In this document: positions 1 through 64,000 of the stretch, piece by piece
How positions within the stretch are numbered: position 1 is the stretch's first letter
Layout of the letters: every line of letters begins with the position of its first letter
The notes under the pieces: generated by a model
Databases searched by the model: none
Told to the model about the DNA's origin: nothing
The model's input: only the letters and a program-made list of their open reading frames with translations
Made by a program: the position numbers and the translations under genes
Source: Mytilus edulis
Lineage: Eukaryota
Direction: 5' to 3'
DNA: 64,000 nucleotides
Assembly (NCBI RefSeq): GCF_963676685.1
Contig: NC_092353.1
Span: 59,024,001-59,088,000, forward strand

Positions 1-178
1 CACCAGCTTCGTTTTTTTACCAACCTGAATGCTCGATAAATCTATACTCCTTGTACCTTTTATAACAGAACTAACAAAATTGATAAAGGAAATCAAATAT
101 TTCGCTTGATTGGTTTTTTTTCAAAAGTAACGAATCTTGTTATGATTCATTCATCCTACTTTAATAGTAAACACCTAC

Positions 179-307
179 ATGCGTTGCAAGTATTATAATC
201 TGCTTTGTAGTAATGATTTGTTTCACATTCACATAAACCAGATTCACAACTGAGGGGAGAGTAACAACTAGTTACGACTGCCGAACAAGGTTCTTTGTAG
301 CTTCCAA
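179..307 (-). CDS. EB/EGF-like exon 13 (FGSYKEPCSAVVTSCYSPLSCESGLCECETNHYYKADYNTCNA)
   Basis: 129 nt, cag acceptor, GTAGGT donor. Confidence 0.9.
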
Positions 308-3300
308 CTGTAAGAAAAAAACAGTTATGATTAAATATTTTGATGTTTATATTTAGTTTTAAATAATAAAGAAAATTTGTCAATAACATGAGAACCTTTT
401 CACTGGTGCCAAATTGAAAAGCATTGAATAAATCACACTATTATTTTATTTATCATTATCACTTTAACTGTTAAGTCAGTTTTTGTTATATCTATTTTGC
501 GTGATTGTATTTATGCATCCCGTCATACTTTGAATGACAAAATTATTTCATGTCTACTTGTGCGAATTTCAAACGCGCAATTTTACACCAGTACTGAAAA
601 CCCTCCTTCCTTGATGGGTGCATTTTACATAGACAAATAAAATCGTATAATATGATCAAAATGAGGATGTAAATTTGATGTATGCCTTTTTGTGCTTCTT
701 CGTTGCATTTGCTGTTTTTATAGTGATTAAGATGATAACATAATGTTGACTGCTGTACCCCTATTTTTGACATTTTTACCTATTGTGTCTGTTTGTTTTG
801 ATCACGCATCCGTGACAATATAATGGAATTTGGTGTCATATAAGTGAGAGGTTTAGCTAGCTATAAAACCAGGTTCAATACACCATTTTCTACATTTGAA
901 AATGCCTGTACCAAGTCAGGAATATGACAGATCTTGTCCATTCGTTTTTGATGCATTTTGTTATTTGATTTTGCCATGTGATTATGGACTTTCCGAATTG
1001 ATTTTTCTCTGAGTTCAGTATTTTTGTGATTTTACTTTTCACTGCAACGAAATTAACCAACGAACCCTAAATTACTTGATATTGGTGAAACCTTGCATAA
1101 ATTTAAAATTGTATTAAAAAAAGAATGCGTCCATAGTACAGGGATGCCCCAATCGCACTTTTCTTTTATGTTCAGTGGACCGTGGAATTGGGATCAACAC
1201 TCTTAAATAAGAAAGATCATATCATAAGGAACATGAATACTAAGTTTCAAGTTGATAGGGCTTCAACTTCATCAAACACTTCCTTGACCAAAAATTTAAC
1301 CTGAGGCGGGACAGAAGGACGGACGAACGGGCGAACAGACGAACGAACAGAAAACATAATGCCCATAAATGGGGTATAAAATGGGGCATAATAAAAACAT
1401 GTTAAGATGGTTTTAACGATGTAATTTCTATTAATGAAATTAAATTGTGTATCCCATGTAACCAATCAATATGCATAATATTTTCCTGTGCTATGTATAT
1501 GCTGTGATACAGTATGCACTTTTGTTTTCTGAATATATTCAAATTAAAAAAATAAGTGCAGACTAAAAACCTGAAATTATACGCAATGTAATACTAGGCT
1601 TTCTATTTCTCGTATGGAAAATAGGTACTTTGTGTCATACACTTTTATAAAAGCGCAAACATGTTATGACTACAATTTACAACATCCATCTGTTGAAGTC
1701 AGAAGTCATACGAAATAGTGTGAAACAAAATGGACGAAATACTAATAGATGAATGTTATATAGCCCCCTCTGCTATACTTGTTTTGTAAAACACTTAACT
1801 AAACTTAGTAAAAGATTTTCTTTTAATGCCTTTGTGAATCACAAATAATACGATTTGCAATGTCTGTTTTTAAAACGAAGAAGGAATGATAATGACGTTT
1901 TTTAACCGTTATGTCAAAACGCATTAAGTGTTATCAATTTATTAATTTATATTTTACCGATGTTCATAAGATTTGCCAGTAGCAGTAATGATATGTTTCA
2001 ATAAGATGAACAACTAAAAATCTCATTAGTATTCCAGGATAGTGTGACGAAAATACGTGTTTGACCCATATAGATGAACAGATGGACACTGTAAATGCAG
2101 TATGGCCACAATCGTAGTGTAGTATTATTATACCTTCAACAAAACTTTCTTAAACAATTCAATGAAAAGCCATATTACTTCAATACATGTAAATTTACAA
2201 ATGTTTTTTCTATTTAGAAAAGGAGCAACATTTTGTTATACATCTAGATCAAAGCAATAAAGCATTACCAATCTGTTTAAATCAGTTTCGTGATATAAAA
2301 AGTGTATTAAACTGCCTGATAAAAGTTATGATGCATAAAAACTAAACCATAGATAGTCTGAAAATAGTATAATGTATGTCGCCTTTTGAAGTAAGGCAAT
2401 TAAATATACAATGCTACAAGATGGTTGAATTTCGAGTTAAATTTAGTATGCGAGTTAAAATAAAATTTAATTTGTTGCTCAATTTAATGTCAATAAGACC
2501 AAAATATTCAATGCATTCTAGGCCAACAATTCGAAATATTATATACGACTAAGACCACATGTGTAATATTTTTATATATACCTGAAAAATTTATATAACT
2601 TTGCCCTTGTATAGCTTTTTAACAGCATTAACATAATTGTTTAAGGAATTGACTCTTTTCGATAAATTAATTTGTTTGCCTTAATAAGGAATACTATCTA
2701 TACTCCATTCGTTTAACTTCAATAATAAATACTTACACGTGTTACATGTATTATCATCCGAGTTGTAGAAATAATTTGGTTCACATTCACATAAACCAGA
2801 TTTACAACTAAGAGGAGTGAAGCAACTGCTAACTGCTGTCGAACAAGTTTCTTTGTATCTTCCAACTGTAAGAAAAAAACAATGATGGTTAAATTTTGTG
2901 GTATTTCATTTAGTTTTTGATAACTGTGTCAAATATATAAAAACATATTGACTTTTGGCAATATTGATAATATCCTCAAAAAGTACTTTTACAGAATGAA
3001 CAAATCAACCCTCAATTACTTGATATCAATTTGAATCTTGCATGGGTGGAATTTTGTAGAAAACAATTTCTGATGGTTTTAAGTAAGCTGTAAGTTATAA
3101 CATGTTAAATGAGTTGTGATTGCGTATTATGTTTATATATTGAAAATGCATGATAGTTTTCCGAGGTAAGAGTATGCAGTGATACAGCGTTCACTTTTTT
3201 GAGGTGAAGATTAAAAAACATAATAGCAGACAAATGACCTAATGTTGCACGCTTTGTCATTCTAATCTTTAATCATAGAAAAACATCAACAGTTAGAAAA

Positions 3301-6300
3301 AGGGGACACTTTTTACAATTCCTCACTACATAGTATGACTAACAATTTGGAACATCATTAGTGGTACTGTTGAGTGTGGAGAAATAAGTTGTTTGCCATA
3401 ATGAACAAAACAGGTCACTGAAATTTAGCTTTCTCGTCTATAGTTAAATGTAAATTTCTTACAAGTTAAAAGCAAAACGTTATAAGTTCCATGCCTCCTA
3501 CAAATGTATTCTTAAGCGCTTTATTGGATTTACTTTCATCAGGAACGCTCAAAACCAAGGATGTATATAAACATGAACATTTGAGGAGCTAAATAAACAA
3601 CAGTTTGTAATGAAAGACTTGAACAGAACACCAAAGCGAATCAAAACAAGCAGGAATACTAATGAAACTTTTAACCATTATCTGAAAAAGCAATACTAAA
3701 GTATTAGTTTTTCGTCAAATTATATTTTTTTTCGGTGTTAACATGATCAAAATTTGTTAGATATCAGTAATGATATGTTTCAATAATTCAATTTTGGATG
3801 TATCACGTCTTCAGAGTGGCTTATAGTGTTTTGACTATCAGCACATAGACATAGTTATGACAAATGACCGTGTCGTCATATATTTGTGTTCAAATTTTTG
3901 TTAAAAAATGAAATTTAAAATCATATTAAATGGAATGACATATATTGTTGTCTATCCGAAATAACATTTGAAAAAACTTAATTAGTGTGCACCATATTTT
4001 TAATGTTATTTCTTCATATACGGAAATAAAATAGTGAAAGTCATATTCAATTTACTATACAGACTAATGAGAAGCTCATTATGTTCACAAAAAATGGGAA
4101 TAAAATAAGTGTTTACCTGTATAAACGAACCAACGAACTAGGCAAATGCAGTTTAGTCCCAATCCTAGAGTAGCAGTAAGGTACACTATAATCTATTTAA
4201 CTGATGGAATAATAATAAATACCTACAAGCATTGCAGGTATTATGATCTGTCTTGTAGTAATGATTTGTGTGACATTCACATAAACCAGATTCACAACTA
4301 AGAGGAGAGTAACAACTCGTTACGGCTGTTGCACAAGGTTCTTTGTATCTATTAACTGTAAGAAAAAAAGCAATCATGATTTGGATGGTTGATGTTTCAT
4401 CTGCTCTCGGATATTTAACGATCTTTATCATTAAGATAAGAATATTTTCATCATTGCAAAATATTGGAAGTCTCTAAATAAAAATCTGTTACAAAATGAA
4501 AGAAAGAAAAATTTTCTAAAAACTATATAAACAAAGAAGTATGCGTAAGACAGCTCAAAAAAGCGTATACATGTTTAAACTCGTCATCATATAACCAATA
4601 TAAAGCTTGTAAATTTACAAATATCTAATTGTTCAAAGAGACAAGCATGGTAATGACATTTGTTTTAACAATAACCTCAAAACGTATTTATTATTACCAA
4701 CTTTTTATCAACAAATAGTTTCAGGAATGTTCGCACGATTTAAATATGTCAGTTAATAGTAATAGTATGTTTAATCATACCATACAGACCAAATATTTAG
4801 CTTAAAAGATTTACAGGAAAATGTGCCTAAAAAAAAACATATGATGATATAGATGAACGGTAGTACTTTGGTGCAATAAACTAGTCTTACTTATACATTG
4901 AAATACTAGTATAAAGCCATATCAAATCAAAACATGAAATTGTACAATGTCTGGTACAACAAACAGGAAGTTTTGCTAGATAATGAATAATGTCGACATG
5001 CTTCAATATTCAAACCTCAATAATAAACACCTACAAGCGTTGCAGGTATTATCATCTGCCTTGTAGTAATGATGTGTTTCACATTCACATAAACCAGTTT
5101 CACATGTAAGGGGGGAGTAACAACTGGTTACTGCTGTCGAACAAGGTTCTGTGTATCTTCCAACTGTAAAATAGGAATCATGATTAATTATTGGATTTAC
5201 AATTTAGTTTTTAGACAATTTACAACCTATGTCGATTCGATTAAAACAGTTTCAGTATTTCTAGAATTCATAATCCCTGAATAAATCATTCTTACAAAAT
5301 AAATAAAAGTACCTTCAGTTACCTTAACATTTTTTTAAACATTGCATTGCGACAAATCTTGAAGGAAAAAGCATATCATCCTTTAGATAAGCTCTTATAT
5401 ATATATTAGAAATAACATTATTAAATGTATAAATTGACAGCAATAATATGCTTCAGACTATTAAAGACTTTTTTACGCTACATGTAAGATAACTTTTTGC
5501 AATTAAAACAAACGATAGAACGTCTGCAAATGTTTTATCTTGTAGCTTTGAAATAAAGTTCCTGTACGAACGACAATAAAAAATCAAATCAAAACTACAG
5601 CATGTTCAAATTTGATGGGAGAAATTTCAGTAAAATATATTGTAACACTGTTGATGAAATATATCTTCAAAGTTAATAAAACAAAAGGCATATTAGATCA
5701 GCAATGCCAAAACAAAGAATTACAACACAGACTTCTTCTAACTAACTATACTAGTTGTTACAAACTATACCCGATGTGTAGTTTTCTGTAGGAGAATAAA
5801 CATATTTTCAAATTAAGGAAGTGAGAAATTTCGCTTGTTTTGCTCTTTTGCGTACATAATGAATTTTGCTGAATTTAATTCTTTTAATTTTTTATAATAG
5901 AACACTTACATGGTTTGCAGGTATTGTCATCTGCATTGTAGTAATAATTTGTTTCACATTCACATAAACCAGAAGCACATACAAGGGGAGAGTAGCAACT
6001 GGTTACTGTTGCAGAACAAGGTTCTTTGTAACTTCCAACTGTAAGAAAAAACAATCATTATTCAATTGTTTGATGTTAAATTTAGTTTTTGGTAATTCAA
6101 AATCTTTGTCAATTAAATATACCATTTAAGCCGTTGTCAAACTCGATAACCCCCAATCAATCACTCTAAAAAGAACATTTAAAATCTTGTATTTTGGAAA
6201 TAATTTCAACCCTTAATGATAAAATTTTGTAGCATTTAAAACAGTTTTAACAATTTTTATTGCGTATCATTATTTTACCAAACATGAAAGTTTCCTGTGC

Positions 6301-9300
6301 TATGTTCAGACAATTTTACAGTTGATGATATTGTTTTTCTTAAGATATAAAAGGAAGATAAGAGCAGGACAAAACATTTAATGTCCATGAGATGTCTTCT
6401 AAGTATACTGTTACGAGTACTCAAGTGAACCAATAGTAGTTATTTGTAGGACTTAAATGCGCACATATATTTACTGTATATTCAATGAGCTGACTAATAT
6501 TACGTCCAATGATTGTACGGGAAAGTCTGTTTGAAATATGTGTAGGCTAAAATTGATGTAAAATGTGAATACAATAAACATGATAAAGTCTAGCCCTATA
6601 CATGTATGTCTTACAGGTTCATCTTTTTAAGAATGAATATATTTTCGTGAGAAATTCTAAAATGTAAAAATTGAAATGGGGAATGTGACAAAAACAACAT
6701 GACCATAGGGCAGACAACAGCCGAAGGCCACCAATGGGTCTTCCATGTAGCGAGAAACTCCCGCACCCGTAGGCGTCGTTCAACTTGTCCCTTAAAATAT
6801 ATTAGCTTGCTGAATGTTTGCTTGCTTTTTTTAAGACATGATGAATTATGTAACACTTCATTCTTTCCAATTAAATATTATCACTTACATGGGTTACAGG
6901 TATTATAATCTGCGTTGTAGTAGTGATTTGTTCCACATCGACATAAACCAGATGCACAACTAAGGGGGGAGAAACAACTGCTTACTGCTGTCGAACAAGT
7001 TTCTTCGTATCTTCCAACTGTGAAAAAAAGCATTCATGAAATAAATGTTTATCATATTTGATGATGAATTAAGTTTGAATAATTTAAAATCTTTTTCAAT
7101 TAGATTAAAATATATTTACGTTTCCAAAAAGGGTATTTCCTCAATTATTCACTCTAACAATTTGAATAAAAAAAACAAGTAACTTGATATTTACTTGAAA
7201 CTTTTATTTCTAGAAAAAAAAAACTTATATGACAATCTTGATATAGATAAGCTCTTATGCATTTTAATAGCGTTTCCCTATTTTACCTCACCATATGCAT
7301 GATAGTTCCACGTGCTATATGTATGCAGTGTAACAGTTCGCACTATTGTTTTCTCTTATTTAGAAAAAAACATAAGTACAGACTAAAATAAGAACTTGCA
7401 CGCTTTGTCTGTTTATCAATCTATTATTTCATAGATAAAATAGGAAACCGCTCTTCTTTTACCATTTATTACTATACAAACACAATTATGCTGATCAATA
7501 GATATTTCCGAAAAGTCTCTGTACCGACTGGTGAAACCGAATTAAATAAATGTGAACTTACGGCTCATTTGTTCCATAAGGCATTTTTGTAAAAAAAAAA
7601 GGCTATTGCTCCGCCGATAATAAGCTTCAAGATTTCAATACAGATTTTTTAACAGCACAATTTAATCTGATGTATTTTCAACCTCAAATATGTACTTTTG
7701 AAAGTTTTCCTACACCTTGGTCGTCAGTGTACAATACAATAACAATAACATATGTGATAGAGACGTTTATAGTTCCACAGATATAAAAACATGTGTTACG
7801 TTGAGTAAAATTGGGAGTGGGAAAAGCAGTATGAGTGATGATTAAATTTACATACAAATTTTTTCCAACAAATTAGTTTAAGAGGTCGGGTGGCCATTCT
7901 GACAACATTAGACAAAAGGACGCACTTCGGGAAAGTGGCAACCTAGAGGAGCTTCTATAAACAAAAATTGAATGTTTCCAAAAAATATGTCAACCAATTT
8001 TAAACCTTCATTTCAATCCTGGTATCTATGATGAGTTAATTTAGTAGTTTTAACTAATCGATGCTAAAAGGCTGTGATTGCTTTTTAAAAAATTAGATAA
8101 GGCTACCAGATAATTTCTTTTGTAAAAAAAACGAAAGAGCAAGTTTTTGTACTTCACTTAAAAAAAAGAGGAAATTCAAAAAATGAAAAAAGGTACTAGG
8201 TTTAACCATTGTTACAGGATAGACAATAACAGTATAGACAAATGTCTATTTGTATGACACTTTTTATAATAAGTATAAAATTGTCCTCCTGTATTCATGT
8301 CATTAATTTGTTGGCAACAGCATAAACAGACATGAAAAAAGCGTACGTTCAAGGTTTTTCTTTTTTTTCTTTACAATGGCAATAGCTCAAAGAAACATTG
8401 ACCTAAATGAGCTAAGAAAATTTGACAAAACTTGTATAACTATATATAAAAAAGTAAAATCACAAAATAGTAAACTCTGAGAAAAAAATTTAAAACAGAA
8501 ATTCTCTAATCTAATGGCAAAATTAAAATCTCAAACGCATCAAACGAATGGATATCAACTGTTATATTTCTGATTTTATACAGGCATTTTCTTATGTAGA
8601 AAATGGTGGATTCAACCTGTTTTATAGCTTTATAGCTATTCCAGAAAAAAATGTATGGGGGGGGGGGGGGTTAGAAGGCAGTTTTTGTCAGCACCCGCCA
8701 CCCAGACAATTGTAATTGAGAATTATAGTGCATTATAGTGTGAAAAGTTGCTCTGATAGCCATCACCCATGTATTATTAATATAATGTGCCTTCCAACAC
8801 CCCCCCCCCCCTCCCCCCATACATTTTTTTCTGGAATAGCCCTCAATCATAAATCGCTAATGTTTAGCTCAAAAGTGGTAGGAAAAAGTAAATTGTTTAC
8901 CTAAATTGACGATACAGGTGAAGGCAATATAACATCGTCCTAAAGGTTTATAAATATAATTAACGTATTTCGAATAAATGATGTTATTGTCATATTTTAT
9001 CCTTCCAACTTTAGTAATAAACACCTACATGGGTTGCAGGTATTGTGATCTGCATTGTAGTAATGGTTTGTTTCACATTCACATAAACCAGAGGCACACA
9101 TGAGGGGAGAGTAACAACTGGTTGCTGCTGTCGAACAAGATTCTTTATATCTTCCAACTGTAAGAAAAGGCAATCATGATTTAATTGATTAAAGTTGCAT
9201 TTAAATTTACATAATTGAAAATTTTCGAAAATTAAATTTGAAAACTTTCACAATTACTCAAACTGATAATCACTCATTGATTGAACAATGCAAAACAACT

Positions 9301-12300
9301 AGAAGAAAAAGCATTCAACGACTGTCTTTATACCGGAGACTATATAAATTTTAATTGCTTATCCCTATTTTAACACACAATATACATGAAAGTTTCCTGT
9401 GCTTAATATAGACACTTATACAGCAGTCATTTTACTGTTCATCAGACATTTGGCAAAGACCAATTGAAAATAGTTTAATTAAGTCAAGAGATATGTATTA
9501 CTGGAGCAAATGACTAGTAATTTTATCTTTTTTTTTTGGCAAAATTACACATTTAAATATCTTTTAAAAAAGAATATGGTCTATCTTTAAAACAATCCTT
9601 CACTGGACATACATGTTATTATATATATTGTCCAGTAGTTTTCTCAAAGTCTTGTACAACTGATACAGTTTGCACTGTTATTTCATAACATAATTACAAA
9701 CTAAAAACCTGAAATTATACACGTTGTTTTCTAAGCATAATATTACTCAAAGATGAAATATAAAAACAAGTTGTAAGATGGTAAAAAGGCGAACATAAAC
9801 TTATGTTACAAAATCAAATTCATACTGAAAAGTTTGACGACAATATGTGTGGGCCAAAATGAACGAAAAATATGAATGCAATATAATCCTATCCTACACC
9901 TTATTTCAGCAGAATTAATATAATTTAAAAGGAATTTTGAATTTTCAATACATTTCCATTTTTGATTTATTATGAATTTGGTCATATTTTATTCTTTTAA
10001 CTTTGATAATAAACACCTACGTTTGTTGCATGAATTGTCAGCTGCGTTGTAGTAATGTTCTGTTTCACATTTACAAACACCAGAGGCACACATAAGGGGA
10101 GAGTAACAACTGGTTACTGATGTCGAACAAGGTTCATTGTATCTGCCAACTGTAAAAAATAAACGCATTCATGAATTAATTCTTTCATGTTGCATTACGT
10201 TTTAAGATTATTTAAAGTCTTTATTTGTTATATTATATCATATAAACCATTTCAAAATGGATATAAAATCACTTTTTTTTATCACTCTTACAACATGAAT
10301 AAAAGAAATTCCAGTTTCTTGATAATCACTTGAACCTTGCATTTCAAAAACAAATTGTAGTAAAACATAATGTGATGGTCTGAATGGAGAAAATATTTTT
10401 TTATTGAGTGTCCATATTTTACCACACAATCAATATGCATTACAGTCCCAGGTGCTATGTGTTGGCAGTGATATTTTTCATTTTGAAAAAATGTTTTGTT
10501 ATAAATAGGTTGCTAATATTTTCAATTTAATTGTTTTTCATGTTGTGGTCTTAAACAGCCGACTTTACCGTATTGGTTTTTCTCATTATTAAAGGCTGTT
10601 CAGTTGATTTTTACCGCTTATATCCATGGTTATTTTCAACTTTGGTGGATGTTTGTCTCATTTGCTAGCATACTACATATTTTTATTTTTATGAACAGTT
10701 TACACTATTGTGTTTTTTTAATAACCAAAGAAGCAGAAGTGCAGATCAAAAACGTAAAATTGCGCGTTGCCTTCTTCTCATATTATTATTCCTAGGTGAA
10801 TAAAAGAATTTGGTGGAAGATATTAAGTAAAGGCGCATATGTTCAACTCATCAATATATAGTCAAACCACTAAACAATAGGAAGTACATTAGTTGTATTG
10901 AAAAGTCTGGCAGCAACATTTGTATGCTGAAATTTAAAACAAGAATGTGTCCCCAGTACACGGATGCCCCACTCGCACTATTATTTTCTATGTTCAGTGG
11001 ACATTGAAATTTGGGTCAAAACTCTTATTTGGCATTAAAATTAGAAAGATCATATCATAAGGAACATGTGTACTAAGTTTCAAGTTGATTGGACTTCAAC
11101 TTCATCGAAAAACTACCTTTACAAAAAACTTTAATCTGAAGCGGGACGAACGGACGAAGGGACGGACGAACGAACAGATAGACAGACAGACGAACGGACA
11201 TATAGACCAGAAAACATAATGCCCCTCTACTATCGTAGGTGTGGCATAAAAATATGAATGCAATTTATCAGTTTATAGCATCGTCCTATAGGGTTTTTTT
11301 CAACTGAATTATCCCTAGAGAATTGAAAGTTTTTGCCCGATTCGACTTTTTGAATAAATTAGGAATTTTTTCATACTAAATTCCTTAAACTTTAATAATA
11401 AAACACCTACATGCATTGCAGGTATTGTCTTCTGCAATGTAGTAATTATTTGTTTCACATTCACATAAACCAGAAGCACATACAAGGGGAGAGTAGCAAC
11501 TGGTTACGGCTGTCGAACAAGGTTCTGTGTATCTTCCAACTGTAAAAAAAGGCAATCAAGATTTAATCATTTGAACTTGCATTAATTTATCAAAAATTTA
11601 TATTATCAATAAAATGAGATTATCTTTAACATTTTGTTAATTCCTCACTACAATTTTCTTACACCTTATTCTTACAAAATGAATCACCTTATTATTTACC
11701 TAAACCTAGCATTGCTAACAATCTTTTTGAATCACATGTTACATGTATGAGGGTCTTTGTGAGGGTCATGAGTTGTTATGAATTTCAATTGCATATCTCC
11801 ATTTTAACCCCAACACTTTCTGTTTAAGAACTTGTAAACGGTAGCGATATCCACCCTCTTCGTATCATTTGATTTGTTTTACTGTCCCATACAAGAATAT
11901 TTATGGTTTCGAGGTGGGAATCTCGACCGTTTACAAGTTTTTAGAAAGAAAGAGGTGTGATATATTTCAATCTATTTGTTTTATTGTTCCATACAAGAAT
12001 ATACAATGATATATATGGATAGAGGTTATATTTTGTAAACCCCTCACCTATTAAGCCCCTATAAATACCCACAAAATGCAAAAACGAAACATTGTTAGTC
12101 CAAGAAATAGAAGAAGAAGAATAATAATAAGAATGAAAAATGAAAACAATAAATTTCCCAACTTTGTTTATGAGACTTAGTTACATCACATCTTATACAC
12201 TTAATACCTCATGTTGTTTTTGGTTGTGGTGGAATTACAATTCAATACTTACTTGCTTTACAAATGGTATCTACTGGGTCACGATACTGCGTTTCGGGAT

Positions 12301-15300
12301 CTTCACAATCTAAAAACACAAATCAAATTATTGAATGAGGGCTTATATTGTTGATACATTATTATTAGTTGAATAACAATTTTCGTGATTTTTTTTAGGA
12401 TACAGGTGAACCCCGAATTAAACTTTCAACGAGTAACAAATTGTTGGCAATAACAAGAAAATTGAATAACCACGAACATGTTAGTTTTCTTTAATTCTTG
12501 AAAATTGATATCCTAAAAAATAAAAGAAACCACAGTATGTTGAGCATGTCTCTTAAAACTTTTTTCATGATTAAAAATGGTTTATGTTTATCTGAATCCA
12601 ATGCTTATGGTAAATAATCGTTTGGTGTATTTGAGCTTTTGATTGCCATTTAAATAGGGACTTTCCGTTTGTAATTTTTAACCAATTGAACATTTTTTCC
12701 GTTTTTTTTTTCACAATATGACTTCGAGCTGATGTTGACAGGAAGGGGATTTCGACCTATCTGCCTTAAACTAAAGGACAATAAACACAAAGAATTTAGC
12801 GTATATTTATTAAAATAAATATTACTGAGTTTAAACAAAATTAGTTTATGAAATAATTGTACTATTCTAAATAAAGGCAACAGTAGTATGCCGCTGTTCA
12901 AACTCATACATCCATGGACAAAAAACAAAATCGGGGTAACAAACTAAAACTGACGGAAATGCACCAAACATAAGAGGAGAACAACGACACAACACTACAA
13001 TGTAACACACACAGAAACGGACCAAGCATCAGACAAAAGAAAGATTATTTTTGCATGTGTTTTCTAATTTGACTGTGACGAAGTAAATGAAGATTTTGTA
13101 ACTGCTGCCGCACAGGTTTTTTATAACTTGAAATCTATAAGTAGATTTACTTTCTTAGAGTGAGTCTGATAATATGTATAACTTTAATTGAAATTATTGA
13201 CGTTTCCACTTGCAATACAAGCACCACCGTAAGGCGAATCATTCAAAATGTCATGAAACAGTCGAAGGGGCAGTTCGGTAAATGTACTGATTTAACGAAA
13301 ATTCTAAAGAATAAAGATGCAAAACAAATATGTTTTGTGTTGTTAGAAATATTTGTTCGTTAAATACTTCATTGTAGTGACCTAAATACAAATTTAAAGT
13401 ATCAATTTCTGTCGTTATTCCTCCTCTTTACCGAATAAGAGGATATTTTGCTTTATAGCCACATGTGTGTAGATGGAATAAATTCAATTGAAATAATTCT
13501 GATACATAAAAGGTTCTTCAGTGTTTGCTTTTGGAGTCATGTGTTAATGCTATTGGTTTCCAATGGACAAATCAGTTATATTATGTCAATTATTTTTATT
13601 TTGAAAAAAAAACCAACATTGTAGCAATTTTAAAAATAATGAAAACATTGAAATTTGTCTGAAGTCATAGTTACTTAATTTCGTCAAAAGAAGAATGGTT
13701 TTCTGAAATATTTTTTTTTCAAACTATTTATATTTACTTCACAAAATGTAACAAAAATGTGTGTTTGCTAATCGTAAAAAGATAATATTAAAGAATTTAA
13801 TAAACAAACTCTTCTAACAAAGCTACGTTAATTGAAATGAATAAATTATACAATCCCTTTCATTGAATTACAAATCTAATTTGACTTTGTCCCAACTCAT
13901 TTGCGATACGTTTCACTGTGATAGATTTTGAGATACCAGAATAGGTGTCTGATCTATACACACATTGATTATGTTCCCTTCTCGATTGTGCCATATTGAC
14001 TTTGTATGTATTTCCATATCGGCTGATGCAACACAGAAGGAGACGCTTACCATATCATTGCACCTTGTTTCGCTCTTCTTTGAGTTTGCGTGATTCCTTT
14101 CCATTTTAGTTTTACATTCTAATTCACCATCGTTTGTTCAGGGTTTTTTTAATGGATAACGTCACCATTTTTCATGGATAACGTCTTCATTAAGAATGTA
14201 CGCGCACGAGCAGATAACGTATGACAGATTTTTTATATAGGATTTGACGTTTTTTTTCTGTCAGTTTTGTTTTAATGGAGATAACAATATTATCAATTGA
14301 TGCCGTCGGATCTTAAACATGTTAAAATACAATGTTGTTATCTCCTAATTCGTTTCTTTTGGGTTTATTTAGTAGGTTTTAACATAGAAAAACTACTGTG
14401 ATTAAACATCTTTACATACCACAGAAGGGAATATTACAATAATTCCATTCGTCATCAGGGTCCGTGGTATAACACCAGGGTGAGGATTCACCGTCTGGAT
14501 TACGACAATAGTTATGTTTAAATGCTGATACGAACGTAAAGTTGTTAGGAGGATTAGGAGTTTTTTCATCCCACCTTTGACAGATCGTGTTGGTGACAGT
14601 TACGCTGATTGTTCCTCGATATTCACTACCTGCTGATGTCGTCTTACACTCACGACAAAAGGGAATATTGCAATACTCCCAACGGTCATCAGGGTCCGTT
14701 GTATAACACCAAGGCGAGGAATCACTGTCTGGATTACGACAATAGTTGTGTCTATATTTACGAACGGACGGATAGTTTTGAGGATAATGAGGAGTAGTTG
14801 AATCCCATCTCTGACAGGTCCTACCGCTGCTAGTCACACTAATTGTTCCTCGATATTCCGTTCCCTCGGCTGTTGTCTTACACTCCTCGCCTACAAAATT
14901 CCAATTGCAGAAGATGATATAACTGATGAGGATAGTTTTCTTTGCATTACAGTATATTGCTACCTTAGATTGCTATGTATTTAGTAATAAGACCTGGTGT
15001 TTTAATCGTATAGAAAAAACAACAGATAATGTGATTACCAATAAATTTAAGTCAAAATCCTTAATCACACAGGAATATTTGGTAAAATCAGAACTATGGG
15101 CTTCAATGATGTTGATACTCATAAAGCGCCATTAAAGTAAAAACAAGAAAGTAGTGGTTTTTTTTCAAAATATCTCTGTGCAGTGATATTGGATATGTTT
15201 CAATTTTTAACAAGTGACCAAATTTATTAACACTTGTTATGATTTAAAAGTAGGCAGCTATGAAAAGTATGCACAGAACTAAGATATAAAAAAGAAGATG

Positions 15301-18300
15301 TGGTATGATTGCCAATGAGACAACAGACCATAATGACACAGAAGTTAACAACTATAGGTCACCGTACGGCCTTCAACAATGAGCAAAGCCCATACCGCAT
15401 AGTCAGCTATAAAAGGCCCCGATAAGACAATGTAAAACAATTCAAACGAGAAAACTAACGGCCTTATTTATATAAAAAAAATGAACGAAAAAAAAATATG
15501 TAACACATAAACAAACGACAACCACTGAACTACAGGCTCCTGACTTGGGACAGGCACATACATAAATAATAAGAGTTCAAATAACTTATTGTATGAAAAA
15601 GAAATCTTTTACTCCGTGAAGCATGTGTAGCATTAGAAAAATGATTTTCTGGGTGTAATTTGTGAAAAAATAATTTTACTTCGTAACTAGAAATTATGAC
15701 CACATATGCGAGAATGTCTTAGCTTCGAAATAAAATGTCCAATTGTATTTTTGTCAGTCTGTCGAGTTAAGCCTTTTTCAACTGATTTGTATAGTTCATT
15801 CTTATGTTGTACTTTTATACCACTGTCCCAGGTTAGGGGGATGGTTGGGATCCCGCTAACATGTTTAACCCCGCCACATTCTGTATGTATGTGCCTGTCC
15901 GTATACAGGAGCCTGTAATCTAGTGGTTGTCGTTTGTTTATATGTTGCATATTTGTCTTTTGTTCATTTTTTAGGTAAATTAGGCCGCAGGTTTTCTCAA
16001 TTGAATTGTTTTACATTGCCATTTCGGTGCCTTGTATAGCTGACTATGCGGTATGGGATTTTCTCATTGTTGAAGGCCGTACGGTGACCTATAATATTTG
16101 TGTTATTTTGGTCACTTGTAGAGAGTTGTCTCATTGGCAATCATACCACATCCTTGTTTTTATATATACACATCCACATTTACACTATGGCTAAAATAAT
16201 TGAAGAAAAGGCTACCATTTCTAGCTTCCTGGATTGCATTATGCATGTTTATCCATTTCAAAAATAAGCCTTACTAAGATGTCAAAGTCAAGGCCAAATT
16301 AAATCTTTCACAGCATAAAAATACAAATAAATCACATGATATTTTATACATGTTTTACCTCATTTGCTTTTTAGTTTTGTTATAATTATAATCAAATACC
16401 TACTTGCTTTACAAATGTCATCCATTGGGTCGCGAAATTGCATTCTGGGATCTTGACAATCTGAAACAAAACAGGGCAATTGTGTAAAGCATGTCTTTCT
16501 ATACTCTTTTTTTAGGAATGAACATATAACACGATTTTTTTTCAAATGACTTATAGACAATAATATATTGGTTTAAATCAAATTACATTGAGTCGATTAG
16601 AAGAGTAAGGTGATGTTGATATATTTACCCTGAAATGAGGGATCACAATCTCTAAGAAACAAAGTGTTCTTGTACTTCAAAAAATATTTACTGATTCTAA
16701 ACATATTATAGATATCTTTCTTTGAAAGATAAGTGTTGCTTGTATTTCCTAGTTTGTCTTTTCCTTAAAGAGAAACTGATGTCGAACAGGCTTATTATGT
16801 CTTCGAATCTTATCGGATACCGTCTCTCTTACAGTGAGTTACATAATCGGTACAAAATATTATCAGTTTCATTGAAATTTTAGATGTTTCATCATTCTGT
16901 GGAAATACCTGCTGATTTTTTTTCTGGTTACCAGACCATAATTATTCAACTTGATTTTTATCTAATTTTTTAAGGAATTTTTTTAAGTGTAATTGGTTGA
17001 AACTTTCCCGTGGCAAAAACTTCAGATGGTGTCCATGTAAAATAACCTATTCACAGATATTGAACCAGAGATTTTTTTATTTCGATTGATTGCGGTTTTC
17101 AAGTTGATTAGTTTAAAGTAACCTATCATATGACACTTGAAGTGACTCTGAGTAAATCAGAAGTTGCATTTTGTTGCCCCCACCTTTAAGACAAATATAA
17201 CTTACTTTTGAAAAAAAACGAGTGTTAGAAATTACAATTGTACCGTTTATACTTACCACAAAAGGGAATATTGCAATATTCCCATTTTTCATCAGGATCC
17301 ATGGTATAACACCAAGGTGTTGAATGATCGTAAAAATTTCGACAATAGTTGTGTTTAAATCTGGATAACACTGTAAAGTTTTCAGGATGATGAGGAGTAG
17401 TTGAATCCCACCTCTGACAGTTCCTGTTGCTTCGGGTAACGCTGATCGTTCCTAGATATTCAGTACCTTTTGCTGTCTTTTTACACTCAAGACAATAAGG
17501 AATAGTGCAATACTCCCAACGCTCATTAGGGTCAATGGTGTAACACCAAGGTCTGCTCTTATCGCTATCAGTTGGGTTACGACAAAAGTTGTGTTTAAAT
17601 GTATCTACTAATGTATAGTTTGTAGGATAATGAGGAGTAGTTGAATCCCACCTCTGACAGGTCCTGCCTTCATCAGTTACGTTGATTGCCCCTCGATATT
17701 CAGTACCTTTATCTGTGCTCTTACACTCATCGCCTGCAATATTCAAACTAACAAAGGTAATATAATTGATGTCAATAACTGTCTTTTTTAACTGTGAATT
17801 GAAACCTAATAATGTTATCTATCATACATAAATTGATCCGTCGTCGTAAAGATTGTATAATAGTTTTTTTGTTGTTCAATTTATTTGTAAGATAATATAA
17901 TATTGTTGACCTTGTAGCTGTATTTTCAGCTTTATTTGATTCAAAATTACAGGCTGTGTTGTGCCGATCTTATGTGTTATGCCATTTTCAGTTTTTCGAC
18001 GTTGTTTTTTTTATTCGTACTTTTTCGCCTTTAATCGGCATTATCTCAGGTTAGGAAAAGAGTTTAGAGCTGAACGTTGTTCCCTTCTACATGTGCCTTT
18101 ATAAAGTCAGAAGCCTGTAATTCAGTGCTGGCTGTTTGTTGCGCTCTTGTTTCTTTTTCTATTTGTGAGTTTGAAAATCCCTTTTTTTATCGTATGACTC
18201 ACTCGGTAAAACATTTATATCTTCAACAAATAACTAAGCTAGCATTTTGCTGCAGCCAGGGCAAAAATCAAAAACGACGACATGACAAACAAAAGTATTT

Positions 18301-21300
18301 TAAACACAAGTTTGAAAACTAAAGACTGAGCAACGCGTAACTAAAAACACTTTGACCATGCAATATATTTCGTTCCGAAATATGAAGATGTGGTATGATT
18401 ATCAATGTTTTATCACCAAATACTAAATGATATAATAGAAGTTATTTACTACAAATAAAGTATATTGATGAGTTTGTTTCATTAACTAATAAACAAGTGA
18501 ACTTAATTTTGTCAACTCAACTTAAAGATAAACACATACGTGGGTAACAGCTATTATCATGTTCGTTATAGAAATGCGCTGGTTCACAATCACATGTCCC
18601 AGAAGCACAAATTAAAGGAGAGAAACAACTGCTTACAGTTGTCGAACAAGGATCCTGGTAGCTTCCAACTGTCAAAAAATCAATCAAAATATATTCTTAT
18701 AATATTAAATATACGTAATCTACCGGAGGTTATAACCAAATTGTAACATATATATTACCTTTAAAGTTATTAAATATATACAAATATTAATAATTTTGAT
18801 CCCTAATTTGATGGGGAAAAACCTGACTCAGACATAATGCCATTATTTTCTTTTTATTAATATTCAAGTTCTGGTCTGATTATTGATTACTTTTTATACC
18901 TCAGGTTTGAATGTTAGAAATAAAATTAAGGACTATTAAAATATATATTGATTGAGTGGAGGGAAGTTAAATTTTTGAATGTAGGTAATTGGTCCTTTTT
19001 TTCAGTTTGCGTCTATGCATATAATCCTTAAAATCGTTCTTGGTCGGAGGGATATTTTGAAAGTCTCTGCTTACCTTACCACATACATTTAAATGGAATA
19101 GCCCTGGAAAATTTAAGCTTAAGATTGCAAAATTTATTCTTACATAAAAAAGTGACATTATTTTTATATCATTAACATCCTTGACAAATAATAGTTCATA
19201 TAGTGATTACAATTGAGAATGGAAATGGGGAATATGTCAACGAGACTACAACCCAACCAAAGGAGCAGACAACAGTCGAAGGTCAACAATGGGTCGTCAA
19301 TATAGCGAGAAAATCCCGCATCCGGAGGGGGTCCTCAGTCGGCCCCAAATAAAATTGTGTACTAGTTCAGTGAAAATGGACGTCACACTAAACTCCAAAA
19401 CATATAAATGAACTAGAATTATTCATACTAATCAACTTTCGAATCTGTTGCATACATTTACCGAATTGTGACATTGAGTTGTCTTTCCCTCATAAACCCG
19501 CCTTATCTGGAAAATGGTGTGAACCACATGTTACAATGGTGTATAATTTATGTTTTCAATATGAACAGTAAAGTAAAATTATAACTGAAAATATCCAGAT
19601 AAAGTAACTATTTGTGATACAAATTTTATTGTCTGCCAGCTTAACGTCTTTCTTTAATTTGCCGTAATACATTTGTAAGAGGATAAAATGAAAAAAAAAT
19701 ACATTTTAAAAATGTCATACCTTATTTCTTTTGAGCTGTGTCTGACTTACAATTAAGCACTTACTTGCTTTACAAATGCCATCCGTTGGGTCTCGATACT
19801 GCGTTTCCACATTTTCACAACCTAAAAAAATAGTATTGTAACAGTAATACTTGAGTAACAATTCAAATATGCGGGTCTAAAGCAAGATACAATATGACGA
19901 CGAGTCAAATTTTACAGGAAGGTGATTTCGAAATATATGTCCCTTAAAAAAGTATAACAAACACAAAGTATCGAAGTGTATTTGTGACAGATAAAAATTT
20001 TAACAAATCGTTTAATCAGCTTTATTCGTTTAGAAATAATCAAATTGTACTATACTGAAGAAATGTTAGTCTGTTTGTGTTTTCTAGATTGATGAAATCA
20101 AATTATGAAATGAAATACATGATTGTTGTCCTACATACAGGCTTATTAACTTTTTTTTAAATCATAAAGACAAAAATAAATTCTTACAGTGAGATACAGT
20201 TTACATTTAAGGATAAAAAGTATAATTTTAATCTTAATGATAGAGGTGTCCACCTTTTTGTAAAGATACCCTTAGATTTTGGACAAGTTATATTTTTTTG
20301 TAGAACTACATATGATTTTTTATCAGATTATTAGATTCTTTTTACTTCTTCGTTACAAGAACTTGAGAAAGTATCCGTGTAAAGTTACCCTACATAGATT
20401 GGAAAACCTAGATGATATTTTTAATCCGGTTGTAGCCAATTGTTTGCGATATTTAAGTAGAATTGGTTGAAAGTAACTATTTTTTGTTTTGTTTTTTGAA
20501 GTGACTAAGAGTAAGACAGAAGTTTTTTTTCCGTTGCTATCACTTTCATTCAAAATACAAATCTCTTTTTTAAATCAGCGAGTATTAGAATTAACATTCT
20601 AACGATCATTTTCATATATGATATCAATAAATGTAAATACAATGGCGGAAAGAAGTTTGATTTTACATGTACATGAATTTTAATTTATACAAGCGGCAAC
20701 ACCACCGTTTTACTATTTAAAACTGGAACATGTGTTAAGAATATATAAAAAAGGAAAAAAAAAAAACTCGTAAAATCGAACAAACTGTATAAAGTTCAAA
20801 AACTGTCGTCCATAGGATCGTGGCTTCCCGTACGATATTTTAAGGCGTATAAGTACGCGGAAGGAATCAGGAAACGTAAATTTGTAGTCCTTACGGGCGT
20901 AGAAAGAAGTGATAAACCTGGCGTTAATTTAAATAAGGAAGGTGTGAATTTTTCTACTAGCGTAAAACTGTTGGTATGGCGTATATCATGATGCTGAGTT
21001 TTAAGGATTATAGGATATTTTTTTCAAAATTTGGCTCTTTGGTATTAGTTTGCAAGATTTGGACTTATGATCTTTATATATTCCTTATATATAATCATCT
21101 AGTTAAATTGCAGTACTATCATTGATAGTTAAGTTCAAATGATATTAATTTTCAAGAACGAAGATTTGTCATAGTTCTTATTTAAGGAGGTTCGCTACTC
21201 AGTTTCAAAATAACAAGCTTTTCATAACACTAGTGTATATCGATAAGGGATTTATAAAGGAACCAAAAAAGTAAAGATAAAGTATAGGTTAATATGCATG

Positions 21301-24300
21301 TTTTCGATACTAGGCCATTGAAACTTTGGCGGGAAAATTTCTCCCTTGCCTTTTCATATCTTTATCATTGACAAGTTTAAGTTCTCAAAAACTATTAAAG
21401 GATAACAACGATTTTGTAAGACTTTTACGGATGGCTTATAGTGATTCATGTTAAAGATTTATAAAGAGAAAAAATGGGGCCAATGGACTTTTTTTAAGGC
21501 TTTCAAATGGATAAAACCAGAGGATTCCGAAAGGATTCCGAAAATCTGACTAAAATTCCAAAACATTACAAGCGAACTTCCTTCAACTGAAAACATGACA
21601 AGCGAACTTCCTTCAACTGAAACTTATTTGGACCAGTGTCTGTCTAATATGTACTTATTTATATAGCTTCTTAATGCCTCAAGTTTTATGTCAAACATTG
21701 AGAAATTTAAGCAAAATTACAGACGTTTGTATCAAAAACACAAAAGTACACAGCTAGGGAAATACATTGATTTACATTAAGTGTTGTTTTATATAAGGAT
21801 ATAACACCTGGTTTATTTATTGACCAGGCGTTTGCATTTTCACATTAGGACTGGTTTTCTGTCAACCAGGCGTACTCATTTAAATATTACTCTGGATTCA
21901 TTTATTTTCGTGGGTATCAATAACCATGGATAAAGGAAAAATTGTATGTTCATGGATATTTAATTTTGTGGTTTTGCTGAGGTCTGCATACAGGTCTATA
22001 GAAAATTTGTCATTTGTTTAAGAAATAATTGATGCAGTTTTATGTGCAGTTTTTTTGTATGTAGTTTTAACCAGGGAAGGCATTATATTCGTGATTTTAT
22101 TTGCTCGAGCGATAGTGAGGGCTAAAATAACACGAATATAATGCCGACCAATGCTAAAACAACAATAAAGAATATTTTGCATCAATTATTTTTTATTCTG
22201 ATTAGGACAATTAAGGTAATTTCTATGTCCTATGTGTATAAGTGTAGAAGGTTTGTGTACGCTCTTCCACGAAACTACGTTTTGTCTGTAAACAAGCAAA
22301 TGACTTGCATTGTGATTTTTCAGAAGGAGGAGTTTGAACAGCCAGCATGAACGGACGTATCTAGGTCAAATATGTCAATTTTTAATTGCAACACATTACA
22401 AATAATAACAACAAATGCATCACAGTTTAGAAGTGTTTTAAGTTAATGAAATATATCAAATGCATGCCAATTTGATCAAATTCATTATTCTGCAGTAGTC
22501 AATTTACGCATGGGCAAAAAAAAAATTATTGGATTAAGAGCATGGGTTTTTTAAAAAGCGAAAGAAGCACGTCATATTAGAATGAACATTTAATTTCTTA
22601 GTTTACCCGTACCCACGAAGTCCAGGAAAATTGGTATCAAACGAATATAGTTAGTTGCTTTCAAGGCACATTCCTGTAAATGAAATCAATATAATTGAAA
22701 CAAATCTGATACATAGGATGTACCTCAGGGTTGGTTTTTTCTCTTTTGCAGTCAGGTATCAATGCTATTGGAGTCAAATGGAGAAATATACAATAATTGT
22801 TACAGTCATTTCCGAATGTCAAAATTGAAAATGCTAAAAAAAATATTTTGGTGCAAACAGTTTTCCAAATAACGAAAGCATCGGAAAAATTTCTGAAGTT
22901 ATAGTAAGTTGATCTGTTTTTTGTAAGATGATTATGAAACGGTGATTTTCTTAAATATTGCAGGCCTTTTATTAACCAGAAAAAACAAAAACTTTACAAA
23001 AAGGAATTTTCTTATCTTAAAAATATCATTTTAAAAAGTTCCATAAACTAAAAACTCTTCAATCAAATAAAGGCGGAAGAACGATTAATATTGTGATAAT
23101 CGTTGAAAGGTATTTATACGGTCCCCTCGATTGATTTACTTGTTTAATGTGTCTATATGTATCAACTCACTTTCGATAATTTTCACTGTGTTAGATCTTG
23201 ACATACGAGAAGTAGTGTGTGATCTATACACACATTGATTATGTCCTTTCCGATTGACTGATATTGACTTAGTATGGATTTGCATTTCGAATGATTCAAC
23301 ATACTCAACCTATAATTGCACATGATTTCGCTCTTCTATGAATTAATGTGATCTCTCCACACTCTAGTTTTACTTTCGTATCTTTTAAGTGGATTGATGG
23401 AGTTTTAACATAGTTAAACTTCTGCTATTTAAAATATATACTTACTACAGAAGGGAATATCACAACGATCCCACGTGTCATCAGGGTCTGTGGTATAACA
23501 CCAAGGTGACGAATCACCGTCTGGATTACGACAATAGTTATGTTTCAATGCTGACAAGAACGTAAAGTTTTTAGGAAGATGAGGAGTTTTTACATCCCAT
23601 CTCTGACAGATCTTGTTGCTGACAGATACGCTGATTGTTCCTCGATAATCAGAACCATCTAATGTCGTCTTACACTCACGACAAAAGGGAATATTGCAAT
23701 ACTCCCAACGGTAATCAGGGTCCGTTGTATAACACCAAGGTGATGAATCACCGTCTGTATTACGACAATAGTTGTGTCTATATTTACGTATTAACGGATA
23801 GTTTTGAGGATAATGAGGAGTAGTTGAATCCCATCTCTGACAGGTCCTACCGCTGACAGTCACGCTGATCGTTCCCCGATATTCTGCGCCCTCGGTTGTC
23901 GTCTTACACTCCTCGCCTACAATATTCAAACTAGACAAGATGATACAATTAATGGGGATTTTATTTGTTGTTTTTTTTTATCTTAGCAGTAGTTGGCACA
24001 AATCTTTGGAATTTTGGGTTATCAATGCTCATCAGCTTTATACTTGTTTTGCTTTCTTGATATTTTGATCTGAGCGTTAATGATAGGTCTCATGTAGACT
24101 AAACACGCGCGTCTTGTGTATCAATATTATATAAGTCTGGTACCTTTCATAACTATTTTTGTCCCTTACAGTATATTACTACAATTACACCACCATCTGT
24201 GGTAAAGGGAAGAGTTGAAAGTTGCGCAGACGTTATCAATCCCGCAAACTTCTTATTGTGGCTGTTCTTAGTCAGGGGTATGTTCGTCAAGGATTGCCGT

Positions 24301-27300
24301 ATGTTGCTGACTTTCATTTATTTTTATTTTCATTTATTTTTCGTTTAAATCATGCTGATTTTGAACTTTTTTACATTTGTCCTTTTCGGGATTTGTTTCA
24401 ACTGACTATATGGTTATTCGTAAAGGGCTAATCTATCAAAATGTATGCAGGGTAGGCAGGGACTTTCAAAATATCCCTACAACCAAAAACTTTTTTTTAG
24501 ATAATTTTGCATAAGTGTAATAGACGCATATTGAAAAAGACCCATGGCCCACCTTCAATAATTGAACTTCTCTTCCTACCTTCTAACATACATTTTTATT
24601 AAATATCCCTAAATACTATTGTGATTCCGAATATGTCAAAAAGAGAGGTAAATTGATATCAACGGAATGTTTTAACGCATAAGTTGGAACAGACTTACAA
24701 TGCCCGGGCAATAATGAAAACCGACACAAACACAAATAGTAAAAAAACTATAAAAAAAAGGAGCAACACGAAACCTTTTTTTTTCTTCGATTTTTTTTTT
24801 TTTTTTGTAATATATAATGATATATTTATAAGTTTGTTAGAATTGATTGACACTTTACTTTATCAACGCAACTGTTCACTTGTTGACAGTAAACAGTAAA
24901 GTACTAGTGTTCAGAAGTCCTAAATCGGGAGAAAACAAACTCGAGTTACAAACTAAATCTGAGAGAAACAAATGAACTATAAGTATAGGAGGGAATACAA
25001 GGAACAGCAACACTGAATTACAACAAAACCATACGTCAATATACATCGAAAATTACTATATTTGATGACAACTGCCATGTTCCTGACTAGGTACAGGACA
25101 TTTAAGAAAATGGTGGGTTAAACCTGGTTAAATGGCTAGCCAAACCTTTAAAAATCACCATCTTTTTGCGGTTTTTTTGTTGGCAATATGTATTTATAAG
25201 TTTGTTCAATGATTTTTGTCAAATAACACAAGAACTTATTCTTTCTTCACGAGCATATGTGATACACGCTATCCAATATCTGTTTTGTTTATTTGTTTAA
25301 TTTTTAGGGACAGTTGGTGGTATTACGAGGGGATACCTTCTGTGTTGACATGAATATCAATAATGTGATCATTTTTATAAATTTCCTGTTTACAAAACTT
25401 TGAATTTTCGAAAAACTAAGGATTTTCTTATCCCAGGCATGGATTACCTTAGCCGTACTTGGCACAACTTATTGGAATTTTGGATCATCTATGCTCTTCA
25501 ACTTTGTACTTGTTTGGCTTTATAAATATTTTGATTTGAGCGTCACTGATGAGTCTTATGTAGACGAAACGCGCGTCTGGCGTACTAAATTATAATCCTG
25601 GTACCTTTGATAACTATTTATACCACTGGGTCGATGCCACTGCTGGTGGACGTTCGTCTCCGAGGGTATCAACAGCCCAGTAGTCTACACCTCTGTGTTG
25701 ACATGAATATCAATAATGTGATCATTTTTATAAATTTCCGGTTTACAAAACTTGGAGTTTTCGAAAAACTAAGGATTTTCTTATGCCAGGCATAGATTAC
25801 CTAACCGTATTTGGCCCTTTTTTTTTGGAATTTTGGATCCTCAATGCTCTTAAATTTTGTACTTGTTTGGCTTTATAAATATTTTGATCTGAGCGTCACT
25901 GATGAGTCTTATGTTGGCGGAATTATGTAGACGAAACGTGCGTCTAGCTTACTAAATTATAATCCTGGTACCTTTGATAGCTATTTATGTGTAAACCTGT
26001 TATGGCCCTTTTCAGGGTGTTGTTAACTGTTATCATAGATCAATTAAAGCTGTTAACTGTTTTCAACCCAAAATGTAACTGTTAGCCAAAATCGAGGTGC
26101 TGTTTAAAACATGTTAACTTATTGTCCCCTTTATTACCACTTTCTTGATATCTTATCATGACAATGACTGGAACAAAATATTAAGAATTGTATAATAAGC
26201 GATATTTTTTTAAAATGAAAAAATAAATAACTTAAAGGTTCCACAAAAAAAAATGTTCCATAATAATAATTTATGATACAAAGGGTAAGGTCGGCCACTA
26301 ATTTCGCTCAGTATCTATAATCACACAAACAAATCGCCTAGGAATATCTGGAACGATCAGAACTATAGATTTCAATATCTAAAAAGCATTATTCTAGGAC
26401 AAACACAAAATATATGTACTGACATGCGACATGTTTCAATTTTAAACAAGTGACTGCATTTACTTCTTGTGTTGACTTTTAGAGCGAGAACAGAACTATA
26501 GAATAAACCCTTATCATCTTCTTTAAAGGTGCCAAAAGTATGCAGTTATGAAAAGTATGCAAAGAATATTCTTATTATTTAACTTATTGTATAAGTGGAT
26601 TTTTTTTACCTTATCATGCATGAAATACCTCGTTTGCTTTTTAGTTGCGTTAGTATTAGTTGCGTTAGAATAAGTTCCATTCTTACCTGCTTTACAAATT
26701 TTATCCATTGGGTCACGAAACTGCAATCTAGGGTCTTGACAATCTATAAAAAAGAATATTATTTCAACTGGGCAATTATCTTGAGCATGTCTCTCTTTAC
26801 TTTTTTTTTTGCTAGGAATAAATATTTTACACGATTGTTTGATAACATTGCGTAAAGACTATAACATAATGATATAAACACGATAACATAATTTACAATA
26901 TGACTTAGATTTCTGTTGAACAGTTAGTTAATTTCGACAAATCTATCATTCAACAAAGTAATAAGTAACGAGAGAGTACCTGGCTTGTTATTGTTTTAAA
27001 TCTTAGAGTAGATCGTCCTTCTAACAGCGAGTTAGACAATTGTTACAAAACAGTTATACAATTACTTTACCTTGTCTTTCGAAGATTATACAATTTGACT
27101 TTGATTTGATTATTTGATTGATTTTTACTTCTCCTTTTCAAGAACCTAATAAAGGATCCGTGTTAAGTTATCTAATATAGATAAATGTATGAAACCGGAG
27201 ATTAAATGTTTTATTTCGATGACAAACTATTGCAGTAGTATTTCGTAGCAAATAAGTTCAGAGGGGCGTAACTCATAGAAAAAAACCTAAATTATAATTT

Positions 27301-30300
27301 CTTGTCGATATGCGCATCTACAAAGTATGTCTTTATTACAAAGTGTCATGAAATTCTGTTGTGTTGATTCAGAGGAGTTGTGATGACAAACTGTTTCAGT
27401 AGTATATTGAAGCAAATAAGTTCATAGGGACGTATCTCCTAGAAAAAATTGAATCATAATCTCCTATCAATATGCATATCTACATAGTATGTCCTTATTA
27501 TTTGAAAATGTTTCGTGGAATTCTGTTGTGTGGTTTCAGAGAATATTCGATGACAAGAACAGGACTGACCGACGGGTCAAAATCATCATATCCTCCGTAA
27601 CGTCGTTGCGGGGTGTATAATAAATGTAAATGCAACGGTGGAAAGAAGTTTGGTTTGACCTGTACATGCAATGATTTTATACAAGAGGCAATAATATCAA
27701 ACATGTTTGTTTGCTGAAACTAATGTAGCAAATTTCTAAATGACATATATACATGGAACTTTATTTTGCAATTTACAGTAAGTTCATTTCGTCCAAAAAA
27801 AATATTGAACAGTGGTTTACTAAGGTTTTTCTCAACCAGGATATATTTCAACTTCTTACAAAATAACAACAAGTAATTTTGCCGATCTTTGAAATGATCA
27901 TATGAAATAATTTAAATACCATTAGCTGTTCCAACAAAACTATAAGAAATAACGACTTAAATTGATACTTTAATTCACCTGTATTGGTCGACCAATATAA
28001 TATGTCAGTGTTTAAATTCAATTGAGATACTTTTCACTGTGTTCTTGCGATTCAAGAAGAATTTTCTAATGAATTATAATCGTAGATGATGCAACAAAAG
28101 AGACGCTTACCCTACTATCAACGCACCTATTTTAGCTCTTCATTCAATTCGTGTGATGTCCTCTCATTTTAGTGTTTCACTGCTGATTTTTTTCATCTTT
28201 GTGGATTTAATGGACATTAACATCGGTTAACTACTGTTACTAAAATCTATACTTACCACAAAAAGGAATATCGCAAAAATCCCATTTGTCATCCGGATCC
28301 ATGGTATAACACCAAGGTCCGCTATCTTTGTCGACGATTGGATTACGACAGTAGTTGTGTTGATATTTAGATACGTCCGTAAAGTTTCGAGGACGATGAG
28401 GAGTTTTAACATCCCATCTCTGACAGCTCACGTTAGCGCGAGTGACGCTGATCGTTCCTAGATATTCAAAACCTTCTGCCGTCATTTTACACTCAAGACA
28501 ATAGGGAATAGTGCAATATTCCCAACGCTTATCAGGGTCAATGGTATAACACCAAGGTCTGTCCTTATCGCTATCAGTTGGGTTACGACAAAAGTTGTGT
28601 TTAAATGTATCTACTAAGGCATAGTTTGTAGGAGAATGAGGAGTAGTTGAATCCCACCTCTGACAGGTCCTGCCTTCATCAGTTACGCTGATTGCCCCTC
28701 GATATTCAGTACCTTTATCTGTTCTCTTACACTCATCGCCTGCAATATTCAAACAAACGAAGATTATGAAATTGATGCGGATCATTGTCCTTTTTTTAAC
28801 TGTGTATTGAAACTTTATATTGCTATATATCATACATGAACTGATCCGTCGTCGTTATGATTATAAAAGAGTATTTTCCTCGTTCACTTTATCGCTAAGA
28901 TAATATAATATCGTTGACTTTGTAACTGTATTGTCAATTTGTTTGATTGGAATTACAGGCTTTGTTGTGTCGATCTAAACAGTTATGGCATTTTCAGCTT
29001 ATTCTTTGTTGGTTTTTTTTGTTGTACTTTTTGCCCCTAAGCAGCATATCTAAAGATAAGGAAAAGAGTTAAGAGCTTAACCTTGCCCCTTCTAAATATG
29101 CCTGTTCCAAGTCAGGAGCCTATACATGGTTGCTGTTTGTTGTGGTCTTGTTTCTTTTTCAATTTGTGAGTTTGAATATCTCTTTATTGCGTCACCAAAA
29201 CGGAGTTTTGAAAACTTTATTTTTTTGTCCCGTTTCTTATTATTAAGTCACCAAAACGGAGTTTTGAGGACTTATTGTTTTGTCCCGTTTCTTGTTATTA
29301 TTCTTATTTTTCTCTTTCTGACCCCTTAAACTGTCCTACCATTTTTTTGGAAGCAGTAGAGGATGGAACTTTATATTTTTTCTGTGTATGAGTCTGTATC
29401 ATGGGGGTTGCAGAACCCAATGTCCATGATACCAGGGTGTCATTTTTGCATAATTAGGGGGGCTCAAAGATGGTTGGGGTCAATTTTTTTTTTACATTTC
29501 TTAAATTTTCTACTGCATATAGAGTAGACGGAATTATGATTACTATTAGGATTATTTTGAGACACATGTCTGCTCCTATATGGAACTTATTTTATTTCAG
29601 TAGGAGGTCTCATTGGCATAATTTTAGGGGGTGATATTTCATAGAACATTCCGAACATCATTGTTAAATTTATTCTAGAGACATTAAATGGTATATGATG
29701 GTATATAATTATAGAGGGAACAAATTGCAGTGGAGATTTGACTTACAAATATTCAAAATGGCCGCCGTTACCATGGAAACAGCAAAAATACGAAAAACTT
29801 CAAAATGCTGAAAATTTAATGAAACTTATAACAAATGTTGCCTAGCTTATGTAGACTTGACTTTTGAGTTTGGAATTTTCAAAATGGCCGCCGTTGCCAT
29901 GGAAACAGCAAAAATGTCCAAATTTCAAAATGCCTCAAATTTGATGAAACTTAAAGCAAATGTTGCCTAGTATATCTGGACTTGACTTTTGAGTTTTGAA
30001 TTTCCAAAATAGCTGCCGTTACCATGGAAATGGCTCAATTGTAAAAAAAAAATTAAAATTCTTCATATTAAATAAAACTTTACACACACATTATCTGGCA
30101 TCATGGATACTTCAGAACAATGATGTTGTGTCCGTTTTGGTGACTTTTGTGTTAGCATCCTAACACAGGATTACTTGTTATTCTTTTTCTTTTTTTTTGC
30201 TCCCCCTTGAAACTGTCCTACCATTTTCTTGGAAGTAGCAGAGGATGGAAACTTTATTTTTTTTCTGGGTATGGGTCTGCACCATGAGGGGTGCAGACTC

Positions 30301-33300
30301 ATATTTGCATAATACCAGGGTGTCAACTTGGCATAATTAGGGGGGGGGGGCTCAAAGATGGTTTGGTCAATTTTTTTTTACATTTCTTAAATTTGCTACT
30401 GGATGTAGAGTAGATGGAATTATGAATACTTCTATGAATATTAAGAGACACATGTCTGCTTCAAAATGGACCTTTTTATATTTCAGTAGAAGTCTCCTTG
30501 GCATAATATTAGGGGTGTGAATTTTCATAGAACTTTCCAGAATATCAATGTTAAATTTATTCTAGAGACATTTAATGTTATATGATGGTATATATTTAAA
30601 AAAAAAAAAAGAAAATTGCAATAGCTGTTAGACTTTGGAATTTTTAAAATGGCCGCCGTTACCATGGAAACAGCAAAATACAAAAATCTCCAAAATGCTT
30701 CAAAGGAGTAGGTCCGGTAAGGGCCGATTTTGGCCCCAAATTTCAGTTTCATCTAACGAGATATTTAGGACACTTTTTAAACACTTAAGTGTCTATTTCA
30801 ATTGATTCGATTAGTTTATGTTAAAGATTTTAACTGATTCAGTCATTAAAAACGCTCCGTTTGAAGCTTAAAAATGAAAAATCTATCAAATATGCCAAAA
30901 AACGTCACTTTTCAGATGGTTTTCGTCAAAAATGAAAGTGGCCGCATCCGTGTTCATCCTCAACCTTTATATATGTTATGTATTATCATCAAATACAACT
31001 TACATTTCAATATTATGAATGAACACGAATGCGGCCACTTTCATTTAAGACGGAAACCGTCTAAAATTTAACTAAAATGCTATAATTGTGAAGATTTCAG
31101 TAATTAAGCATGACTTTATGATGCTAGTACATGATATATGTGCATTGTATTGTCAAAAACAGCACATATTTATGTAGCAGAAGCCTTCTACTTTCCAAAA
31201 TATAGCTAAAAGATTACATTTTCACAACTTTGCAAAACTGCTTAATTTTGGGGCCAAAAAGGGGTCTTACTGAACCTACTCCTTTAATGAAACTTATAAC
31301 AAATGTTGCCTAGCTTATATAGACCTGACTTTTGAGTTTTAAATTTTTTAAATGGCCGCCGTTGCCATGGAAACAGCAAAAATATGAAAAACTTTAAAAT
31401 GCTTCAAATTTCATGAAACTTATAACAAATAATGTCTGGCATATGAGACCGTGACTTTTCACTTACAAATTTCCAAAATGACAGCCGTAACCATGGAAAC
31501 AGCAAAAAATATGAAAAATGCAAAATGGTTTTATTAAAATGAAATCAAGGATTACGCAGAACAATAATTTGTGGTCCGTTTTTGGTGACTTTTGTGTTAG
31601 CATCCTTACACAGGATTACTTGTTATATTATGCTTCTCTCAGTGTAACACTTACATCTTCAACAAAGAACTAAGCGAGCATCTTGACAATCAACAGAAAG
31701 AAGACACAAAAATGAGACGCGTATCTAAACACAATTTTATCTTGCAATATTTTTATTTTTGTTATTTCCGAAATATGAAGATGTGGTATAATTGTCGATG
31801 TTCTTCAACGTAAAAAATGATAACAAAATTATGATCATGAGTTTGTCTCATTAACTGATGGACAAATGAACTTAATTTTGTCAACTCATCCTAATGATAA
31901 ACACATACGTGGGTGACATCTGTTATCATGTTCGTTGTAGAAGTGCGCTGGTTCACAATCACATACACTAAGCGCACAAATTAAAGGAGAGAAACAACTG
32001 CTTACAGTTGTCGAACAAGGATCCTGGTAGCTTCCAACTGTAAAATAAATCAATCGACATTAAATTGTGTGATGCTCCATTTATTTTTAGATAATCTATT
32101 ATTTTGGTTAACAAGAATCATAGCGAAAATTTTAACATTGGTTAATTGAATCACTCTTAAAATATGAACAAAGACATGGACAGTCTTAACTAATGGGGCT
32201 GGTCACTACCGACTTTATCTTGGTCAACCAGGATCATAGCAAAAATTATTTCATTCGTAAATTGAATCACTCTTAAAATATGGTCAAAGACAGGGACTGT
32301 CTAAACTAACATGGCTGGTCACTGCCGACTTTATCTTGGTCAACCAGGATCATAGCAACAATGATATCATTTGTTAATTGAATCACTCTCTCTTAAAATG
32401 TGGTCAAAGTATGTGTTAACTAACAGGGCTGGTTACTACCGACTTTATTTAATAACTACGTCTCCTGTGTAAAACTAGTATCATACTATAAGCTAAGTAT
32501 CCTGCCTTTGATATACGAAGCTGGTGTTTTATTGGATATTTCTATTACAACTACATTACAATTAAAAAACATTTCAAATCATACAAATCACATGGAGAGT
32601 CTTAACTGATGGAACTGGCCACTACCGTCTTTATCTTGGTCAACTAGAATCATAGCAAAAGTTATATCATTTGTTAAGTGTATCACTTTTGTAATATGAA
32701 CAAAGACCTGGACAGTATAAACAAACGGGGCTGGCCACTACCCACTTTATTTAATAACTACACTTCCTGTGTAAAGCCTGTACAAAACAAAATAAACAGC
32801 TGCGCTACAAGCGCATGATACGCTCTTCGTCTTCGTCTCTTACAGTTTTATGCAATAATCATAGATATTTTCTGAGATACAGCGCGACATGTAAAACCCT
32901 TTTTTTTTACAAAAAACTCAAACAAAAAATTTCAATCATCATCGAAAATTATACAGATCTTTAGATTAATATAACTAAAAAATGTGTAAAGTTTGAAGCA
33001 ATACTCTTAATTGTTTTTGAGATAAGGCGCGACATGAGAAAAAATACGCCCCCTGTTATAATTTTAAAGTCCTGTAACCATGGTAACTCAAAAAGATTAA
33101 ACCTTATTCTAACCAAAAAGTATATAGATCGTGTTTCCATCATAAGAAACAATCATTTTAAGTTTCATGAAATTTGGATAAGTGGTTTTTAAGTTACGCT
33201 GCAACATGTGGACGGCGGACAGACAGACAGACGGACATTTGTATACCATAATATTTTCCATCAAAATTTTGTCGGGTGATACAAGTCAATCGATAGTTTT

Positions 33301-36300
33301 GTGAATACAAAGCATTTCATCCAGACGCATGAAAAAAAAATTGAAGACGACGTTTACTCGCGTACACGTCATGTTACTGCTGCGTTAACGATAACGTTCT
33401 CTGCTTCAACTTCAAAATTTCAAAAAGTTGTTATCAAAAGAAACATTACTTTCACGTTTGGAAAAATGTGTACAAAGTTTCAAGATGATTGGACTTCAAC
33501 GTCATCAAAAACTACCTCGATCAAAACTTTAAACCTCAAGCGGGACCGACGGACGAAAAACAGTACTAACGGACGCACAGTCCGACAGAAAACATAATGC
33601 CTATAAATGGGGCATAAAAACTTAGCAAATATTTCAAAGTCAATAGACCATCACTAAGAGAGAGGGGCCAAATAATCTCCATTGGAATGAGATATGCCAA
33701 AGTTATACAACTGCAAACCATTTGTCATCAACGTATTACTAGTGGTTCCCTATAAACTGACCTAATCACAAACTAATACATAATAACATGACAAAAATTT
33801 CAAAGTCGCTAGACCATGACTGAGGAAGCGGGCCAAATAATCTCCATGGAAACCAGATCTGATAATGCTTATACAACTGCATACAAATTATCATTTACTT
33901 ACCATTAGTGGTTCCCAATAAACAGATCTAATTACAAACTAATACATGAAAACTAAACAAAAGTTTCAAAGTCAATAGATTATAACTGATTTGGCTGGGC
34001 CAAATAATCGCCATGGTAGTGAGATGTACCAATACTAATACAACTACATACCGAATATCTTTGACTTACCACTAGTGGTTCAGCATAAAATTAAACAAAC
34101 TTATACATTGTTGACGCCGACAAACCCGTATCTAGCATAAATATGTCTCGCTTTTTGACGCAGTCTAGCGAGACAATAATAATCATTTATTAAACACATA
34201 TTATATTACCTCAGGTGCCTTTAGTTGCACTTTAAATTTAAATTAAATACCTACTTGCTTTACAAATACCATCGTCTGGGTCGCGATACTGTGTTTCAGG
34301 ATTTTCACACTCTAAAACATAAAACCATGTAATTGTATCAGGGCAGTTATGATGAGCATCTCTCTATGTACCCTTTTCTAGAAAAAACATAAAACACGAT
34401 TTATATTTGATCAAATTGCTTACGAACAAAACATGCTGGTCTAAAGCAAGTTACACTATGAGCTTTTGACTTTGAGTTACCCAATTTTCATGATTATTTT
34501 GTTCACCAATTTTCACTCAGAAGTTATCGTCCATTTTATTTAAAAAAATGAACAGTCGTTCTATGCACGTAGTTGGGCAAATATGATGGGAAGGTTTATG
34601 GCTCTGTTTTGTGTGTTCCAAATACCTTAGTAAAGCCCATCCCATCAGGAAAAAAAGTTTGATCACATTAAATTTATTAGGTTCGTATTTTGGCTTAAAC
34701 TCAACCTATAAACCAGAGAAAGATAAAAATAGTATGGACATTAATTGAAGGAATATGCTTCGATGAGGTTAAACATACCAAACAGCTGACCTCTGAAGCA
34801 TGTTAAAAGTACAGAAAACAAACAGGGGTGTTTTGGGTAGAGGCTGTAATATTGATAATATAAAATTCGAACTAAAAAATCAAAATATGATGATGATGAT
34901 GACTTAAATAATAAAATCACAAGTCTTTCGGTCAGCTCATTTTTTGATAAATCGTTTCAAGGGTGTGATGAAATTATGCCCAGTCGCCCGACTTGTACAA
35001 TTGAACACCCGGACAAGAAATTATGTTTGTCTGGGTTGCCCGTTGATACGAAAAAAAATATAGAAAACAAAGTTGAAATCGAACAAAAACCGAATTAATT
35101 TAATAAACGCATCAAGATGTTTAATTTATGTGAAAGAAACCAATGATCAGCGAGGAAAAAGATATAGTTTAAGTCAAAACATCAATGTTCATGGCGATAA
35201 ATATTAAATAACACCGGAAATAGATCTATTGCTATAATATTGTGAAAGTACGTTTATTCGTTAGGAACCATTTTTTGTGGCTTTCGTTGATGAATTAATT
35301 CATGAATTTAAGTCTCCAACAAAATATAATAACTGTTGTGCAAATCAAGACATTGTTTGACTTCATGGATATGGGCATGCCATAAAATCTAGAGAATAAA
35401 TCAAATATCGTCAAAATGACAAAATTCACTATGAAGTAAAACTGCTTGCAGAATCATACCCTATGCTGTGATAAAGTGTTAGTTTTATATCATTATACTT
35501 CTCATACGAGAAATGATAATTTCATATCGATATCGGGCTTGCTTTTGATAAGAATTCATTTTACAATTCAAGGTACATTTATAGCATAAATTATGTTTAT
35601 GACTCAATTAACACCTTTGATAGTCTTTAATCTGTTAATCACACAATCTCAGGTTAATTTGTGTCATCACTTCTGACAACATGTCTGCAACAATTCAAAT
35701 GTTTACGTAGCAATTGCCTTCAATCGAGACAATTTGTAATCACAGATGAAAGCAATTATTGTATTTCAAATTTAATGTTTCACTGTTCGTTTGTATCGTC
35801 TGAGTTAATTTGATAGACCTTTACATTGGTAAAATACTTTTATTAAAAATCCATACTTACCACAAAAAGGAATATCGCATAAATCCCATTTGTCATCCGG
35901 ATCCATGGTATAACACCAAGGTCCGCTATCTGGGTCGACGACTGGATTACGGCAGTAGTTGTGTTGATATTTAGATACCTCCGTAAAGTTTCGAGGACGA
36001 TGAGGAGTTTTAACATCCCATCTCTGACAGTTCACGTTATTGCGAGTAACGCTTATAGTTCCTAGATATTCAAAACCTTTTGTTGTCGTCTTACACTCGA
36101 GACAAAGGGGCACATCGCAATAATCCGAACGGTCATCTGGGTCGGTTGTATAACACCAAGGTCTGGCCTTATCGCCTGGATTACGACAAAAGTTGTGTTT
36201 ATATGTATCTACGAATTCATAGTCTGAAGGATGATGGGGGGTATTTGAATCCCATCTCTGACAGGTCTTGCCGCTTTCAGTAACGCTCATTGCCCCTCGA

Positions 36301-38827
36301 TATTCCGTACCTTTAACTGTTCTCTTACACTCATCGCCTGAAATATTCAAATTAACGAAGATGACAAAATTTATGACGATTATTGTCTTGTCTTAACTGG
36401 ATATCGTTACCTTAGATTTATATCTATCATAAATAAATCAATACGGCGTCATTAAAGATTATAAACGAGTATTTCCTCGTTCAATTCATCTATAAATCTT
36501 CTTTAATATTGTTGATCTTGTAAATGTATTGTCAGTATTTTTTGTAATCATAGCCAGTGTTGTGCGATCTGACCAGTCATGCCATTTTGAGCTATTTATT
36601 CGTTGGTTTTTATGTTGTACCTTGTACAACTATTCGGTATTTTACCAGGTAGGGAGAATTATACAGACCTCAACTACGTTTTCAACACTGTCACCTACCT
36701 TATGTGCCTGTTCCAAGTCAGCAGACTGCAAGTCAATGATTAACGTTGGTTGCTGTCTGTCAAATTAAGGAAAAGGTTCACAAACAGCACAAAATGACGT
36801 AAAAGTATTAACTTTATAAAAAATGAAATAAAAAAGGGCATAATTTGGTTAGTAAATGGTATAATTCAAATGCCCTTATGCTTAAAAATTATTCCATTTC
36901 ATAAAAGTACATGATTTTCTCAAAAGAAAGCTCATTTTGGACATTTTGTCAAAATATAACGATTACAGACATTTTACAGACCTCAAAGCTTTTGGAACAC
37001 CTAGGCCGCCACCTACGATCCAAAATGTTTTGTTAGTAAAAGATTCCCATTTTTTATATATAAATCATCATATACAAGCTTTTTGGATCATGGATGGCGG
37101 GGGGGAGAGGGGGGGGGGGCTGGAATTAACCCTCAAAATGTAAAGGTCATAGCTTCATAAATTTTGAAGGGAGATGCCAAAAGATATATGTATGTCCTAA
37201 TAGTATTCTCACAAGTAATTCTATGTAAAATTTGTACTTTTTGAAAAATATAAAAAATAGGGCCAATTTACACCATTCGAAATCCTTCTCTTTTGTGATC
37301 GTTTTTGTTTTTTGTAATTCAGGCTGTTTTTTTGGTTGTTTTTTTTTAATTTATTCTTATTTACATTTAGTTGCCTATCATAGCTGAACATTTGGTATAG
37401 GATTTGTTCAGTGTTGATGCCCATACTGTGACTCAAATCTTTATCAAATCAGTTCCACTGGGACTCCGTTGGATAGTGGTCTTATTTAAACCATTCAACG
37501 TATCTTAACTTGAAATAGAATAAACCATTTAGATTATAACGATATAACAAAACAAAAAAATATTTAAGTAATATATGAAGATGTGGTATTTTGACAATGA
37601 GACAATTCGTCACCAGAGATCAAAAGAAATAAAAGTAAACAACAATAGAAAATATGTTTATGAGTTTGTGTCATGAAATGGGGATATTTTTTCAACTCAA
37701 CTTAATGTTAAATACATACGTGGATGACATCTATTATCATGTTCGTTGTAGAAGTGCGCTGGTTCACAATCACATACACTAAAAGCACAAATTAATGGAG
37801 AGAAACAACTGCTTACGGTTGTCGAACAAGGATCTTGGTAACTTCCAACTGTAAAAAACAAATTAATCGACATTTAATTGTTTGATGCTCCATTTATTTT
37901 TCGATAGTTTATCATCTTGGATCAACCTGGATCGTAGTCAGAGTTATAACATTCGTTAATTGAATCACTCTTAAAATATAAACAAGGACAATGACAGTCT
38001 AAACTAACGGAGTTGGTTATTATTGGTTTTATTTAAAAAAATACGTCCCTGGGTAATGTTAGTAATAAACAACTAAGTTTCGTGCCTTTGATATGCAAAG
38101 CTGGTCGTTTTTTGCGTATTTTTTTTTAAGTTCATTGTATTTAAAAAAAAATCTAAAAAAAAAAATCTGATCAATAACCTATAACCATTGCATAACCAAA
38201 AATGCAAGATTTTGATACAAAATTAGAAATGTTAAATTATTTTACTGAGATACTCCGTTAAAAACACTGTAGGCGTGCAAAAGGGAGTACATATTGAATA
38301 TGTTGATTAAGATGGCGGCTACAAAAATCTAATAGTTCAAAGGTCTATTTATGAAAAAGTATCCGAGAAATCTTTTCAAAAACAGCATTTTACAATGACA
38401 AAGTGTAAACAATTGCAATAAAATGTTACTTCTCTAAAATTGCAAAATTGAGTAATTACTGTAAATCCAAATCAAATTCAAATGTAAATGGTAAATTGCG
38501 CTATATTTACAGAACATTGCCCTAAAACACCAGCTGCAAACGGTGCTTTTTTCGCTACATAATATTGCCAATATCAACAGATAATGATCACTCATATTTA
38601 AAATAAGAATGTGTCCAATGTACACGGATGCCCCACTCGCACTATCATTTTCCATGTTTTATGGACTTTAAATTGGGTAAATATCTAATTCGGCATTGAA
38701 ATTAGAAAGATTATACTATAGGGAACATGTGTTCTAAGTTTCAAGTTGATTGGACTTCAATTTCATCAAAAACTACCTTGACCAAAAACTTTAACCTGAA
38801 GCGGGACGAACGAACGAACGAACGAAC

Positions 38828-38858
<31 letters not shown>

Positions 38859-41800
38859 GCCACAGACCAGAAAACATAATGCCCCTCTACTATCGTAGGT
38901 GGGCATAAAAAAGGGCAATGAAAGAACACAAAAGGTATGTTTGGTAAAATATAGTTTTCCGATGTGCAAAGACATGTAACGAAGTTTATTCTCGTTCAAA
39001 GCTCGAATGAAAACTGTTTGTACCATGCACTTTTCAGTATAAAATCTGTCGAATTCCTTTTCATGTTGGACCATTACGATATACTTTATTAGTTGTTTTA
39101 TTGATTACGACTAAAAATTCATTATTCTCAGATTAGTTAAGATTGAATACCCTTCCAGACCAATGGCATACCGATTTATGTAATGTTCGCACATGTCGGT
39201 ATAATGTTTTAACAAGTTTTGTTTGTGTGTGCACACATGGAGGTTATAGTGAAGGAATTGGTTTCATATTAGATATATTCAATTAGAGTTGGTAATATCA
39301 ATCTCTCAAAATTTACCAGAACATAATTCGTTATGCTCGTACGATAAATGAGCAGGCGACTCGTGAAAGGTCTGAATTTTAGTCAGATGGTTTTAACCCA
39401 CGTTGTAGCACTTATACATAACATTTGGTACTAACTTTCTTTTTTTGTAACATGTGTATAACTTAGTATTGTTGTGAGATCTTTGAGCCATTAGAAACTC
39501 TTAAGAAAAAAATATGAAAATAAAATGAGAAAATCACCAAAAGTCGCTGTCAGATCAACAATAGAAGGCTCGGTGCACAATAAATATCCACAAACATACA
39601 ATGTATGTAAGATTAGATGACATAAAACCAATTATTGATAATCATTGTTTTCTGTTATAAATCGATTGAGAGCAAAAAATCCAAGTTACTGAAGTGCAAC
39701 AATTCTCATGATATTTTAGGATAAAATAACTTCATTTCAACCATAATTTTATCATTAATGTACATGAATGATCTTTAGGTCAATAAAAGTGAAATAAAAA
39801 AAAATCATGGCCAATTAAATTTGAAATTTGATGCTGCTATGTAGATTTTTATTGTGACACACAGTAATTTGGTCCTGATACTAACAGCTATAACGTATAT
39901 GTTGTTGATGGGGATTACCTGCCGAAGAAGGTCGGTGGCACCTTGGGCACTCCGTGGGCCTAAACCTTTTAAAATTGATCGCCGATAAAAACTTAAGTAG
40001 TCAAAAGGTTGTAACCGACAATTGCGCCAAACACCAACAATTGATCAATCATCTCTATTTAACAATGTATGTATATAAACTATTCATGGAGTGTATGAAG
40101 TGTTATTGCAAATTGCTAGAATTCAATCTAAAAAAATAATGTAAGTAAATAAATAATTCCGAGTCTCAATTTACATGAGAGAACTACGTGGTTTTATAGA
40201 ACTAAAATACCTTGACCAGAAGAAGGTTTGGGGGCATCTATAATACTAAAATTACGAAGTCAAATTTGTCAGACGTCATCACGTAAAAACGACGAATCAA
40301 AGAATTCAGCTTTATATATAACTAATATAGAACAAAGGTGTAGATTAAAAATTACACCACTCCAGGCCCTTTTGTTTTCCACGTAATTAATATTGCCAAT
40401 AATTAAGAAGTTCCGGGGCGAGTCCGATACCAATAGTATATTCACCTGTTACCTATTACCTTATCTGTACGTTCCGCATCTAACAGGTGCACCACCAAAC
40501 GGTGTATTTAAGATTTTGTTATATACACGGGTCATAATCACAGGGCTGACACTACTAAATTCAATCATTGTCAAATTGATCCCTATTGTAGTATTTTAAT
40601 CAGTAAGACTTTCTAAGATGACCATACAAGTACTAAAAATCTGGACTTAAAATAAGGCGTATAGGTACAGTTTTCAATTTGTTAGCGGGCTTGACGTAAA
40701 ACAGTGAATCAAAGCATTCAACTTTATTTATAACTAATATAGGACAATGCTGTTGATTAAAAAATACTCCATTTCAGGACCTTTTGTTTTCCAAATAATT
40801 TATATTACCAATAATTGATAAGTTCCAGGTCTACGGGTTCATACAGAAAGATTTTGAAAGCAGATAAAACTGTGCATCTTATAATCGGCATGACTTTATC
40901 AGATGACAATACCAATATTAAAATAAGGCTTACGCATAGTTATATACATTAATTCAGTCACGGACCCACGATATCACGGGTGTGTTCTAGTACTTATAAT
41001 AATTGTCACTTCCCCAATCAATGCAAGATTTAGCATCAGCAACCAAGAAAACATATAAATATTGAAATATTGAAATATCAAAGTTTCGATCAAAAATGTT
41101 ACCCTAAAAACATAAATATGACCTTTGTATTCTGTCTTTCACACCAAATTGACAGTTGGACCCCGGATGACGGCATTTGTGTCATTATAACTAGATTTAT
41201 TGAAGAAGAATTAAAATATAAATATATTATATATCAATATATACATGAATAACTTTCATGTTTGATTGTATTTAAATAATACATCTTAAGTTGATCATCC
41301 TAAGCCTGCCGAAATACTAAAGTAGTGTTGGTCATATCATGCAATATGGGATGACTGGTTGCATAGGTGTTTTGTCATATCAAAAAAAGTGCCAATATTT
41401 TCTATTTTGTTAGAACATCATAAAACATGTCACAAGTATTTCAAAGAATAGCCATTAGAAAGTGGTGAGGTCAAGGTTGTTTAAACCTTTCACAGCTTCA
41501 AAATATTTAATTAAAACTGTTATCACAGAAATATGTATCGCATTTTTTGTAGTTTCGATAATGCAAAATGTTGAAATTAGAATAGCAAAATAGCAACTCT
41601 TTAACATGTAAAAGAGGGACGAACGATACCAGAGGGACAGTCAAACTCATAAGTCGATAATAAACTGACAACGTCATGGCTAAAAATAAAAAAGACAAAC
41701 AGACAAACAATAGTACACTTGACACAACATAGAAAACTAAAGAATAAGCAACACGAACCCCACCAAAAACTAGGGGTGATCGCAGGTGCTCCGGAAGGGT

Positions 41801-44800
41801 TAGTAGATCCTGCTCAACATGTTGCATCCGTCGTGTTGCTCATGTTATAGCAAATCCGGTAAATAGTCTAACTCTGTAGGTCACATTCATGAAAGGGTAA
41901 GGGATTGTAGTTACGACGTAAAGAACATATTCGATATCATCTGTGCGACGTTTTGCAAAAATTCAAAGTCATATACGTGAAAACTAAGCAAAAGTTTCAA
42001 AGTCAATAGACCATAACTGAGGGGGCTGGGTCAAATAATCCCCATGGTAGTGAGATGTGCCAATACTAATACAACTGCATACCGAATATCTTTGACTTAC
42101 CACTAGTGGTTCACCATAAAATTAAAAAAATATATACATTGTTGACGCCGACGACCCCTTACCTAGCATACCTATGTCTCGCTATTTGACTCCCTCAAGC
42201 GAGACAATAATTATCATTTATTATACAAATATTATATTACCTCGTGTGCTTTTAGTTGTACTTGATTTTAAATTAAATACCTACTTGCTTTACAAATATC
42301 ATCGTCTGGGTCGCGATACTGTGTTTCAGGATTTTCACACTCTAAAACATAAAACCATGTAATTGTATACGGGCAGTTATGATGACCATCTCTCTATGTA
42401 CCATTTTCTAGAGGCTGTACTATTAATAATATTAAATTCACACTAAAAAAGCATAGTATGATGATAATGATTGAAATCATAAAACCACAAGTCTTTCGGT
42501 CAGCTCAGGTATTGATAAATCGTTTCAAGGGTGTTGTAATGCTATGCCCGATCGCCCGACTTGTACAATTGAACACCCGGACAAGTTATTATTTTTGTCT
42601 GGGTTGCCCGTGGATACGTAAAAAATATAGAAGACAAAGTTAAAATCTAACAAAAACCGAATTAATTTAATGAACGCATAAAGATGTTTAATTTATGTGA
42701 AAGAAACCAATGATCAGCGAGTAAAAAGATATAGTTTAAGTCAAAACATCAATGTTCTTAACGATAAATATTAAATAACACCGGAAATAGATCGATTGCC
42801 ATAATACTGTGAAAGTACTTTTATTCGTGGGGAACCAATTATTGTGGTTTTCGTGGATGAATTTATCCATGCATTTAGGTGTCCAACGAAACATAATAAC
42901 TGTTGTGCAAATCAAGACATTGTTTGACTTCATGTATATGGCATGCCATAAAATCTAGAGAACAAATCAAATATCGTCAAAATGGCCAAATGCACTATGA
43001 AGTAAAACTGCAGGCAGAATCATACCCTATGCTGTGATGAAGTGTTAGTTTTATATCATTATTTTTCATACGAGAAATGATAATTTCATATCGATATCGG
43101 GCTTGCTTTTGATAAGAATTCATTTTACAATTCAAGGTACATTTATAGCATAAATTATGTTTATGACTCAATTAACACCTTTGCTAGTCTTTAATCTGTT
43201 AATCACACAATCTCGGGTTAATTTGTGTCATCACTTCACGTCTGCAACAATTCAAATGTTTACTTAGCAATTGCCTTCAATCAAGACAATTTGTAATCAC
43301 AGATGAAAGCACTTATTGTATTTCAAATTTAATGTTTCACTGTTCATTCGTATCGTCTGAGTGGATTTAAGAGACATTTACATTGGTTAAATACTTTTAC
43401 TAAAAATCCATACTTACCACAAAAAGGAATATCGCACCAATCCCAGTTGTCATCCGGATCCATGGTATAACACCAAGGTCTACTATCTGGGTCAACGACT
43501 GGATTACGGCAGTAGTTGTGTTGATATTTAGATACGTCCGTAAAGTTTCGAGGACGATGAGGAGTTTTAACATCCCATCTCTGACAGTTCACGTTATTGC
43601 GAGTAACGCTAATAGTTCCTAAATATTCAAAACCTTTTGTTGTCGTCTTACACTCGAGACAAAGGGGCACAGCGCAATAATCCGAACGATCATCTGGGTC
43701 GGTTGTATAACACCAAGGTCTGTCCTTATCGCCTGGATTACGACAAAAGTTGTGTTTATATGTATCTACGAATTCATAGTCTGAAGGATGATGGGGAGTA
43801 TTTGAATCCCATCTCTGACAGGTCTTGCCGCTTTCAGTAACGCTCATTGCCCCTCGATATTCCGTACCTTTAACTGTTCTCTTACACTCATCGCCTGAAA
43901 TATTAAGACTAACGAAGATAACAAAATTTATTGTCTTGTCTTAACTGGATATTGTTACCTTAGATTGATATCTATCATAAATAAATCGATACGGCGTCAT
44001 TAAAGATTACAAACGAGTATTTACTCGTTCAATTCATCTCTAACTCTTTTTTAATATTGCTGATCTTGTAAATGTATTGTCAGTATTTTTCTTTTTAATC
44101 ATAGCCTGTGTTGTGCGATCTGACGAGTCATGCCATTTTGAGCTATTTATTCGTTGGTTTTATGTTGTACCTTTCACAACTATTCGGCATTTTCTCAGGT
44201 ATGGAGAAGAATACAGAGCTCAACTACGTCCTCAACACTGTCATCTACGTAACTTATGTGCCTGTTCCAAGTCAGCAGACTGCAAGTCAATGATTGACGT
44301 TGGTTGCTGTCTGTCAAATTAAGGAAAAGGTTCACAAACAGCACAAAATGACTTAAAATATTAACTTTTAAAAAAAATTAAATAAAAAGGGCATAATTTT
44401 TGTTCGTAAATGGTATAATTCAAATGCCCTTATGCTCAAAAATATTTCATTTCATAAAAGTACATGATATTCTCAAAAGTAAGCTCATTTTCGATATTTT
44501 GTCAAAATATGACGACAATGGACGATTATGGACATTTTACAGCGTCAAAGCGTTTTGAACACCTAAGCCGCCACCTACGATCCAAAATAATTTGTTTCCA
44601 AAAGATTCCCATTTTTTATACAGAAATCATCATATACAAGCTTTTTGGATTGTGGATGGCAGCCAAGATAAAGTATGCCAAAAAAACTAATAAAATTATG
44701 GCGGGGGAAGGGGGGGGGGGAGGAATTGACCTTAAAATGCAAAGGTCATAGCTTCATAAATTTTAAAGGGAGATACCAAAAGATATATGTGTGTTCTAAT

Positions 44801-47800
44801 AGTATTCTCACAGTCAAGTAATTCTATGTAAAATTTGTACTTTTTGGCCCGATTTAAAAAAAAATTTAAAAAATCAGGGCCAATTTTAACCATTCGAAAA
44901 ACCTTCTCTTTTGTGTTTTTGTTTTGTGTAATTCAGGCTGTTTTTTGTTTGAATTGATTCTTATTTACATTTTATTGCCCATCATAGCTGAACATTTGGT
45001 ATAGGATTTGCTCAGTGTTGATGCCCGTACTGTGACTCAAATATTTATCAAACCAGTTCCACTGGGCCTCTGTTGGATAGTGGTCTCATTTAAACCATTC
45101 AACATCCCTTAACTTGAAATAATAGTAACCATTTAGATTAAACGATAAAATAAAAAAACAAAATATTTAAATACGTTTTGCTGAATAACTATGTAGCAGC
45201 TTTTTGCAATGGATTTTTTTCTTCTTTTATTCCAAAATATGAAGATGCGGTATAATTGACAATGAGACAATTCGTCACCAGAGATCAAAAGATATAGAAG
45301 TAAGCAACTATAGAAAATATGTTTATGAGTTTGTGTCATGAAATGGTGATATTTTTTCAACTCAACTTAATGATAAACACATACGTGGATGACATCTATT
45401 ATCGTGTTCGTTGTAGAAGTGCGCTGGTTCACAATCACATACACTAAAAGCACAAATTAATGGAGAGAAACAACTGCTTACAGTTGTCGAACAAGGATCT
45501 TGGTAACTTCCAACTGTAAAAAACAAATCAATCGACATTTAATTGATGCTCCTTTTTTTTCGATAATTTATTATCTTGGTCAACCTGGATCGTAGTCAGA
45601 ACTATAACATTCGTTAATTGAATCACTCTTAAAATATAAACAAGGACAGGGACAGTCTAAACTAACGGGGTTGGTTACTATTGGTTTTATTTAGATAATA
45701 CGTCCCTGTGTAATGTTAGTACCAAGCAATAAACTAAGTTACGTGCCTTTGATATGCGAAGCTGGCTGTTTTTTGCGTATTTCTATTTAGGTTCATTGTA
45801 TTTAAAAAGAAAATCTAATAAAAAAAAAATCTGATTAATAACCATTAACCATTGCATAACCAAAAATGCAAGATTTTGATACAAAATTAGAAATGTTAAA
45901 TTATTTAACTGAGATATCCCGTTGAGAAGAACAGTACAGGCGTGCAAAAGGGAGTACATATGTATTGAACATGTTGAACAAGATGGCGGCTACAAGAAAT
46001 TAACAAACAAATACTAATAGTTCAAAGGTTTATTTATGAAAAACTATCCGAGGAATCTTTTCAAAAACAGCATTTTACAATGACAAAGTGTGAACAATTG
46101 CAATAAAATGTTACTTCTCTAAAATTGCAATTTGAGTTATAACTATAAGTCCAAATCAAATTCAAATGTTAATGTTGATTGCGCTATATTTACAGAAAAT
46201 TGCCCTAAAAAACACCAGCTGCAAACGGTGATCCTTTTGCTTTTTTGGCTACATAATATTGCCAATATCGACAGATAATGATCAATCATATTTTAAAAAA
46301 GGCCAATGAAAGAACTTAAGGATCACAAAAGGTATGTTTGGTAAAAAATAGTTTTCCGATATGGAAAGACATGTAACCGAGTTAATTCTCGTTCAAAGCT
46401 CGTATGAAAACTGTTTGTACCATGCACTTTTCAGTATAAAATCTGTCGAATTCCTTTTAATGTTAAGATCATTATGATATACTTTATTAGTTTTTTTTAT
46501 TGAATACGACTGAAAATTAATTATTCAGATTAGTTAAGATTGAATACCCTTCCAGAGCAATTGTATACTGATTTATGTAATGTTCGCACATATCGGTATA
46601 ATGTTTTAACAAGTTTTGTTTTTATGTGCATATATGTAGGTTACAATGAAGAAATTTGTTTCATATTAGATATTCAATTAGAGTTGTTATATCAATCTCT
46701 CAAAATTTACCAGAACATACCTGCTTTCAAGCTATCTGATGAAGTTATAAAATGTAAATATCTGATTTCGTTATGCTCGTACGATAAATGAGCAGGCGAC
46801 TCGTAATAGGTCTGAATTTTAGTCAGATGGTTTTAACCCACGTTGTTACACTTATAAATAACATTTGGTACTATTTTTTAAATTTTTTTTTGTAACATAT
46901 ATATCACTTAGTATTGTTGTGAGATCTTTGAGCCATTAGAAACTCTTACGGAAAAAATATGAAAATAAAATGAGAAAATAACCAAAAGTCGCTGTCAGAT
47001 CAACAATAGAAGGCCCAGTGCACAATAAATATCCACAAACATACAATGTATGTAAGATTAGATGACATAAAACCAATTATTAATTAACATTTTGTTCGGT
47101 TATAAATCGATTTACAGCAAAAAATCCAAGTTACAAACTAAAACCGAAGGAAACACATGAACTATATAAGTCGCCGATAAAAACTTTAATAGTCAAAAGT
47201 GTGTAACGGAAAATTGCGTCAAACACCAACAATTCATCAATAATCTTTATTTGTCCCAAAGGGTATGACCAGCCAAGTAGTCAACACTTCGGTGTTGACA
47301 TGAATATCAATAATGTGGTCATTTTTAAACATTTCCTGTTTACAAAACTTTGATTTTTTTCGAAAATCTAAGGATTTTCTTATCTCAGGCATAGATTACC
47401 TTAGCCGTATTTGGCACAACTTTTTGGAATTTTGGATCCTCAATGCTCTTCAACTTTGTACTTGTTTGGTTTTATAAATATTTTGATATGAGCGTCACTG
47501 ATGAGTCTTATGCAGGCAAAACGCGCGTCTGGCGTACTGAATTATAATCCTGGTACCTTTGATAAATATTTAACAATGTATGTATATAAACTATTCATGA
47601 AGTGTATGTAGTGTTATTGCAAATGTAAGTAAATAAATAATTCCGAGTCTCAATTTACATAAAAGAACTACGTAGTTTTATAGAACTAAAATACCTTGAA
47701 CAGAGGAAGGTTTTTGTGGCATACTTATGATTATTGTCACTTCTACCAGTCAATGCAAGATTCAGCATAAGCAACCAAGAAACATTTAAATATTGAAATA

Positions 47801-50800
47801 TTGAAATATCAAAGTTTCAATCCAAAATGTTACCCTAAAAACATGAATATGACCTGTGTATTCTGTCCCTTAACATTTTTGCACTTTTAAGCAAGATTTG
47901 TGTTTTTAGCCTACTATTGACTACATACAAATTGCTTTATCAAAGAACAGCTACACAAGCTATCTTTTTTGCAGATGGTGGTATTTTGGCAACTGCATAG
48001 TACTTGAATATAATAAAATACTTACTTGCTTTACAAACATCATCGTCTGGGTCTCGATACTGAGTTCCGGGTTCACATTCTAAAAACATAAAAACATGTA
48101 TTCATAACGGGGCAATTATGTTGAACATCTCTTTCTGTACATTTTTAAATGAATAAACATGAAACTCGATTATTTTATCACATTCCTTATGAACAATCAT
48201 ATTCTGGTTTAAAGCAAGTCACAATATGAGTCTATGACTTCAAGTCACTCAATTTTCACGATGTTTTTACCAATTTATTGACCTTAGTGACTGGGTGATG
48301 CTGATGGATGTGTGACCCTGTAGTCTTAATGTAGAGTGAACCCTAGTGAACAAATTGACTTCAAAGTGTTGAGCTAGGAATGAACCTTATCTATGTTAAT
48401 AATAATGTATGATAATCTAAAGGCCAAGCCCAACAAAAATCTGGAGTGTTCCGTGTTTCCCGTTTTTAGGCTTCACCTGGAATAACCACAGATTGTCGTT
48501 CCTAACGAAAAATTACAGAAAAAACAAGAGCAGCTGTTCTATGTCCTATTGCCTCTGTACTGTGTGGCTCAAACACCAAACTATTGCCCGTCGCGTCCGA
48601 TTCAATTTACGATGTTCGTATTTTGGCTCATACTGGCCTTAAGTTAGCAATACACGGTTAGGAAAAAAGAATTCAAATTGACACTCATAATTTTTAACCA
48701 CCTTCTTTGCCTTCCTTTCTAACAAATAAGACTTTTTATACTGCACTCGTTCTATTTGAGCAGTCAAAATGCGTTGACTGTATATTTCTATGTCATATAC
48801 AGTCACTGACCCGATATCACTTTTCCTCATGAATATTTAAATAGAAATTGCCGAAATAATATTGGAATTATTCATACGACCTCTTCAACCTGTTCTTGTT
48901 TCTAATGCATACAACGATGCGTGGAACGACTCAACATTGTTTCTTTTGCAATTATTGGAAAAACATATTTAATTTGTTAATATTTTTTGTTTGCAACCTA
49001 TAAATCATTATGTTTTATGCTTATGGTTGATATTTAAGTCCATACTCTAACGATTTCGTTCACCATCGAGTGTTGGTTTCAACAGGTAAATGTTAATTTC
49101 ATTGTGTTGTATATTTCTCCGCGAGCATGATGTGAGGCCTTTTTAAAGGGTATGTTCCCCAATATTTAAATCAAATAAATAACCTTAACGCATTAAACAA
49201 CAATTGAAAATGTTTTTTTAGATTGCAGTATAAAGACAATAATAGTGCATTGACTTGACATATCAACGATATAAGGATTCGGCCCGAAACGGGGAAATAG
49301 CTCGGCACAGCCTCGCATTTCCCCGTTTCTAAGCCTCATCCTTATATCTTTGATATGTCAAGTCAATGCACTATTATTGTCTATATATTTCTGTTACTTT
49401 GTGTATATTTATTTATAGAGCATCTCCCTTATATTTCATTTAAGATAGTTATAATCGTGAAATATAATCACCTTTTAGTCATTGTTTGTGTTACCATGGC
49501 AACAATCTGCATTTATTTGATTTAAAGGGGGGTGCCACAAAAGACTCAAAATGTAGTCCGAATAAGAATTGCAATCCATTAGAGTGATATCTTTTCTGAA
49601 ACAATACACATACATCTTTCACAAAGTAAAAATAAAAGCACATGCATTTCGGATCATTTTCCATAAAATTGAATTGAAAAAATCGGGGGTCAAAACATTG
49701 TTGAAAAACATTACAATGATTTTTGGACCTATGGGCAGTACGGATTTAAAAGATAGACTGTCAAACAGAAAATTTTTATAAATGTTCATATATCATAAAC
49801 CCACTTGGAAGACTATATTATACTTCAGCTATCTAAAAATCAGCTTTCATGTACACAAACTTTCATATTAAAAAAATAATCAAAATTATTATGACCAAAA
49901 AGCGAAACTAAACTTATAACTGAATTGCTACCGAAACCAGGGAAACATGACAATTATTGGCCGAAGGTTGAGGGAACATGCTTCAATGTCGACAAACTTA
50001 CAATACAGCTGACCTATAAAACATAGAGAAGTTCAAAGAGTCACTGGAGCCATAAAAAGACTATTTTTGGGAGAAGCTGTAACCGCGCATGATAAGGGTT
50101 CCTTACATCGTAAAAATTACAATGTAAAACAAAACTTGTAGCGGGTGAATTTAGACATAAAAATATATTTTCGTTTACCAGTTTAACTCTGGCAACAAAA
50201 CCGTTGAAGTATTGACGACGTTTTGCATCTACTAATGTAATATTCCAACGGCTTTGTCATGATGTTGTCACTTATTTGGTAATAAAGATATAAACTGTTA
50301 TTTGATATTCCTTTGAAAATGATTACTTTGCAATTTCCTCATGGGATTCCTCCTGTAAAATGACAGAAGAGTACTTTATCTTTAACAAAACAAAAATGCA
50401 CCGAAAATTATTATATAACATGATTAATGATTAGGACTGGATTCAAATATTTACAAGTGTTTCGGTCATCGCAATGTATTCATAAACCGTTTGAGTATGT
50501 CTGTGTATCAATAAACTGCAGGATTTTGAAGCATTCTGTAATGTGCTGAATTCATGTTTCATTCTTAGGCCTTGAATTAGCGAAAATTTATATTAAAAAT
50601 GAACCATACATTTTGAAATTTCTTATTGAACACATCTCTTTGAAATGATTTCGTTAATTTTGATTGTTTTTATATAATTAGAATTAAAGTCTAGTAATAT
50701 GTCTACAAATACACTTTACTTGTTCTAGCTGTTACACTCATGATAGAGTTGGGGAGGCAGTTCGACGTAAACGTATGTATTCGTTCGCTCTCGTCTCCGG

Positions 50801-53800
50801 TTGTATAGGGAACAATTTGTTTCATGTCTCGTGTTTGGATAATACTAGTCACAGGAAAATATTACCTCATCTGTATTTGGGAAAATTTTAGTAATTTTTT
50901 ATCCTTAATGCTCTTCAACGTCGTACTTTATTTGGACTTTTTATTTTTATTTTTTTTCGGGTGTCACTGATAAGTCTTAAGTACATGAAACGTGTGTCTG
51001 GCGTAAATACAAATTTTCAATCCTGGTTTCTAGGATGAGTTTATATGAACATAAGAGCCCTTGCTATAACACTTTGAGGGGTTGTTAGTAGACCTGTTGG
51101 TAAACGATGAAAGGCAAATTGTCTGCCCCTTTTCAATCCCCTAATTTCCAGAGCTAGTTTAAATTTTTATCACCTACTTTGTTATCAGTCAACCATGCAA
51201 ATACTATATATTGTATTGGCTGTATATGTGTAAACGTTCTGAATATGCACAAAAAAAAATTGTATCAGTACATAAACAAACAGAAAATTCAATATCTTAA
51301 TTTAATATCACAGTCAATAGATTTATATAAACGCGTGACACTGATGTCAGGGCACACAACTAGAATGTCTGATATAGCCTTTAACCTTTATTATTTTCAT
51401 TCAAGGCCAAAGCCTTCTTAATAAAAGTACAAAACAGTTGAAACAACCAAGTAAATGAATAAAAGATATTCTGAACATCCAAAGTCAACACATATGTGAA
51501 GGATTTGTTATCTTAAATTAATTGAGACTTTCATCTCCATGTTTTTTGATAAAATTAATTTAGAAACGTTATTGGACTTTATTAACATAAAAGGGAATTC
51601 ATTTTTGTTTTATCGTCTTGTTCCTACATCAGGCATGTACTAAACAGTTGTCCTTGAATATTGTAAAACTTTTTTGGACAGTAATGTAAATGAATGATTA
51701 TTTTACATACATTAAGAATTTAATTAATCTCCAGGCATTGTAGCTGTACAAACATTTGATTCCCTCGCATTTTAGTGTTTTTGTTTCTATGTATAACTTC
51801 TACGTGAATTAATTAGACTTTAACATCGGTGAATACACTCATATATACCAATATTAAAATTTGGTATATGCATCAGAAAAGTCTACAAAAGTCTCATCAG
51901 TGACTTGAATAAAAATATCAAATAGGCAAAATAAATAACGAGACTGAAGAGCATTGCGGACCAGAAATTCCTAAAAGTTTGGCCAAATATAGCTACAACA
52001 ATACTGAGATAGAAAAGCTCAAGAATTTCAAATTATGTTACTAAAAATCTAGACTTACCACAAAAAGGAATATCGCAAAAATCCCATCTGTAAAGAGGGT
52101 CCATGGTATAACACCAAGGTCCGGGCTCATGATCTGGATTACGGCAATAATTGTGTTTCATTTTAGACAATTCCTCAAAATTTGTAGGGCGATGAGGAGT
52201 TTCCACATCCCATCTCTGACAGGCTAAGTTGCTGCGGGTAATGCTGGTTGTTCCTCGATATTCAAGACCTTTCGATGTTGTCTTACACTCCTTACAAAAG
52301 GGAATATCGCAATAAGACCATGTGTCATCAGGGTCCATGGTATAACACCAAGGGCTGTCATCACCGTCTGGATTACGGCAATAATTGTGTTTCATTTTAG
52401 ATACTTCCTCAAAATTCGAAGGACGATGAGGAGTTTCTACATCCCACCTCTGACAGGTCTGGTCGTGTCTAGTTACGCTGATCTGTCCTTCATATTCGAG
52501 ACCTTTCGATGTCGTCTTACAGTCATCCTCTACAATAATCAAACAAAAAAGTTAATTAGAGTAACGAGGACAATTTTGTAATTTTCTTACAGTCAGTTCA
52601 TTGCTGCTTTCGATTTTTATACATCAAAAGCATGAAAAGGATATACTAGTAGATTTATCGCCATAGGCTAATACAGATTATAAGAAAATATGTACCTAGT
52701 TTCATTTATCCTTTCAAGTCTTATATAATAATTCTAATCCGGACATCACTATCAATTTTTGTTTTACTTCAATAACAAGCTGGGTTTTTTTTTCATAATA
52801 TAAAACATTTCCAACTGTTTAGTTGATCTGATGTTGTGCTTGTTTACCACTATAAAACAGGGGCGAAAGATACCAGAGGGATAGTCAAACTCATTGATCG
52901 AAAATAAACAGACAACGTCATACTTAACACAGAAAGAAAGACAAATAGATTAATATTAGTACGCAAGATATAGCCCAGTCAATCTAGCATAAATTAACCT
53001 AACCTTAAAGTTATTGCAACAGAATATTTTTAAGTTCTAATCTTTAGCATTATGCCACAAATATACACAGAAAAAAGTCTCATAAAATCTTACTCGAGGA
53101 AGACTAAAAATAATTATCATTTAAAATTCCAATGGAGATTTGAATTGAAAAGGGAGATAACTCTTGCAAAAAAGACAGAAATATCAATAAAAATTGATAC
53201 AAAATTATAACTTTACCGCTTCTATTCATCAGAATATATTGATTCTTGATATGATATCGGTCTTTAGGGTATAACAAACAACTCTAAAGGTGTTTTCATA
53301 TCTTTAATCAAGCTTTCATCTAGATTTCGTAATGCATTAGTTGACCATTAATTGAATTTTTCAACATGTCAAGGTAAAGAATCTCAAATTTTAAAAAAAT
53401 AGTTAAGCATGTATTCTTCTTTTTGTGGTTTAAAGTTTCTTTAGACAAGTAAGATGCTGAAAAATATGATATACAGATATAAACAATACCAAATTTTCAC
53501 ATTATTTTTTTCCAAACTGGTCACAAAGCTTCAAATTTGCAATTCCTTTAATGAAAAATGCACAAAAAAAATACAACTACCTATTACACTTCGGTTTTGT
53601 ACATTTTATGAGCAGTAGATTATATAATTTAGTTAAAAACAAACTTATAACCCCATCAAAGTATCATACTATACATAAGTTTCAAGAAAATCAACCTAAA
53701 AAGACCCCAAAAAAGACTAAATTTTTTCGGAGTTATCTCCTCTTCCAATGTTGATTTCCATAGGAAATTAAAAATGCTGATTTTGAGATTTCCTCAAGTT

Positions 53801-54756
53801 AGATTTTATGGGACTTTTTTCTGTGTGTATCAAGGGCATTTTATAATGCTATATATTAGAACTAAACCATTTTCTGTTGCAATTAGTTTGAGGTTAAATC
53901 TTAGTTTGACTGGACTAACACAACATAGATAACTAAAGATTAAGCAACATGAACCCCACCAAAAAACTGGGGTTGATGTCAGGTGTTCCGGAAAGGTAAG
54001 CAAATCCACATGTGGCACCTATAGCTCTTTCATGTTAAAAGAAAAATTGAGAGCTCACAGACATGGTTTATCCAGCTTACTGGTCAATGTACATGTCTAA
54101 TGTTAGGAGCCTGCAATTCAGTGGTTGTCGTTGGTTGCTGTTTGTCATACTCTTTTGTTAGTGATTTTTTTTTATAAATATATCCGGTTGTATGGCGTAT
54201 GAATTGTTGAAAGTTATGATATATCGGGCCTATTGTAGAAGATTTCACAATTATATGCCAAATTTAAGAACATTTTTCAAAAATTAAATGTGCTTTCTTT
54301 ACAAATTTTCCTAAGAATTCAATTAGTATTATTATAGAGAATAATTTAAATAAACCAAAAAAAAATATATTTGTCTTTCTTTTTCAAGTTAAATGGGTCA
54401 AATTTGTATCAAAACATTTATCAAAATCTGTGTCATACCAAATTTACTGTCATCACTTTTATGAAAAATTCTGTAGTATACTTCAATTTTTATTTTTTTA
54501 TAAGATTTAGACTCCTTCTGGTCCATTTCGAGGTGATTGAATTTCGGTATTTTCAATTTTTCATTGATGTAGATAAATAAGGAAATATTCGCGACGATTT
54601 ATATTGGACCTTTTTTCTTACTAGAGAATAAATCGCACGCAAAAATAAGTTGGTTAACAATAAGTTAAAGTTCACATTTTTAGAACTTAAATTAAACTTA
54701 CGAGCAGTGGATCCGTGTAGTGTTAACACCAGAATGGTAACGAATAACGTTCTCAT
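179..54756 (-). CDS. Spliced gene model (>=28 coding exons): secreted multi-kringle / EB(EGF-like)-module protein, SP-[KK-L-EB]x3-KK-L-KK-L-EB-KK-L-KK-L-EBx9, >=1818 aa, 3' end unresolved
   Basis: Every exon listed below has canonical AG/GT boundaries. All internal exons have lengths divisible by 3 (471-483, 54-57, 129 nt) and join in phase 1 without stops. Coding total is 5455 nt. Confidence 0.88.
730..1040. repeat. Dispersed SINE-like repeat (reverse-complement fragments at ~8450-8630 and ~25060-25145)
   Basis: ccattttctaca...aatgcctgtaccaagtcaggaatatgacag...gagttcagtatttttgtgattttactttt. Confidence 0.6.
1119..1392. mobile_element. Same HINE-like family, diverged copy
   Basis: aagaatgcgtcc...ggacgaac repeats...atgcccataaatgggg; absent at paralogous ~3060. 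Confidence 0.75.
2737..2865 (-). CDS. EB/EGF-like exon 12 (FGRYKETCSTAVSSCFTPLSCKSGLCECEPNYFYNSDDNTCNT)
   Basis: 129 nt, cag acceptor, GTAAGT donor. Confidence 0.9.
4227..4355 (-). CDS. EB/EGF-like exon 11 (FNRYKEPCATAVTSCYSPLSCESGLCECHTNHYYKTDHNTCNA)
   Basis: 129 nt, cag acceptor, GTAGGT donor. Confidence 0.9.
5035..5163 (-). CDS. EB/EGF-like exon 10 (FGRYTEPCSTAVTSCYSPLTCETGLCECETHHYYKADDNTCNA)
   Basis: 129 nt, cag acceptor, GTAGGT donor. Confidence 0.9.
5910..6038 (-). CDS. EB/EGF-like exon 9 (FGSYKEPCSATVTSCYSPLVCASGLCECETNYYYNADDNTCKP)
   Basis: 129 nt, cag acceptor, GTAAGT donor. Confidence 0.9.
6889..7017 (-). CDS. EB/EGF-like exon 8 (FGRYEETCSTAVSSCFSPLSCASGLCRCGTNHYYNADYNTCNP)
   Basis: 129 nt, cag acceptor, GTAAGT donor. 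Confidence 0.9.
8635..8841. repeat. ~205-bp inverted-repeat MITE with poly-G / poly-C arms
   Basis: gctattccagaaaaaaatgtatg(G)n..gaaggca / tgccttc..(C)n catacatttttttctggaatagc. Confidence 0.8.
9029..9157 (-). CDS. EB/EGF-like exon 7 (LGRYKESCSTAATSCYSPLMCASGLCECETNHYYNADHNTCNP)
   Basis: 129 nt, cag acceptor, GTAGGT donor. Confidence 0.9.
10021..10149 (-). CDS. EB/EGF-like exon 6 (FGRYNEPCSTSVTSCYSPLMCASGVCKCETEHYYNAADNSCNK)
   Basis: 129 nt, cag acceptor, GTAGGT donor. Confidence 0.9.
10938..11250. mobile_element. Same HINE-like family, full copy
   Basis: aagaatgtgtcc...(ggac/gaac/agac)n...gcccctctactatcgtaggtgtggcataaa; absent from the neighbouring EB-unit intron (~9860). Confidence 0.8.
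11411..11539 (-). CDS. EB/EGF-like exon 5 (IGRYTEPCSTAVTSCYSPLVCASGLCECETNNYYIAEDNTCNA)
   Basis: 129 nt, cag acceptor, GTAGGT donor. Confidence 0.9.
11813..11958. repeat. Short inverted repeat element
   Basis: aacttgtaaacggt.g.gat..ccacc / ggtgggaatctcgaccgtttacaagtt. Confidence 0.55.
12253..12309 (-). CDS. Mini-linker exon L7 (DCEDPETQYRDPVDTICKA)
   Basis: 57 nt, tag acceptor, GTAAGT donor. Confidence 0.88.
14420..14890 (-). CDS. Double-kringle exon K13-K14 (471 nt)
   Basis: Two complete kringles; tag acceptor, GTATGT donor. Confidence 0.95.
15283..16170. repeat. Two copies of a SINE-like dispersed repeat in inverted orientation (~15283-15565 and ~15760-16170)
   Basis: gatgtggtatgattgccaatgagacaac...caggctcctg versus caggagcctg...gttgtctcattggcaatcataccacatc; fragments also at ~10510-10690, 37575 and 45240. 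Confidence 0.7.
16404..16460 (-). CDS. Mini-linker exon L6 (DCQDPRMQFRDPMDDICKA)
   Basis: 57 nt, cag acceptor, GTAGGT donor. Confidence 0.88.
17257..17733 (-). CDS. Double-kringle exon K11-K12 (477 nt)
   Basis: Two complete kringles; cag acceptor, GTAAGT donor. Confidence 0.95.
18540..18668 (-). CDS. EB/EGF-like exon 4 (IGSYQDPCSTTVSSCFSPLICASGTCDCEPAHFYNEHDNSCYP)
   Basis: 129 nt, cag acceptor, GTATGT donor, six Cys. Confidence 0.9.
19212..19420. repeat. Dispersed repeat; second copy at ~6667-6800
   Basis: aattga..gaaatggggaat.tg.caa...gcagacaacag.cgaagg.ca.caatgggtc shared by both copies. Confidence 0.6.
19765..19821 (-). CDS. Mini-linker exon L5 (SCENVETQYRDPTDGICKA)
   Basis: 57 nt, tag acceptor, GTAAGT donor. 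Confidence 0.88.
21186..21581. mobile_element. Short TIR element (GGAGGTTCGC...GCGAACTTCC) with its right end locally duplicated
   Basis: Inverted termini, TTAA on the left; acaagcgaacttccttcaactgaaa occurs twice (21568-21623). Confidence 0.6.
23446..23916 (-). CDS. Double-kringle exon K9-K10 (471 nt)
   Basis: Two complete kringles; tag acceptor, GTAAGT donor. Confidence 0.95.
23981..24157 (+). mobile_element. Degenerate 5'-truncated retrozyme family A fragment
   Basis: ttggcacaa...aatgctc...gagcgttaatgataggtctcatgtagactaaacacgcgcgtc...tggtacctttcataactattt. Confidence 0.75.
25540..25583 (+). ncRNA. Type I hammerhead ribozyme, intact; predicted cleavage after C25577 (GUC)
   Basis: GCGTCA-CTGATGA-GTC ttatgta GAC-GAAAC gcgc GTC-TGGCGT: full core, stems I, II and III, palindromic GCGC loop III. 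Confidence 0.92.
25893..25950 (+). ncRNA. Type I hammerhead ribozyme variant (14-nt loop II expansion, weakened stem I)
   Basis: CTGATGA-GTC ttatgttggcggaattatgta GAC-GAAAC gtgc GTC-TAGCTT. Confidence 0.75.
26687..26743 (-). CDS. Mini-linker exon L4 (DCQDPRLQFRDPMDKICKA)
   Basis: 57 nt, tag acceptor, GTAAGA donor. Confidence 0.88.
27218..27620. repeat. HINE-like element with ~160-bp internal tandem repeats and terminal hairpin
   Basis: gatgacaaact...gcaaataagttca unit repeated ~2.1 times; ends ctccgtaacgtcgttgcggggtgtataa. Confidence 0.55.
28257..28739 (-). CDS. Double-kringle exon K7-K8 (483 nt)
   Basis: Two complete kringles; cag acceptor, GTAAGT donor. Confidence 0.95.
29187..31624. mobile_element. 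Tandem dimer of a Helentron-type element carrying ~120-bp internal satellite repeats
   Basis: Subterminal inverted repeat gtcaccaaaacgga / tccgttttggtgac; hairpin tgtgttagcatcctaacaca at both unit ends; repeats of aaaatggccgccgttaccatggaaacagc; empty site at ~18185. Confidence 0.75.
30704..31283. mobile_element. TIR MITE with TTAA-like target (Kolobok/piggyBac-type ends) nested in the satellite
   Basis: TIRs AGGAGTAGGTCCGGTAAGGGCC..TTTGGCCCC / GGGGCCAAA..GGTCTTACTGAACCTACTCCT; flanks TCAA / TTAA. Confidence 0.75.
31909..32037 (-). CDS. EB/EGF-like exon 3 (IGSYQDPCSTTVSSCFSPLICALSVCDCEPAHFYNEHDNRCHP)
   Basis: 129 nt, cag acceptor, GTATGT donor, six Cys. Confidence 0.9.
32096..32780. repeat. 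Local tandem amplification of a ~117-bp intronic segment
   Basis: tatcttggtcaaccaggatcatagc...aattgaatcactcttaaaata four times; single copy in paralogous introns (~37910, ~45570). Confidence 0.75.
33460..33620. mobile_element. Same HINE-like family, truncated copy
   Basis: aagtttcaagatgattggacttcaac...gaaaacataatgcctataaatggggcataaaaa. Confidence 0.7.
33625..34180. repeat. ~168-bp tandem repeat array with terminal hairpin (HINE-like); partial paralog at 41960-42210
   Basis: tttcaaagtcaatagacca...ggccaaataatctcc three times; ends tgtctcgct...agcgagaca. Confidence 0.65.
34255..34311 (-). CDS. Mini-linker exon L3 (ECENPETQYRDPDDGICKA)
   Basis: 57 nt, tag acceptor, GTAGGT donor. Confidence 0.88.
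35861..36337 (-). CDS. Double-kringle exon K5-K6 (477 nt)
   Basis: Two complete kringles; about 13 nt differ from K3-K4 (manual count). Confidence 0.95.
37720..37848 (-). CDS. EB/EGF-like exon 2
   Basis: 129 nt; protein identical to EB exon 1; cag acceptor, GTATGT donor. Confidence 0.9.
38603..38910. mobile_element. Helentron-associated non-autonomous element (HINE / DINE-1 / pearl-like) with (GAAC/GGAC)n core
   Basis: atgcccc near the left end, tetranucleotide microsatellite, terminal hairpin atgccc...gggcat, A-rich target; absent at paralogous ~46295. Confidence 0.8.
40237..40990 (+). mobile_element. Non-autonomous Helitron (754 bp)
   Basis: A|TC...CTAG|T termini, subterminal imperfect hairpin (cccacgatatcacggg), no target duplication; empty site ggcA|Tactt at 47721/47722. 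Confidence 0.9.
41590..41950. repeat. Dispersed repeat; second copy at 52858-54030 is split by the Academ-like element
   Basis: gggacgaa.gataccagaggga.agtcaaactcat...gaaccccaccaaaaact.ggg.tgat..caggtg.tccgga. Confidence 0.7.
42285..42341 (-). CDS. Mini-linker exon L2 (ECENPETQYRDPDDDICKA)
   Basis: 57 nt, tag acceptor, GTAGGT donor. Confidence 0.88.
43418..43894 (-). CDS. Double-kringle exon K3-K4 (477 nt)
   Basis: Two complete kringles; cag acceptor, GTAAGT donor. Confidence 0.95.
45385..45513 (-). CDS. EB/EGF-like exon 1 (IGSYQDPCSTTVSSCFSPLICAFSVCDCEPAHFYNEHDNRCHP)
   Basis: 129 nt, cag acceptor, GTATGT donor; C-x6-C-x5-C-x4-C-x-C-x12-C. Confidence 0.9.
47253..47571 (+). mobile_element. 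Retrozyme family A near-monomer with mutated hammerhead (GAAA to AAAA, 47492-47535)
   Basis: Matches the 25.3-kb unit; absent from the paralogous site at 40060/40061 (tctattt|aacaatg). Confidence 0.85.
48026..48079 (-). CDS. Mini-linker exon L1 (ECEPGTQYRDPDDDVCKA)
   Basis: 54 nt, tag acceptor, GTAAGT donor; homologous to six other mini-exons. Confidence 0.88.
49234..49382. repeat. ~150-bp near-perfect hairpin (MITE-like)
   Basis: agacaataatagtgcattgacttgacatatcaa.gatataaggat / atccttatatc.ttgatatgtcaagtcaatgcactattattgtct. Confidence 0.85.
50850..51042 (+). mobile_element. Degenerate family-A-related retrozyme fragment
   Basis: aatgctcttcaac...gtcactgataagtcttaagtacatgaaacgtgtgtctggcgta; core and stem II are mutated. 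Confidence 0.65.
51835..52034 (-). mobile_element. Degenerate family-A-related retrozyme fragment, sense to the host gene, with GAAAC/stem III lost
   Basis: Reverse complement reads aatgctcttca...gtcactgatgagacttttgtagac-ttttctgatgca. Confidence 0.6.
52059..52529 (-). CDS. Double-kringle exon K1-K2 (471 nt)
   Basis: Two C..Y.G..SVT...CQRW...HNYCRNPD...PWCYT.DP...W..C.IP.C repeats; tag acceptor, GTAAGT donor. Confidence 0.95.
52971..53917. mobile_element. Non-autonomous Academ-like TIR element nested in a dispersed repeat
   Basis: TAGCCCAGTCAA...ATTGCAACAGAA / TTCTGTTGCAAT...TTGACTGGACTA; 3-bp flanks ATA / ACA; host repeat is uninterrupted at 41590-41830. Confidence 0.72.
54702..54756 (-). 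CDS. First coding exon: signal peptide MRTLFVTILVLTLHGSTA
   Basis: Acceptor ttttttcag at 54772, ATG at 54756, GTAAGT donor at 54701. 18 codons plus 1 nt; basic-hydrophobic-small residue pattern; splices in phase 1 to give Q-D-D-C-K of kringle 1. Confidence 0.85.
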
Positions 54757-55384
54757 TGCTGCGCAATCTACCTGAAAAAAATAAACACTAACAATCTTCA
54801 TCAATGTCTACTAAGAGAAAAAAAATCCTAATGAACTAAGCTAGGAGTTTTGCATACGTGCTACGTGCGGCAGCTTAAGACCCGGCCATTGAAAGGTCAG
54901 TGAAACAGTAGTTTTACTGCTTAGATCACTAGGCCAATGAAGCCCTTAAATTTGAGACAATTTCGGCTAAACAGTAGATCTTTGATTGTTTATGTTAGAT
55001 TTAATCATTTTGAGTGTCTTGTTGGCCGTCCAGGTAATCTATGAAAAAAGTTGCAACAGAATATATTATTGCTTTAATGTTGTCAGATGACTGCCATATA
55101 CAACATATAAACAGTCTTTGAAAATCAAAAATGTATAAAGGGGTCAATTCGGGGGGTCTACTTTGTGGATTTTGGCTTCCAGATATTGACACAAAAAGAT
55201 CGCCATACACACAAAGGGAGACAACTACAACAACAAGACTTTTAGTGTCAGCTACAAACGATATCGTAAACTTATTCTGCAAAACTAATTATGCAATGTC
55301 AATAAAGACTTCAATTGATGGTAAGTATCTCTATATATATATTATTATACGAGTTACAATAACATCAACGGTACCAATTTTTCT

Positions 55385-55428
55385 GCACTAGATGTGCATT
55401 TCGACAATACATGTCTCTTCAGTGATGC
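55385..55428 (-). ncRNA. Type I hammerhead ribozyme (family B, AUC cleavage triplet)
   Basis: GCATCA-CTGAAGA-GAC atgtatt GTC-GAAAT gcac ATC-TAGTGC; one stem I mismatch. Confidence 0.82.
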
Positions 55429-55732
55429 TCGTGGCCAAAATATGTAAAATCCAAAGCTTATATAAAAGATGAAGAGCTATAATCCAAAAGTTCCATAAAG
55501 TATAGCCAAATCCGGGAAAGGAATCAGAGCTTTGCATGAGGGAGATACATTTCTTAACTTTTAATAATTTTTAACATTTTGTAACAGCAAATTTAATAAC
55601 ACAAAAAATCCGTATTTTCATGCCAGTTCTTGTATACTGGGTACTAAGCTGGTGATACCCTCGGGGACTAACAGTCCACAAGCAGAGGCATCGACCCAGT
55701 GGTAGTAATAACATAACGGTACCAATTTTTCT

Positions 55733-55779
55733 GCACCAGATGCGTATTTCGACTATCATATATGTCTCTTCAGTGATGC
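55733..55779 (-). ncRNA. Type I hammerhead ribozyme (family B)
   Basis: GCATCA-CTGAAGA-GAC atatatgata GTC-GAAAT acgc ATC-TGGTGC. Confidence 0.85.
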
Positions 55780-56084
55780 TCGTGGCCAAAATATGTAAAA
55801 TCCAAAGCTTATATAAAAGATGAAGAGCTATAATCCAAAAGTTCCATAAAGTATAGCCAAATCCAGGAAAGGAATCAGAGCTTTGCATGAGGGAGATACA
55901 TTTCTTAACTTTTAATACTTTTTAACATTTTGTAACAGCAAATTTAATAACACAAAAAATCCGTATTTTCATGCCAGTTCTTGTATACTGGGTACTAAGC
56001 TGGTGATACCCTCGGGGACTAACAGTCCACCAGCAGAGGCATCTACACAATGGTAGTAATAACATTAACGGTACCAATTCTTCT

Positions 56085-56129
56085 GCACTAGATGCGCATT
56101 TCGACAAATACATGTCTCTTCAGTGATGC
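56085..56129 (-). ncRNA. Type I hammerhead ribozyme (family B)
   Basis: GCATCA-CTGAAGA-GAC atgtattt GTC-GAAAT gcgc ATC-TAGTGC; palindromic loop III. Confidence 0.85.
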
Positions 56130-57183
56130 TCTAGGCCAAAATATGTAAAATCCAAAGCTTATATAAAAGATAAAGAGCTATAATCCAAAAGTTCCAAAAA
56201 GTATAGCCAAATCCGTGAAAGGAATCAGAGCTTTGCATGAGGGAGATTCATTTACAACCTGTACAACAACGGTAGAAGCAAGAATCAGCAAAAGTAAACA
56301 TTCCCGAGTGACGTCACTACGCGGGTTTTTCACATGCTATTTTCGGCATTTTTCAAGGAACTAATCAGAACTTTTTGATATGAAATACACATATTTACAG
56401 AAATAAATGTATGTTTTGTTATATTGGACCCATTTATACGTTTTGTTTCTAAAATATTAACAATTCTACATACGTCATTGTCCAAATTTAAAATCTATGG
56501 AACGCCATTCGAGACAAAAAACTAACAATTATAATATATATAATATATATATATATATATATACACGGATTAGAAAAGTTGCATAAATTTGATCAAATCT
56601 GAGTTACTGCAACATAAAATAAGAAATATTAGAAAAATATAAATGCATTTGTGTAATCCTGATGCAAAAAAAAAACAACAAATTAATATTAAACATATTT
56701 TAAAATAAATAAGCAAATTGGAAATTACATAACTTTTTTTTTTGCAGATTATATGGATGAATTGAATGATATAAGCAAAATTAATGCAATATGCCACGAT
56801 GAGATATAATCCAACAGTGATTTAATAGTTTTAAGGTAGTTTTAAGGTAATTTATAACAAATCGTAGAGTTACATGTTCACTGCACAAATATTTGATTAA
56901 CAGTAAATATACGTATATTAGTATTGAAATATCAATTACCAGTCTCTGTATTTAAAAGATAATCTGATAGCCACGTTTTGAATAACTGCCAGGTAAAATC
57001 AAAGAGTATACAATTTGTTGTTTCTGCTTTCATAAATCACAAATCGTAAAGTATTTTAATTCTAATACACAGTGAAATAGTGATGGACGTATACATACTA
57101 AACATTATTATTAAGAAATATAATTAGGATTTTCAACTGTTTAAGGGTATATATTTTTATACTTGCAGGTATCAGTGGCTGTG

Positions 57184-59497
57184 ATGGAAAAATGCATCAT
57201 TTGCCTTAAAGATGACGATACATCATCATTTAATTTAGTCAAGTTACGTGGAAAAGGAAGCCAAGGAATAAATGGGGGGCAAGGAAAATTATTCATTGGC
57301 ATCAGATGTATCATTACTTAAATCAAATTTGGAATATGTACCTGAGAGCTTAAGCTATCTACTAGAAACAATGTTTGCTGAAAAGGACTCTAAAATGAAA
57401 ATAGCTCCTATTGGACAGGCAATAATTCAGGCATCAAGACCCCGTGTGCGTATTGCTCCTTTGCAAATTGGTCTTGGCATTCAACTTCATCACATCTTTG
57501 CATACCGTTTTCTGGTTTCTACTTTAAATAGCTTAGGATTTTGCTCATCTTATCAAGAAATTCAAAAATTTTGAATCGATAGCTGCTTTAACACAAGGCG
57601 AAATATGTAATAGTTTTATTCAATTTGTAGCTGACAACGTAGACCATAATGTGATAACACTCGATGGCAATAACACATTTCATGGAATGGGAATCATAGC
57701 CGGCATGTAATGAGACGTAGTGACAGATATTGGACAGGGTTGTCATTAGATCTTATGATTGAACAAGTGCTCATGAGAAGTGTAAAAAAACATCACAGTG
57801 GCCTTTGTCCATGCCCGTTTGTGCAACCACGAATCAAGCTATTCAAGAGCTCACAGAAGTAGGTTACTACACAAGTGATCAGCACAAGGAAGAATCAATT
57901 GCATGTCAAAAACGAGACAGAGAAGACATTATGTCAATTCTTACATTTTTATAAGAACGCAGTCAGTTCACTGTGCAATATTGAAACTGGAGTAACAGCT
58001 GATAGCTCTGTTAATGTAGACAACTCAAAAGATGTGGGCACAGCGATAATAGAATCTCTCGTTGGACAAAACGTCATTGACTATATTTTCAAGAAAAAAA
58101 AATCAAGTAATAATAGCAAAACTAGTTTCAAAGTAAACGGAGAATTATTACAAGTCAACCCACAGCTACTGTTTCAAAGATGCACCACCATAGCTAATGG
58201 ACTATTTGAAGACATATCAGAAATATTCAAATATGAACTCTGTAGTGTTCCATCTCGTTATTTGACAATAATGGCTTACCAAGACAGGCAAATAAATCAA
58301 TTCTAGCAGACTCAATTGGGGACTTTGATGGAAACTGATGTTTGGAAACAGGCACCAATGTTCACCATGTATTAGATGGTGGGTCTCTCATACATCGCAT
58401 ACCTTGGACAAAGGGAAACTCATACAATAGTATTTGTCAAGCGTATATTGATTACGTTAAAAGCCGCTACTCTGAAGCAACTTTTGTATTTGATGGTTAT
58501 CCAGATGAAACTACTGTCAAAGATATTACTCACATACGACGATCAAAAGGATGTATTTCTCCGAAAATAAATTTTTCGGCTGAAATGCCCTGTAAAACTA
58601 AAAAGGATGCATTGTTGTCAAATGAAGAGAACAAACAACGATTTATCAACCTGCTAAGTTCAAAATTTGAGGCAAGTGATTATGCAGTAGTTCATGCCCT
58701 TGACGATGCCGACTTGAATATCGTTCAAACAGCAGTCTCAATTTCGGAAGAACGACATGTCGTTGTTATAGGTGAAGACACAGATTTGCTTGTTTTACTT
58801 TACTATCATGCCATAATGCACAACAAAAACGTTTATTTCAAGTCAGAACCGAGGCAAAGTGTTCAAAAGATCCGAATATAGGGATATAAAAAAACAAAGA
58901 AACATTTGGGTGAAGCTATCTGTCGGTTGTTGCCGTTTATACATGTATTTAATGGGTGCGACAAGACACCACGAGTGTTTGGGTTAGGAAAAGGAGCACT
59001 ATTGAAAAAAGGTTAGTCATATTAACAAGATCAATCACAGCTTTTCCATCAGAAATCAAGTTAAAGATCAGGTTGTCAAAGCTGGAGAAGAGGTTTTAGT
59101 TGATTTGTATGGCGGTGTTCGGTCAGTAGAAGGCTTAGATTTACTTCGATACAGGAAATTTGCGTCAAAGGTCGTTGTAGGGAACATTTTCGTTTAAGTC
59201 GTACTCTGTCGTCAACATCGGATGCAGCTACATAGCATGAGAACCTTCTATCAAACACAAATTTGGATTGGAGAAGGACATGACTTAGATCCTAATCAAT
59301 GGGGTTGGTATACATCAGAGAATAAACTAATGTCTGTTAGATGTTTATTACCACCGGCACCCCAAAAACTGCTGAAAGTAATACGATGTAACTGCAAACA
59401 GAACTGTGATTCAAGAAGATGTTTGTGCCCAAAACATGGAATTGACTGTTCTGCTAGTTGCGGCATAGTTATTCAAAGTGATTTGGACGAAGTTTAG
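57184..59497 (+). pseudogene. Decayed Academ-like transposase/XPG(PIN)-nuclease gene with C-terminal Cys-rich finger
   Basis: Fragments MEKCIIC..., FIQFVADNVDHN...GNNTFHGMGII, VLDGGSLIH, FVFDGY, DDAD, GEDTDLLVLL, GCD..GLGK and CNCKQNCDSRRCLCPKHGIDCSASC; many frameshifts and stops. Confidence 0.75.
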
Positions 59498-59922
59498 ATT
59501 ATTTGTTTGTTGTGTATGGGGGAAAATGGCTATGACTATGATTTTAAACAACACAAGTGTTATATAAACAGGTTAGAGAACTAGACATGTCACTTTAAAT
59601 ATGAACTATAGACTAGTATGGACATTGTCCATTGAATGTGTAGCTGATATTTTTTTTGTTCCTCTCCAACTTCTGCTCAATATATCTATAAAGTTAGAAT
59701 AACTAGCCGTTAAAAAGATATATAATTTCATATGTTTATTTTTGTTGCAACTAGAATTAAAAGTACTAATTTAACATTTTTTCATGATTTTTTTAAATAA
59801 ACCTCTTATTTTTGACACGTGTTATAATTTTTGGTCATGGATTTACTATTTAAAATTTTGTTATAGGCAGGCATTACAAATAACAGGTGACAAATTAAAG
59901 TTCTATTTTTATTGACTAGTAC

Positions 59923-60368
59923 TTAGAATGAAATTCAAAACAGTGTAGCTGTGGCCATTGATTGACACATTAAAATCATCCATTGACTGGGACAATTTAG
60001 GTGAACGTTTGTATGTAACGACCAATGCTCACTATGTACTTTTTAAAGACACTTAAACTATGGGGTCACCAAAGGTTCTCAACACCTAAGTAAAGTAATT
60101 CGAATTAATCAGAAATAACACGATATTTTGATTTATATCAATTATATAAATCAAAACACAAAGGTTATTCCTGATTAATTTTTCGAATTATTTTATAATT
60201 AAAGGCGTTAAGAAACCTTTGGTAATCCCACAGTTTAAATGTCTATCGTAGGTACGTCGTGAACAGTGGTCGTTACAGACAAACGTTCACGTAAATTGTC
60301 CCAGTCAATGGATGATTTTAATGTGTCAATCAATGGCCACAGCTACACTGTTTTTAATTTCATTCTAA
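59923..60368. mobile_element. Foldback MITE, ~446-bp near-complete palindrome
   Basis: ttagaatgaaatt.aaaacagtgtagctgtggccattgattgacacattaaaatcatccattgactgggacaattt... with matching reverse complement; pairing continues to the centre. Confidence 0.85.
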
Positions 60369-60952
60369 TTTAACCATTCCAGTGATTTATAATTTTCAAT
60401 GAAAAAAAATTTGTTATTTTCGATGAAAAAAAGGTTATTTTCAATGTAATATTTGTAATGTTCAATGAAATTTGCATTTTGAACTCAAATTATAGACCAC
60501 AAATTTATAGTTTGTCATATAATGCCTTTTATATTTATAACAAAATTAATGTACAGTAACTACCAAATTAATTATTTGAAGCATATTTCCAGTTTTCCTA
60601 GATTTTTTCATAACAAAAATCCTATTTTTACCCCAAAATAACGTTTTTGACATATATATGTCCTTTTTTGTTAAAACTCATTTCTTTTTGTATCATTGTC
60701 AATTGAATCACACACTGTTTGAATGATTTTACTACAAAATAAACTTGTTCTGGTCTATTTCCAGTTTTCAGCGATTTTTCTATAAAAGCCTGTATTTTAC
60801 CCCAAAAATAATCGTATTTTCGCACTTCAGATTTTGCAAGACTTTTAATTTGTGATAGAGGAGGCCATATTAACCTTTAAAATGAGACCAAATTTCTGTC
60901 TGTTGCAATTTGTTAAAGGTTGGGCTATTTTCGGGGTAGAATGACTGAACTA

Positions 60953-62700
60953 CATATTATATTCCTTGAGAGTTTGAACTTAAAAGTAGAGATGCCTTGT
61001 TTATCAAAAATTGACAAAAAACAACACACTACCGAGGAGGCAAATTCTTCTCGCTTATAACAAAAGTTCGCTGGGCAGTTAAAAGCGCCAATGGATGCAT
61101 TAAACAGTGGCGCTTTCTCGACAAAGTCTTTTCAAACCACTTCGTTCCCTATATTGGAGATTTTGTCAGAATTGTATCAAACGATGCTGTGTCAGGTGAC
61201 ATGGGCTGGAAACCACCATGTGTTAAACAGTGGATAAATATGTTTAGACACTGGTCCAAATGTACAAAAATGGACAATAATAGAATTAATTATAAAGTTT
61301 TTAAATGGTCAGTGATGAAAGGTAGTTGTAAATTAAAAAATTGGTGCTACAAAGTTATGGAGATGTTGAAATCATTTGATTTTGAAAGATATTGTAAAAT
61401 AAATGAAAATTTTCTTGATAGTTTTAGTATATCTCAGTTAGAAGAGAAAATGTTTGATAAATATAAAAAAGACTGGTGTACAAGAATTTTTTCATATAGT
61501 ACCGGTTGTAAATTGAGAACATATAAACTTTTTAAACATACTTATAACACTGAGCAATATTTGCTACAGAAAATGCCACAGCGCCATCGTAGTGCTTTTT
61601 CAAAGTTTAGATGTGGTGTAGTACCATTATAAATTGAAACTGGTCGATATGAAAGAAAAAATCTAGACGAAAGAGTCTGTTTTAACTGTAATATTTTAGA
61701 GGATGAAAAACATGTATTTTTAAATTGTCCCTTGTATGAAGATCTAAGACATGCACTTTTTATTGATATATTGTGTCATAATGATGTTTTTAAACTTGTC
61801 TGATGAAAAATTTACATATATGTTTAAAAATACCAATATTAGTAATATTGTTGCCAAAACCTGCAATAACATTTTAACAAGGAGAAACAGTATTTTATAT
61901 CATTAACTACTGTATTTGTAGTATTTTATAAAACGAATAAGTTTTATTTGTATTTTAATAGTCTCTCATAATTCTTTTAAGAATGGCACATACATGTATT
62001 TAATTGTTTTAACTATGTTTACTGTATAATTAATTTTATAATTGTATCTTGTTTTAATCATGTTGTATGTGGTGAGACTTTAATAAACTATTGAATCTGA
62101 ATCTGAATCTGCATTCATTAATTACTTCCCGGATCCACTGATTAATGACTTTTGCAATGAAGAGCTTGGCCAAACTATGCTGGATATAGCGCAGCTTGGT
62201 AACCAGGTACAGAAGTATGTCGAGGACAATAATTTAACTCGCAAAAATGCTATATATTCTGAAGTAAATGGCACGGAAAACCTTTTAGATTTTGCTAAAC
62301 TTACTTTCCAACAAATCAGAGATATCATCTGAAGCATGCCCCAATATATACAGAAAGCCATCTATCTGATGACAATAACTTGCTCCAGACTTGCCGTGAC
62401 CGACCTAATCTATTACGAGAAAAACTTATATATTCAGACATTCGTCCTCAAAAGTGTACAGTGTATGGATTGAATTATATTAGTGGAGATGAAGTCACCG
62501 GCTGGTACTGCACCTGTAAAGTTGGCGCCCGGGTGGTCGGTTGTTGTGCGCATATTGCATCTACAATATGGTACCTTGGTTATATCAAGTGGGAACTAGA
62601 GACACCAAGCTCGTGTAATTATGCAGATTCGATTTTCAATGCAAAGATGTGTCACTTGAAACTGATTCCGAATCTGATAGTGACGGTTTCATTGAGGAGT
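60953..62700 (+). pseudogene. DDE transposase remnant (DDE_Tnp_4, Harbinger/ISL2EU-like) with SWIM finger, split by the LINE
   Basis: QHTTEEANSSRL, KVRWAVKSANG..KQW..L..V..N..VPYIGDFVRIVS | AFINYF and GWYCTCKVGARVVGCCAHIASTIWYLG. Confidence 0.65.
61180..62110 (+). mobile_element. 5'-truncated non-LTR retrotransposon 3' end (RTE-X / CR1-group-like)
   Basis: AVSGDMGW...KLRTYKLFK...FRCGVVPL*IETGRY...RVCFNC..EDEKH...CPLY; AATAAA followed by a (GAATCT)3 tail. Confidence 0.82.
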
Positions 62701-64000
62701 GACTTTTTCTTGTCTTGCGAAATTCTATTAGCTATTAATGTTAAATACGGGTTTTTTTCTCGCTGATTGTAAATACTTTACTGTTAATTATCTGCTCACT
62801 AATTAAGATAAAGAATATGTTTGTACACATTTTTAATCACATGTAAGTTTTAGTCATAGCTTTAAAGGTGAAGTTTTATTCATGCAGGGGAACTTTTTAC
62901 AAAGAATGATTCTCATTGGTTCCACGAACATTCACAGAACATTGTTTAATTTTATTAAAGACCCAGGAGCAGGGCTGCCAATTATTTCATTGTTTATATA
63001 ATTGTTGTTTAATCATTGAATAAAACAATAGTTCAAGTTATGAATTATGATTTTTTTTAACTTATCTGCTTTAGGACAAGGGTTTAACCTAATACGTATG
63101 GTGTCATCATGAGAGGGCCTTGAAGGTCATTATAAATTTGAATTTTTGGTAAAAACTTTTTCGTAAGAGTAATTTTATTGTTTTTTTTTTGGGGGGGGGG
63201 GGGGTGGAGAGGTTGAAGTTCATACATCGAAAAGTCGATGCTATGCCATGGATACGGTTGCTAGGTAGTTTTCTAAGCATAAAAAGCTAACAAAAAGTAA
63301 GATATTTAATGTAATGTAATCACCTAACAATAGAAACCTAGCTTTGGTCAACACATTATTGATTGCATAAACCTTGCAGAGATATTAAAGGCTGTGGTTG
63401 CTAAGTATACATTGATGTTGCTAAGGGTCATTCTGGTGGCTAAGATGTTGATAAATACTGGTATAAATAGTTCAGATAAATGAGACATTACTGTTTGCGA
63501 TTTCCACATATGTATTATACAATGATACATTTTGATTCATATAAAAAAGACACATGTTTTGATAAATAAGGTTTAAGATAGCGTATAATTAGCAGATTTT
63601 AAATCTGTTGCTAGGCAACCAACAAATGATAATTACAAATAAAAACTGTCATTTTTTAAGCTTCTATATTTATTCTATTGAAATTATAAAATTCAATTCA
63701 TTTGAAGAGGGGGCAAAAATGGGCCTTATTGTACCTTGTCCTTTACCGTTACATAATGACTGGATGTAAAAGTACAGAGCCACGTCATATGTGTAACAAA
63801 GAAACAAGGGTTTTTAGACAAAGCCGTTTAAGCACATCGCAAAAATGAAAGACAAGCAAAAAACAAGTTTTCGAAGTAACCTCGAAAGGCATATCGACCA
63901 AGCACACAAACAACGATAACTGACAAGAATACGAGAATATCATAAACAATAATGACAGGATGTACAAATACCTCACGACAAGTATCTTTAAAACAATAAA

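What the first reader, a model, noticed from the sequence alone, without database searches (positions are those of the whole stretch)
179..54756. Giant protease-less secreted protein with 14 kringles and 13 EB/EGF-like modules: an invertebrate parallel to apolipoprotein(a)-style kringle expansion
Seen: the ORF track shows only scattered fragments, but 28 exons splice into one stop-free frame of 5455 nt with architecture SP-[KK-L-EB]x3-KK-L-KK-L-EB-KK-L-KK-L-EBx9. Known: plasminogen has 5 kringles and HGF 4, both with an N-terminal PAN domain and a C-terminal protease(-like) domain; very large kringle arrays are best known from apo(a). Here kringle 1 directly follows the signal peptide and the kringles are followed by a stalk of 9 EB/EGF-like repeats. 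Inference: a multivalent extracellular binding protein (immune recognition, adhesion or matrix), possibly membrane-tethered if a TM exon lies beyond the window. I do not recognise this architecture as a named family.
Basis: partly seen in the sequence, partly recalled or inferred. Interest (0 to 1): 0.85.

Follow-up and report, generated by a model that had tools for sequence, protein, structure and literature searches.

The report
Giant mussel kringle and cysteine-module gene
A real, expressed mussel gene strings 14 kringle domains and dozens of small six-cysteine modules into one huge extracellular protein; it runs far beyond the window, possibly into a polycystin-like membrane receptor, and its function is untested.

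Summary
On the minus strand, 28 exons (54756 to 179; 5455 nt) carry canonical AG/GT sites. All internal exons are phase 1-1 and none has a stop. The layout is signal peptide, seven two-kringle exons (14 Pfam Kringle hits), seven 19-residue two-cysteine linker exons and 13 six-cysteine 43-codon exons.

RNA contigs from four studies show the predicted splices KK6>L6>KK7>L7>EB5. Two of those runs also fit EB9>EB10.

- Pfam does not recognise the "EB" modules as EB or EGF. Their fold stays unresolved.
- The nine-module stalk is cut by the window edge. There are 38 such modules, and a 15th kringle and five variant modules follow on the same strand.
- Next on that strand come polycystin-1-like exons (PLAT, polycystin domain, channel). 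Two paralogous loci show the same order.

Whether all this is one gene is unproven; I give it about 45%.

Protease-less kringle arrays are common in invertebrate databases, for example about 19-20 kringles in a sea urchin. Part of this gene is already filed as "plasminogen, partial" in Mytilus galloprovincialis. It is a new variant of a known kind.

The parts
54702..54756 (-). Exon 1: start codon and 18-residue signal-peptide-like leader, ending in phase 1
   Evidence: Sequence read; exon table. The leader-to-kringle junction is also used in database model VDI66200.1. This exon is unique in the genome.
52059..52529 (-). Exon 2, KK1: two kringles, 471 nt
   Evidence: Pfam Kringle E=3.7e-46, 2 stretches. 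Boundaries. 155/156 residues identical to VDI66200.1.
48026..48079 (-). Exon 3, L1: 54-nt two-cysteine linker
   Evidence: Conserved in all 7 units. Present in VDI66200.1.
45385..45513 (-). Exon 4, EB1: 129-nt six-cysteine module
   Evidence: No Pfam hit.
43418..43894 (-). Exon 5, KK2: two kringles, 477 nt
   Evidence: Pfam Kringle E=8.2e-36. 97.3% nucleotide identity to KK3.
42285..42341 (-). Exon 6, L2: 57-nt linker
37720..37848 (-). Exon 7, EB2: six-cysteine module
35861..36337 (-). Exon 8, KK3: two kringles, 477 nt
   Evidence: Pfam Kringle E=3.6e-41.
34255..34311 (-). Exon 9, L3: 57-nt linker
   Evidence: The L3-EB3-KK4 order is also in VDI66200.1.
31909..32037 (-). Exon 10, EB3: six-cysteine module
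28257..28739 (-). Exon 11, KK4: two kringles, 483 nt
   Evidence: Pfam Kringle E=1.4e-41. 155/160 residues identical to VDI66200.1.
26687..26743 (-). Exon 12, L4: 57-nt linker, followed directly by a kringle exon
23446..23916 (-). Exon 13, KK5: two kringles, 471 nt
   Evidence: Pfam Kringle E=5.2e-46.
19765..19821 (-). Exon 14, L5: 57-nt linker
18540..18668 (-). Exon 15, EB4: six-cysteine module
17257..17733 (-). Exon 16, KK6: two kringles, 477 nt
   Evidence: Pfam Kringle E=2.1e-40. The 3' end at 17257 is confirmed by an RNA joint in 4 runs.
16404..16460 (-). Exon 17, L6: 57-nt linker
   Evidence: Both ends are confirmed by RNA joints in 4 runs.
14420..14890 (-). Exon 18, KK7: two kringles, 471 nt
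   Evidence: Pfam Kringle E=3.1e-40. Both ends are confirmed by RNA joints. Aligns with plasminogen K1-K2, domain E=1.3e-40.
12253..12309 (-). Exon 19, L7: 57-nt linker
   Evidence: Both ends are confirmed by RNA joints.
11411..11539 (-). Exon 20, EB5: first module of the uninterrupted stalk
   Evidence: The 5' end at 11539 is confirmed by an RNA joint to L7 in 4 runs.
10021..10149 (-). Exon 21, EB6
9029..9157 (-). Exon 22, EB7
6889..7017 (-). Exon 23, EB8
5910..6038 (-). Exon 24, EB9
   Evidence: Its unique 3' end appears in RNA contigs of two runs, fused to an EB10-type 5' end (table 5c; an inference).
5035..5163 (-). Exon 25, EB10
   Evidence: See EB9 for the inferred RNA junction.
4227..4355 (-). 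Exon 26, EB11
2737..2865 (-). Exon 27, EB12
179..307 (-). Exon 28, EB13: last exon inside the window. It ends in phase 1 at a GT donor, so the frame is still open.
   Evidence: The next module exons lie beyond base 1.

Best explanation
The window holds the first 28 exons (1818 codons) of one much larger, expressed Mytilus gene for a giant extracellular mosaic protein.

Anatomy. A cleavable leader is followed by seven kringle pairs, each pair on a single exon. Each pair is capped by a 19-residue two-cysteine mini-exon. Then comes a long run of 43-codon six-cysteine modules: 38 in all, 13 of them in the window.

Proposed mechanism (inferred). The kringles are the ligand-binding heads. About four of the 15 keep the full residue set that I recall as the lysine-binding pocket of plasminogen kringle 4. 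Many heads in a row would give avidity for lysine-rich or similar ligands. The disulfide-rich modules would form a stiff stalk of roughly 100 nm that presents the heads.

Origin. The array grew by recent tandem duplication of whole KK-L-EB units of about 7.6 kb.

The far end is not settled. My largest single option (about 45%) is that the gene runs on through a 15th kringle and five variant modules into the adjacent polycystin-1/REJ-like exons. The array would then be the ectodomain of a membrane receptor-channel protein.
For: Shown:
- The exon table has perfect phase 1-1 symmetry, canonical splice sites and no stops.
- 14 Kringle domains. The kringle pair aligns with plasminogen K1-K2.
- RNA contigs of four studies carry the predicted junctions KK6>L6>KK7>L7>EB5, with no intron coverage outside repeats. 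Contigs in two runs fit only EB9>EB10.
- The 34 stalk-type modules are under purifying selection: mean dN/dS 0.41, with dN<dS in 98.8% of 561 pairs.
- All 38 modules lie on one strand of one locus with open frames. The module is almost absent elsewhere in the genome.
- KK2 and KK3 are 97.3% identical in nucleotides, and their introns are about 91% identical.
- Independent gene models in M. galloprovincialis use the same SP>KK1, KK1>L1, L3>EB3>KK4 and KK4>L4 junctions.

For the extension:
- Exon 28 ends with the frame open.
- 25 more module exons, a variant module, a 15th kringle only 373 nt after the last module, and four more variant modules follow. Every one checked is in phase 1.
- Next comes a conserved phase-1 exon. 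After it come REJ-like, PLAT (E=7e-15) and polycystin-domain (E=1.7e-22) exons.
- Two paralogous loci on contig C7 show the same order: module array, conserved exon, REJ-like exon, PLAT. One of them also has an upstream kringle.
- The leader exon has no second copy in the genome.
Against: - No RNA junction was tested upstream of KK6 or downstream of EB10. Continuity of the whole array, and above all the link to the polycystin-like exons, therefore rests on strand, phase and paralog order only.
- Symmetric phase 1-1 exons splice in frame in any combination, so an open frame alone proves little.
- An 11-kb gap between the 15th kringle and the next variant module could hide a gene boundary.
- Segmental duplication of two neighbouring genes would also keep their order.
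- The modules match no Pfam family and no solved structure by sequence. Fold matches are weak.
- Ligand binding is inferred from residue patterns only. 11 of the 15 kringles lack part of the canonical pocket.
- The tissue of expression is unknown, because run identities are coded.
Confidence: 0.8

Rival explanations
1. Soluble secreted protein. The gene ends inside the stalk or just after the 15th kringle, through an unrecognised terminal exon or intronic polyadenylation. The polycystin-1-like gene downstream is then a separate neighbour with its own start.
For: - The 11-kb gap without recognised exons between the 15th kringle and the variant modules.
- Reading through most stalk-module donors reaches a stop within a few codons, so short alternative ends are easy to make.
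- Public M. galloprovincialis models do not join the two parts.
- Many invertebrate kringle arrays look like soluble proteins.
Against: - No stop-bearing terminal exon was found.
- Every module keeps an intact phase-1 donor.
- No second copy of the leader exon exists.
- An exon with a phase-1 acceptor and no start codon follows the last variant module. It is conserved in the paralogs right after their arrays.
- The same order recurs at two other loci.
Confidence: 0.4
2. An exon store used piecemeal. Symmetric cassette exons are skipped or chosen in many combinations, so no transcript carries all 28 (or 70-odd) exons and the '14 kringles plus 13 modules' protein is only nominal.
For: All internal exons are phase 1-1, so any subset stays in frame. 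Only six junctions were seen in RNA.
Against: - Every junction seen in RNA links genomic neighbours in order. No skipping joints were listed in the 6-kb stretch in any of four runs.
- Purifying selection acts across all modules.
Confidence: 0.12
3. A decaying repeat array or an assembly artefact. On this view the repeated exons are recent duplicates without function, or are inflated by misassembly of a shorter gene.
For: Units 2 and 3 are 97% identical in their exons. Such repeats are hard to assemble. The public M. galloprovincialis models are garbled in exactly this region.
Against: - No stop or frameshift occurs in 28 in-window exons or in 30 further module exons, and all splice sites are intact.
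- dN/dS is 0.41.
- Spliced RNA is seen in four studies.
- Stalk modules are 67-92% identical to one another, so they are not collapsed copies.
Confidence: 0.03

Closest known systems
VDI66199.1 / VDI66200.1, 'plasminogen, partial' [Mytilus galloprovincialis]
   Same: The same gene in the same or a sister species. Kringle exons are 97-99% identical, and the leader>KK1, KK1>L1, L3>EB3>KK4 and KK4>L4 junctions are the same.
   Different: These are fragmentary, partly mis-spliced models of 694 and 736 residues. They hold about 5 kringles and one module, lack the stalk entirely, and carry a misleading name, since neither PAN nor protease domain is present.
Apolipoprotein(a) (primates) and the hedgehog apo(a)-like protein (XP_060061097.1, 44 kringle motifs)
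   Same: Long tandem kringle arrays that grew by recent internal duplication of near-identical units.
   Different: From my knowledge of the families, apo(a) derives from plasminogen and keeps a protease-like domain, and vertebrate kringles are split between exons. Here there is no PAN or protease domain. Two whole kringles sit on one exon, and linker exons and six-cysteine modules are interleaved.
Invertebrate 'apolipoprotein(a)-like' kringle arrays (Diadema antillarum XP_071478660.1, 1867 aa, about 19 kringles; Tegillarca granosa KUTeg_021228, 12; Crassostrea virginica, 7; Owenia fusiformis, 8 plus a membrane span)
   Same: Protease-less multi-kringle extracellular proteins outside the vertebrates.
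   Different: None of them has the L mini-exon motif or the six-cysteine module. Identity to the mussel kringles is only 33-46%.
Tmed-krg1, a six-kringle protein of flatworm anchor cells that is predicted to be membrane-bound (PMC9229212)
   Same: A multi-kringle ectodomain in a lophotrochozoan. RNAi gives a non-adhesive phenotype, and the authors propose binding to a lysine-rich secreted adhesive. It is a functional precedent for kringle arrays as lysine-binding anchors.
   Different: It has no demonstrated sequence orthology, a different architecture (six kringles and no module stalk) and a different tissue context. No experiment exists for the mussel gene.
Polycystin-1 / sea-urchin REJ receptor family
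   Same: Downstream on the same strand lie a REJ-like exon, a GPS-like motif, PLAT, a polycystin domain and a PKD-channel region. This family is known to carry very large, variable adhesive ectodomains (from my knowledge).
   Different: I know of no described member with a kringle-bearing ectodomain, and a literature search found none. Physical continuity with the kringle gene is not shown.
EB module (PF01683) and EGF-like domains
   Same: A small disulfide-rich module on a symmetric phase 1-1 exon. The cysteine spacing C-x6-C-x5-C-x4-C-x-C-x12-C fits the general EGF pattern.
   Different: There is no Pfam EB or EGF hit. The module has 6 cysteines, not 8. The same spacing also fits the knottin consensus, and the best weak fold matches are knottin toxins (Z<=3.0), alongside Pfs25/RIPR EGF domains (Z 2.1-2.5).

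Membership tests
Kringle domain (PF00051) | Profile match above the curated threshold | tested here: met
   All seven large exons score 122-156 bits against a cut-off of 34.3, with two stretches each. The 15th kringle beyond the window matches by motif and by homology.
Kringle domain (PF00051) | Six conserved cysteines per domain | tested here: met
   12 cysteines per two-kringle exon.
Plasminogen / HGF / apo(a) family | N-terminal PAN/apple domain before the kringles (absent in apo(a)) | tested here: not met
   The leader exon splices directly onto kringle 1. Pfam finds no PAN domain.
Plasminogen / HGF / apo(a) family | C-terminal trypsin-like (S1) protease or pseudo-protease domain | tested here: not met
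   No GDSGGP-type or TAAHC-type motif in any frame of 294 kb around the gene. A motif scan would miss a pseudo-protease domain that has lost these motifs. The downstream coding sequence is polycystin-like instead.
EB module (PF01683) | Pfam profile match | tested here: not met
   No hit at E<=1 on ten module ORFs, and none at E<=10 on VDI66200.1, which holds L3+EB3 contiguously.
EB module (PF01683) | Eight conserved cysteines | tested here: not met
   Six invariant cysteines in 43 aligned modules. L plus a module together give eight, but only four of the 13 modules in the window follow an L exon.
EGF-like domain | Six cysteines with EGF-compatible spacing on a phase 1-1 exon | tested here: met
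   C-x6-C-x5-C-x4-C-x-C-x12-C. The exons are 129 nt and phase 1-1.
EGF-like domain | Recognisable by an EGF-family profile or by fold (C1-C3, C2-C4, C5-C6 pairing) | tested here: inconclusive
   There is no Pfam hit and no PDB sequence hit. The AlphaFold model has pLDDT 84. Foldseek E-values are >=1.7, and VIA Z is <=3.0 with knottins on top and EGF domains at Z 2.1-2.5. One indirect argument favours EGF pairing: the L mini-exon equals the C5-C6 part of a variant module and stands alone after a kringle pair. That makes sense only if C5 pairs with C6 (inference).
Polycystin-1 / REJ family (for the extended gene) | PLAT domain, polycystin domain and PKD-type channel region | tested here: met
   These lie in DNA 61-71 kb beyond the window's low end, on the same strand. 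PLAT E=7e-15 and Polycystin_dom E=1.7e-22. The channel region has PKD_channel look-alikes scoring 0.96.
Polycystin-1 / REJ family (for the extended gene) | Kringle/module array and polycystin-like exons on one transcript | not testable with these tools
Only indirect support exists: strand, phase and the same exon order at two paralogous loci.

The most novel reading that the evidence does not exclude
The whole 125-kb stretch is one gene. A leader, 15 kringles, 7 linker loops and 43 six-cysteine modules form the ectodomain of a polycystin-1/REJ-like receptor, which continues with a REJ-like region, a GPS-like motif, PLAT, an 11-pass region and a channel-type domain. The protein would exceed 5,000 residues. 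This would be the first polycystin-family receptor with a kringle-bearing ectodomain. It would be one member of a small mussel family: two paralogs on contig C7 carry 12-16 or more variant modules in front of the same receptor core. A plausible role is sensing a lysine-rich ligand or a mechanical load, for example in gamete recognition, cilia or attachment.
Probability: 0.45. Interest if true: 0.8.

Novelty: new variant of a known kind. Interest (0 to 1): 0.55.

Why it matters
Kringle arrays are textbook features of vertebrate blood proteins, and in invertebrates their function is almost unexplored. This gene is a clean, expressed example that keeps growing by duplication of whole units. It has an unusual two-kringles-per-exon structure. 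It also carries a six-cysteine module that no domain library recognises and that is almost confined to this locus.

Public mussel annotations miss nearly all of it and name the rest 'plasminogen', so comparative and expression studies are blind to it. If it proves to be the ectodomain of a polycystin-1-like receptor, it would give that receptor family a candidate ligand-binding head that can be tested. Polycystin-1-family ligands are, to my knowledge, still poorly defined. It would also provide a tractable mollusc system with three paralogs of different array length.

Tried and rejected
Searches that found nothing:
- Pfam on single module exons and on a database protein holding L+module gave no EB or EGF hit.
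- A profile of 43 modules against PDB sequences gave no hit at E<=10.
- Foldseek and VIA-align on the AlphaFold model gave only weak, mixed matches, so the fold is left open.
- I searched for RNA-derived database ORFs spanning the 15th kringle. The only close hit was an 80-residue exon-only fragment, with no junction information.
- A word-limited search with the L3-EB3 region among proteins of 405-1288 residues found only the M. galloprovincialis fragment. This is not evidence of absence at other lengths.
- The ESM Atlas confirmed the channel region but gave no architecture.
- Literature searches for kringle with Mytilus, bivalve, PKD1 or polycystin found no description of this gene or architecture.
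- Rfam on the intronic repeats that dominate RNA depth gave nothing.
- Pfam on the upstream plus-strand ORFs and on a 146-residue ORF in the stalk gave nothing.

Candidates discarded:
- One candidate exon between the variant modules and the REJ-like exon proved to be a dispersed repeat with 62 genomic matches.

Full report
**Where the window lies.** The window is G000:C10:59,024,001-59,088,000 of a 1.37-Gb assembly, with G+C of about 0.29-0.36. The kringle exons are 97-99% identical in protein to VDI66200.1 of Mytilus galloprovincialis. The genome is therefore a Mytilus, either that species or a close relative.

**The observation.** The mechanical ORF list shows seven long minus-strand open frames with paired kringle signatures and many short cysteine-rich frames.
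- Pfam confirms two Kringle domains in each of the seven frames, with E-values of 8e-36 to 4e-46.
- Comparing the seven stretches between kringle exons and the next exon revealed one short conserved element in each. Alignment shows a 57-nt exon (54 nt in unit 1) flanked by ttttag and gtaagt. It encodes a C-x15-C loop.
- A script that used only peptide anchors plus the nearest in-phase AG and GT gives 28 exons running from 54756 to 179 and totalling 5455 nt. All internal exons have lengths divisible by three and are phase 1-1. None has a stop. The order is SP-[KK-L-EB]x3-KK-L-KK-L-EB-KK-L-KK-L-EBx9.
- The start exon encodes 18 mostly hydrophobic residues and ends in phase 1. The junction codon and the next exon put kringle 1 directly after the leader.
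- Only the single codon at each junction was translated. The spliced model was not joined, searched or folded.

**Transcription and splicing.**
- Twenty runs hold the KK7 exon. Fourteen have contig totals of 30-113 Mb, which is transcriptome-sized.
- I laid four of them, from four studies, on 11400-17399. Coverage falls on the predicted exons and on two intronic repeats, and nowhere else in the introns.
- Four joints with CT..AC ends (GT..AG on the minus strand) link 17257/16460, 16403/14889 (cut +1), 14420/12309 and 12253/11539. Three of them are seen in all four runs; 14420/12309 is seen in three. One 778-nt contig carries EB5, L7, KK7, L6 and KK6 together. The link from the kringle part to the module stalk is therefore shown.
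- Table 5c of the same call lists contigs in two runs that leave an EB5-like 5' end, insert five letters, and re-enter at an EB5-like 3' end. Among all 38 modules, only EB9 ends with those letters and only EB10 shares EB5's first 31 bases. These contigs therefore fit an EB9>EB10 junction. This is an inference.
- Junctions upstream of KK6 rest on splice signals and on the public gene models, which use the same SP>KK1, KK1>L1, L3>EB3>KK4 and KK4>L4 junctions.

**What the modules are.**
- The kringle pair aligns best with plasminogen kringles 1-2 (domain E=1.3e-40; whole chain 3e-98), then with HGF, prothrombin and apo(a).
- I compared the 15 kringles with the pocket residues of plasminogen kringle 4 as I recall them: Asp55, Asp57, Trp62, Phe/Tyr64, Arg71, Trp72, Tyr74. 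The first kringles of KK5 and KK7 keep all of them. The first kringles of KK4 and KK6 keep them in a longer loop. The other 11 each lack at least one. Lysine-type binding is therefore plausible for a minority and unproven for all.
- The 'EB' modules are 42 residues plus a split codon, with six invariant cysteines spaced C-x6-C-x5-C-x4-C-x-C-x12-C across 43 copies.
- They get no Pfam hit and no PDB sequence hit as a profile.
- An AlphaFold model has pLDDT 84 and four short strands. It finds only weak neighbours: knottin toxins at Z<=3.0, and Pfs25/RIPR EGF domains at Z 2.1-2.5. I therefore call them six-cysteine modules of unresolved fold.
- One indirect clue favours EGF-type pairing. The L mini-exon is clearly the last third (C5 to C6) of a variant module found further down the locus. 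The kringle's last cysteine, one residue, and L's first cysteine recreate that module's C-x-C. A free-standing C5-C6 piece makes sense only if those two cysteines pair with each other.

**Selection and growth.**
- Across the 34 stalk-type modules, mean dN is 0.18 and mean dS 0.45, a ratio of 0.41. dN is below dS in 98.8% of pairs, and nucleotide identity ranges from 67 to 92%.
- KK2 and KK3 are 97.3% identical (dN/dS 0.2) and their introns are about 91% identical over 1.4 kb. A 7.6-kb KK-L-EB unit was therefore duplicated recently. KK5 and KK7 are 89.5% identical.
- These are maintained coding exons, not debris.

**The gene does not end in the window.**
- Exon 28 ends in phase 1 at a GT donor.
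- I fetched flanking DNA. On the same strand it holds 25 more modules of the same type down to window coordinate -33,580. There is one variant module at about -7,400 to -7,520. A single-kringle exon at about -33,950 to -34,240 begins only 373 nt after the last module. Four more variant modules lie at -45,500 to -48,750. Coordinates printed are one too high.
- A genome-wide search finds 38 modules of the stalk type. All lie in this locus on this strand with open frames, and only a handful of weak relatives lie elsewhere.

**What comes next on the strand.**
- About 760 nt after the last variant module lies an exon with a strong pyrimidine tract, a phase-1 acceptor and no start codon.
- Further on are a REJ-like exon, a GPS-like motif, a PLAT exon (E=7e-15), a polycystin-domain exon (E=1.7e-22) and a PKD-channel region. 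Together these form a polycystin-1-like core.
- The PLAT exon has paralogs at C7:89,703,140(+) and C7:47,845,961(+), at 84% and 82% identity.
- Upstream of each, on the same strand, lie arrays of at least 16 and at least 12 variant modules. Each array is followed within 3-4 kb by a homolog of the conserved exon and then by the REJ-like exon. One of these loci, and a further paralog on C9, also have a kringle upstream.
- Three loci thus share the order: module array, conserved exon, REJ-like, PLAT.
- The leader exon of the window gene has no second copy anywhere in the genome.
- I read this as good evidence (about 75%) that the variant modules belong to the polycystin-like genes. I give about even odds (45%) that the window's gene is continuous with its neighbour. 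Duplication of a gene pair would preserve the same order, and an 11-kb gap after the 15th kringle could hold a boundary.

**How it most likely works.**
- Shown: a leader, extracellular-type disulfide-rich domains only, and spliced RNA.
- Inferred: the kringles act as ligand-binding heads, and their number gives avidity. The modules form a long stalk. I assumed about 2.5-3 nm per small disulfide module, which gives on the order of 100 nm for 38 modules.
- If the protein is tethered to the polycystin-like core, ligand capture or load on the stalk could be passed to the membrane part, as is proposed for polycystin-1 and for the sea-urchin receptor for egg jelly (from my knowledge of that family).
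- A functional precedent for kringle arrays as anchors is the flatworm protein Tmed-krg1. It has six kringles and is predicted to be membrane-bound. Its knock-down abolishes adhesion, and its authors propose that it binds a lysine-rich adhesive (PMC9229212). Mussel adhesive proteins are lysine-rich (from my knowledge), so they are candidate ligands. Nothing here tests that.

**Comparison with what is known.**
- It is not a member of the plasminogen/HGF/apo(a) family. It has no PAN domain, no protease motif within 294 kb, and a different exon structure.
- Protease-less kringle arrays are not rare outside vertebrates. Examples are Diadema (19-20 kringle motifs), Tegillarca (12), Crassostrea (7), Owenia (8 plus a membrane span), hemichordates and amphioxus. 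Most are auto-named 'apolipoprotein(a)-like'.
- This genome alone gives at least 128 kringle matches. However, only this locus has two kringles per open frame.
- Three things appear to be new: the KK-L-module unit, the locus-specific six-cysteine module and its 38-fold array, and the possible polycystin link.
- Public annotation covers only a garbled fragment called 'plasminogen, partial'. A search with the L-module region found nothing else among proteins of 405-1288 residues. That search is limited by length and by shared words.

**Verdict.** The gene is larger and differently bounded than thought, and the EB label is unsupported. I rate it a new variant of a known kind with moderate interest. 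Interest would rise if the receptor reading holds.

Noticed in passing
window 12800-13200 and 15200-16200: Two intronic repeats dominate the RNA contigs of all four runs, with summed depth of thousands and up to about 23,000, against about 2-29 for the kringle exons. They have many loose ends and internal joints. No Rfam family matches. They are probably highly expressed dispersed elements, not part of the gene.
   Followed up: partly
window 54757-54780: A good acceptor-like site (tttttttcag) lies 15 nt upstream of the start ATG, and an in-frame ATG lies about 15 codons further up. This suggests an untranslated first exon further upstream that I did not locate.
   Followed up: no
G000:C7:89,602,000-89,703,500(+) and C7:47,761,000-47,846,300(+); also small scaffolds C921 and C2331: Two paralogous loci carry arrays of at least 16 and at least 12 variant six-cysteine modules, followed by polycystin-1-like exons. 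They look like a small family of receptors with module stalks of different length. The scaffolds may be alternative haplotypes of one of them.
   Followed up: partly
genome-wide, e.g. C4:27.0-27.3 Mb, C6:2.4-2.5, 5.3 and 31-32.6 Mb, C2:88.6 Mb, C11:46.3-46.9 Mb, C1:33.4-33.7 and 107.8-108.6 Mb: There are at least 128 kringle-encoding matches in clusters on many chromosomes, some with stop codons. The kringle domain is strongly expanded in this mussel genome. Only the window's locus has two kringles in one open frame.
   Followed up: no
window 57272-62766, plus strand: A run of medium-sized open frames (100-179 residues) upstream of the gene has no Pfam match. They may be an unclassified mobile element.
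   Followed up: partly
L009:7902-8156 (C10:58,971,902-58,972,156): An 85-residue open frame between the variant modules and the REJ-like exon has 62 genomic matches at up to 98% identity, many with TGA stops. It is a young dispersed repeat, not an exon.
   Followed up: yes
G000:C4:81,390,813-81,391,245(+): Isolated copies of the six-cysteine module with stop codons. This looks like a decayed fragment of the module array on another chromosome.
   Followed up: no

Follow-up and report, generated by a model that had tools for sequence, protein, structure and literature searches.

Two-kringle exons in Mytilus edulis: the probable outer tip of a polycystin-1-like receptor

In vertebrate plasminogen (PLG) each kringle is encoded by two exons. 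The symmetry of exons flanked by phase 1 introns is, taken alone, textbook knowledge, and in-frame modular exons are ordinary for genes of this kind. Phase 1-1 borders are usual for extracellular modules generally, and class 1-1 modules are those spread by exon shuffling (PMC8001218). Human LPA offers the best-known kringle array; its KIV-2 unit spreads a single kringle over exons of 160 and 182 bp, occurs in 1 to over 40 copies per allele, and has near-identical neighbours (PMC6314250). Polycystins are described with cleavage and activation through the N-terminal part (PMC1934368 and PMC7728438). PKD1L3 lacks the REJ domain, and the sea-urchin SpREJ family represents a lineage-specific expansion of PKD1 genes, whose products have variable tips and cross the membrane from 1 to 11 times; according to the same source (PMC1934368), the single-pass and 11-pass forms are separate REJ genes. 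An accession for M. edulis PKD2 is listed in PMC12677090. Among open-licence texts, no paper was found on the mussel gene or on kringle-bearing polycystins, nor was the combination of kringles with a polycystin-1-like protein found in print there.

The window analysed here is a stretch of 64,000 nucleotides of M. edulis DNA (NC_092353.1, positions 59,024,001 to 59,088,000). Its minus strand carries an array of two-kringle exons that probably encodes the outer tip of a ~4,650-residue polycystin-1-like receptor, with predicted self-cleavage at HL|T and a predicted PKD2-channel partner. The array is preceded by a signal-peptide exon (54702..54771; ATG at 54756, ending in phase 1); the public model starts seven codons before this ATG, partly on an upstream exon. 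The internal exons in the window comprise seven with two kringles, seven ‘linkers’ (one of 54 nt, six of 57 nt) and 13 six-cysteine (EB/EGF-like) exons of 129 nt; 17 of these 27 lie within 14420..52529. The first doublet exon, KK1 (52059..52529, 471 nt), is followed by the 54-nt linker (48026..48079) and a six-cysteine exon (45385..45513). KK2 (43418..43894, 477 nt) has a linker at 42285..42341 and a six-cysteine exon at 37720..37848; KK3 (35861..36337, 477 nt) has the same companions at 34255..34311 and 31909..32037. KK4 (28257..28739, 483 nt) is followed by a linker (26687..26743), and KK5 (23446..23916, 471 nt) by a linker (19765..19821) and a six-cysteine exon (18540..18668). KK6 (17257..17733, 477 nt), a linker (16404..16460), KK7 (14420..14890, 471 nt) and a last linker (12253..12309) precede nine six-cysteine exons within 179..11539 (11539-11411, 10149-10021, 9157-9029, 7017-6889, 6038-5910, 5163-5035, 4355-4227, 2865-2737 and 307-179).

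Each of the seven doublet exons (471-483 nt) encodes two complete six-cysteine kringles, continuous in one frame, as had been proposed from the sequence. All 14 score above the Pfam Kringle family cut-off, with two stretches matched in KK1. The predicted exon symmetry was likewise borne out: AG/GT ends, lengths divisible by three and phase 1 on both sides are found in 27/27 internal exons. These are copies of only three modules, so that they represent about three independent events rather than 27. Over the whole gene, 58/58 consecutive ectodomain exons have a length of 3n and phase 1-1 borders, and exons 60-73 have mixed phases. Every ectodomain exon has an even number of cysteines, and the claim that any internal exon could be skipped without frameshift is arithmetically true.

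The gene runs ~71 kb beyond window base 1, to G000:C10:58953187, through 45 further exons (30 six-cysteine, one single kringle and 14 for the polycystin body). Its single stop-free frame of 4,639 codons, on 73 exons over 125.6 kb, agrees exon for exon with public M. edulis model X1 (XP_071135411). Behind the signal peptide stand 14 kringles with seven two-cysteine loops and four six-cysteine modules; then follow 35 six-cysteine modules, one kringle and four more modules. The C-terminal body has the order HL|T, membrane helix, PLAT, TOP and channel helices. In X1, Pfam matches 15 Kringle stretches, PLAT (2.4e-18, residues 3751-3856; the first helix, at 3695-3713 of the reconstructed model, lies just ahead), Polycystin_dom or TOP (PF20519, 7.3e-31) and PKD_channel (PF08016, 4.5e-28). 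A simple hydropathy scan gave ten membrane segments above 1.7, as against the eleven expected of the PKD1 family, with a further hydrophobic stretch near 4010-4030 below this threshold. Ahead of the first helix, the motif C.YW...W...HL|TDF aligns with paralogues that match PF01825; two cysteines, forming one pair, are replaced in this GPS, which unlike those of the paralogues has no Pfam match at E 0.1. There is no REJ match (PF02010) in X1 at E 0.1, and REJ was found in 15 of 19 scanned relatives. The REJ-bearing subgroup (SpREJ, PKDREJ, PKD1L2) was therefore rejected as the home of this protein despite ‘PKD1L2’ database names.

The array most likely forms the ectodomain of a polycystin-1-like protein that lacks REJ, an identity which the original prediction had missed. 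The body has the same parts in the same order as PKD1L3-type polycystins without REJ, such as the Mytilus ‘polycystin-1-like protein 2’ (XP_076116543, P0123), to which identity is 68% over residues 3186-4633. Unlike in these polycystins, the ectodomain is composed of 15 kringles, seven two-cysteine loops and 43 six-cysteine modules rather than of lectin/PKD domains; the reduced GPS, the tail of ~39 residues after the last helix, and a possible single-pass ending are further differences. That the signal-peptide ectodomain may share a transcript with the body is suggested by the open frame and by predicted models, 7/8 public ones being full-body; as predictions, the M. edulis models may rest on the same DNA as the window.

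At two paralogous loci, a kringle, six-cysteine exons and a polycystin body occur in the same order, and the public proteins P0327, P0329, P0330 and P0332 join kringle or six-cysteine modules to GPS/PLAT. These four have kringle, F5/8 or C-type lectin tips on the same body with a six-cysteine spacer, and the signal peptides of P0330 and P0332 resemble that of the window gene. None of them has a doublet exon; a kringle, where present, is the only one and occupies one phase 1-1 exon. They also differ in their 2-17 spacer modules and canonical GPS.

The ‘linker’ corresponds to the final loop, with two cysteines, of a six-cysteine module, as judged by sequence comparison: when the six linkers of 57 nt are set against the closing 57 nt of type-II six-cysteine exons, 11-17 positions differ, as against 42 for random DNA (minimum 28 of 20,000). 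Every ectodomain module conforms to class 1-1 shuffling (PMC8001218), with exon borders at domain ends and with the distinction that one mussel unit comprises two domains and another only the last loop of a module. The 129-nt exons had been identified as EB domains; in this gene, Pfam EB (PF01683) matches neither three single 129-nt exons nor X1. Paralogue P0332 exceeds the EB cut-off (27.4 vs 24.3), and P0279, P0280 and P0330 match below it. The six-cysteine module has a predicted fold with pLDDT 84; comparison with known folds yielded nothing convincing (best Z 3.1; all Foldseek E values at 1 or above), and full-length alignments to EGF-type Plasmodium proteins are weak and no more than a hint.

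The doublet exons are genuine and expressed, and they are spliced in order where joints were examined, over 12200-19900, with contigs of RNA-like runs; runs X1-X3 are taken as RNA, with no RNA label on record, because canonical introns are skipped in them. Four predicted introns are confirmed to the base in contigs of 3/4 runs, from three studies, and 4/4 exon-to-exon joints listed for the three RNA-like runs follow genomic order. The joints on both sides of KK6 (one of them with the six-cysteine exon at 18540..18668), of the linker at 16404..16460 and of KK7 occur in all three; the linker at 19765..19821 has contig depth in just one. The fourth run, X21, consists of raw reads from a related species, ~6% read; it has no exon depth and is no evidence either way.

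With 58 frame-neutral exons of even cysteine count, the gene could in principle be a Dscam-like hypervariable recognition protein, in which kringle doublets and linkers are skipped combinatorially in each animal. Two observations point the same way: 6/8 public M. edulis isoform models skip 1-18 six-cysteine exons, and KK6 and KK7 differ at several amino acids between the contigs of different runs. Skips of kringle or linker exons, however, are present in 0/8 models, and no skip occurs among the joints listed (15 of 67) in the three runs, whose contigs drop rare forms. The skipped six-cysteine exons are on average 79% alike, and some landing sites differ at 1-3 of the first 20 bases, so that mis-mapping may create false skips; part of the differences between runs show the letter of a paralogous exon (7/8 in one case). 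Such hypervariability is therefore very unlikely. The combinatorial isoforms foreseen originally survive only as six-cysteine skips in models, and splice variation, if real, affects the spacer of six-cysteine modules; a single-pass ending is a likely further alternative.

The 14 doublet kringles fall on one side of a branch with SH-aLRT 96, against 39 other kringles (10 of them vertebrate); in this tree they are one clade, apart from plasminogen, in agreement with the predicted origin independent of PLG and LPA. The contrast once drawn with the split kringles of these two genes is correct in that the mussel kringles are uninterrupted, but it does not set this gene apart: exons that hold a whole kringle between phase 1 introns are common in the M. 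edulis genome, where uninterrupted kringles are the norm, as phase 1-1 is for extracellular modules. What stands out is the doublet, with no other two-kringle exon among 135 scored kringle matches in the genome.

Several database names (P0008, P0312, P0315) suggest a secreted plasminogen- or apolipoprotein(a)-like protein. The kringles do align to plasminogen chains, and model X8 ends before the first membrane helix. This end, however, results from an acceptor lying 73 nt upstream of exon 65, with which a premature stop enters the frame; trypsin and PAN have no match in X1 or the M. trossulus model, and the membrane exons at either ending contradict secretion. As the kringles moreover form a separate clade and are continuous in DNA and RNA-like contigs, not split over two exons, this identity can be given practically no credence. 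Apolipoprotein(a) is secreted with a protease-like domain (PMC6314250), whereas the mussel protein is predicted to be membrane-bound and has two kringles per exon; the likeness to KIV-2 lies in tandem units that change in number and in near-identical neighbours.

Within the clade, the first halves and the second halves of KK2-7 sort by position. The two halves of KK1 are sisters, which indicates re-duplication or conversion inside that exon. KK3 is the youngest duplicate, derived from KK2 (dS 0.078; flanking DNA 89% identical), and dN/dS is 0.21-0.53 in all 21 doublet pairs. The spacer at the kringle-kringle junction has two residues. Clean intron loss between two single exons, the simplest origin, was rejected because it would leave three; loss plus deletion of a codon could also give two. 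Among short spacers in other kringle proteins, 14/187 have two residues. At the place of the ancestral donor, KK5 (23680) and KK7 (14654) retain a donor-like GTGAGT in phase 1, the only two such among 1,088 phase-1 positions. The one in KK7 scores 3.4, against 7.7 for the exon's own end, and has no use among the joints listed. A structure prediction for the KK7 doublet from seven window sequences (mean pLDDT 37) was not used. The ancestor would have been a standard mussel whole-kringle phase 1-1 exon in a kringle/six-cysteine polycystin gene, in which a single duplication of 234 nt joined the donor region of the first copy to the beginning of the second. Unequal crossing-over and gene conversion would then have multiplied this doublet together with a 5'-truncated six-cysteine exon; the main effect of phase symmetry would be to permit such copy-number evolution.

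Repeat-unit number varies among the four Mytilus species whose public models were compared, whereas the copy-number alleles foreseen within a species are putative. An apparent difference between two M. galloprovincialis records (3 vs 2 KK2/3-type units) involves one broken model, and in M. trossulus the doublet exon has apparently been undone to single kringles.

The picture is complicated by intron 55, in which three intact exons encode a segment with four cysteines and one membrane helix, followed by a stop; the M. trossulus model terminates at this point, and its end shares 93/106 residues with these exons. Such an ending implies either alternative last exons or two neighbouring genes. In the latter case, a ~3,120-residue single-pass kringle/six-cysteine surface protein would be followed by a separate, short polycystin-1-like gene that starts with exon 56, and read-through or chimeric annotation would account for the long models. 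The conserved ending and its use in M. trossulus are consistent with this, as is the separation of the two parts in the M. galloprovincialis and M. coruscus models, so that they are never joined in the models of three other species. A signal-peptide-like ATG exon lies 1.5 kb ahead of exon 56, but such exons are within chance (0.12-0.17 per 6.4 kb). Exon 55 is joined to exon 56 in 8/8 M. edulis models, paralogues bear a kringle and both module types on a polycystin body behind a signal peptide like that of the window gene, and the two paralogue stretches examined contain no comparable single-pass ending; two genes are accordingly improbable. A further possibility, somewhat less probable than not, is one locus with alternative last exons, placing the same 3,000-residue kringle-tipped rod either on a single helix or on a polycystin channel subunit with 11 helices. 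Two-kringle exons would be gained, lost and collapsed much as in apo(a), so that the binding tip changes between mussels, giving a length-variable receptor/decoy pair for a polycystin channel. Here both endings would belong to one locus without REJ, unlike the separate genes of the otherwise similar SpREJ family.

For the polycystin-1-like receptor, a mode of action may be proposed by analogy with vertebrate polycystins. The kringle cluster would bind an extracellular ligand or surface, the six-cysteine chain would act as a spacer that determines how far the cluster extends, and a calcium-permeable PKD1L/PKD2 complex would be gated when the N-terminal part, once cleaved, is pulled or bound. 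The two-kringle exon, the unit numbers differing between the models of Mytilus species, and the predicted second, single-anchor ending are unusual.

Mussel proteins named ‘plasminogen’ or ‘apolipoprotein(a)-like’ are hereby re-filed as the likely tip of a polycystin-1-like receptor, and the doublet exon records the making of a two-domain exon. As regards the ligands and gating of polycystin-1 proteins, paralogues that share one body but carry exchanged tips (kringle, lectin, F5/8) form a natural series in which the roles of tip and spacer length could be compared directly; the same gene may supply a single-pass twin as a further member.

On the minus strand, the window (G000:C10:59024001-59088000) holds an exon for a signal peptide followed by 27 internal exons, namely seven kringle doublet exons (KK1-KK7 in transcript order; 471-483 nt, 12 cysteines each), seven linker exons (54 or 57 nt, 2 cysteines each) and 13 six-cysteine exons (129 nt, 6 cysteines each). 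Cysteine numbers are even in every exon, and all 27 internal exons have AG/GT borders, a length divisible by three and phase 1 at either side; the original prediction of two complete kringles per exon on symmetric phase 1-1 modules is therefore real and accurately described. The kringle exons are expressed, and splicing is ordered at four joints: contigs from three RNA-like runs (their RNA nature is a guess only) of three studies skip four predicted introns exactly (window 12309/14420, 14890/16404, 16460/17257 and 17733/18540). The same contigs pass unbroken across both kringles of KK6 and KK7. The linker at 19821-19765 has depth in just one of these three runs; a fourth run, raw reads from a related species of which about 6% were read, gave no exon depth. 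Intronic repeat elements at window 12700-13200, 15284-16311 and 19139-19450 have very high depth in all four runs.

In 200 kb taken around the window, the gene can be traced for about 71 kb past window base 1, through 26 six-cysteine exons, one single-kringle exon (exon 55), four six-cysteine exons and 14 mixed-phase exons. The 73 joined exons form one stop-free frame of 4,639 codons over 125.6 kb, with Pfam matches to PLAT, Polycystin_dom and PKD_channel in the last exons. A search for long relatives retrieved eight public M. edulis models (X1-X8), which are predictions, maybe from the same DNA, and not independent proof; X1 contains all 73 modelled exons in order plus 10 residues. Its Pfam scan returns 15 kringles, PLAT, TOP (Polycystin_dom) and the channel, and no REJ, PKD, PAN or protease match. 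The predicted protein would carry a kringle tip, a spacer and a polycystin body. About 42 kb upstream, at G000:C10:59121082 on the same contig, a putative first coding exon (ATG TCG followed by GTAAGC) would provide residues 1 and 2 of the public models.

Two paralogous genomic loci have the same body, preceded by a kringle and then six-cysteine exons; among public paralogues, the tip on that body is of kringle, F5/8 or C-type lectin type. The channel exon has at least 39 matches across the genome, with many of them on contig C9, which indicates a large expansion of PKD1-like genes. Close paralogues (C7:89.60-89.73 Mb, C9:85.94-86.0 Mb, C7:47.8 Mb and C1958; 50-67% in the channel exon) carry a single kringle, exons of F5/8 type and 2-17 six-cysteine exons.

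Intron 55 harbours three intact exons (C10:58986593-58986453, 58985766-58985670 and 58985001-58984923) that together encode a four-cysteine segment, a single membrane helix and a short basic tail closed by a stop codon. Either the ectodomain would have two alternative anchors, or two genes would lie side by side, parting at exon 55/56. This single-pass ending matches the end of the M. trossulus model at 93 of 106 residues. All eight M. edulis models bypass these exons, and a signal-peptide-like ATG exon 1.5 kb before exon 56 (C10:58980007-58979944, ending in phase 1) is within chance. The architecture of the paralogues and their signal peptides speak for a single gene.

In the single-gene reading, the kringle tip would bind, the six-cysteine spacer would set its reach, and the body would signal together with PKD2. 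For the polycystin family, GPS cleavage and PLAT topology are described (PMC1934368; PMC5318412), and so is the activation of a PC-1/PC-2 channel by the N-terminal portion (PMC7728438). In the GPS of this gene (C10:58964520-58963520, exons 66-67), both cysteines of one pair are replaced, as in the orthologues of M. galloprovincialis and M. coruscus; the paralogues keep them. Transfer of the mechanism from known polycystins is not easy, because this pair is lost, the GPS has no match to the Pfam profile at E 0.1, no REJ domain is present and the tail is short.

A genome-wide search with the Pfam kringle profile gave 212 candidates, of which 150 were scored: the 14 doublet halves, the single kringle of the gene and 135 elsewhere. 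In 149 of the 150 the profile is covered nearly whole in one frame; the count is too low for split kringles, which get lower scores, and one half kringle was seen. By their coordinates, the 135 include no doublet, since none lies within about 750 bases of another. At 39 loci chosen from the matches, 80 kringle matches include no two kringles in one frame, and 62 have the full cysteine pattern. Among these 62, an automatic rule assigns phase 1-1 to 46, and 45 have the donor one base past the last cysteine, as in this gene. Plasminogen kringles are each encoded on two exons. The vertebrate contrast drawn originally holds for LPA, whose kringle is spread over two exons (PMC6314250), but phase 1-1 whole-kringle exons are not special to this gene. 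Whole-kringle exons are widespread in the genome, and shuffled extracellular modules follow class 1-1 as a rule (PMC8001218); exon symmetry is therefore ordinary, and the doublet is the sole unusual feature of the layout.

The proposed independence from plasminogen kringles is supported by a quick tree of 79 columns, in which a single branch (SH-aLRT 96) separates the 14 doublet kringles from 39 others, among them plasminogen kringles of mouse and lamprey. In trees with many open forks, first halves of KK2-7 cluster separately from second halves, and the two halves of KK1 are sisters inside the second-half group. The doublet repeats with a period of 234 nt, three bases less than if two single exons had been fused cleanly. 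At the KK5 (23680) and KK7 (14654) junctions, a phase-1 GTGAGT stands exactly at the donor place of single-kringle exons; the seven doublet exons offer 1,088 phase-1 positions, and the motif occurs at these two and nowhere else. If used, either would yield an in-frame single-kringle exon. The doublet may have been made by duplication or near-total intron deletion, with the break within the donor. The linker is the final loop of a type-II six-cysteine exon, from cysteine 5 to cysteine 6: it differs from the last 57 nt of such an exon at 11-17 positions, where random DNA differs at 42. This comparison covers the 57-nt linkers, since the 54-nt copy would need gaps. Doublet exons are under purifying selection (dN/dS 0.21-0.53 over 21 pairs). 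First kringles of KK5 and KK7 retain the D-x-D and R-W residues aligning with plasminogen kringles, which may form a lysine site. Upstream of the signal exon, an intron contains a 351-bp tandem repeat (window 55358-56253; 2.6 copies, 94% alike), and a paralogue has similar repeats within an intron. Broken plus-strand ORFs with cysteine clusters and a SWIM-like motif (57272-59494 and 61015-62763) have no Pfam match at E 0.01 and resemble transposon or retroelement remnants.

The suggested combinatorial skipping finds a counterpart in predicted models for six-cysteine exons, of which X2-X7 skip 1, 1, 2, 3, 4 and 18; these exons are mutually similar, so mis-mapping is possible. It does not extend to kringle or linker exons, skipped in none of the eight models; X8 ends early via a shifted acceptor. 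Among the 15 joints listed of 67, contigs of the three RNA-like runs, which drop rare forms, show no skip. Unit counts differ between species, as far as annotations of assemblies tell: the M. galloprovincialis model contains three units of the KK2/3 type where M. edulis has two, that of M. coruscus contains six doublets that have become homogenised within this species, and in that of M. trossulus KK2 and KK3 are replaced by four single kringles of the first-half type, of which three have 3-residue spacers. Searches of the open-licence literature yielded no paper on this gene. The value of the finding lies in the identity of the gene, its unique kringle doublet and its possible second ending.

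Follow-up and report, generated by a model that had tools for sequence, protein, structure and literature searches.

The 64,000-nucleotide stretch of Mytilus edulis DNA analyzed here (the window) contains, at positions 25337 through 25985 of the plus strand, an AT-rich element (39% GC) that comprises 1.80 units of a tandemly repeated family and over which no open frame of 70 or more codons is listed. This locus is a 5′-truncated, decaying copy of the published Mytilus hammerhead non-LTR retrozyme, and its earlier identification as a mussel retrozyme is borne out by layout, by copy number, and by the published mussel element. The original prediction described a dimer; an array is indeed present but falls short of two full units. 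The element lies antisense to the predicted exons of a kringle-repeat gene, within an intron predicted to measure 2.8 kb (23917-26686), and this anticipated arrangement agrees with the GT-AG bounds and with Pfam Kringle matches. The features of the locus are as follows.

23446-23916, minus strand: predicted double-kringle exon that follows the element's intron in gene sense; Pfam Kringle, two stretches, E 7e-46
25337-25618, plus strand: unit 1, 5′-truncated (covers family positions 73-355); identity to the family majority sequence 96.8%
25540-25583, plus strand: intact type I hammerhead (hammerhead 1), predicted to cleave after C25577; Rfam Hammerhead_1; identical to 6,072 other genomic copies
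25619-25985, plus strand: unit 2, complete and lengthened to 367 nt by a 14-nt insertion; identity to the family majority sequence 88.9%
25625-25681, plus strand: predicted stem-loop common to the 5′ end of Naiad elements; 1-nt deletion and substitutions, same predicted fold, 76 bits with model R1 (see below)
25683-25705, plus strand: second small hairpin, weakened at this locus, then an ATG at the Naiad start-codon position (leader alignment)
25893-25950, plus strand: hammerhead 2, damaged by a 14-nt insertion in loop II, C25939T in loop III, and two substitutions in the stem I 3′ strand (G25946A, G25949T); cleavage site nominally C25944
26687-26743, minus strand: predicted 57-nt kringle-gene exon that precedes the element's intron in gene sense; GT-AG bounds, paralogues at other places in the window

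The kringle gene (12241-52551, minus strand) was built by tandem duplication; its double-kringle exons, at least seven in number, alternate with 57-nt exons that contain cysteine and are paralogous to one another. Next to no reads from four RNA runs match the kringle exons at 95% likeness, and thus the gene model derives from the sequence itself; no RNA holder is listed on record for this stretch. Because thousands of retrozyme copies reside on both strands, the antisense position of the element needs no function. Intronic tandem repeats with periods of 125 to 126, 116, and 166 are found at 29748-30030, 31283-31544, 32099-32389, and 33613-34081.

Unit 2 terminates at the fixed 3′ end of the family. 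The two units mismatch at 22 of 280 sites, compared with a median of 2.3% in 41 other arrays, which marks an older, decaying insertion that is more decayed than typical. Two substitutions common to both units are rare elsewhere (2 of 39 other units and 1 of 41, respectively), indicating that both derive from one template. There is no flanking target-site duplication at the locus, and a candidate stem-loop remnant in the left flank (25296-25335) was rejected because 315 of 6396 control windows score equally high. None of the 15 joints listed, from a total of 826, skips the element to give an empty allele, and the paralogous kringle introns compared provide no alignable empty site. DNA contigs cross the left junction in two of four runs, and the right junction together with the damaged ribozyme in one, possibly the source sample. 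The right flank (25990-26080) is moderately repeated sequence, with DNA depth in the thousands versus approximately 20 for the unique flank.

Two hammerheads and the RNA of the locus

As originally predicted, the full core and stems I through III of a type I hammerhead are present at 25540-25583. A 6-bp stem I is followed by the core CUGAUGA, a 4-bp stem II with a 5-nt loop, and GAAA; stem III consists of an A-U and a single C-G pair capped by the palindromic GCGC loop, and the cleavage triplet GUC places its C at 25577. The Rfam Hammerhead_1 scan proposed earlier as a check yields a supportive match to this hammerhead (33 bits, E 3.3e-6) that nevertheless falls one bit below the gathering score of 34, and a whole-window Rfam scan at the gathering threshold returns no match. 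The 44-nt sequence has 6,073 exact matches (3131 + 2942) in the 1.37-Gb genome versus none for the reversed control, and therefore hammerhead 1 is not a chance occurrence. For the short stretches tested, minimum-energy prediction does not return the hammerhead fold (z of 0.35-1.78), and hence folding energy alone gives no support for it. Judged by its sequence, site 1 would probably cut if transcribed.

A second copy 367 nt downstream with a weakened stem I had also been predicted, and both points hold. C25944 lies 367 nt past C25577, and two of the six stem I pairs are broken, leaving four (-1.9 kcal/mol versus -5.9 kcal/mol for hammerhead 1). Hammerhead 2 retains an unchanged catalytic core and additionally carries loop III as GUGC and the insertion in loop II. 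The 367-nt spacing reflects the 353- to 355-nt family unit plus this private insertion, which the original prediction leaves out and which as a loop II variant has a single genomic occurrence when at most one mismatch is allowed. The inserted region (25903-25928) comprises eight new bases flanked by two copies of a 6-base word and may be likened to a repair or excision footprint.

The short palindromic stem III had been proposed to favor dimeric cleavage. It is indeed suited to a double hammerhead, with a calculated self-duplex of -13.3 kcal/mol and a mixed duplex between GCGC and GUGC copies of -11.4 kcal/mol, but a single cloned mussel repeat is reported to cleave at approximately 0.1/min, with abundant circles present (PMC7229834; Cervera and de la Pena 2020). 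By analogy with a published dimer fold (PMC4209133), each double-hammerhead site would be closed by its own 3′ stem I strand. Cleavage at C25944 would thus need the mutated strand 25945-25950 in the monomer and dimer folds alike, and so copy 1 could not rescue site 2. This damage makes a 367-nt circle from the locus unlikely. A complete hammerhead in every unit, as expected of an active retrozyme, is absent from the locus given the state of hammerhead 2, and on this folding model the copy is likely unable to release unit-length RNA.

The four raw RNA runs have a summed depth of approximately 180 to 530 over 25544-25730 and a depth near zero over most of unit 2 and the flanks. The ribozyme strand is favored by 1.7- to 3.9-fold in three of the four, namely those that look stranded. 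No pile-up of read starts or ends at the cleavage site is listed for these runs, whose short reads render circles indistinguishable from multimers. In one run, 22 reads start at 25578 with other sequence before it, possibly from one truncated genomic copy. The runs carry species label A; the locus flanks differ from its contigs at 11 of 278 sites but almost match contigs of labels B and E.

These data bear on the earlier proposal that a plus-strand transcript of the locus releases a monomer or circle of approximately 367 nt, antisense to the kringle pre-mRNA, through cleavage of the two hammerheads as a dimer. We regard this activity as very improbable. In its favor, hammerhead 1 has no damage, neither catalytic core is altered, a mixed stem III duplex would still be stable, and family RNA is abundant with the appropriate strand bias, but site 2 depends on the mutated stem I strand whatever the fold. 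Moreover, the RNA reads show the family letter at locus-private sites (214 of 215 reads at 25458, for example), and per-strand depth does not exceed 3.3 over 25731-26104 in runs whose species label has DNA approximately 4% different in the flanks and may not carry the insertion. Given the family letters and the label A mismatches, the reads reflect expression of the family and say little about the locus copy.

The retrozyme family and its fixed 3′ end

Family units span 347 to 364 nt, with 41 of 48 distinct units at 353 to 356 nt and 29 of them at 355 nt, and their arrays are dispersed over many chromosomes. Like metazoan non-LTR retrozymes, the family has tandem units in the 150- to 450-bp range, one hammerhead each, a low GC content, and no coding capacity. 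The locus is 74 to 79% identical to subfamily B. Other copies in the window, the single and partial ones recognized by sequence match, are listed below.

23978-24157, plus strand: single or partial retrozyme copy, subfamily A or B
47250-47570, plus strand: single or partial retrozyme copy, subfamily A or B
50849-51044, plus strand: single or partial retrozyme copy, subfamily A or B
51839-52032, minus strand: single or partial retrozyme copy, subfamily A or B
55358-56252, minus strand: 2.55-unit array of a second retrozyme subfamily, with a CUGAAGA core, units of 350 to 351 nt, and the same stem-loop

The copy at 23978-24157 begins approximately 60 nt from the predicted kringle splice acceptor. 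In the array at 55358-56252, the stem III pair is now U-A with the GCGC loop retained, and all three ribozymes are altered.

Approximately 5000 mussel hammerheads in 350- to 390-bp repeats have been described, together with RtcB ligation of a 353-nt monomer construct (PMC7229834; preprint version 10.1101/721605). The 375-nt retrozyme printed for M. galloprovincialis (PMC4918200, Additional file 11) matches subfamily B by eye and has the same layout. It shares with the family examined here a type I hammerhead, an AT-rich tandem unit of approximately 350 nt, and thousands of copies, whereas the locus has a damaged second ribozyme. The consulted parts of both papers name Penelope-like elements only as a strong candidate for mobilization and make no mention of the fixed 3′ end, of the stem-loop, or of Naiad as a partner.

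To document insertion footprints, 120 loci on one chromosome were picked by ribozyme or stem-loop pattern, and 102 distinct insertions were kept after 18 duplicates and low-scoring loci were dropped. The 3′ end falls within 5 nt of the unit end in 84 of the 102 insertions (56 of 67 in the subfamily of the locus) and elsewhere in the other 18, whereas 5′ ends are scattered over the whole unit. The distance from the cleavage site to this fixed 3′ end is 41, 48, 33, and 38 nt in subfamilies A through D, respectively, yet in all four the fixed end falls directly before the stem-loop. With the fixed end 33 to 48 nt beyond the site of cleavage, a linear monomer released by cleavage is excluded as the main template, since nearly all sampled copies run across the cleavage junction; this points to a circle or an uncut multimer as the template. 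A possible run-off of the enzyme at the cleavage site would show as clustered 5′ ends there; four of the 102 insertions have 5′ ends within 2 nt of the cleavage site versus approximately 1.4 expected, in a sample biased by the manner in which loci were picked.

Adjacent units share variants, with a median Jaccard value of 0.43 within 41 arrays and 0 between arrays. Flanking duplications exceed the control maximum at 2 of 40 loci, one of which is inside a minisatellite. Separately, a 28- to 29-nt retrozyme 3′ fragment (L112:3090-3118) resides in one of two tandem copies within a Naiad 3′ UTR, and this natural empty-site pair exhibits no target duplication. The family thus displays a fixed 3′ end, variable 5′ truncation, partial tandems, and no regular target-site duplication, as do nonautonomous Penelope-like elements.

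A structured leader in common with Naiad elements

A screen of 50 GIY-YIG loci against the retrozyme unit identified an element that encodes an N-terminal endonuclease and opens with bases similar to the retrozyme sequence just past the fixed end. Three Naiad families of this type, with open frames of 1053, 1007, and 1000 codons, begin with this same segment, which directly follows their own 3′ junction. Over 71 nt (retrozyme positions 4-74), the retrozyme and the start of the 1000-codon Naiad share 86% identity (E 3e-18). The segment is in equal register to each element's own 3′ junction, and the layout is common to retrozyme and Naiad up to the start codon, such that the retrozyme carries terminal sequence in register with an autonomous element. 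No hammerhead core is found inside units of the three Naiad families. Metagenome contigs contain three further Naiad versions, and at least 40 of 150 listed matches to the closest Naiad have the 1000-codon open frame.

The candidate helper elements have, by eye, an N-terminal GIY-YIG region together with CxC and DKA motifs; Pfam GIY-YIG is above its cut-off for the 1053-codon family and is not reported for the 1000-codon protein. They are assigned to the Naiad clade on these motifs and the missing hammerhead. Published Naiads likewise have the GIY-YIG domain and both motifs, pLTRs, and tandems (Craig et al. 2021, PMC8557442), and the 1053-codon family begins like Naiad_Mgal and equals its length, 4116 nt. 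The words "stem-loop" and "hairpin" do not occur in the main text of that paper, and neither a conserved 5′ structure nor retrozyme partners were seen in the parts consulted. Fragments of these elements, recognized by sequence match, also lie in the window, one of them 190 nt left of the retrozyme.

431-1039, plus strand: 3′ fragment of one of the three Naiad families
8444-8629, minus strand: 3′ fragment of one of the three Naiad families
12871-13022, minus strand: 3′ fragment of one of the three Naiad families
25038-25147, minus strand: 3′ fragment of one of the three Naiad families
41610-41945, minus strand: 3′ fragment of one of the three Naiad families
52854-54019, minus strand: 3′ fragment of one of the three Naiad families

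Model R1 derives from nine family representatives, among which the stem-loop of the locus is absent. It matches the 5′ region in 15 of 21 Naiad loci, some of which contributed to the model, and the six loci that lack a match also lack the shared segment. The 1053-codon family, absent from the model, scores 24 to 27 bits, with one copy at 16. Among 19 canonical loci with a C-terminal endonuclease there is one match, which is inside a separate retrozyme copy, and 78 metagenome loci yield 10 matches at E <0.01. The core motif of the stem-loop has 10,424 genomic matches versus none for the control, and the 30 such loci fetched are retrozymes of four subfamilies plus two Naiad units. Of the 54 published Naiad consensuses (PMC8557442 supplement), at least 11 carry it within their first ~100 nt; the 11 named ones come from oysters, an ark clam, mussels, two acorn worms, and a toadfish, and this count is a lower bound because an exact-text search misses variants. 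One further consensus there, whose header is not displayed, holds the motif as well, and in the published consensuses the outer stems, by eye, remain paired although their letters differ.

Two retrozyme subfamilies (A and C) and three Naiads are predicted to fold into one stem-loop at minimum energy (z of -2.4 to -4.5), identical in both subfamilies and two of the Naiads and nearly so in the third, and three more families have a similar one; Naiad L201 folds no better than its shuffles (z of -1.24). In a MAFFT alignment of the nine representatives, 97.5% of cells pair and 7 of 22 pairs are changed on both sides, a pairing level reached by 0 of 500 shuffles and well above slid controls (34-53%). 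Inclusion of two awkwardly aligned Naiads, giving 11 sequences, results in 94.6% pairing and 9 of 22 pairs changed on both sides. Note that these 9 to 11 sequences are related to each other and that the invariant core pairs cannot covary. The compensatory changes argue for a single-stranded fold rather than a DNA promoter. A pseudoknot or switch in which the invariant CUGCUGG pairs with the outer 3′ strand is not supported, with 95% paired but none of seven pairs changed on both sides. Rfam contains no match to the stem-loop near any gathering (curated) score, and by eye it resembles none of the layouts of HDV-like, twister, or pistol ribozymes.

In the 3′ UTR of the 1007-codon Naiad, we also observed a 240- to 280-nt sense stretch (L147:5193-5433, L148, L149, L150, L157, and L196) that is 73 to 75% identical to the retrozyme and ends near its fixed 3′ end. 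It occurs in all five fetched genomic loci of this Naiad and in one metagenome copy, and its hammerhead core is broken differently in four aligned copies. Its sequence looks like that of a captured retrozyme that was silenced while riding an autonomous element.

A candidate route of mobilization and its alternatives

It is reasonably likely, judging from these sequence relationships, that the locus copy was pasted into the intron by a Naiad-clade reverse transcriptase that binds the stem-loop behind the fixed 3′ end. We also lean toward a reading in which the stem-loop would serve as the Naiad binding and start signal, with circles as the template. Multi-unit transcripts would be cut by their hammerheads and ligated into circles, as published for mussel retrozymes. 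The Naiad protein would bind the stem-loop, which derives from its own 5′ UTR, and nick AT-rich DNA, and reverse transcription would start a few bases upstream of the stem-loop. The enzyme would then read through the intact cleavage junction, either round the circle or along an uncut multimer, and a random stop would generate fixed 3′ ends, scattered 5′ ends, and tandem units sharing private variants, which are the footprints found here.

Naiad becomes a helper candidate because of the shared leader combined with published internal initiation by a Penelope-like protein. The Anolis Poseidon protein initiates internally, needs RNA 3′ of the start, and cuts at ATT, and hammerhead cleavage is dispensable for it (Frangieh et al. 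2024, PMC11167929). Its internal start, its need for RNA 3′ of that start, and its AT-rich targets resemble the route proposed for Naiad. However, Poseidon is a different clade, and its required region is in the first 172 nt of the reading frame rather than in the 5′ leader. Vertebrate retrozymes, like those of mussels, have terminal sequence in common with Penelope-like elements (bioRxiv 10.64898/2026.07.22.740005), and many of their predicted dimers are inactive (eight of nine tested in that study). The vertebrate link is pLTR homology in Xenopus, with Naiads in that sample only in coral, whereas the mussel link is the structured 5′ leader of Naiad, a clade reported to be without canonical hammerheads.

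Shared ancestry of a 5′ leader is no proof of present-day enzyme use, and tandem units with shared variants arise by local duplication too. The stem-loop could be an inherited Naiad promoter or translation element, kept for transcription or RNA stability, while a canonical Penelope-like enzyme bearing hammerheads mobilizes the retrozyme. Penelope and Chlamys do have internal promoters across the pLTR-body boundary (PMC8557442), the genome abounds in canonical families that have long open frames and minimal hammerheads, and the leader is retained up to the ATG. Nevertheless, we consider this explanation unlikely, since the compensatory changes indicate a single-stranded fold and not a DNA promoter, the retrozyme offers no frame for translation, its 3′ end stays next to the stem-loop across four subfamilies whose tails differ, and none of the canonical elements compared carries retrozyme sequence in register. 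A further alternative views the arrays as satellite-like amplification of solitary pseudo-LTR fragments by unequal crossover or slippage, with no rolling circle. Such a DNA-level model, discussed for vertebrate retrozymes (bioRxiv 10.64898/2026.07.22.740005), also predicts variants common within arrays, but it leaves unexplained the dispersal over multiple chromosomes with a fixed 3′ end, random 5′ ends, and fractional unit numbers. Amplification of this type could add to retrotransposition and not replace it, and as the sole explanation it is very doubtful.

Returning to Naiad-driven mobilization, we narrowly favor a broader proposal, namely that a stem-loop of approximately 60 nt with an invariant bulged core, conserved at the Naiad 5′ end in hosts ranging from bivalves to hemichordates and a fish, is where the Naiad reverse transcriptase binds and starts, and that mussel retrozymes are chimeras of this signal with a hammerhead. 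Cutting and ligation would yield a circle that presents the signal just past the start site, and the enzyme would roll round the circle. If true, a clade free of hammerheads drives hammerhead circles.

The locus itself is ordinary, being a single decayed copy among thousands, and the retrozyme was already known. The Naiad leader beside the fixed end, and with it the stem-loop that links retrozyme and Naiad, was not found in the literature searched, although Repbase, subscription journals, and some supplements may hold it. Printed evidence regarding the enzyme that copies animal retrozyme circles consists of co-occurrence and pLTR homology. A named helper clade with many intact copies, a covarying RNA of 60 nt, and an exact predicted start site render the mobilization question testable in an in vitro assay that already exists, and the stem-loop may be a general template signal of a Naiad subgroup across phyla.

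Follow-up and report, generated by a model that had tools for sequence, protein, structure and literature searches.

Three hammerhead ribozymes arranged in tandem a short distance upstream of a kringle gene of Mytilus edulis raise the question of whether such an array still releases RNA monomers and cuts the transcript of the gene, or is carried along as a passenger. We addressed this question within a 64,000-nt stretch of contig NC_092353.1 (positions 59,024,001 to 59,088,000; the window), in which the array occupies 55358..56253 on the minus strand. Tandem Repeats Finder gave a period of 351, 2.6 copies and 94% matches for 55358-56253, and motif analysis of the minus strand located three type I hammerheads, one per unit, with stem I 5′ arms starting at 56129, 55779 and 55428 and predicted cuts after 56091, 55739 and 55391, corresponding to a spacing of 352 and 348 nt. 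Both analyses confirmed an earlier note, which had described about 2.5 units with three CUGAAGA/AUC hammerheads at this spacing on the strand of the gene, and the distance of about 600 bp to the kringle start codon was borne out as well, the ATG (54756-54754) being 602 nt from the array. Counted in units, the array spans 2.55, is truncated at its 5′ end at about unit position 188 and terminates, 33 nt past the last cut site, at the fixed 3′ point of its family (family B). In each hammerhead, stem I is followed by CUGAAGA, a 3-bp stem II (GAC/GUC), GAAA, a 2-bp stem III with a tetraloop, and AUC. The CUGANGA core, GAAA and an NUH triplet thus occur in order in all three, with A at N7 and AUC as the triplet, both of which are tolerated in hammerheads.

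The three motifs differ in detail. Hammerhead 1 (56085..56129, minus strand; predicted cut between 56091 and 56090) has a standard core and standard stems II and III, with a C-A mismatch in the second stem I pair. Hammerhead 2 (55733..55779, minus strand; predicted cut between 55739 and 55738) pairs in all three stems and features a 10-nt loop II and the stem III loop ACGC, while hammerhead 3 (55385..55428, minus strand; predicted cut between 55391 and 55390) shares the stem I mismatch of hammerhead 1 and has the stem III loop GCAC. Compensatory stem changes relative to the other hammerhead family of the window (family A) had been proposed, and stems I, II and III indeed each contain a pair that is altered on both sides; the stem I given for the array (GCATCA/TGGTGC), however, describes the middle hammerhead only, as TAGTGC stands in its place in the outer two and breaks their second stem I pair. 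From cut to cut, the array comprises a 352-nt monomer with 36% GC (55739..56090, minus strand) and a 348-nt monomer with 37% GC (55391..55738, minus strand), and a 33-nt tail past the last cut site (55358..55390, minus strand) stops just short of the would-be start of a hairpin. This conserved hairpin, common to family A and to a Naiad element discussed below, lies on the minus strand at 55990..56057 in unit 1, where its outer stem has decayed, and at 55639..55706 in unit 2, where the outer stem is weakened to wobble pairs (z = −1.1 and −1.6 for the local hairpins, −2.2 for a family A copy). The monomers had 58-59% of their bases paired in a circular fold and did not surpass 60 shuffles in stability (z = +1.06 and +0.18). 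The longest stop-to-stop frame in the array (116 aa) is without support, no LTR structure was seen, and Rfam at the gathering threshold returned no match anywhere in the window, family A copies included.

Exact matches to the 16-nt 5′ half of the family B hammerhead number 5,563 in the 1.37-Gb genome (2,865 + 2,698), compared with 0 + 1 copies of the reversed 16-mer, so that chance does not account for the motif; for family A, the exact 5′ half reached 24,647 copies (12,460 + 12,187). Near-full family B units of about 92% identity were present on many contigs (40 scored of 2,699 candidates), and an alignment of whole A and B units gave 68% identity (253 of 374 columns). Family A copies in the window lie at 25540, 25893, 47492 and 50961. 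Relative to the gene, four family A insertions in the window run antisense, and the two that run in sense, one from each family, are defective; these numbers are too small to count. With its 352- and 348-nt hammerhead-bearing units, multicopy occurrence, GC content of 36-37% and 6-bp duplication, the array is a retrozyme-type array of the second family and belongs to the metazoan non-LTR retrozymes. For Mytilus galloprovincialis, Cervera and de la Pena 2020 (PMC7229834) describe two similar families of type I hammerheads, totaling about 5,000 and located in 350-390 bp repeats. The resemblance extends to tandem units of about 350 bp with one type I hammerhead each, to two similar hammerhead families per genome with thousands of dispersed copies, to a GC content under 50% and to a target-site duplication longer than 4 bp. 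Likened by description rather than by sequence, family B is likely one of these two published mussel families. The two cases differ in that about 30,000 exact motifs are found here versus about 5,000 reported there, in that a fixed 3′ end, a conserved hairpin or a named helper is not known from the description of those elements in PMC7229834, and in that the local copy is decayed.

The condition of the local ribozymes was judged against a survey covering 40 of the 47 family B loci that were listed over the initial 14.2 Mb of contig C1, seven having been dropped before sequence inspection. Among the 55 hammerheads of these loci, 36 were standard, 12 had a damaged core or stem and seven were other variants, whereas none of the three at this array is standard. 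Their catalytic cores are intact and stems II and III pair in all three; stem I, fully paired in the standard form of the family, is fully paired in one and has a mismatch adjoining the core pair in two. In the genome, 5,079 exact copies of the standard 3′ half contrast with 64 of the stem I variant represented by the 3′ half of hammerhead 1. The predicted hammerhead fold came to +3.4 and +3.9 kcal/mol for hammerheads 1 and 3, −1.1 for hammerhead 2 and −1.6 for the standard form, a penalty of about 5 kcal/mol for hammerheads 1 and 3, although these values rank the copies only roughly because the energy model assigns an active-fold probability near 0 even to standard copies. The palindromic stem III loop GCGC, whose self-complementarity could support dimer cleavage, is lost in hammerheads 2 and 3 (ACGC and GCAC), with predicted loop duplexes of −2.3 and −3.7 compared with −10.5 for the standard loop. 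A single stem I mismatch may slow cutting rather than stop it, and hammerhead 2 is, on these predictions, the most likely of the three still to cut. Each monomer requires hammerhead 2 plus one of the stem-I-mismatched hammerheads, and the co-transcriptional rate reported for the mussel hammerhead is near 0.1 per min, which is slow even for an intact ribozyme (PMC7229834). Given the unfavorable fold of the mismatched partner and the slowness of the ribozyme class, a likely excision of two complete monomers is not supported. Private changes in each unit (5, 6 and 2 columns over about 200 columns) indicate that the array has aged in place, and with hammerheads 1 and 3 and the hairpin weakened, the local copy would release little or no monomer.

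Cleavage of the kringle gene's first intron had been proposed on the premise that its untranslated first exon lies upstream of 56.3 kb. The signal-peptide exon (54702..54771, minus strand, 70 nt, ATG at 54756) is followed by a two-kringle exon (52059..52529, minus strand), which matches Kringle PF00051 and whose acceptor end was taken from RNA contigs and donor end read from the sequence. The splice joint from 52529 to 54702 is present in contigs of two runs guessed to be RNA, and these spliced contigs come from animals that may lack the array at this locus. At the acceptor of the signal-peptide exon, a contig of run X1 departs from the genome and continues for 143 further letters. These upstream exon letters were found neither in the window nor in the 20 kb on either side, and a genome-wide pattern search matched 25 of the 143 once, at C10:59121078, beside a GTAAG donor. 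The upstream exon ends at G000:C10:59121077, and the intron measures 42,305 nt in all, running on the minus strand from 54772 through the window end at 64000 to the window-equivalent position 97,076. With the spliced upstream exon placed at a distance of 42 kb, the array falls within an intron, in sense orientation, as the premise requires, and its hammerheads are located 619, 967 and 1,319 nt before the acceptor. The assignment of the upstream exon as the very first one is taken from the end of a single contig. The supposition that the first exon is wholly untranslated fares less well: a spliced exon does precede the signal-peptide exon, but it contains an in-frame ATG two codons before the donor and may therefore code two residues.

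RNA of the family was present in the raw-read runs X21 and X24, with a strand depth of 246 vs 86 in X21 and of 60 vs 57 in X24, where a bias is absent. On a 12.5-kb stretch, 2,910 of 3,133 reads (X21) and 1,441 of 1,716 reads (X24) were only 90-95% alike, so most family reads derive from other copies and repeats and do not point to expression of the local copy. In X21 and X24, no pile of read ends was observed at the three cut sites and most of the kringle exon was without depth, a result that has no bearing on cleavage. Wrap-around joints 349-350 nt back were seen as well; tandem DNA explains them equally well, however, and we did not accept them as demonstrating circles. The loose read ends at 55648 and 55703 were considered as local chimeras and discarded, as they are family A-type reads joined via the shared hairpin block. 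These data bear on a reading in which the array is an active source copy that relies on the promoter of the gene and is excised from the kringle intron, ligation then yielding circles of 352 and 348 nt while the mRNA is unaffected. Such a role would be in line with the sense orientation in a transcribed intron, the intact catalytic cores, the strand-biased family RNA of X21 and the published mussel retrozyme circles, which are abundant (PMC7229834). We nevertheless consider it unlikely, as both monomers depend on a stem-I-mismatched hammerhead, the hairpin has decayed in the local copy, the X21 reads are attributable to other copies and the wrap-around joints are ambiguous.

The array itself is hosted by a decayed copy of a 6.6-kb element with short terminal inverted repeats (55028..60952, plus strand), which we read as a DNA transposon; a young copy contains a 1,459-aa frame, in which no Pfam family scored above the cut-off. 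The left flank of the array is dispersed (10 matching pieces at 9 places), and all five other copies of the host transposon examined are without the array and continuous across the site with one TTACAA. At this locus, TTACAA flanks the array as a 6-bp target-site duplication, at 55354..55359 on the left and 56252..56257 on the right (plus strand), each overlapping the element by 2 nt. Empty-site reads and contigs in X21, X1, X17 and X18 were rejected as evidence of an empty allele because the flank is a multicopy transposon; they may come from paralogues rather than reflect polymorphism at this locus. The DNA run X18 has a single contig across the site, which is empty and has a depth of 6.0, close to the 5.8 of the unique flank; this hints weakly at an array that is not fixed.

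Given the 5,563 and 24,647 genome copies of families B and A, a 42.3-kb intron is expected to carry 0.09 and 0.38 sense motifs, respectively, or about 0.5 altogether; within the kringle intron, the array is the only match at up to 2 mismatches. A regulatory function, in which cutting during transcription, 0.6-1.3 kb ahead of the acceptor, reduces or tunes the kringle mRNA and the array has been retained for this effect, would fit the proposed geometry, and intronic ribozymes with effects are known (CPEB3, PMC10919898; HDV, cited in PMC2995048). Decay instead of conservation, the nesting of the array in a mobile element, the number of motifs expected by chance, the slowness of this ribozyme class and the hint from X18 make it highly improbable. 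The array resembles amniote intronic ribozymes in placing a self-cleaving sense motif near an exon (CPEB3, PMC10919898; hammerheads cited in PMC7761336), but those are described as conserved single motifs, in contrast to a decaying multicopy insertion inside a transposon. Even where cutting occurs, splicing can proceed: a hammerhead-cut intron was spliced as well as the intact transcript (Dye 2006, as cited in PMC2995048), and a fast HDV ribozyme blocked splicing while a slower hammerhead did not (Fong 2009, as cited in PMC2995048). An occasional slow cut by hammerhead 2 in the pre-mRNA would thus be tolerated. In view of the weakened, slow ribozymes, the ability of splicing to survive intronic cuts and a position explained by chance, the idea that the intron is meaningfully cut finds no support. 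Among Xenopus retrozymes, 42-44% are reported as intronic, a somewhat under-represented fraction, and eight of nine tested were without cleavage (10.64898/2026.07.22.740005). We therefore favor, as the probable explanation, an aged, 5′-truncated non-LTR retrozyme within a DNA transposon in the 42-kb kringle intron, likely a poorly cutting passenger that probably leaves splicing unaffected.

How this copy came to be inserted is addressed by the ends of its relatives. In the 40 surveyed loci, 32 of which contain a single hammerhead, 33 family B arrays end +32 to +37 nt past the cut site, 19 of them at +34, while the remaining seven end at 28, 30, 330, 349, 349, 350 and 350; the local array ends at +33. 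The clustering has a binomial probability of 9e-52 for a 6-nt window that was picked after inspection of the data. The 5′ ends, by comparison, are spread between 1 and 315. For family A, sampled less evenly, 14 of 22 arrays stop at the homologous position, and an exact end duplication of 6 bp or more accompanies 9 of the 40 family B arrays. Two-armed insertions were considered and rejected, since none of the 40 loci showed a family B arm in inverted orientation at the 5′ end; an inverted A or B piece lay somewhere in the fetched stretch in 8 of 41 cases. As the 3′ end is fixed past the cut site, we infer a template that was continuous across it and primed internally. The block directly after the fixed end, which folds into a 65-nt hairpin, is the best conserved one between families A and B, at 86% and 80% over two 35-nt bins. 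A precedent for such a start is the Penelope-like element Poseidon of Anolis, which was reported to prime internally in vitro on RNA that is uncut, at a point downstream of the hammerhead (Frangieh et al. 2024, PMC11167929). There, too, RT starts inside the RNA past the cut site and depends on further sequence beyond its starting point, and genomic ends mark these starts; Poseidon differs in being autonomous and acting on its own RNA, and action in trans on a retrozyme is not part of the case made in PMC11167929.

The same ends bear on whether the tandem structure was formed during copying or afterwards. Unequal crossing-over or slippage could have expanded a single truncated insertion to 2.55 units at the site itself, in the manner of a satellite and without rolling-circle copying, a route that is proposed in 10.64898/2026.07.22.740005. 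The local units are closer to each other (336/352) than to the reference unit (324/353 and 325/350) and have 10 differences in common in their middle part, as growth in place would lead one to expect, but one RNA template copied round predicts equal similarity, one duplication flanks the entire array, and single-hammerhead copies also cross the cut site to +34, so that the template must already have been continuous there. Growth in place consequently appears quite improbable to us, and copying around a continuous template remains our preferred route. A dimer template with one dead ribozyme was also tried and rejected: one column joins units 1 and 3 against unit 2, and two columns join units 2 and 3.

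A candidate for the enzyme responsible was found through the hairpin. In a comparison with GIY-YIG loci (30 fetched of 150 scored, from 858 candidates), the only locus with an N-terminal endonuclease was also the one of the 30 that matched the hairpin (E 6e-4), with a local score of 57.8 compared with 35.6 for the next among 38 loci. This Naiad element (G000:C5:1349500-1357500) features an N-terminal GIY-YIG, a 1,053-aa frame, a 4.3-kb body and, as its pseudo-LTR, a direct terminal repeat of 194 bp; it lacks a hammerhead core. Pfam detected the endonuclease in the frame and no RT domain; the RT is presumably marked by a YIDD motif. Comparison of the folds revealed that all 13 pairs of the two outer hairpin stems are kept between Naiad and retrozyme, three of them by double-sided and three by one-sided changes, and that the Naiad hairpin carries an extra inserted hairpin. 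A 29-mer of the Naiad terminal repeat has 1,944 copies, and the first 30 all end no more than 3 nt from the position immediately preceding the hairpin, in the register of family B; 0, 1, 2 or 3 letters past the T-run were found at 17, 9, 2 and 2 ends, respectively, one of the 17 stopping before the run. The element agrees with the published description of Naiads as PLEs with an N-terminal GIY-YIG, in which inverted 5′ arms are common (Craig et al. 2021, PMC8557442). The hairpin and the 3′-end register are what this Naiad and the retrozyme have in common; in contrast to Naiads as described in PMC8557442, the retrozyme has no ORF, carries a hammerhead and shows inverted 5′ arms at 0 of 40 loci.

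Because both retrozyme families carry the Naiad start hairpin, a Naiad enzyme would be expected to bind the retrozyme circle. We thus consider it reasonably likely, on grounds of sequence comparison with one Naiad family, that mussel retrozymes are parasites of hammerhead-free Naiads, with the circle bound at its hairpin, primed internally 34 nt past the junction and rolled into truncated arrays. For the present locus, retrozyme RNA continuous across the cut site, either as a ligated circle or as an uncut multimer, would have been bound at the hairpin by Naiad protein, which would have nicked AT-rich DNA; reverse transcription would then have begun internally about 34 nt past the cut site and run for 2.55 rounds before it stopped, and mutation would later have weakened hammerheads 1 and 3 and the hairpin. 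A related tie has been drawn in frogs, where Xenopus retrozymes are described as non-autonomous PLE derivatives (Li, Clavereau and Pollet 2026, 10.64898/2026.07.22.740005), and both cases link animal retrozymes to PLE pseudo-LTRs. The Xenopus study differs in its vertebrate focus, and it mentions Naiad only in coral and untied to a retrozyme; Mytilus, mussel, hairpin and stem-loop do not occur in its main text. Our literature search found no report of a hairpin common to retrozymes and Naiads, a point on which supplements might bear.

The locus itself is of little weight, being a worn copy of a described element whose place is explained by chance. It is a new copy of a known kind of element, and the general PLE origin of retrozymes is already in print. 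If hammerhead 2 still cuts, the intron would offer a natural case of a slow cut near an acceptor for the splicing of a 42-kb intron. The anatomy of the family, with its fixed end and a hairpin shared with Naiad, carries more weight. PMC7229834 and PMC7761336 describe the identity of the RT that mobilizes animal retrozymes as an open question, and the 2026 preprint ties retrozymes to PLEs solely by sequence kinship in frogs (10.64898/2026.07.22.740005). The 65-nt hairpin directly after the common 3′ end makes a Naiad helper directly testable and, if this reading is true, it would name both the helper enzyme and its recognition signal, and genomic ends alone would reveal that the template of mussel retrozymes is continuous across the cut site.

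The family B retrozyme array is carried by a decayed copy (window 55028-60952, plus strand) of a DNA transposon that is 6.6 kb long and has short terminal inverted repeats. Two young copies of this host transposon, recovered in genome stretches from different contigs (L037 2528-9164 and L038 2595-9246), are 99.5% identical to each other, and one of the two has an open frame of 1,459 aa, for which the only match obtained was a weak one to DUF6589, below the cut-off. Nested inside the window copy lies a 446-bp MITE-like element (59923-60368) forming an inverted repeat of itself at 84%, which is missing from the other copies of the host transposon; RNA reads covering it well originate from its other copies. 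Two broken plus-strand reading frames within the kringle gene intron, of 205 aa (61015-61632) and 155 aa (62299-62766), look like mobile-element remnants, and a Pfam search with both returned no match.

Seven minus-strand exons encoding two kringle domains each lie at about 14.4, 17.2, 23.4, 28.2, 35.8, 43.4 and 52.0 kb (span 14400-52550) and together probably encode one large secreted multi-kringle protein. Two of these exons fall within a tandem duplication of recent origin (copies at 34838-39689 and 42409-47134, 85-89%). RNA support for splicing was found for the first kringle exon only. An upstream exon of the kringle gene was located on the minus strand at G000:C10:59121077-59121220 (L031 1500-1643); it ends in an ATG that shares the reading frame of the signal peptide, and the palindrome TGACGTCA was observed approximately 25 nt upstream of the contig end at this exon.

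Copies of the related family A retrozyme occur on the plus strand at 23978-24162, 25339-25988, 47260-47572 and 50849-51027, all four being antisense to the kringle gene, and on the minus strand at 51885-51976, the sole sense copy, which is degenerate. Among the family A copies in the window, only the hammerhead at 25540 appears standard. Elsewhere in the genome, a full-length element of the Naiad type, Penelope-like and sharing the retrozyme hairpin, was identified with a pseudo-LTR on the minus strand of G000:C5:1349500-1357500 (L139); its first 500 bp have at least 40 genome copies (89-99%), and a terminal 29-mer has 1,944 exact copies.

Family B also forms a seven-unit array at G000:C7:27860483-27862932 (L003/L018), in which the hammerhead variant with a stem I mismatch repeats at a three-unit interval (1,047 bp), a possible higher-order repeat. 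Finally, inverted family A pieces directly adjoin or sit within family B copies in two further stretches (L058 3500-3632 and L064 1808-1913, ribozyme-sense coordinates), which suggests reciprocal insertion between the two families.
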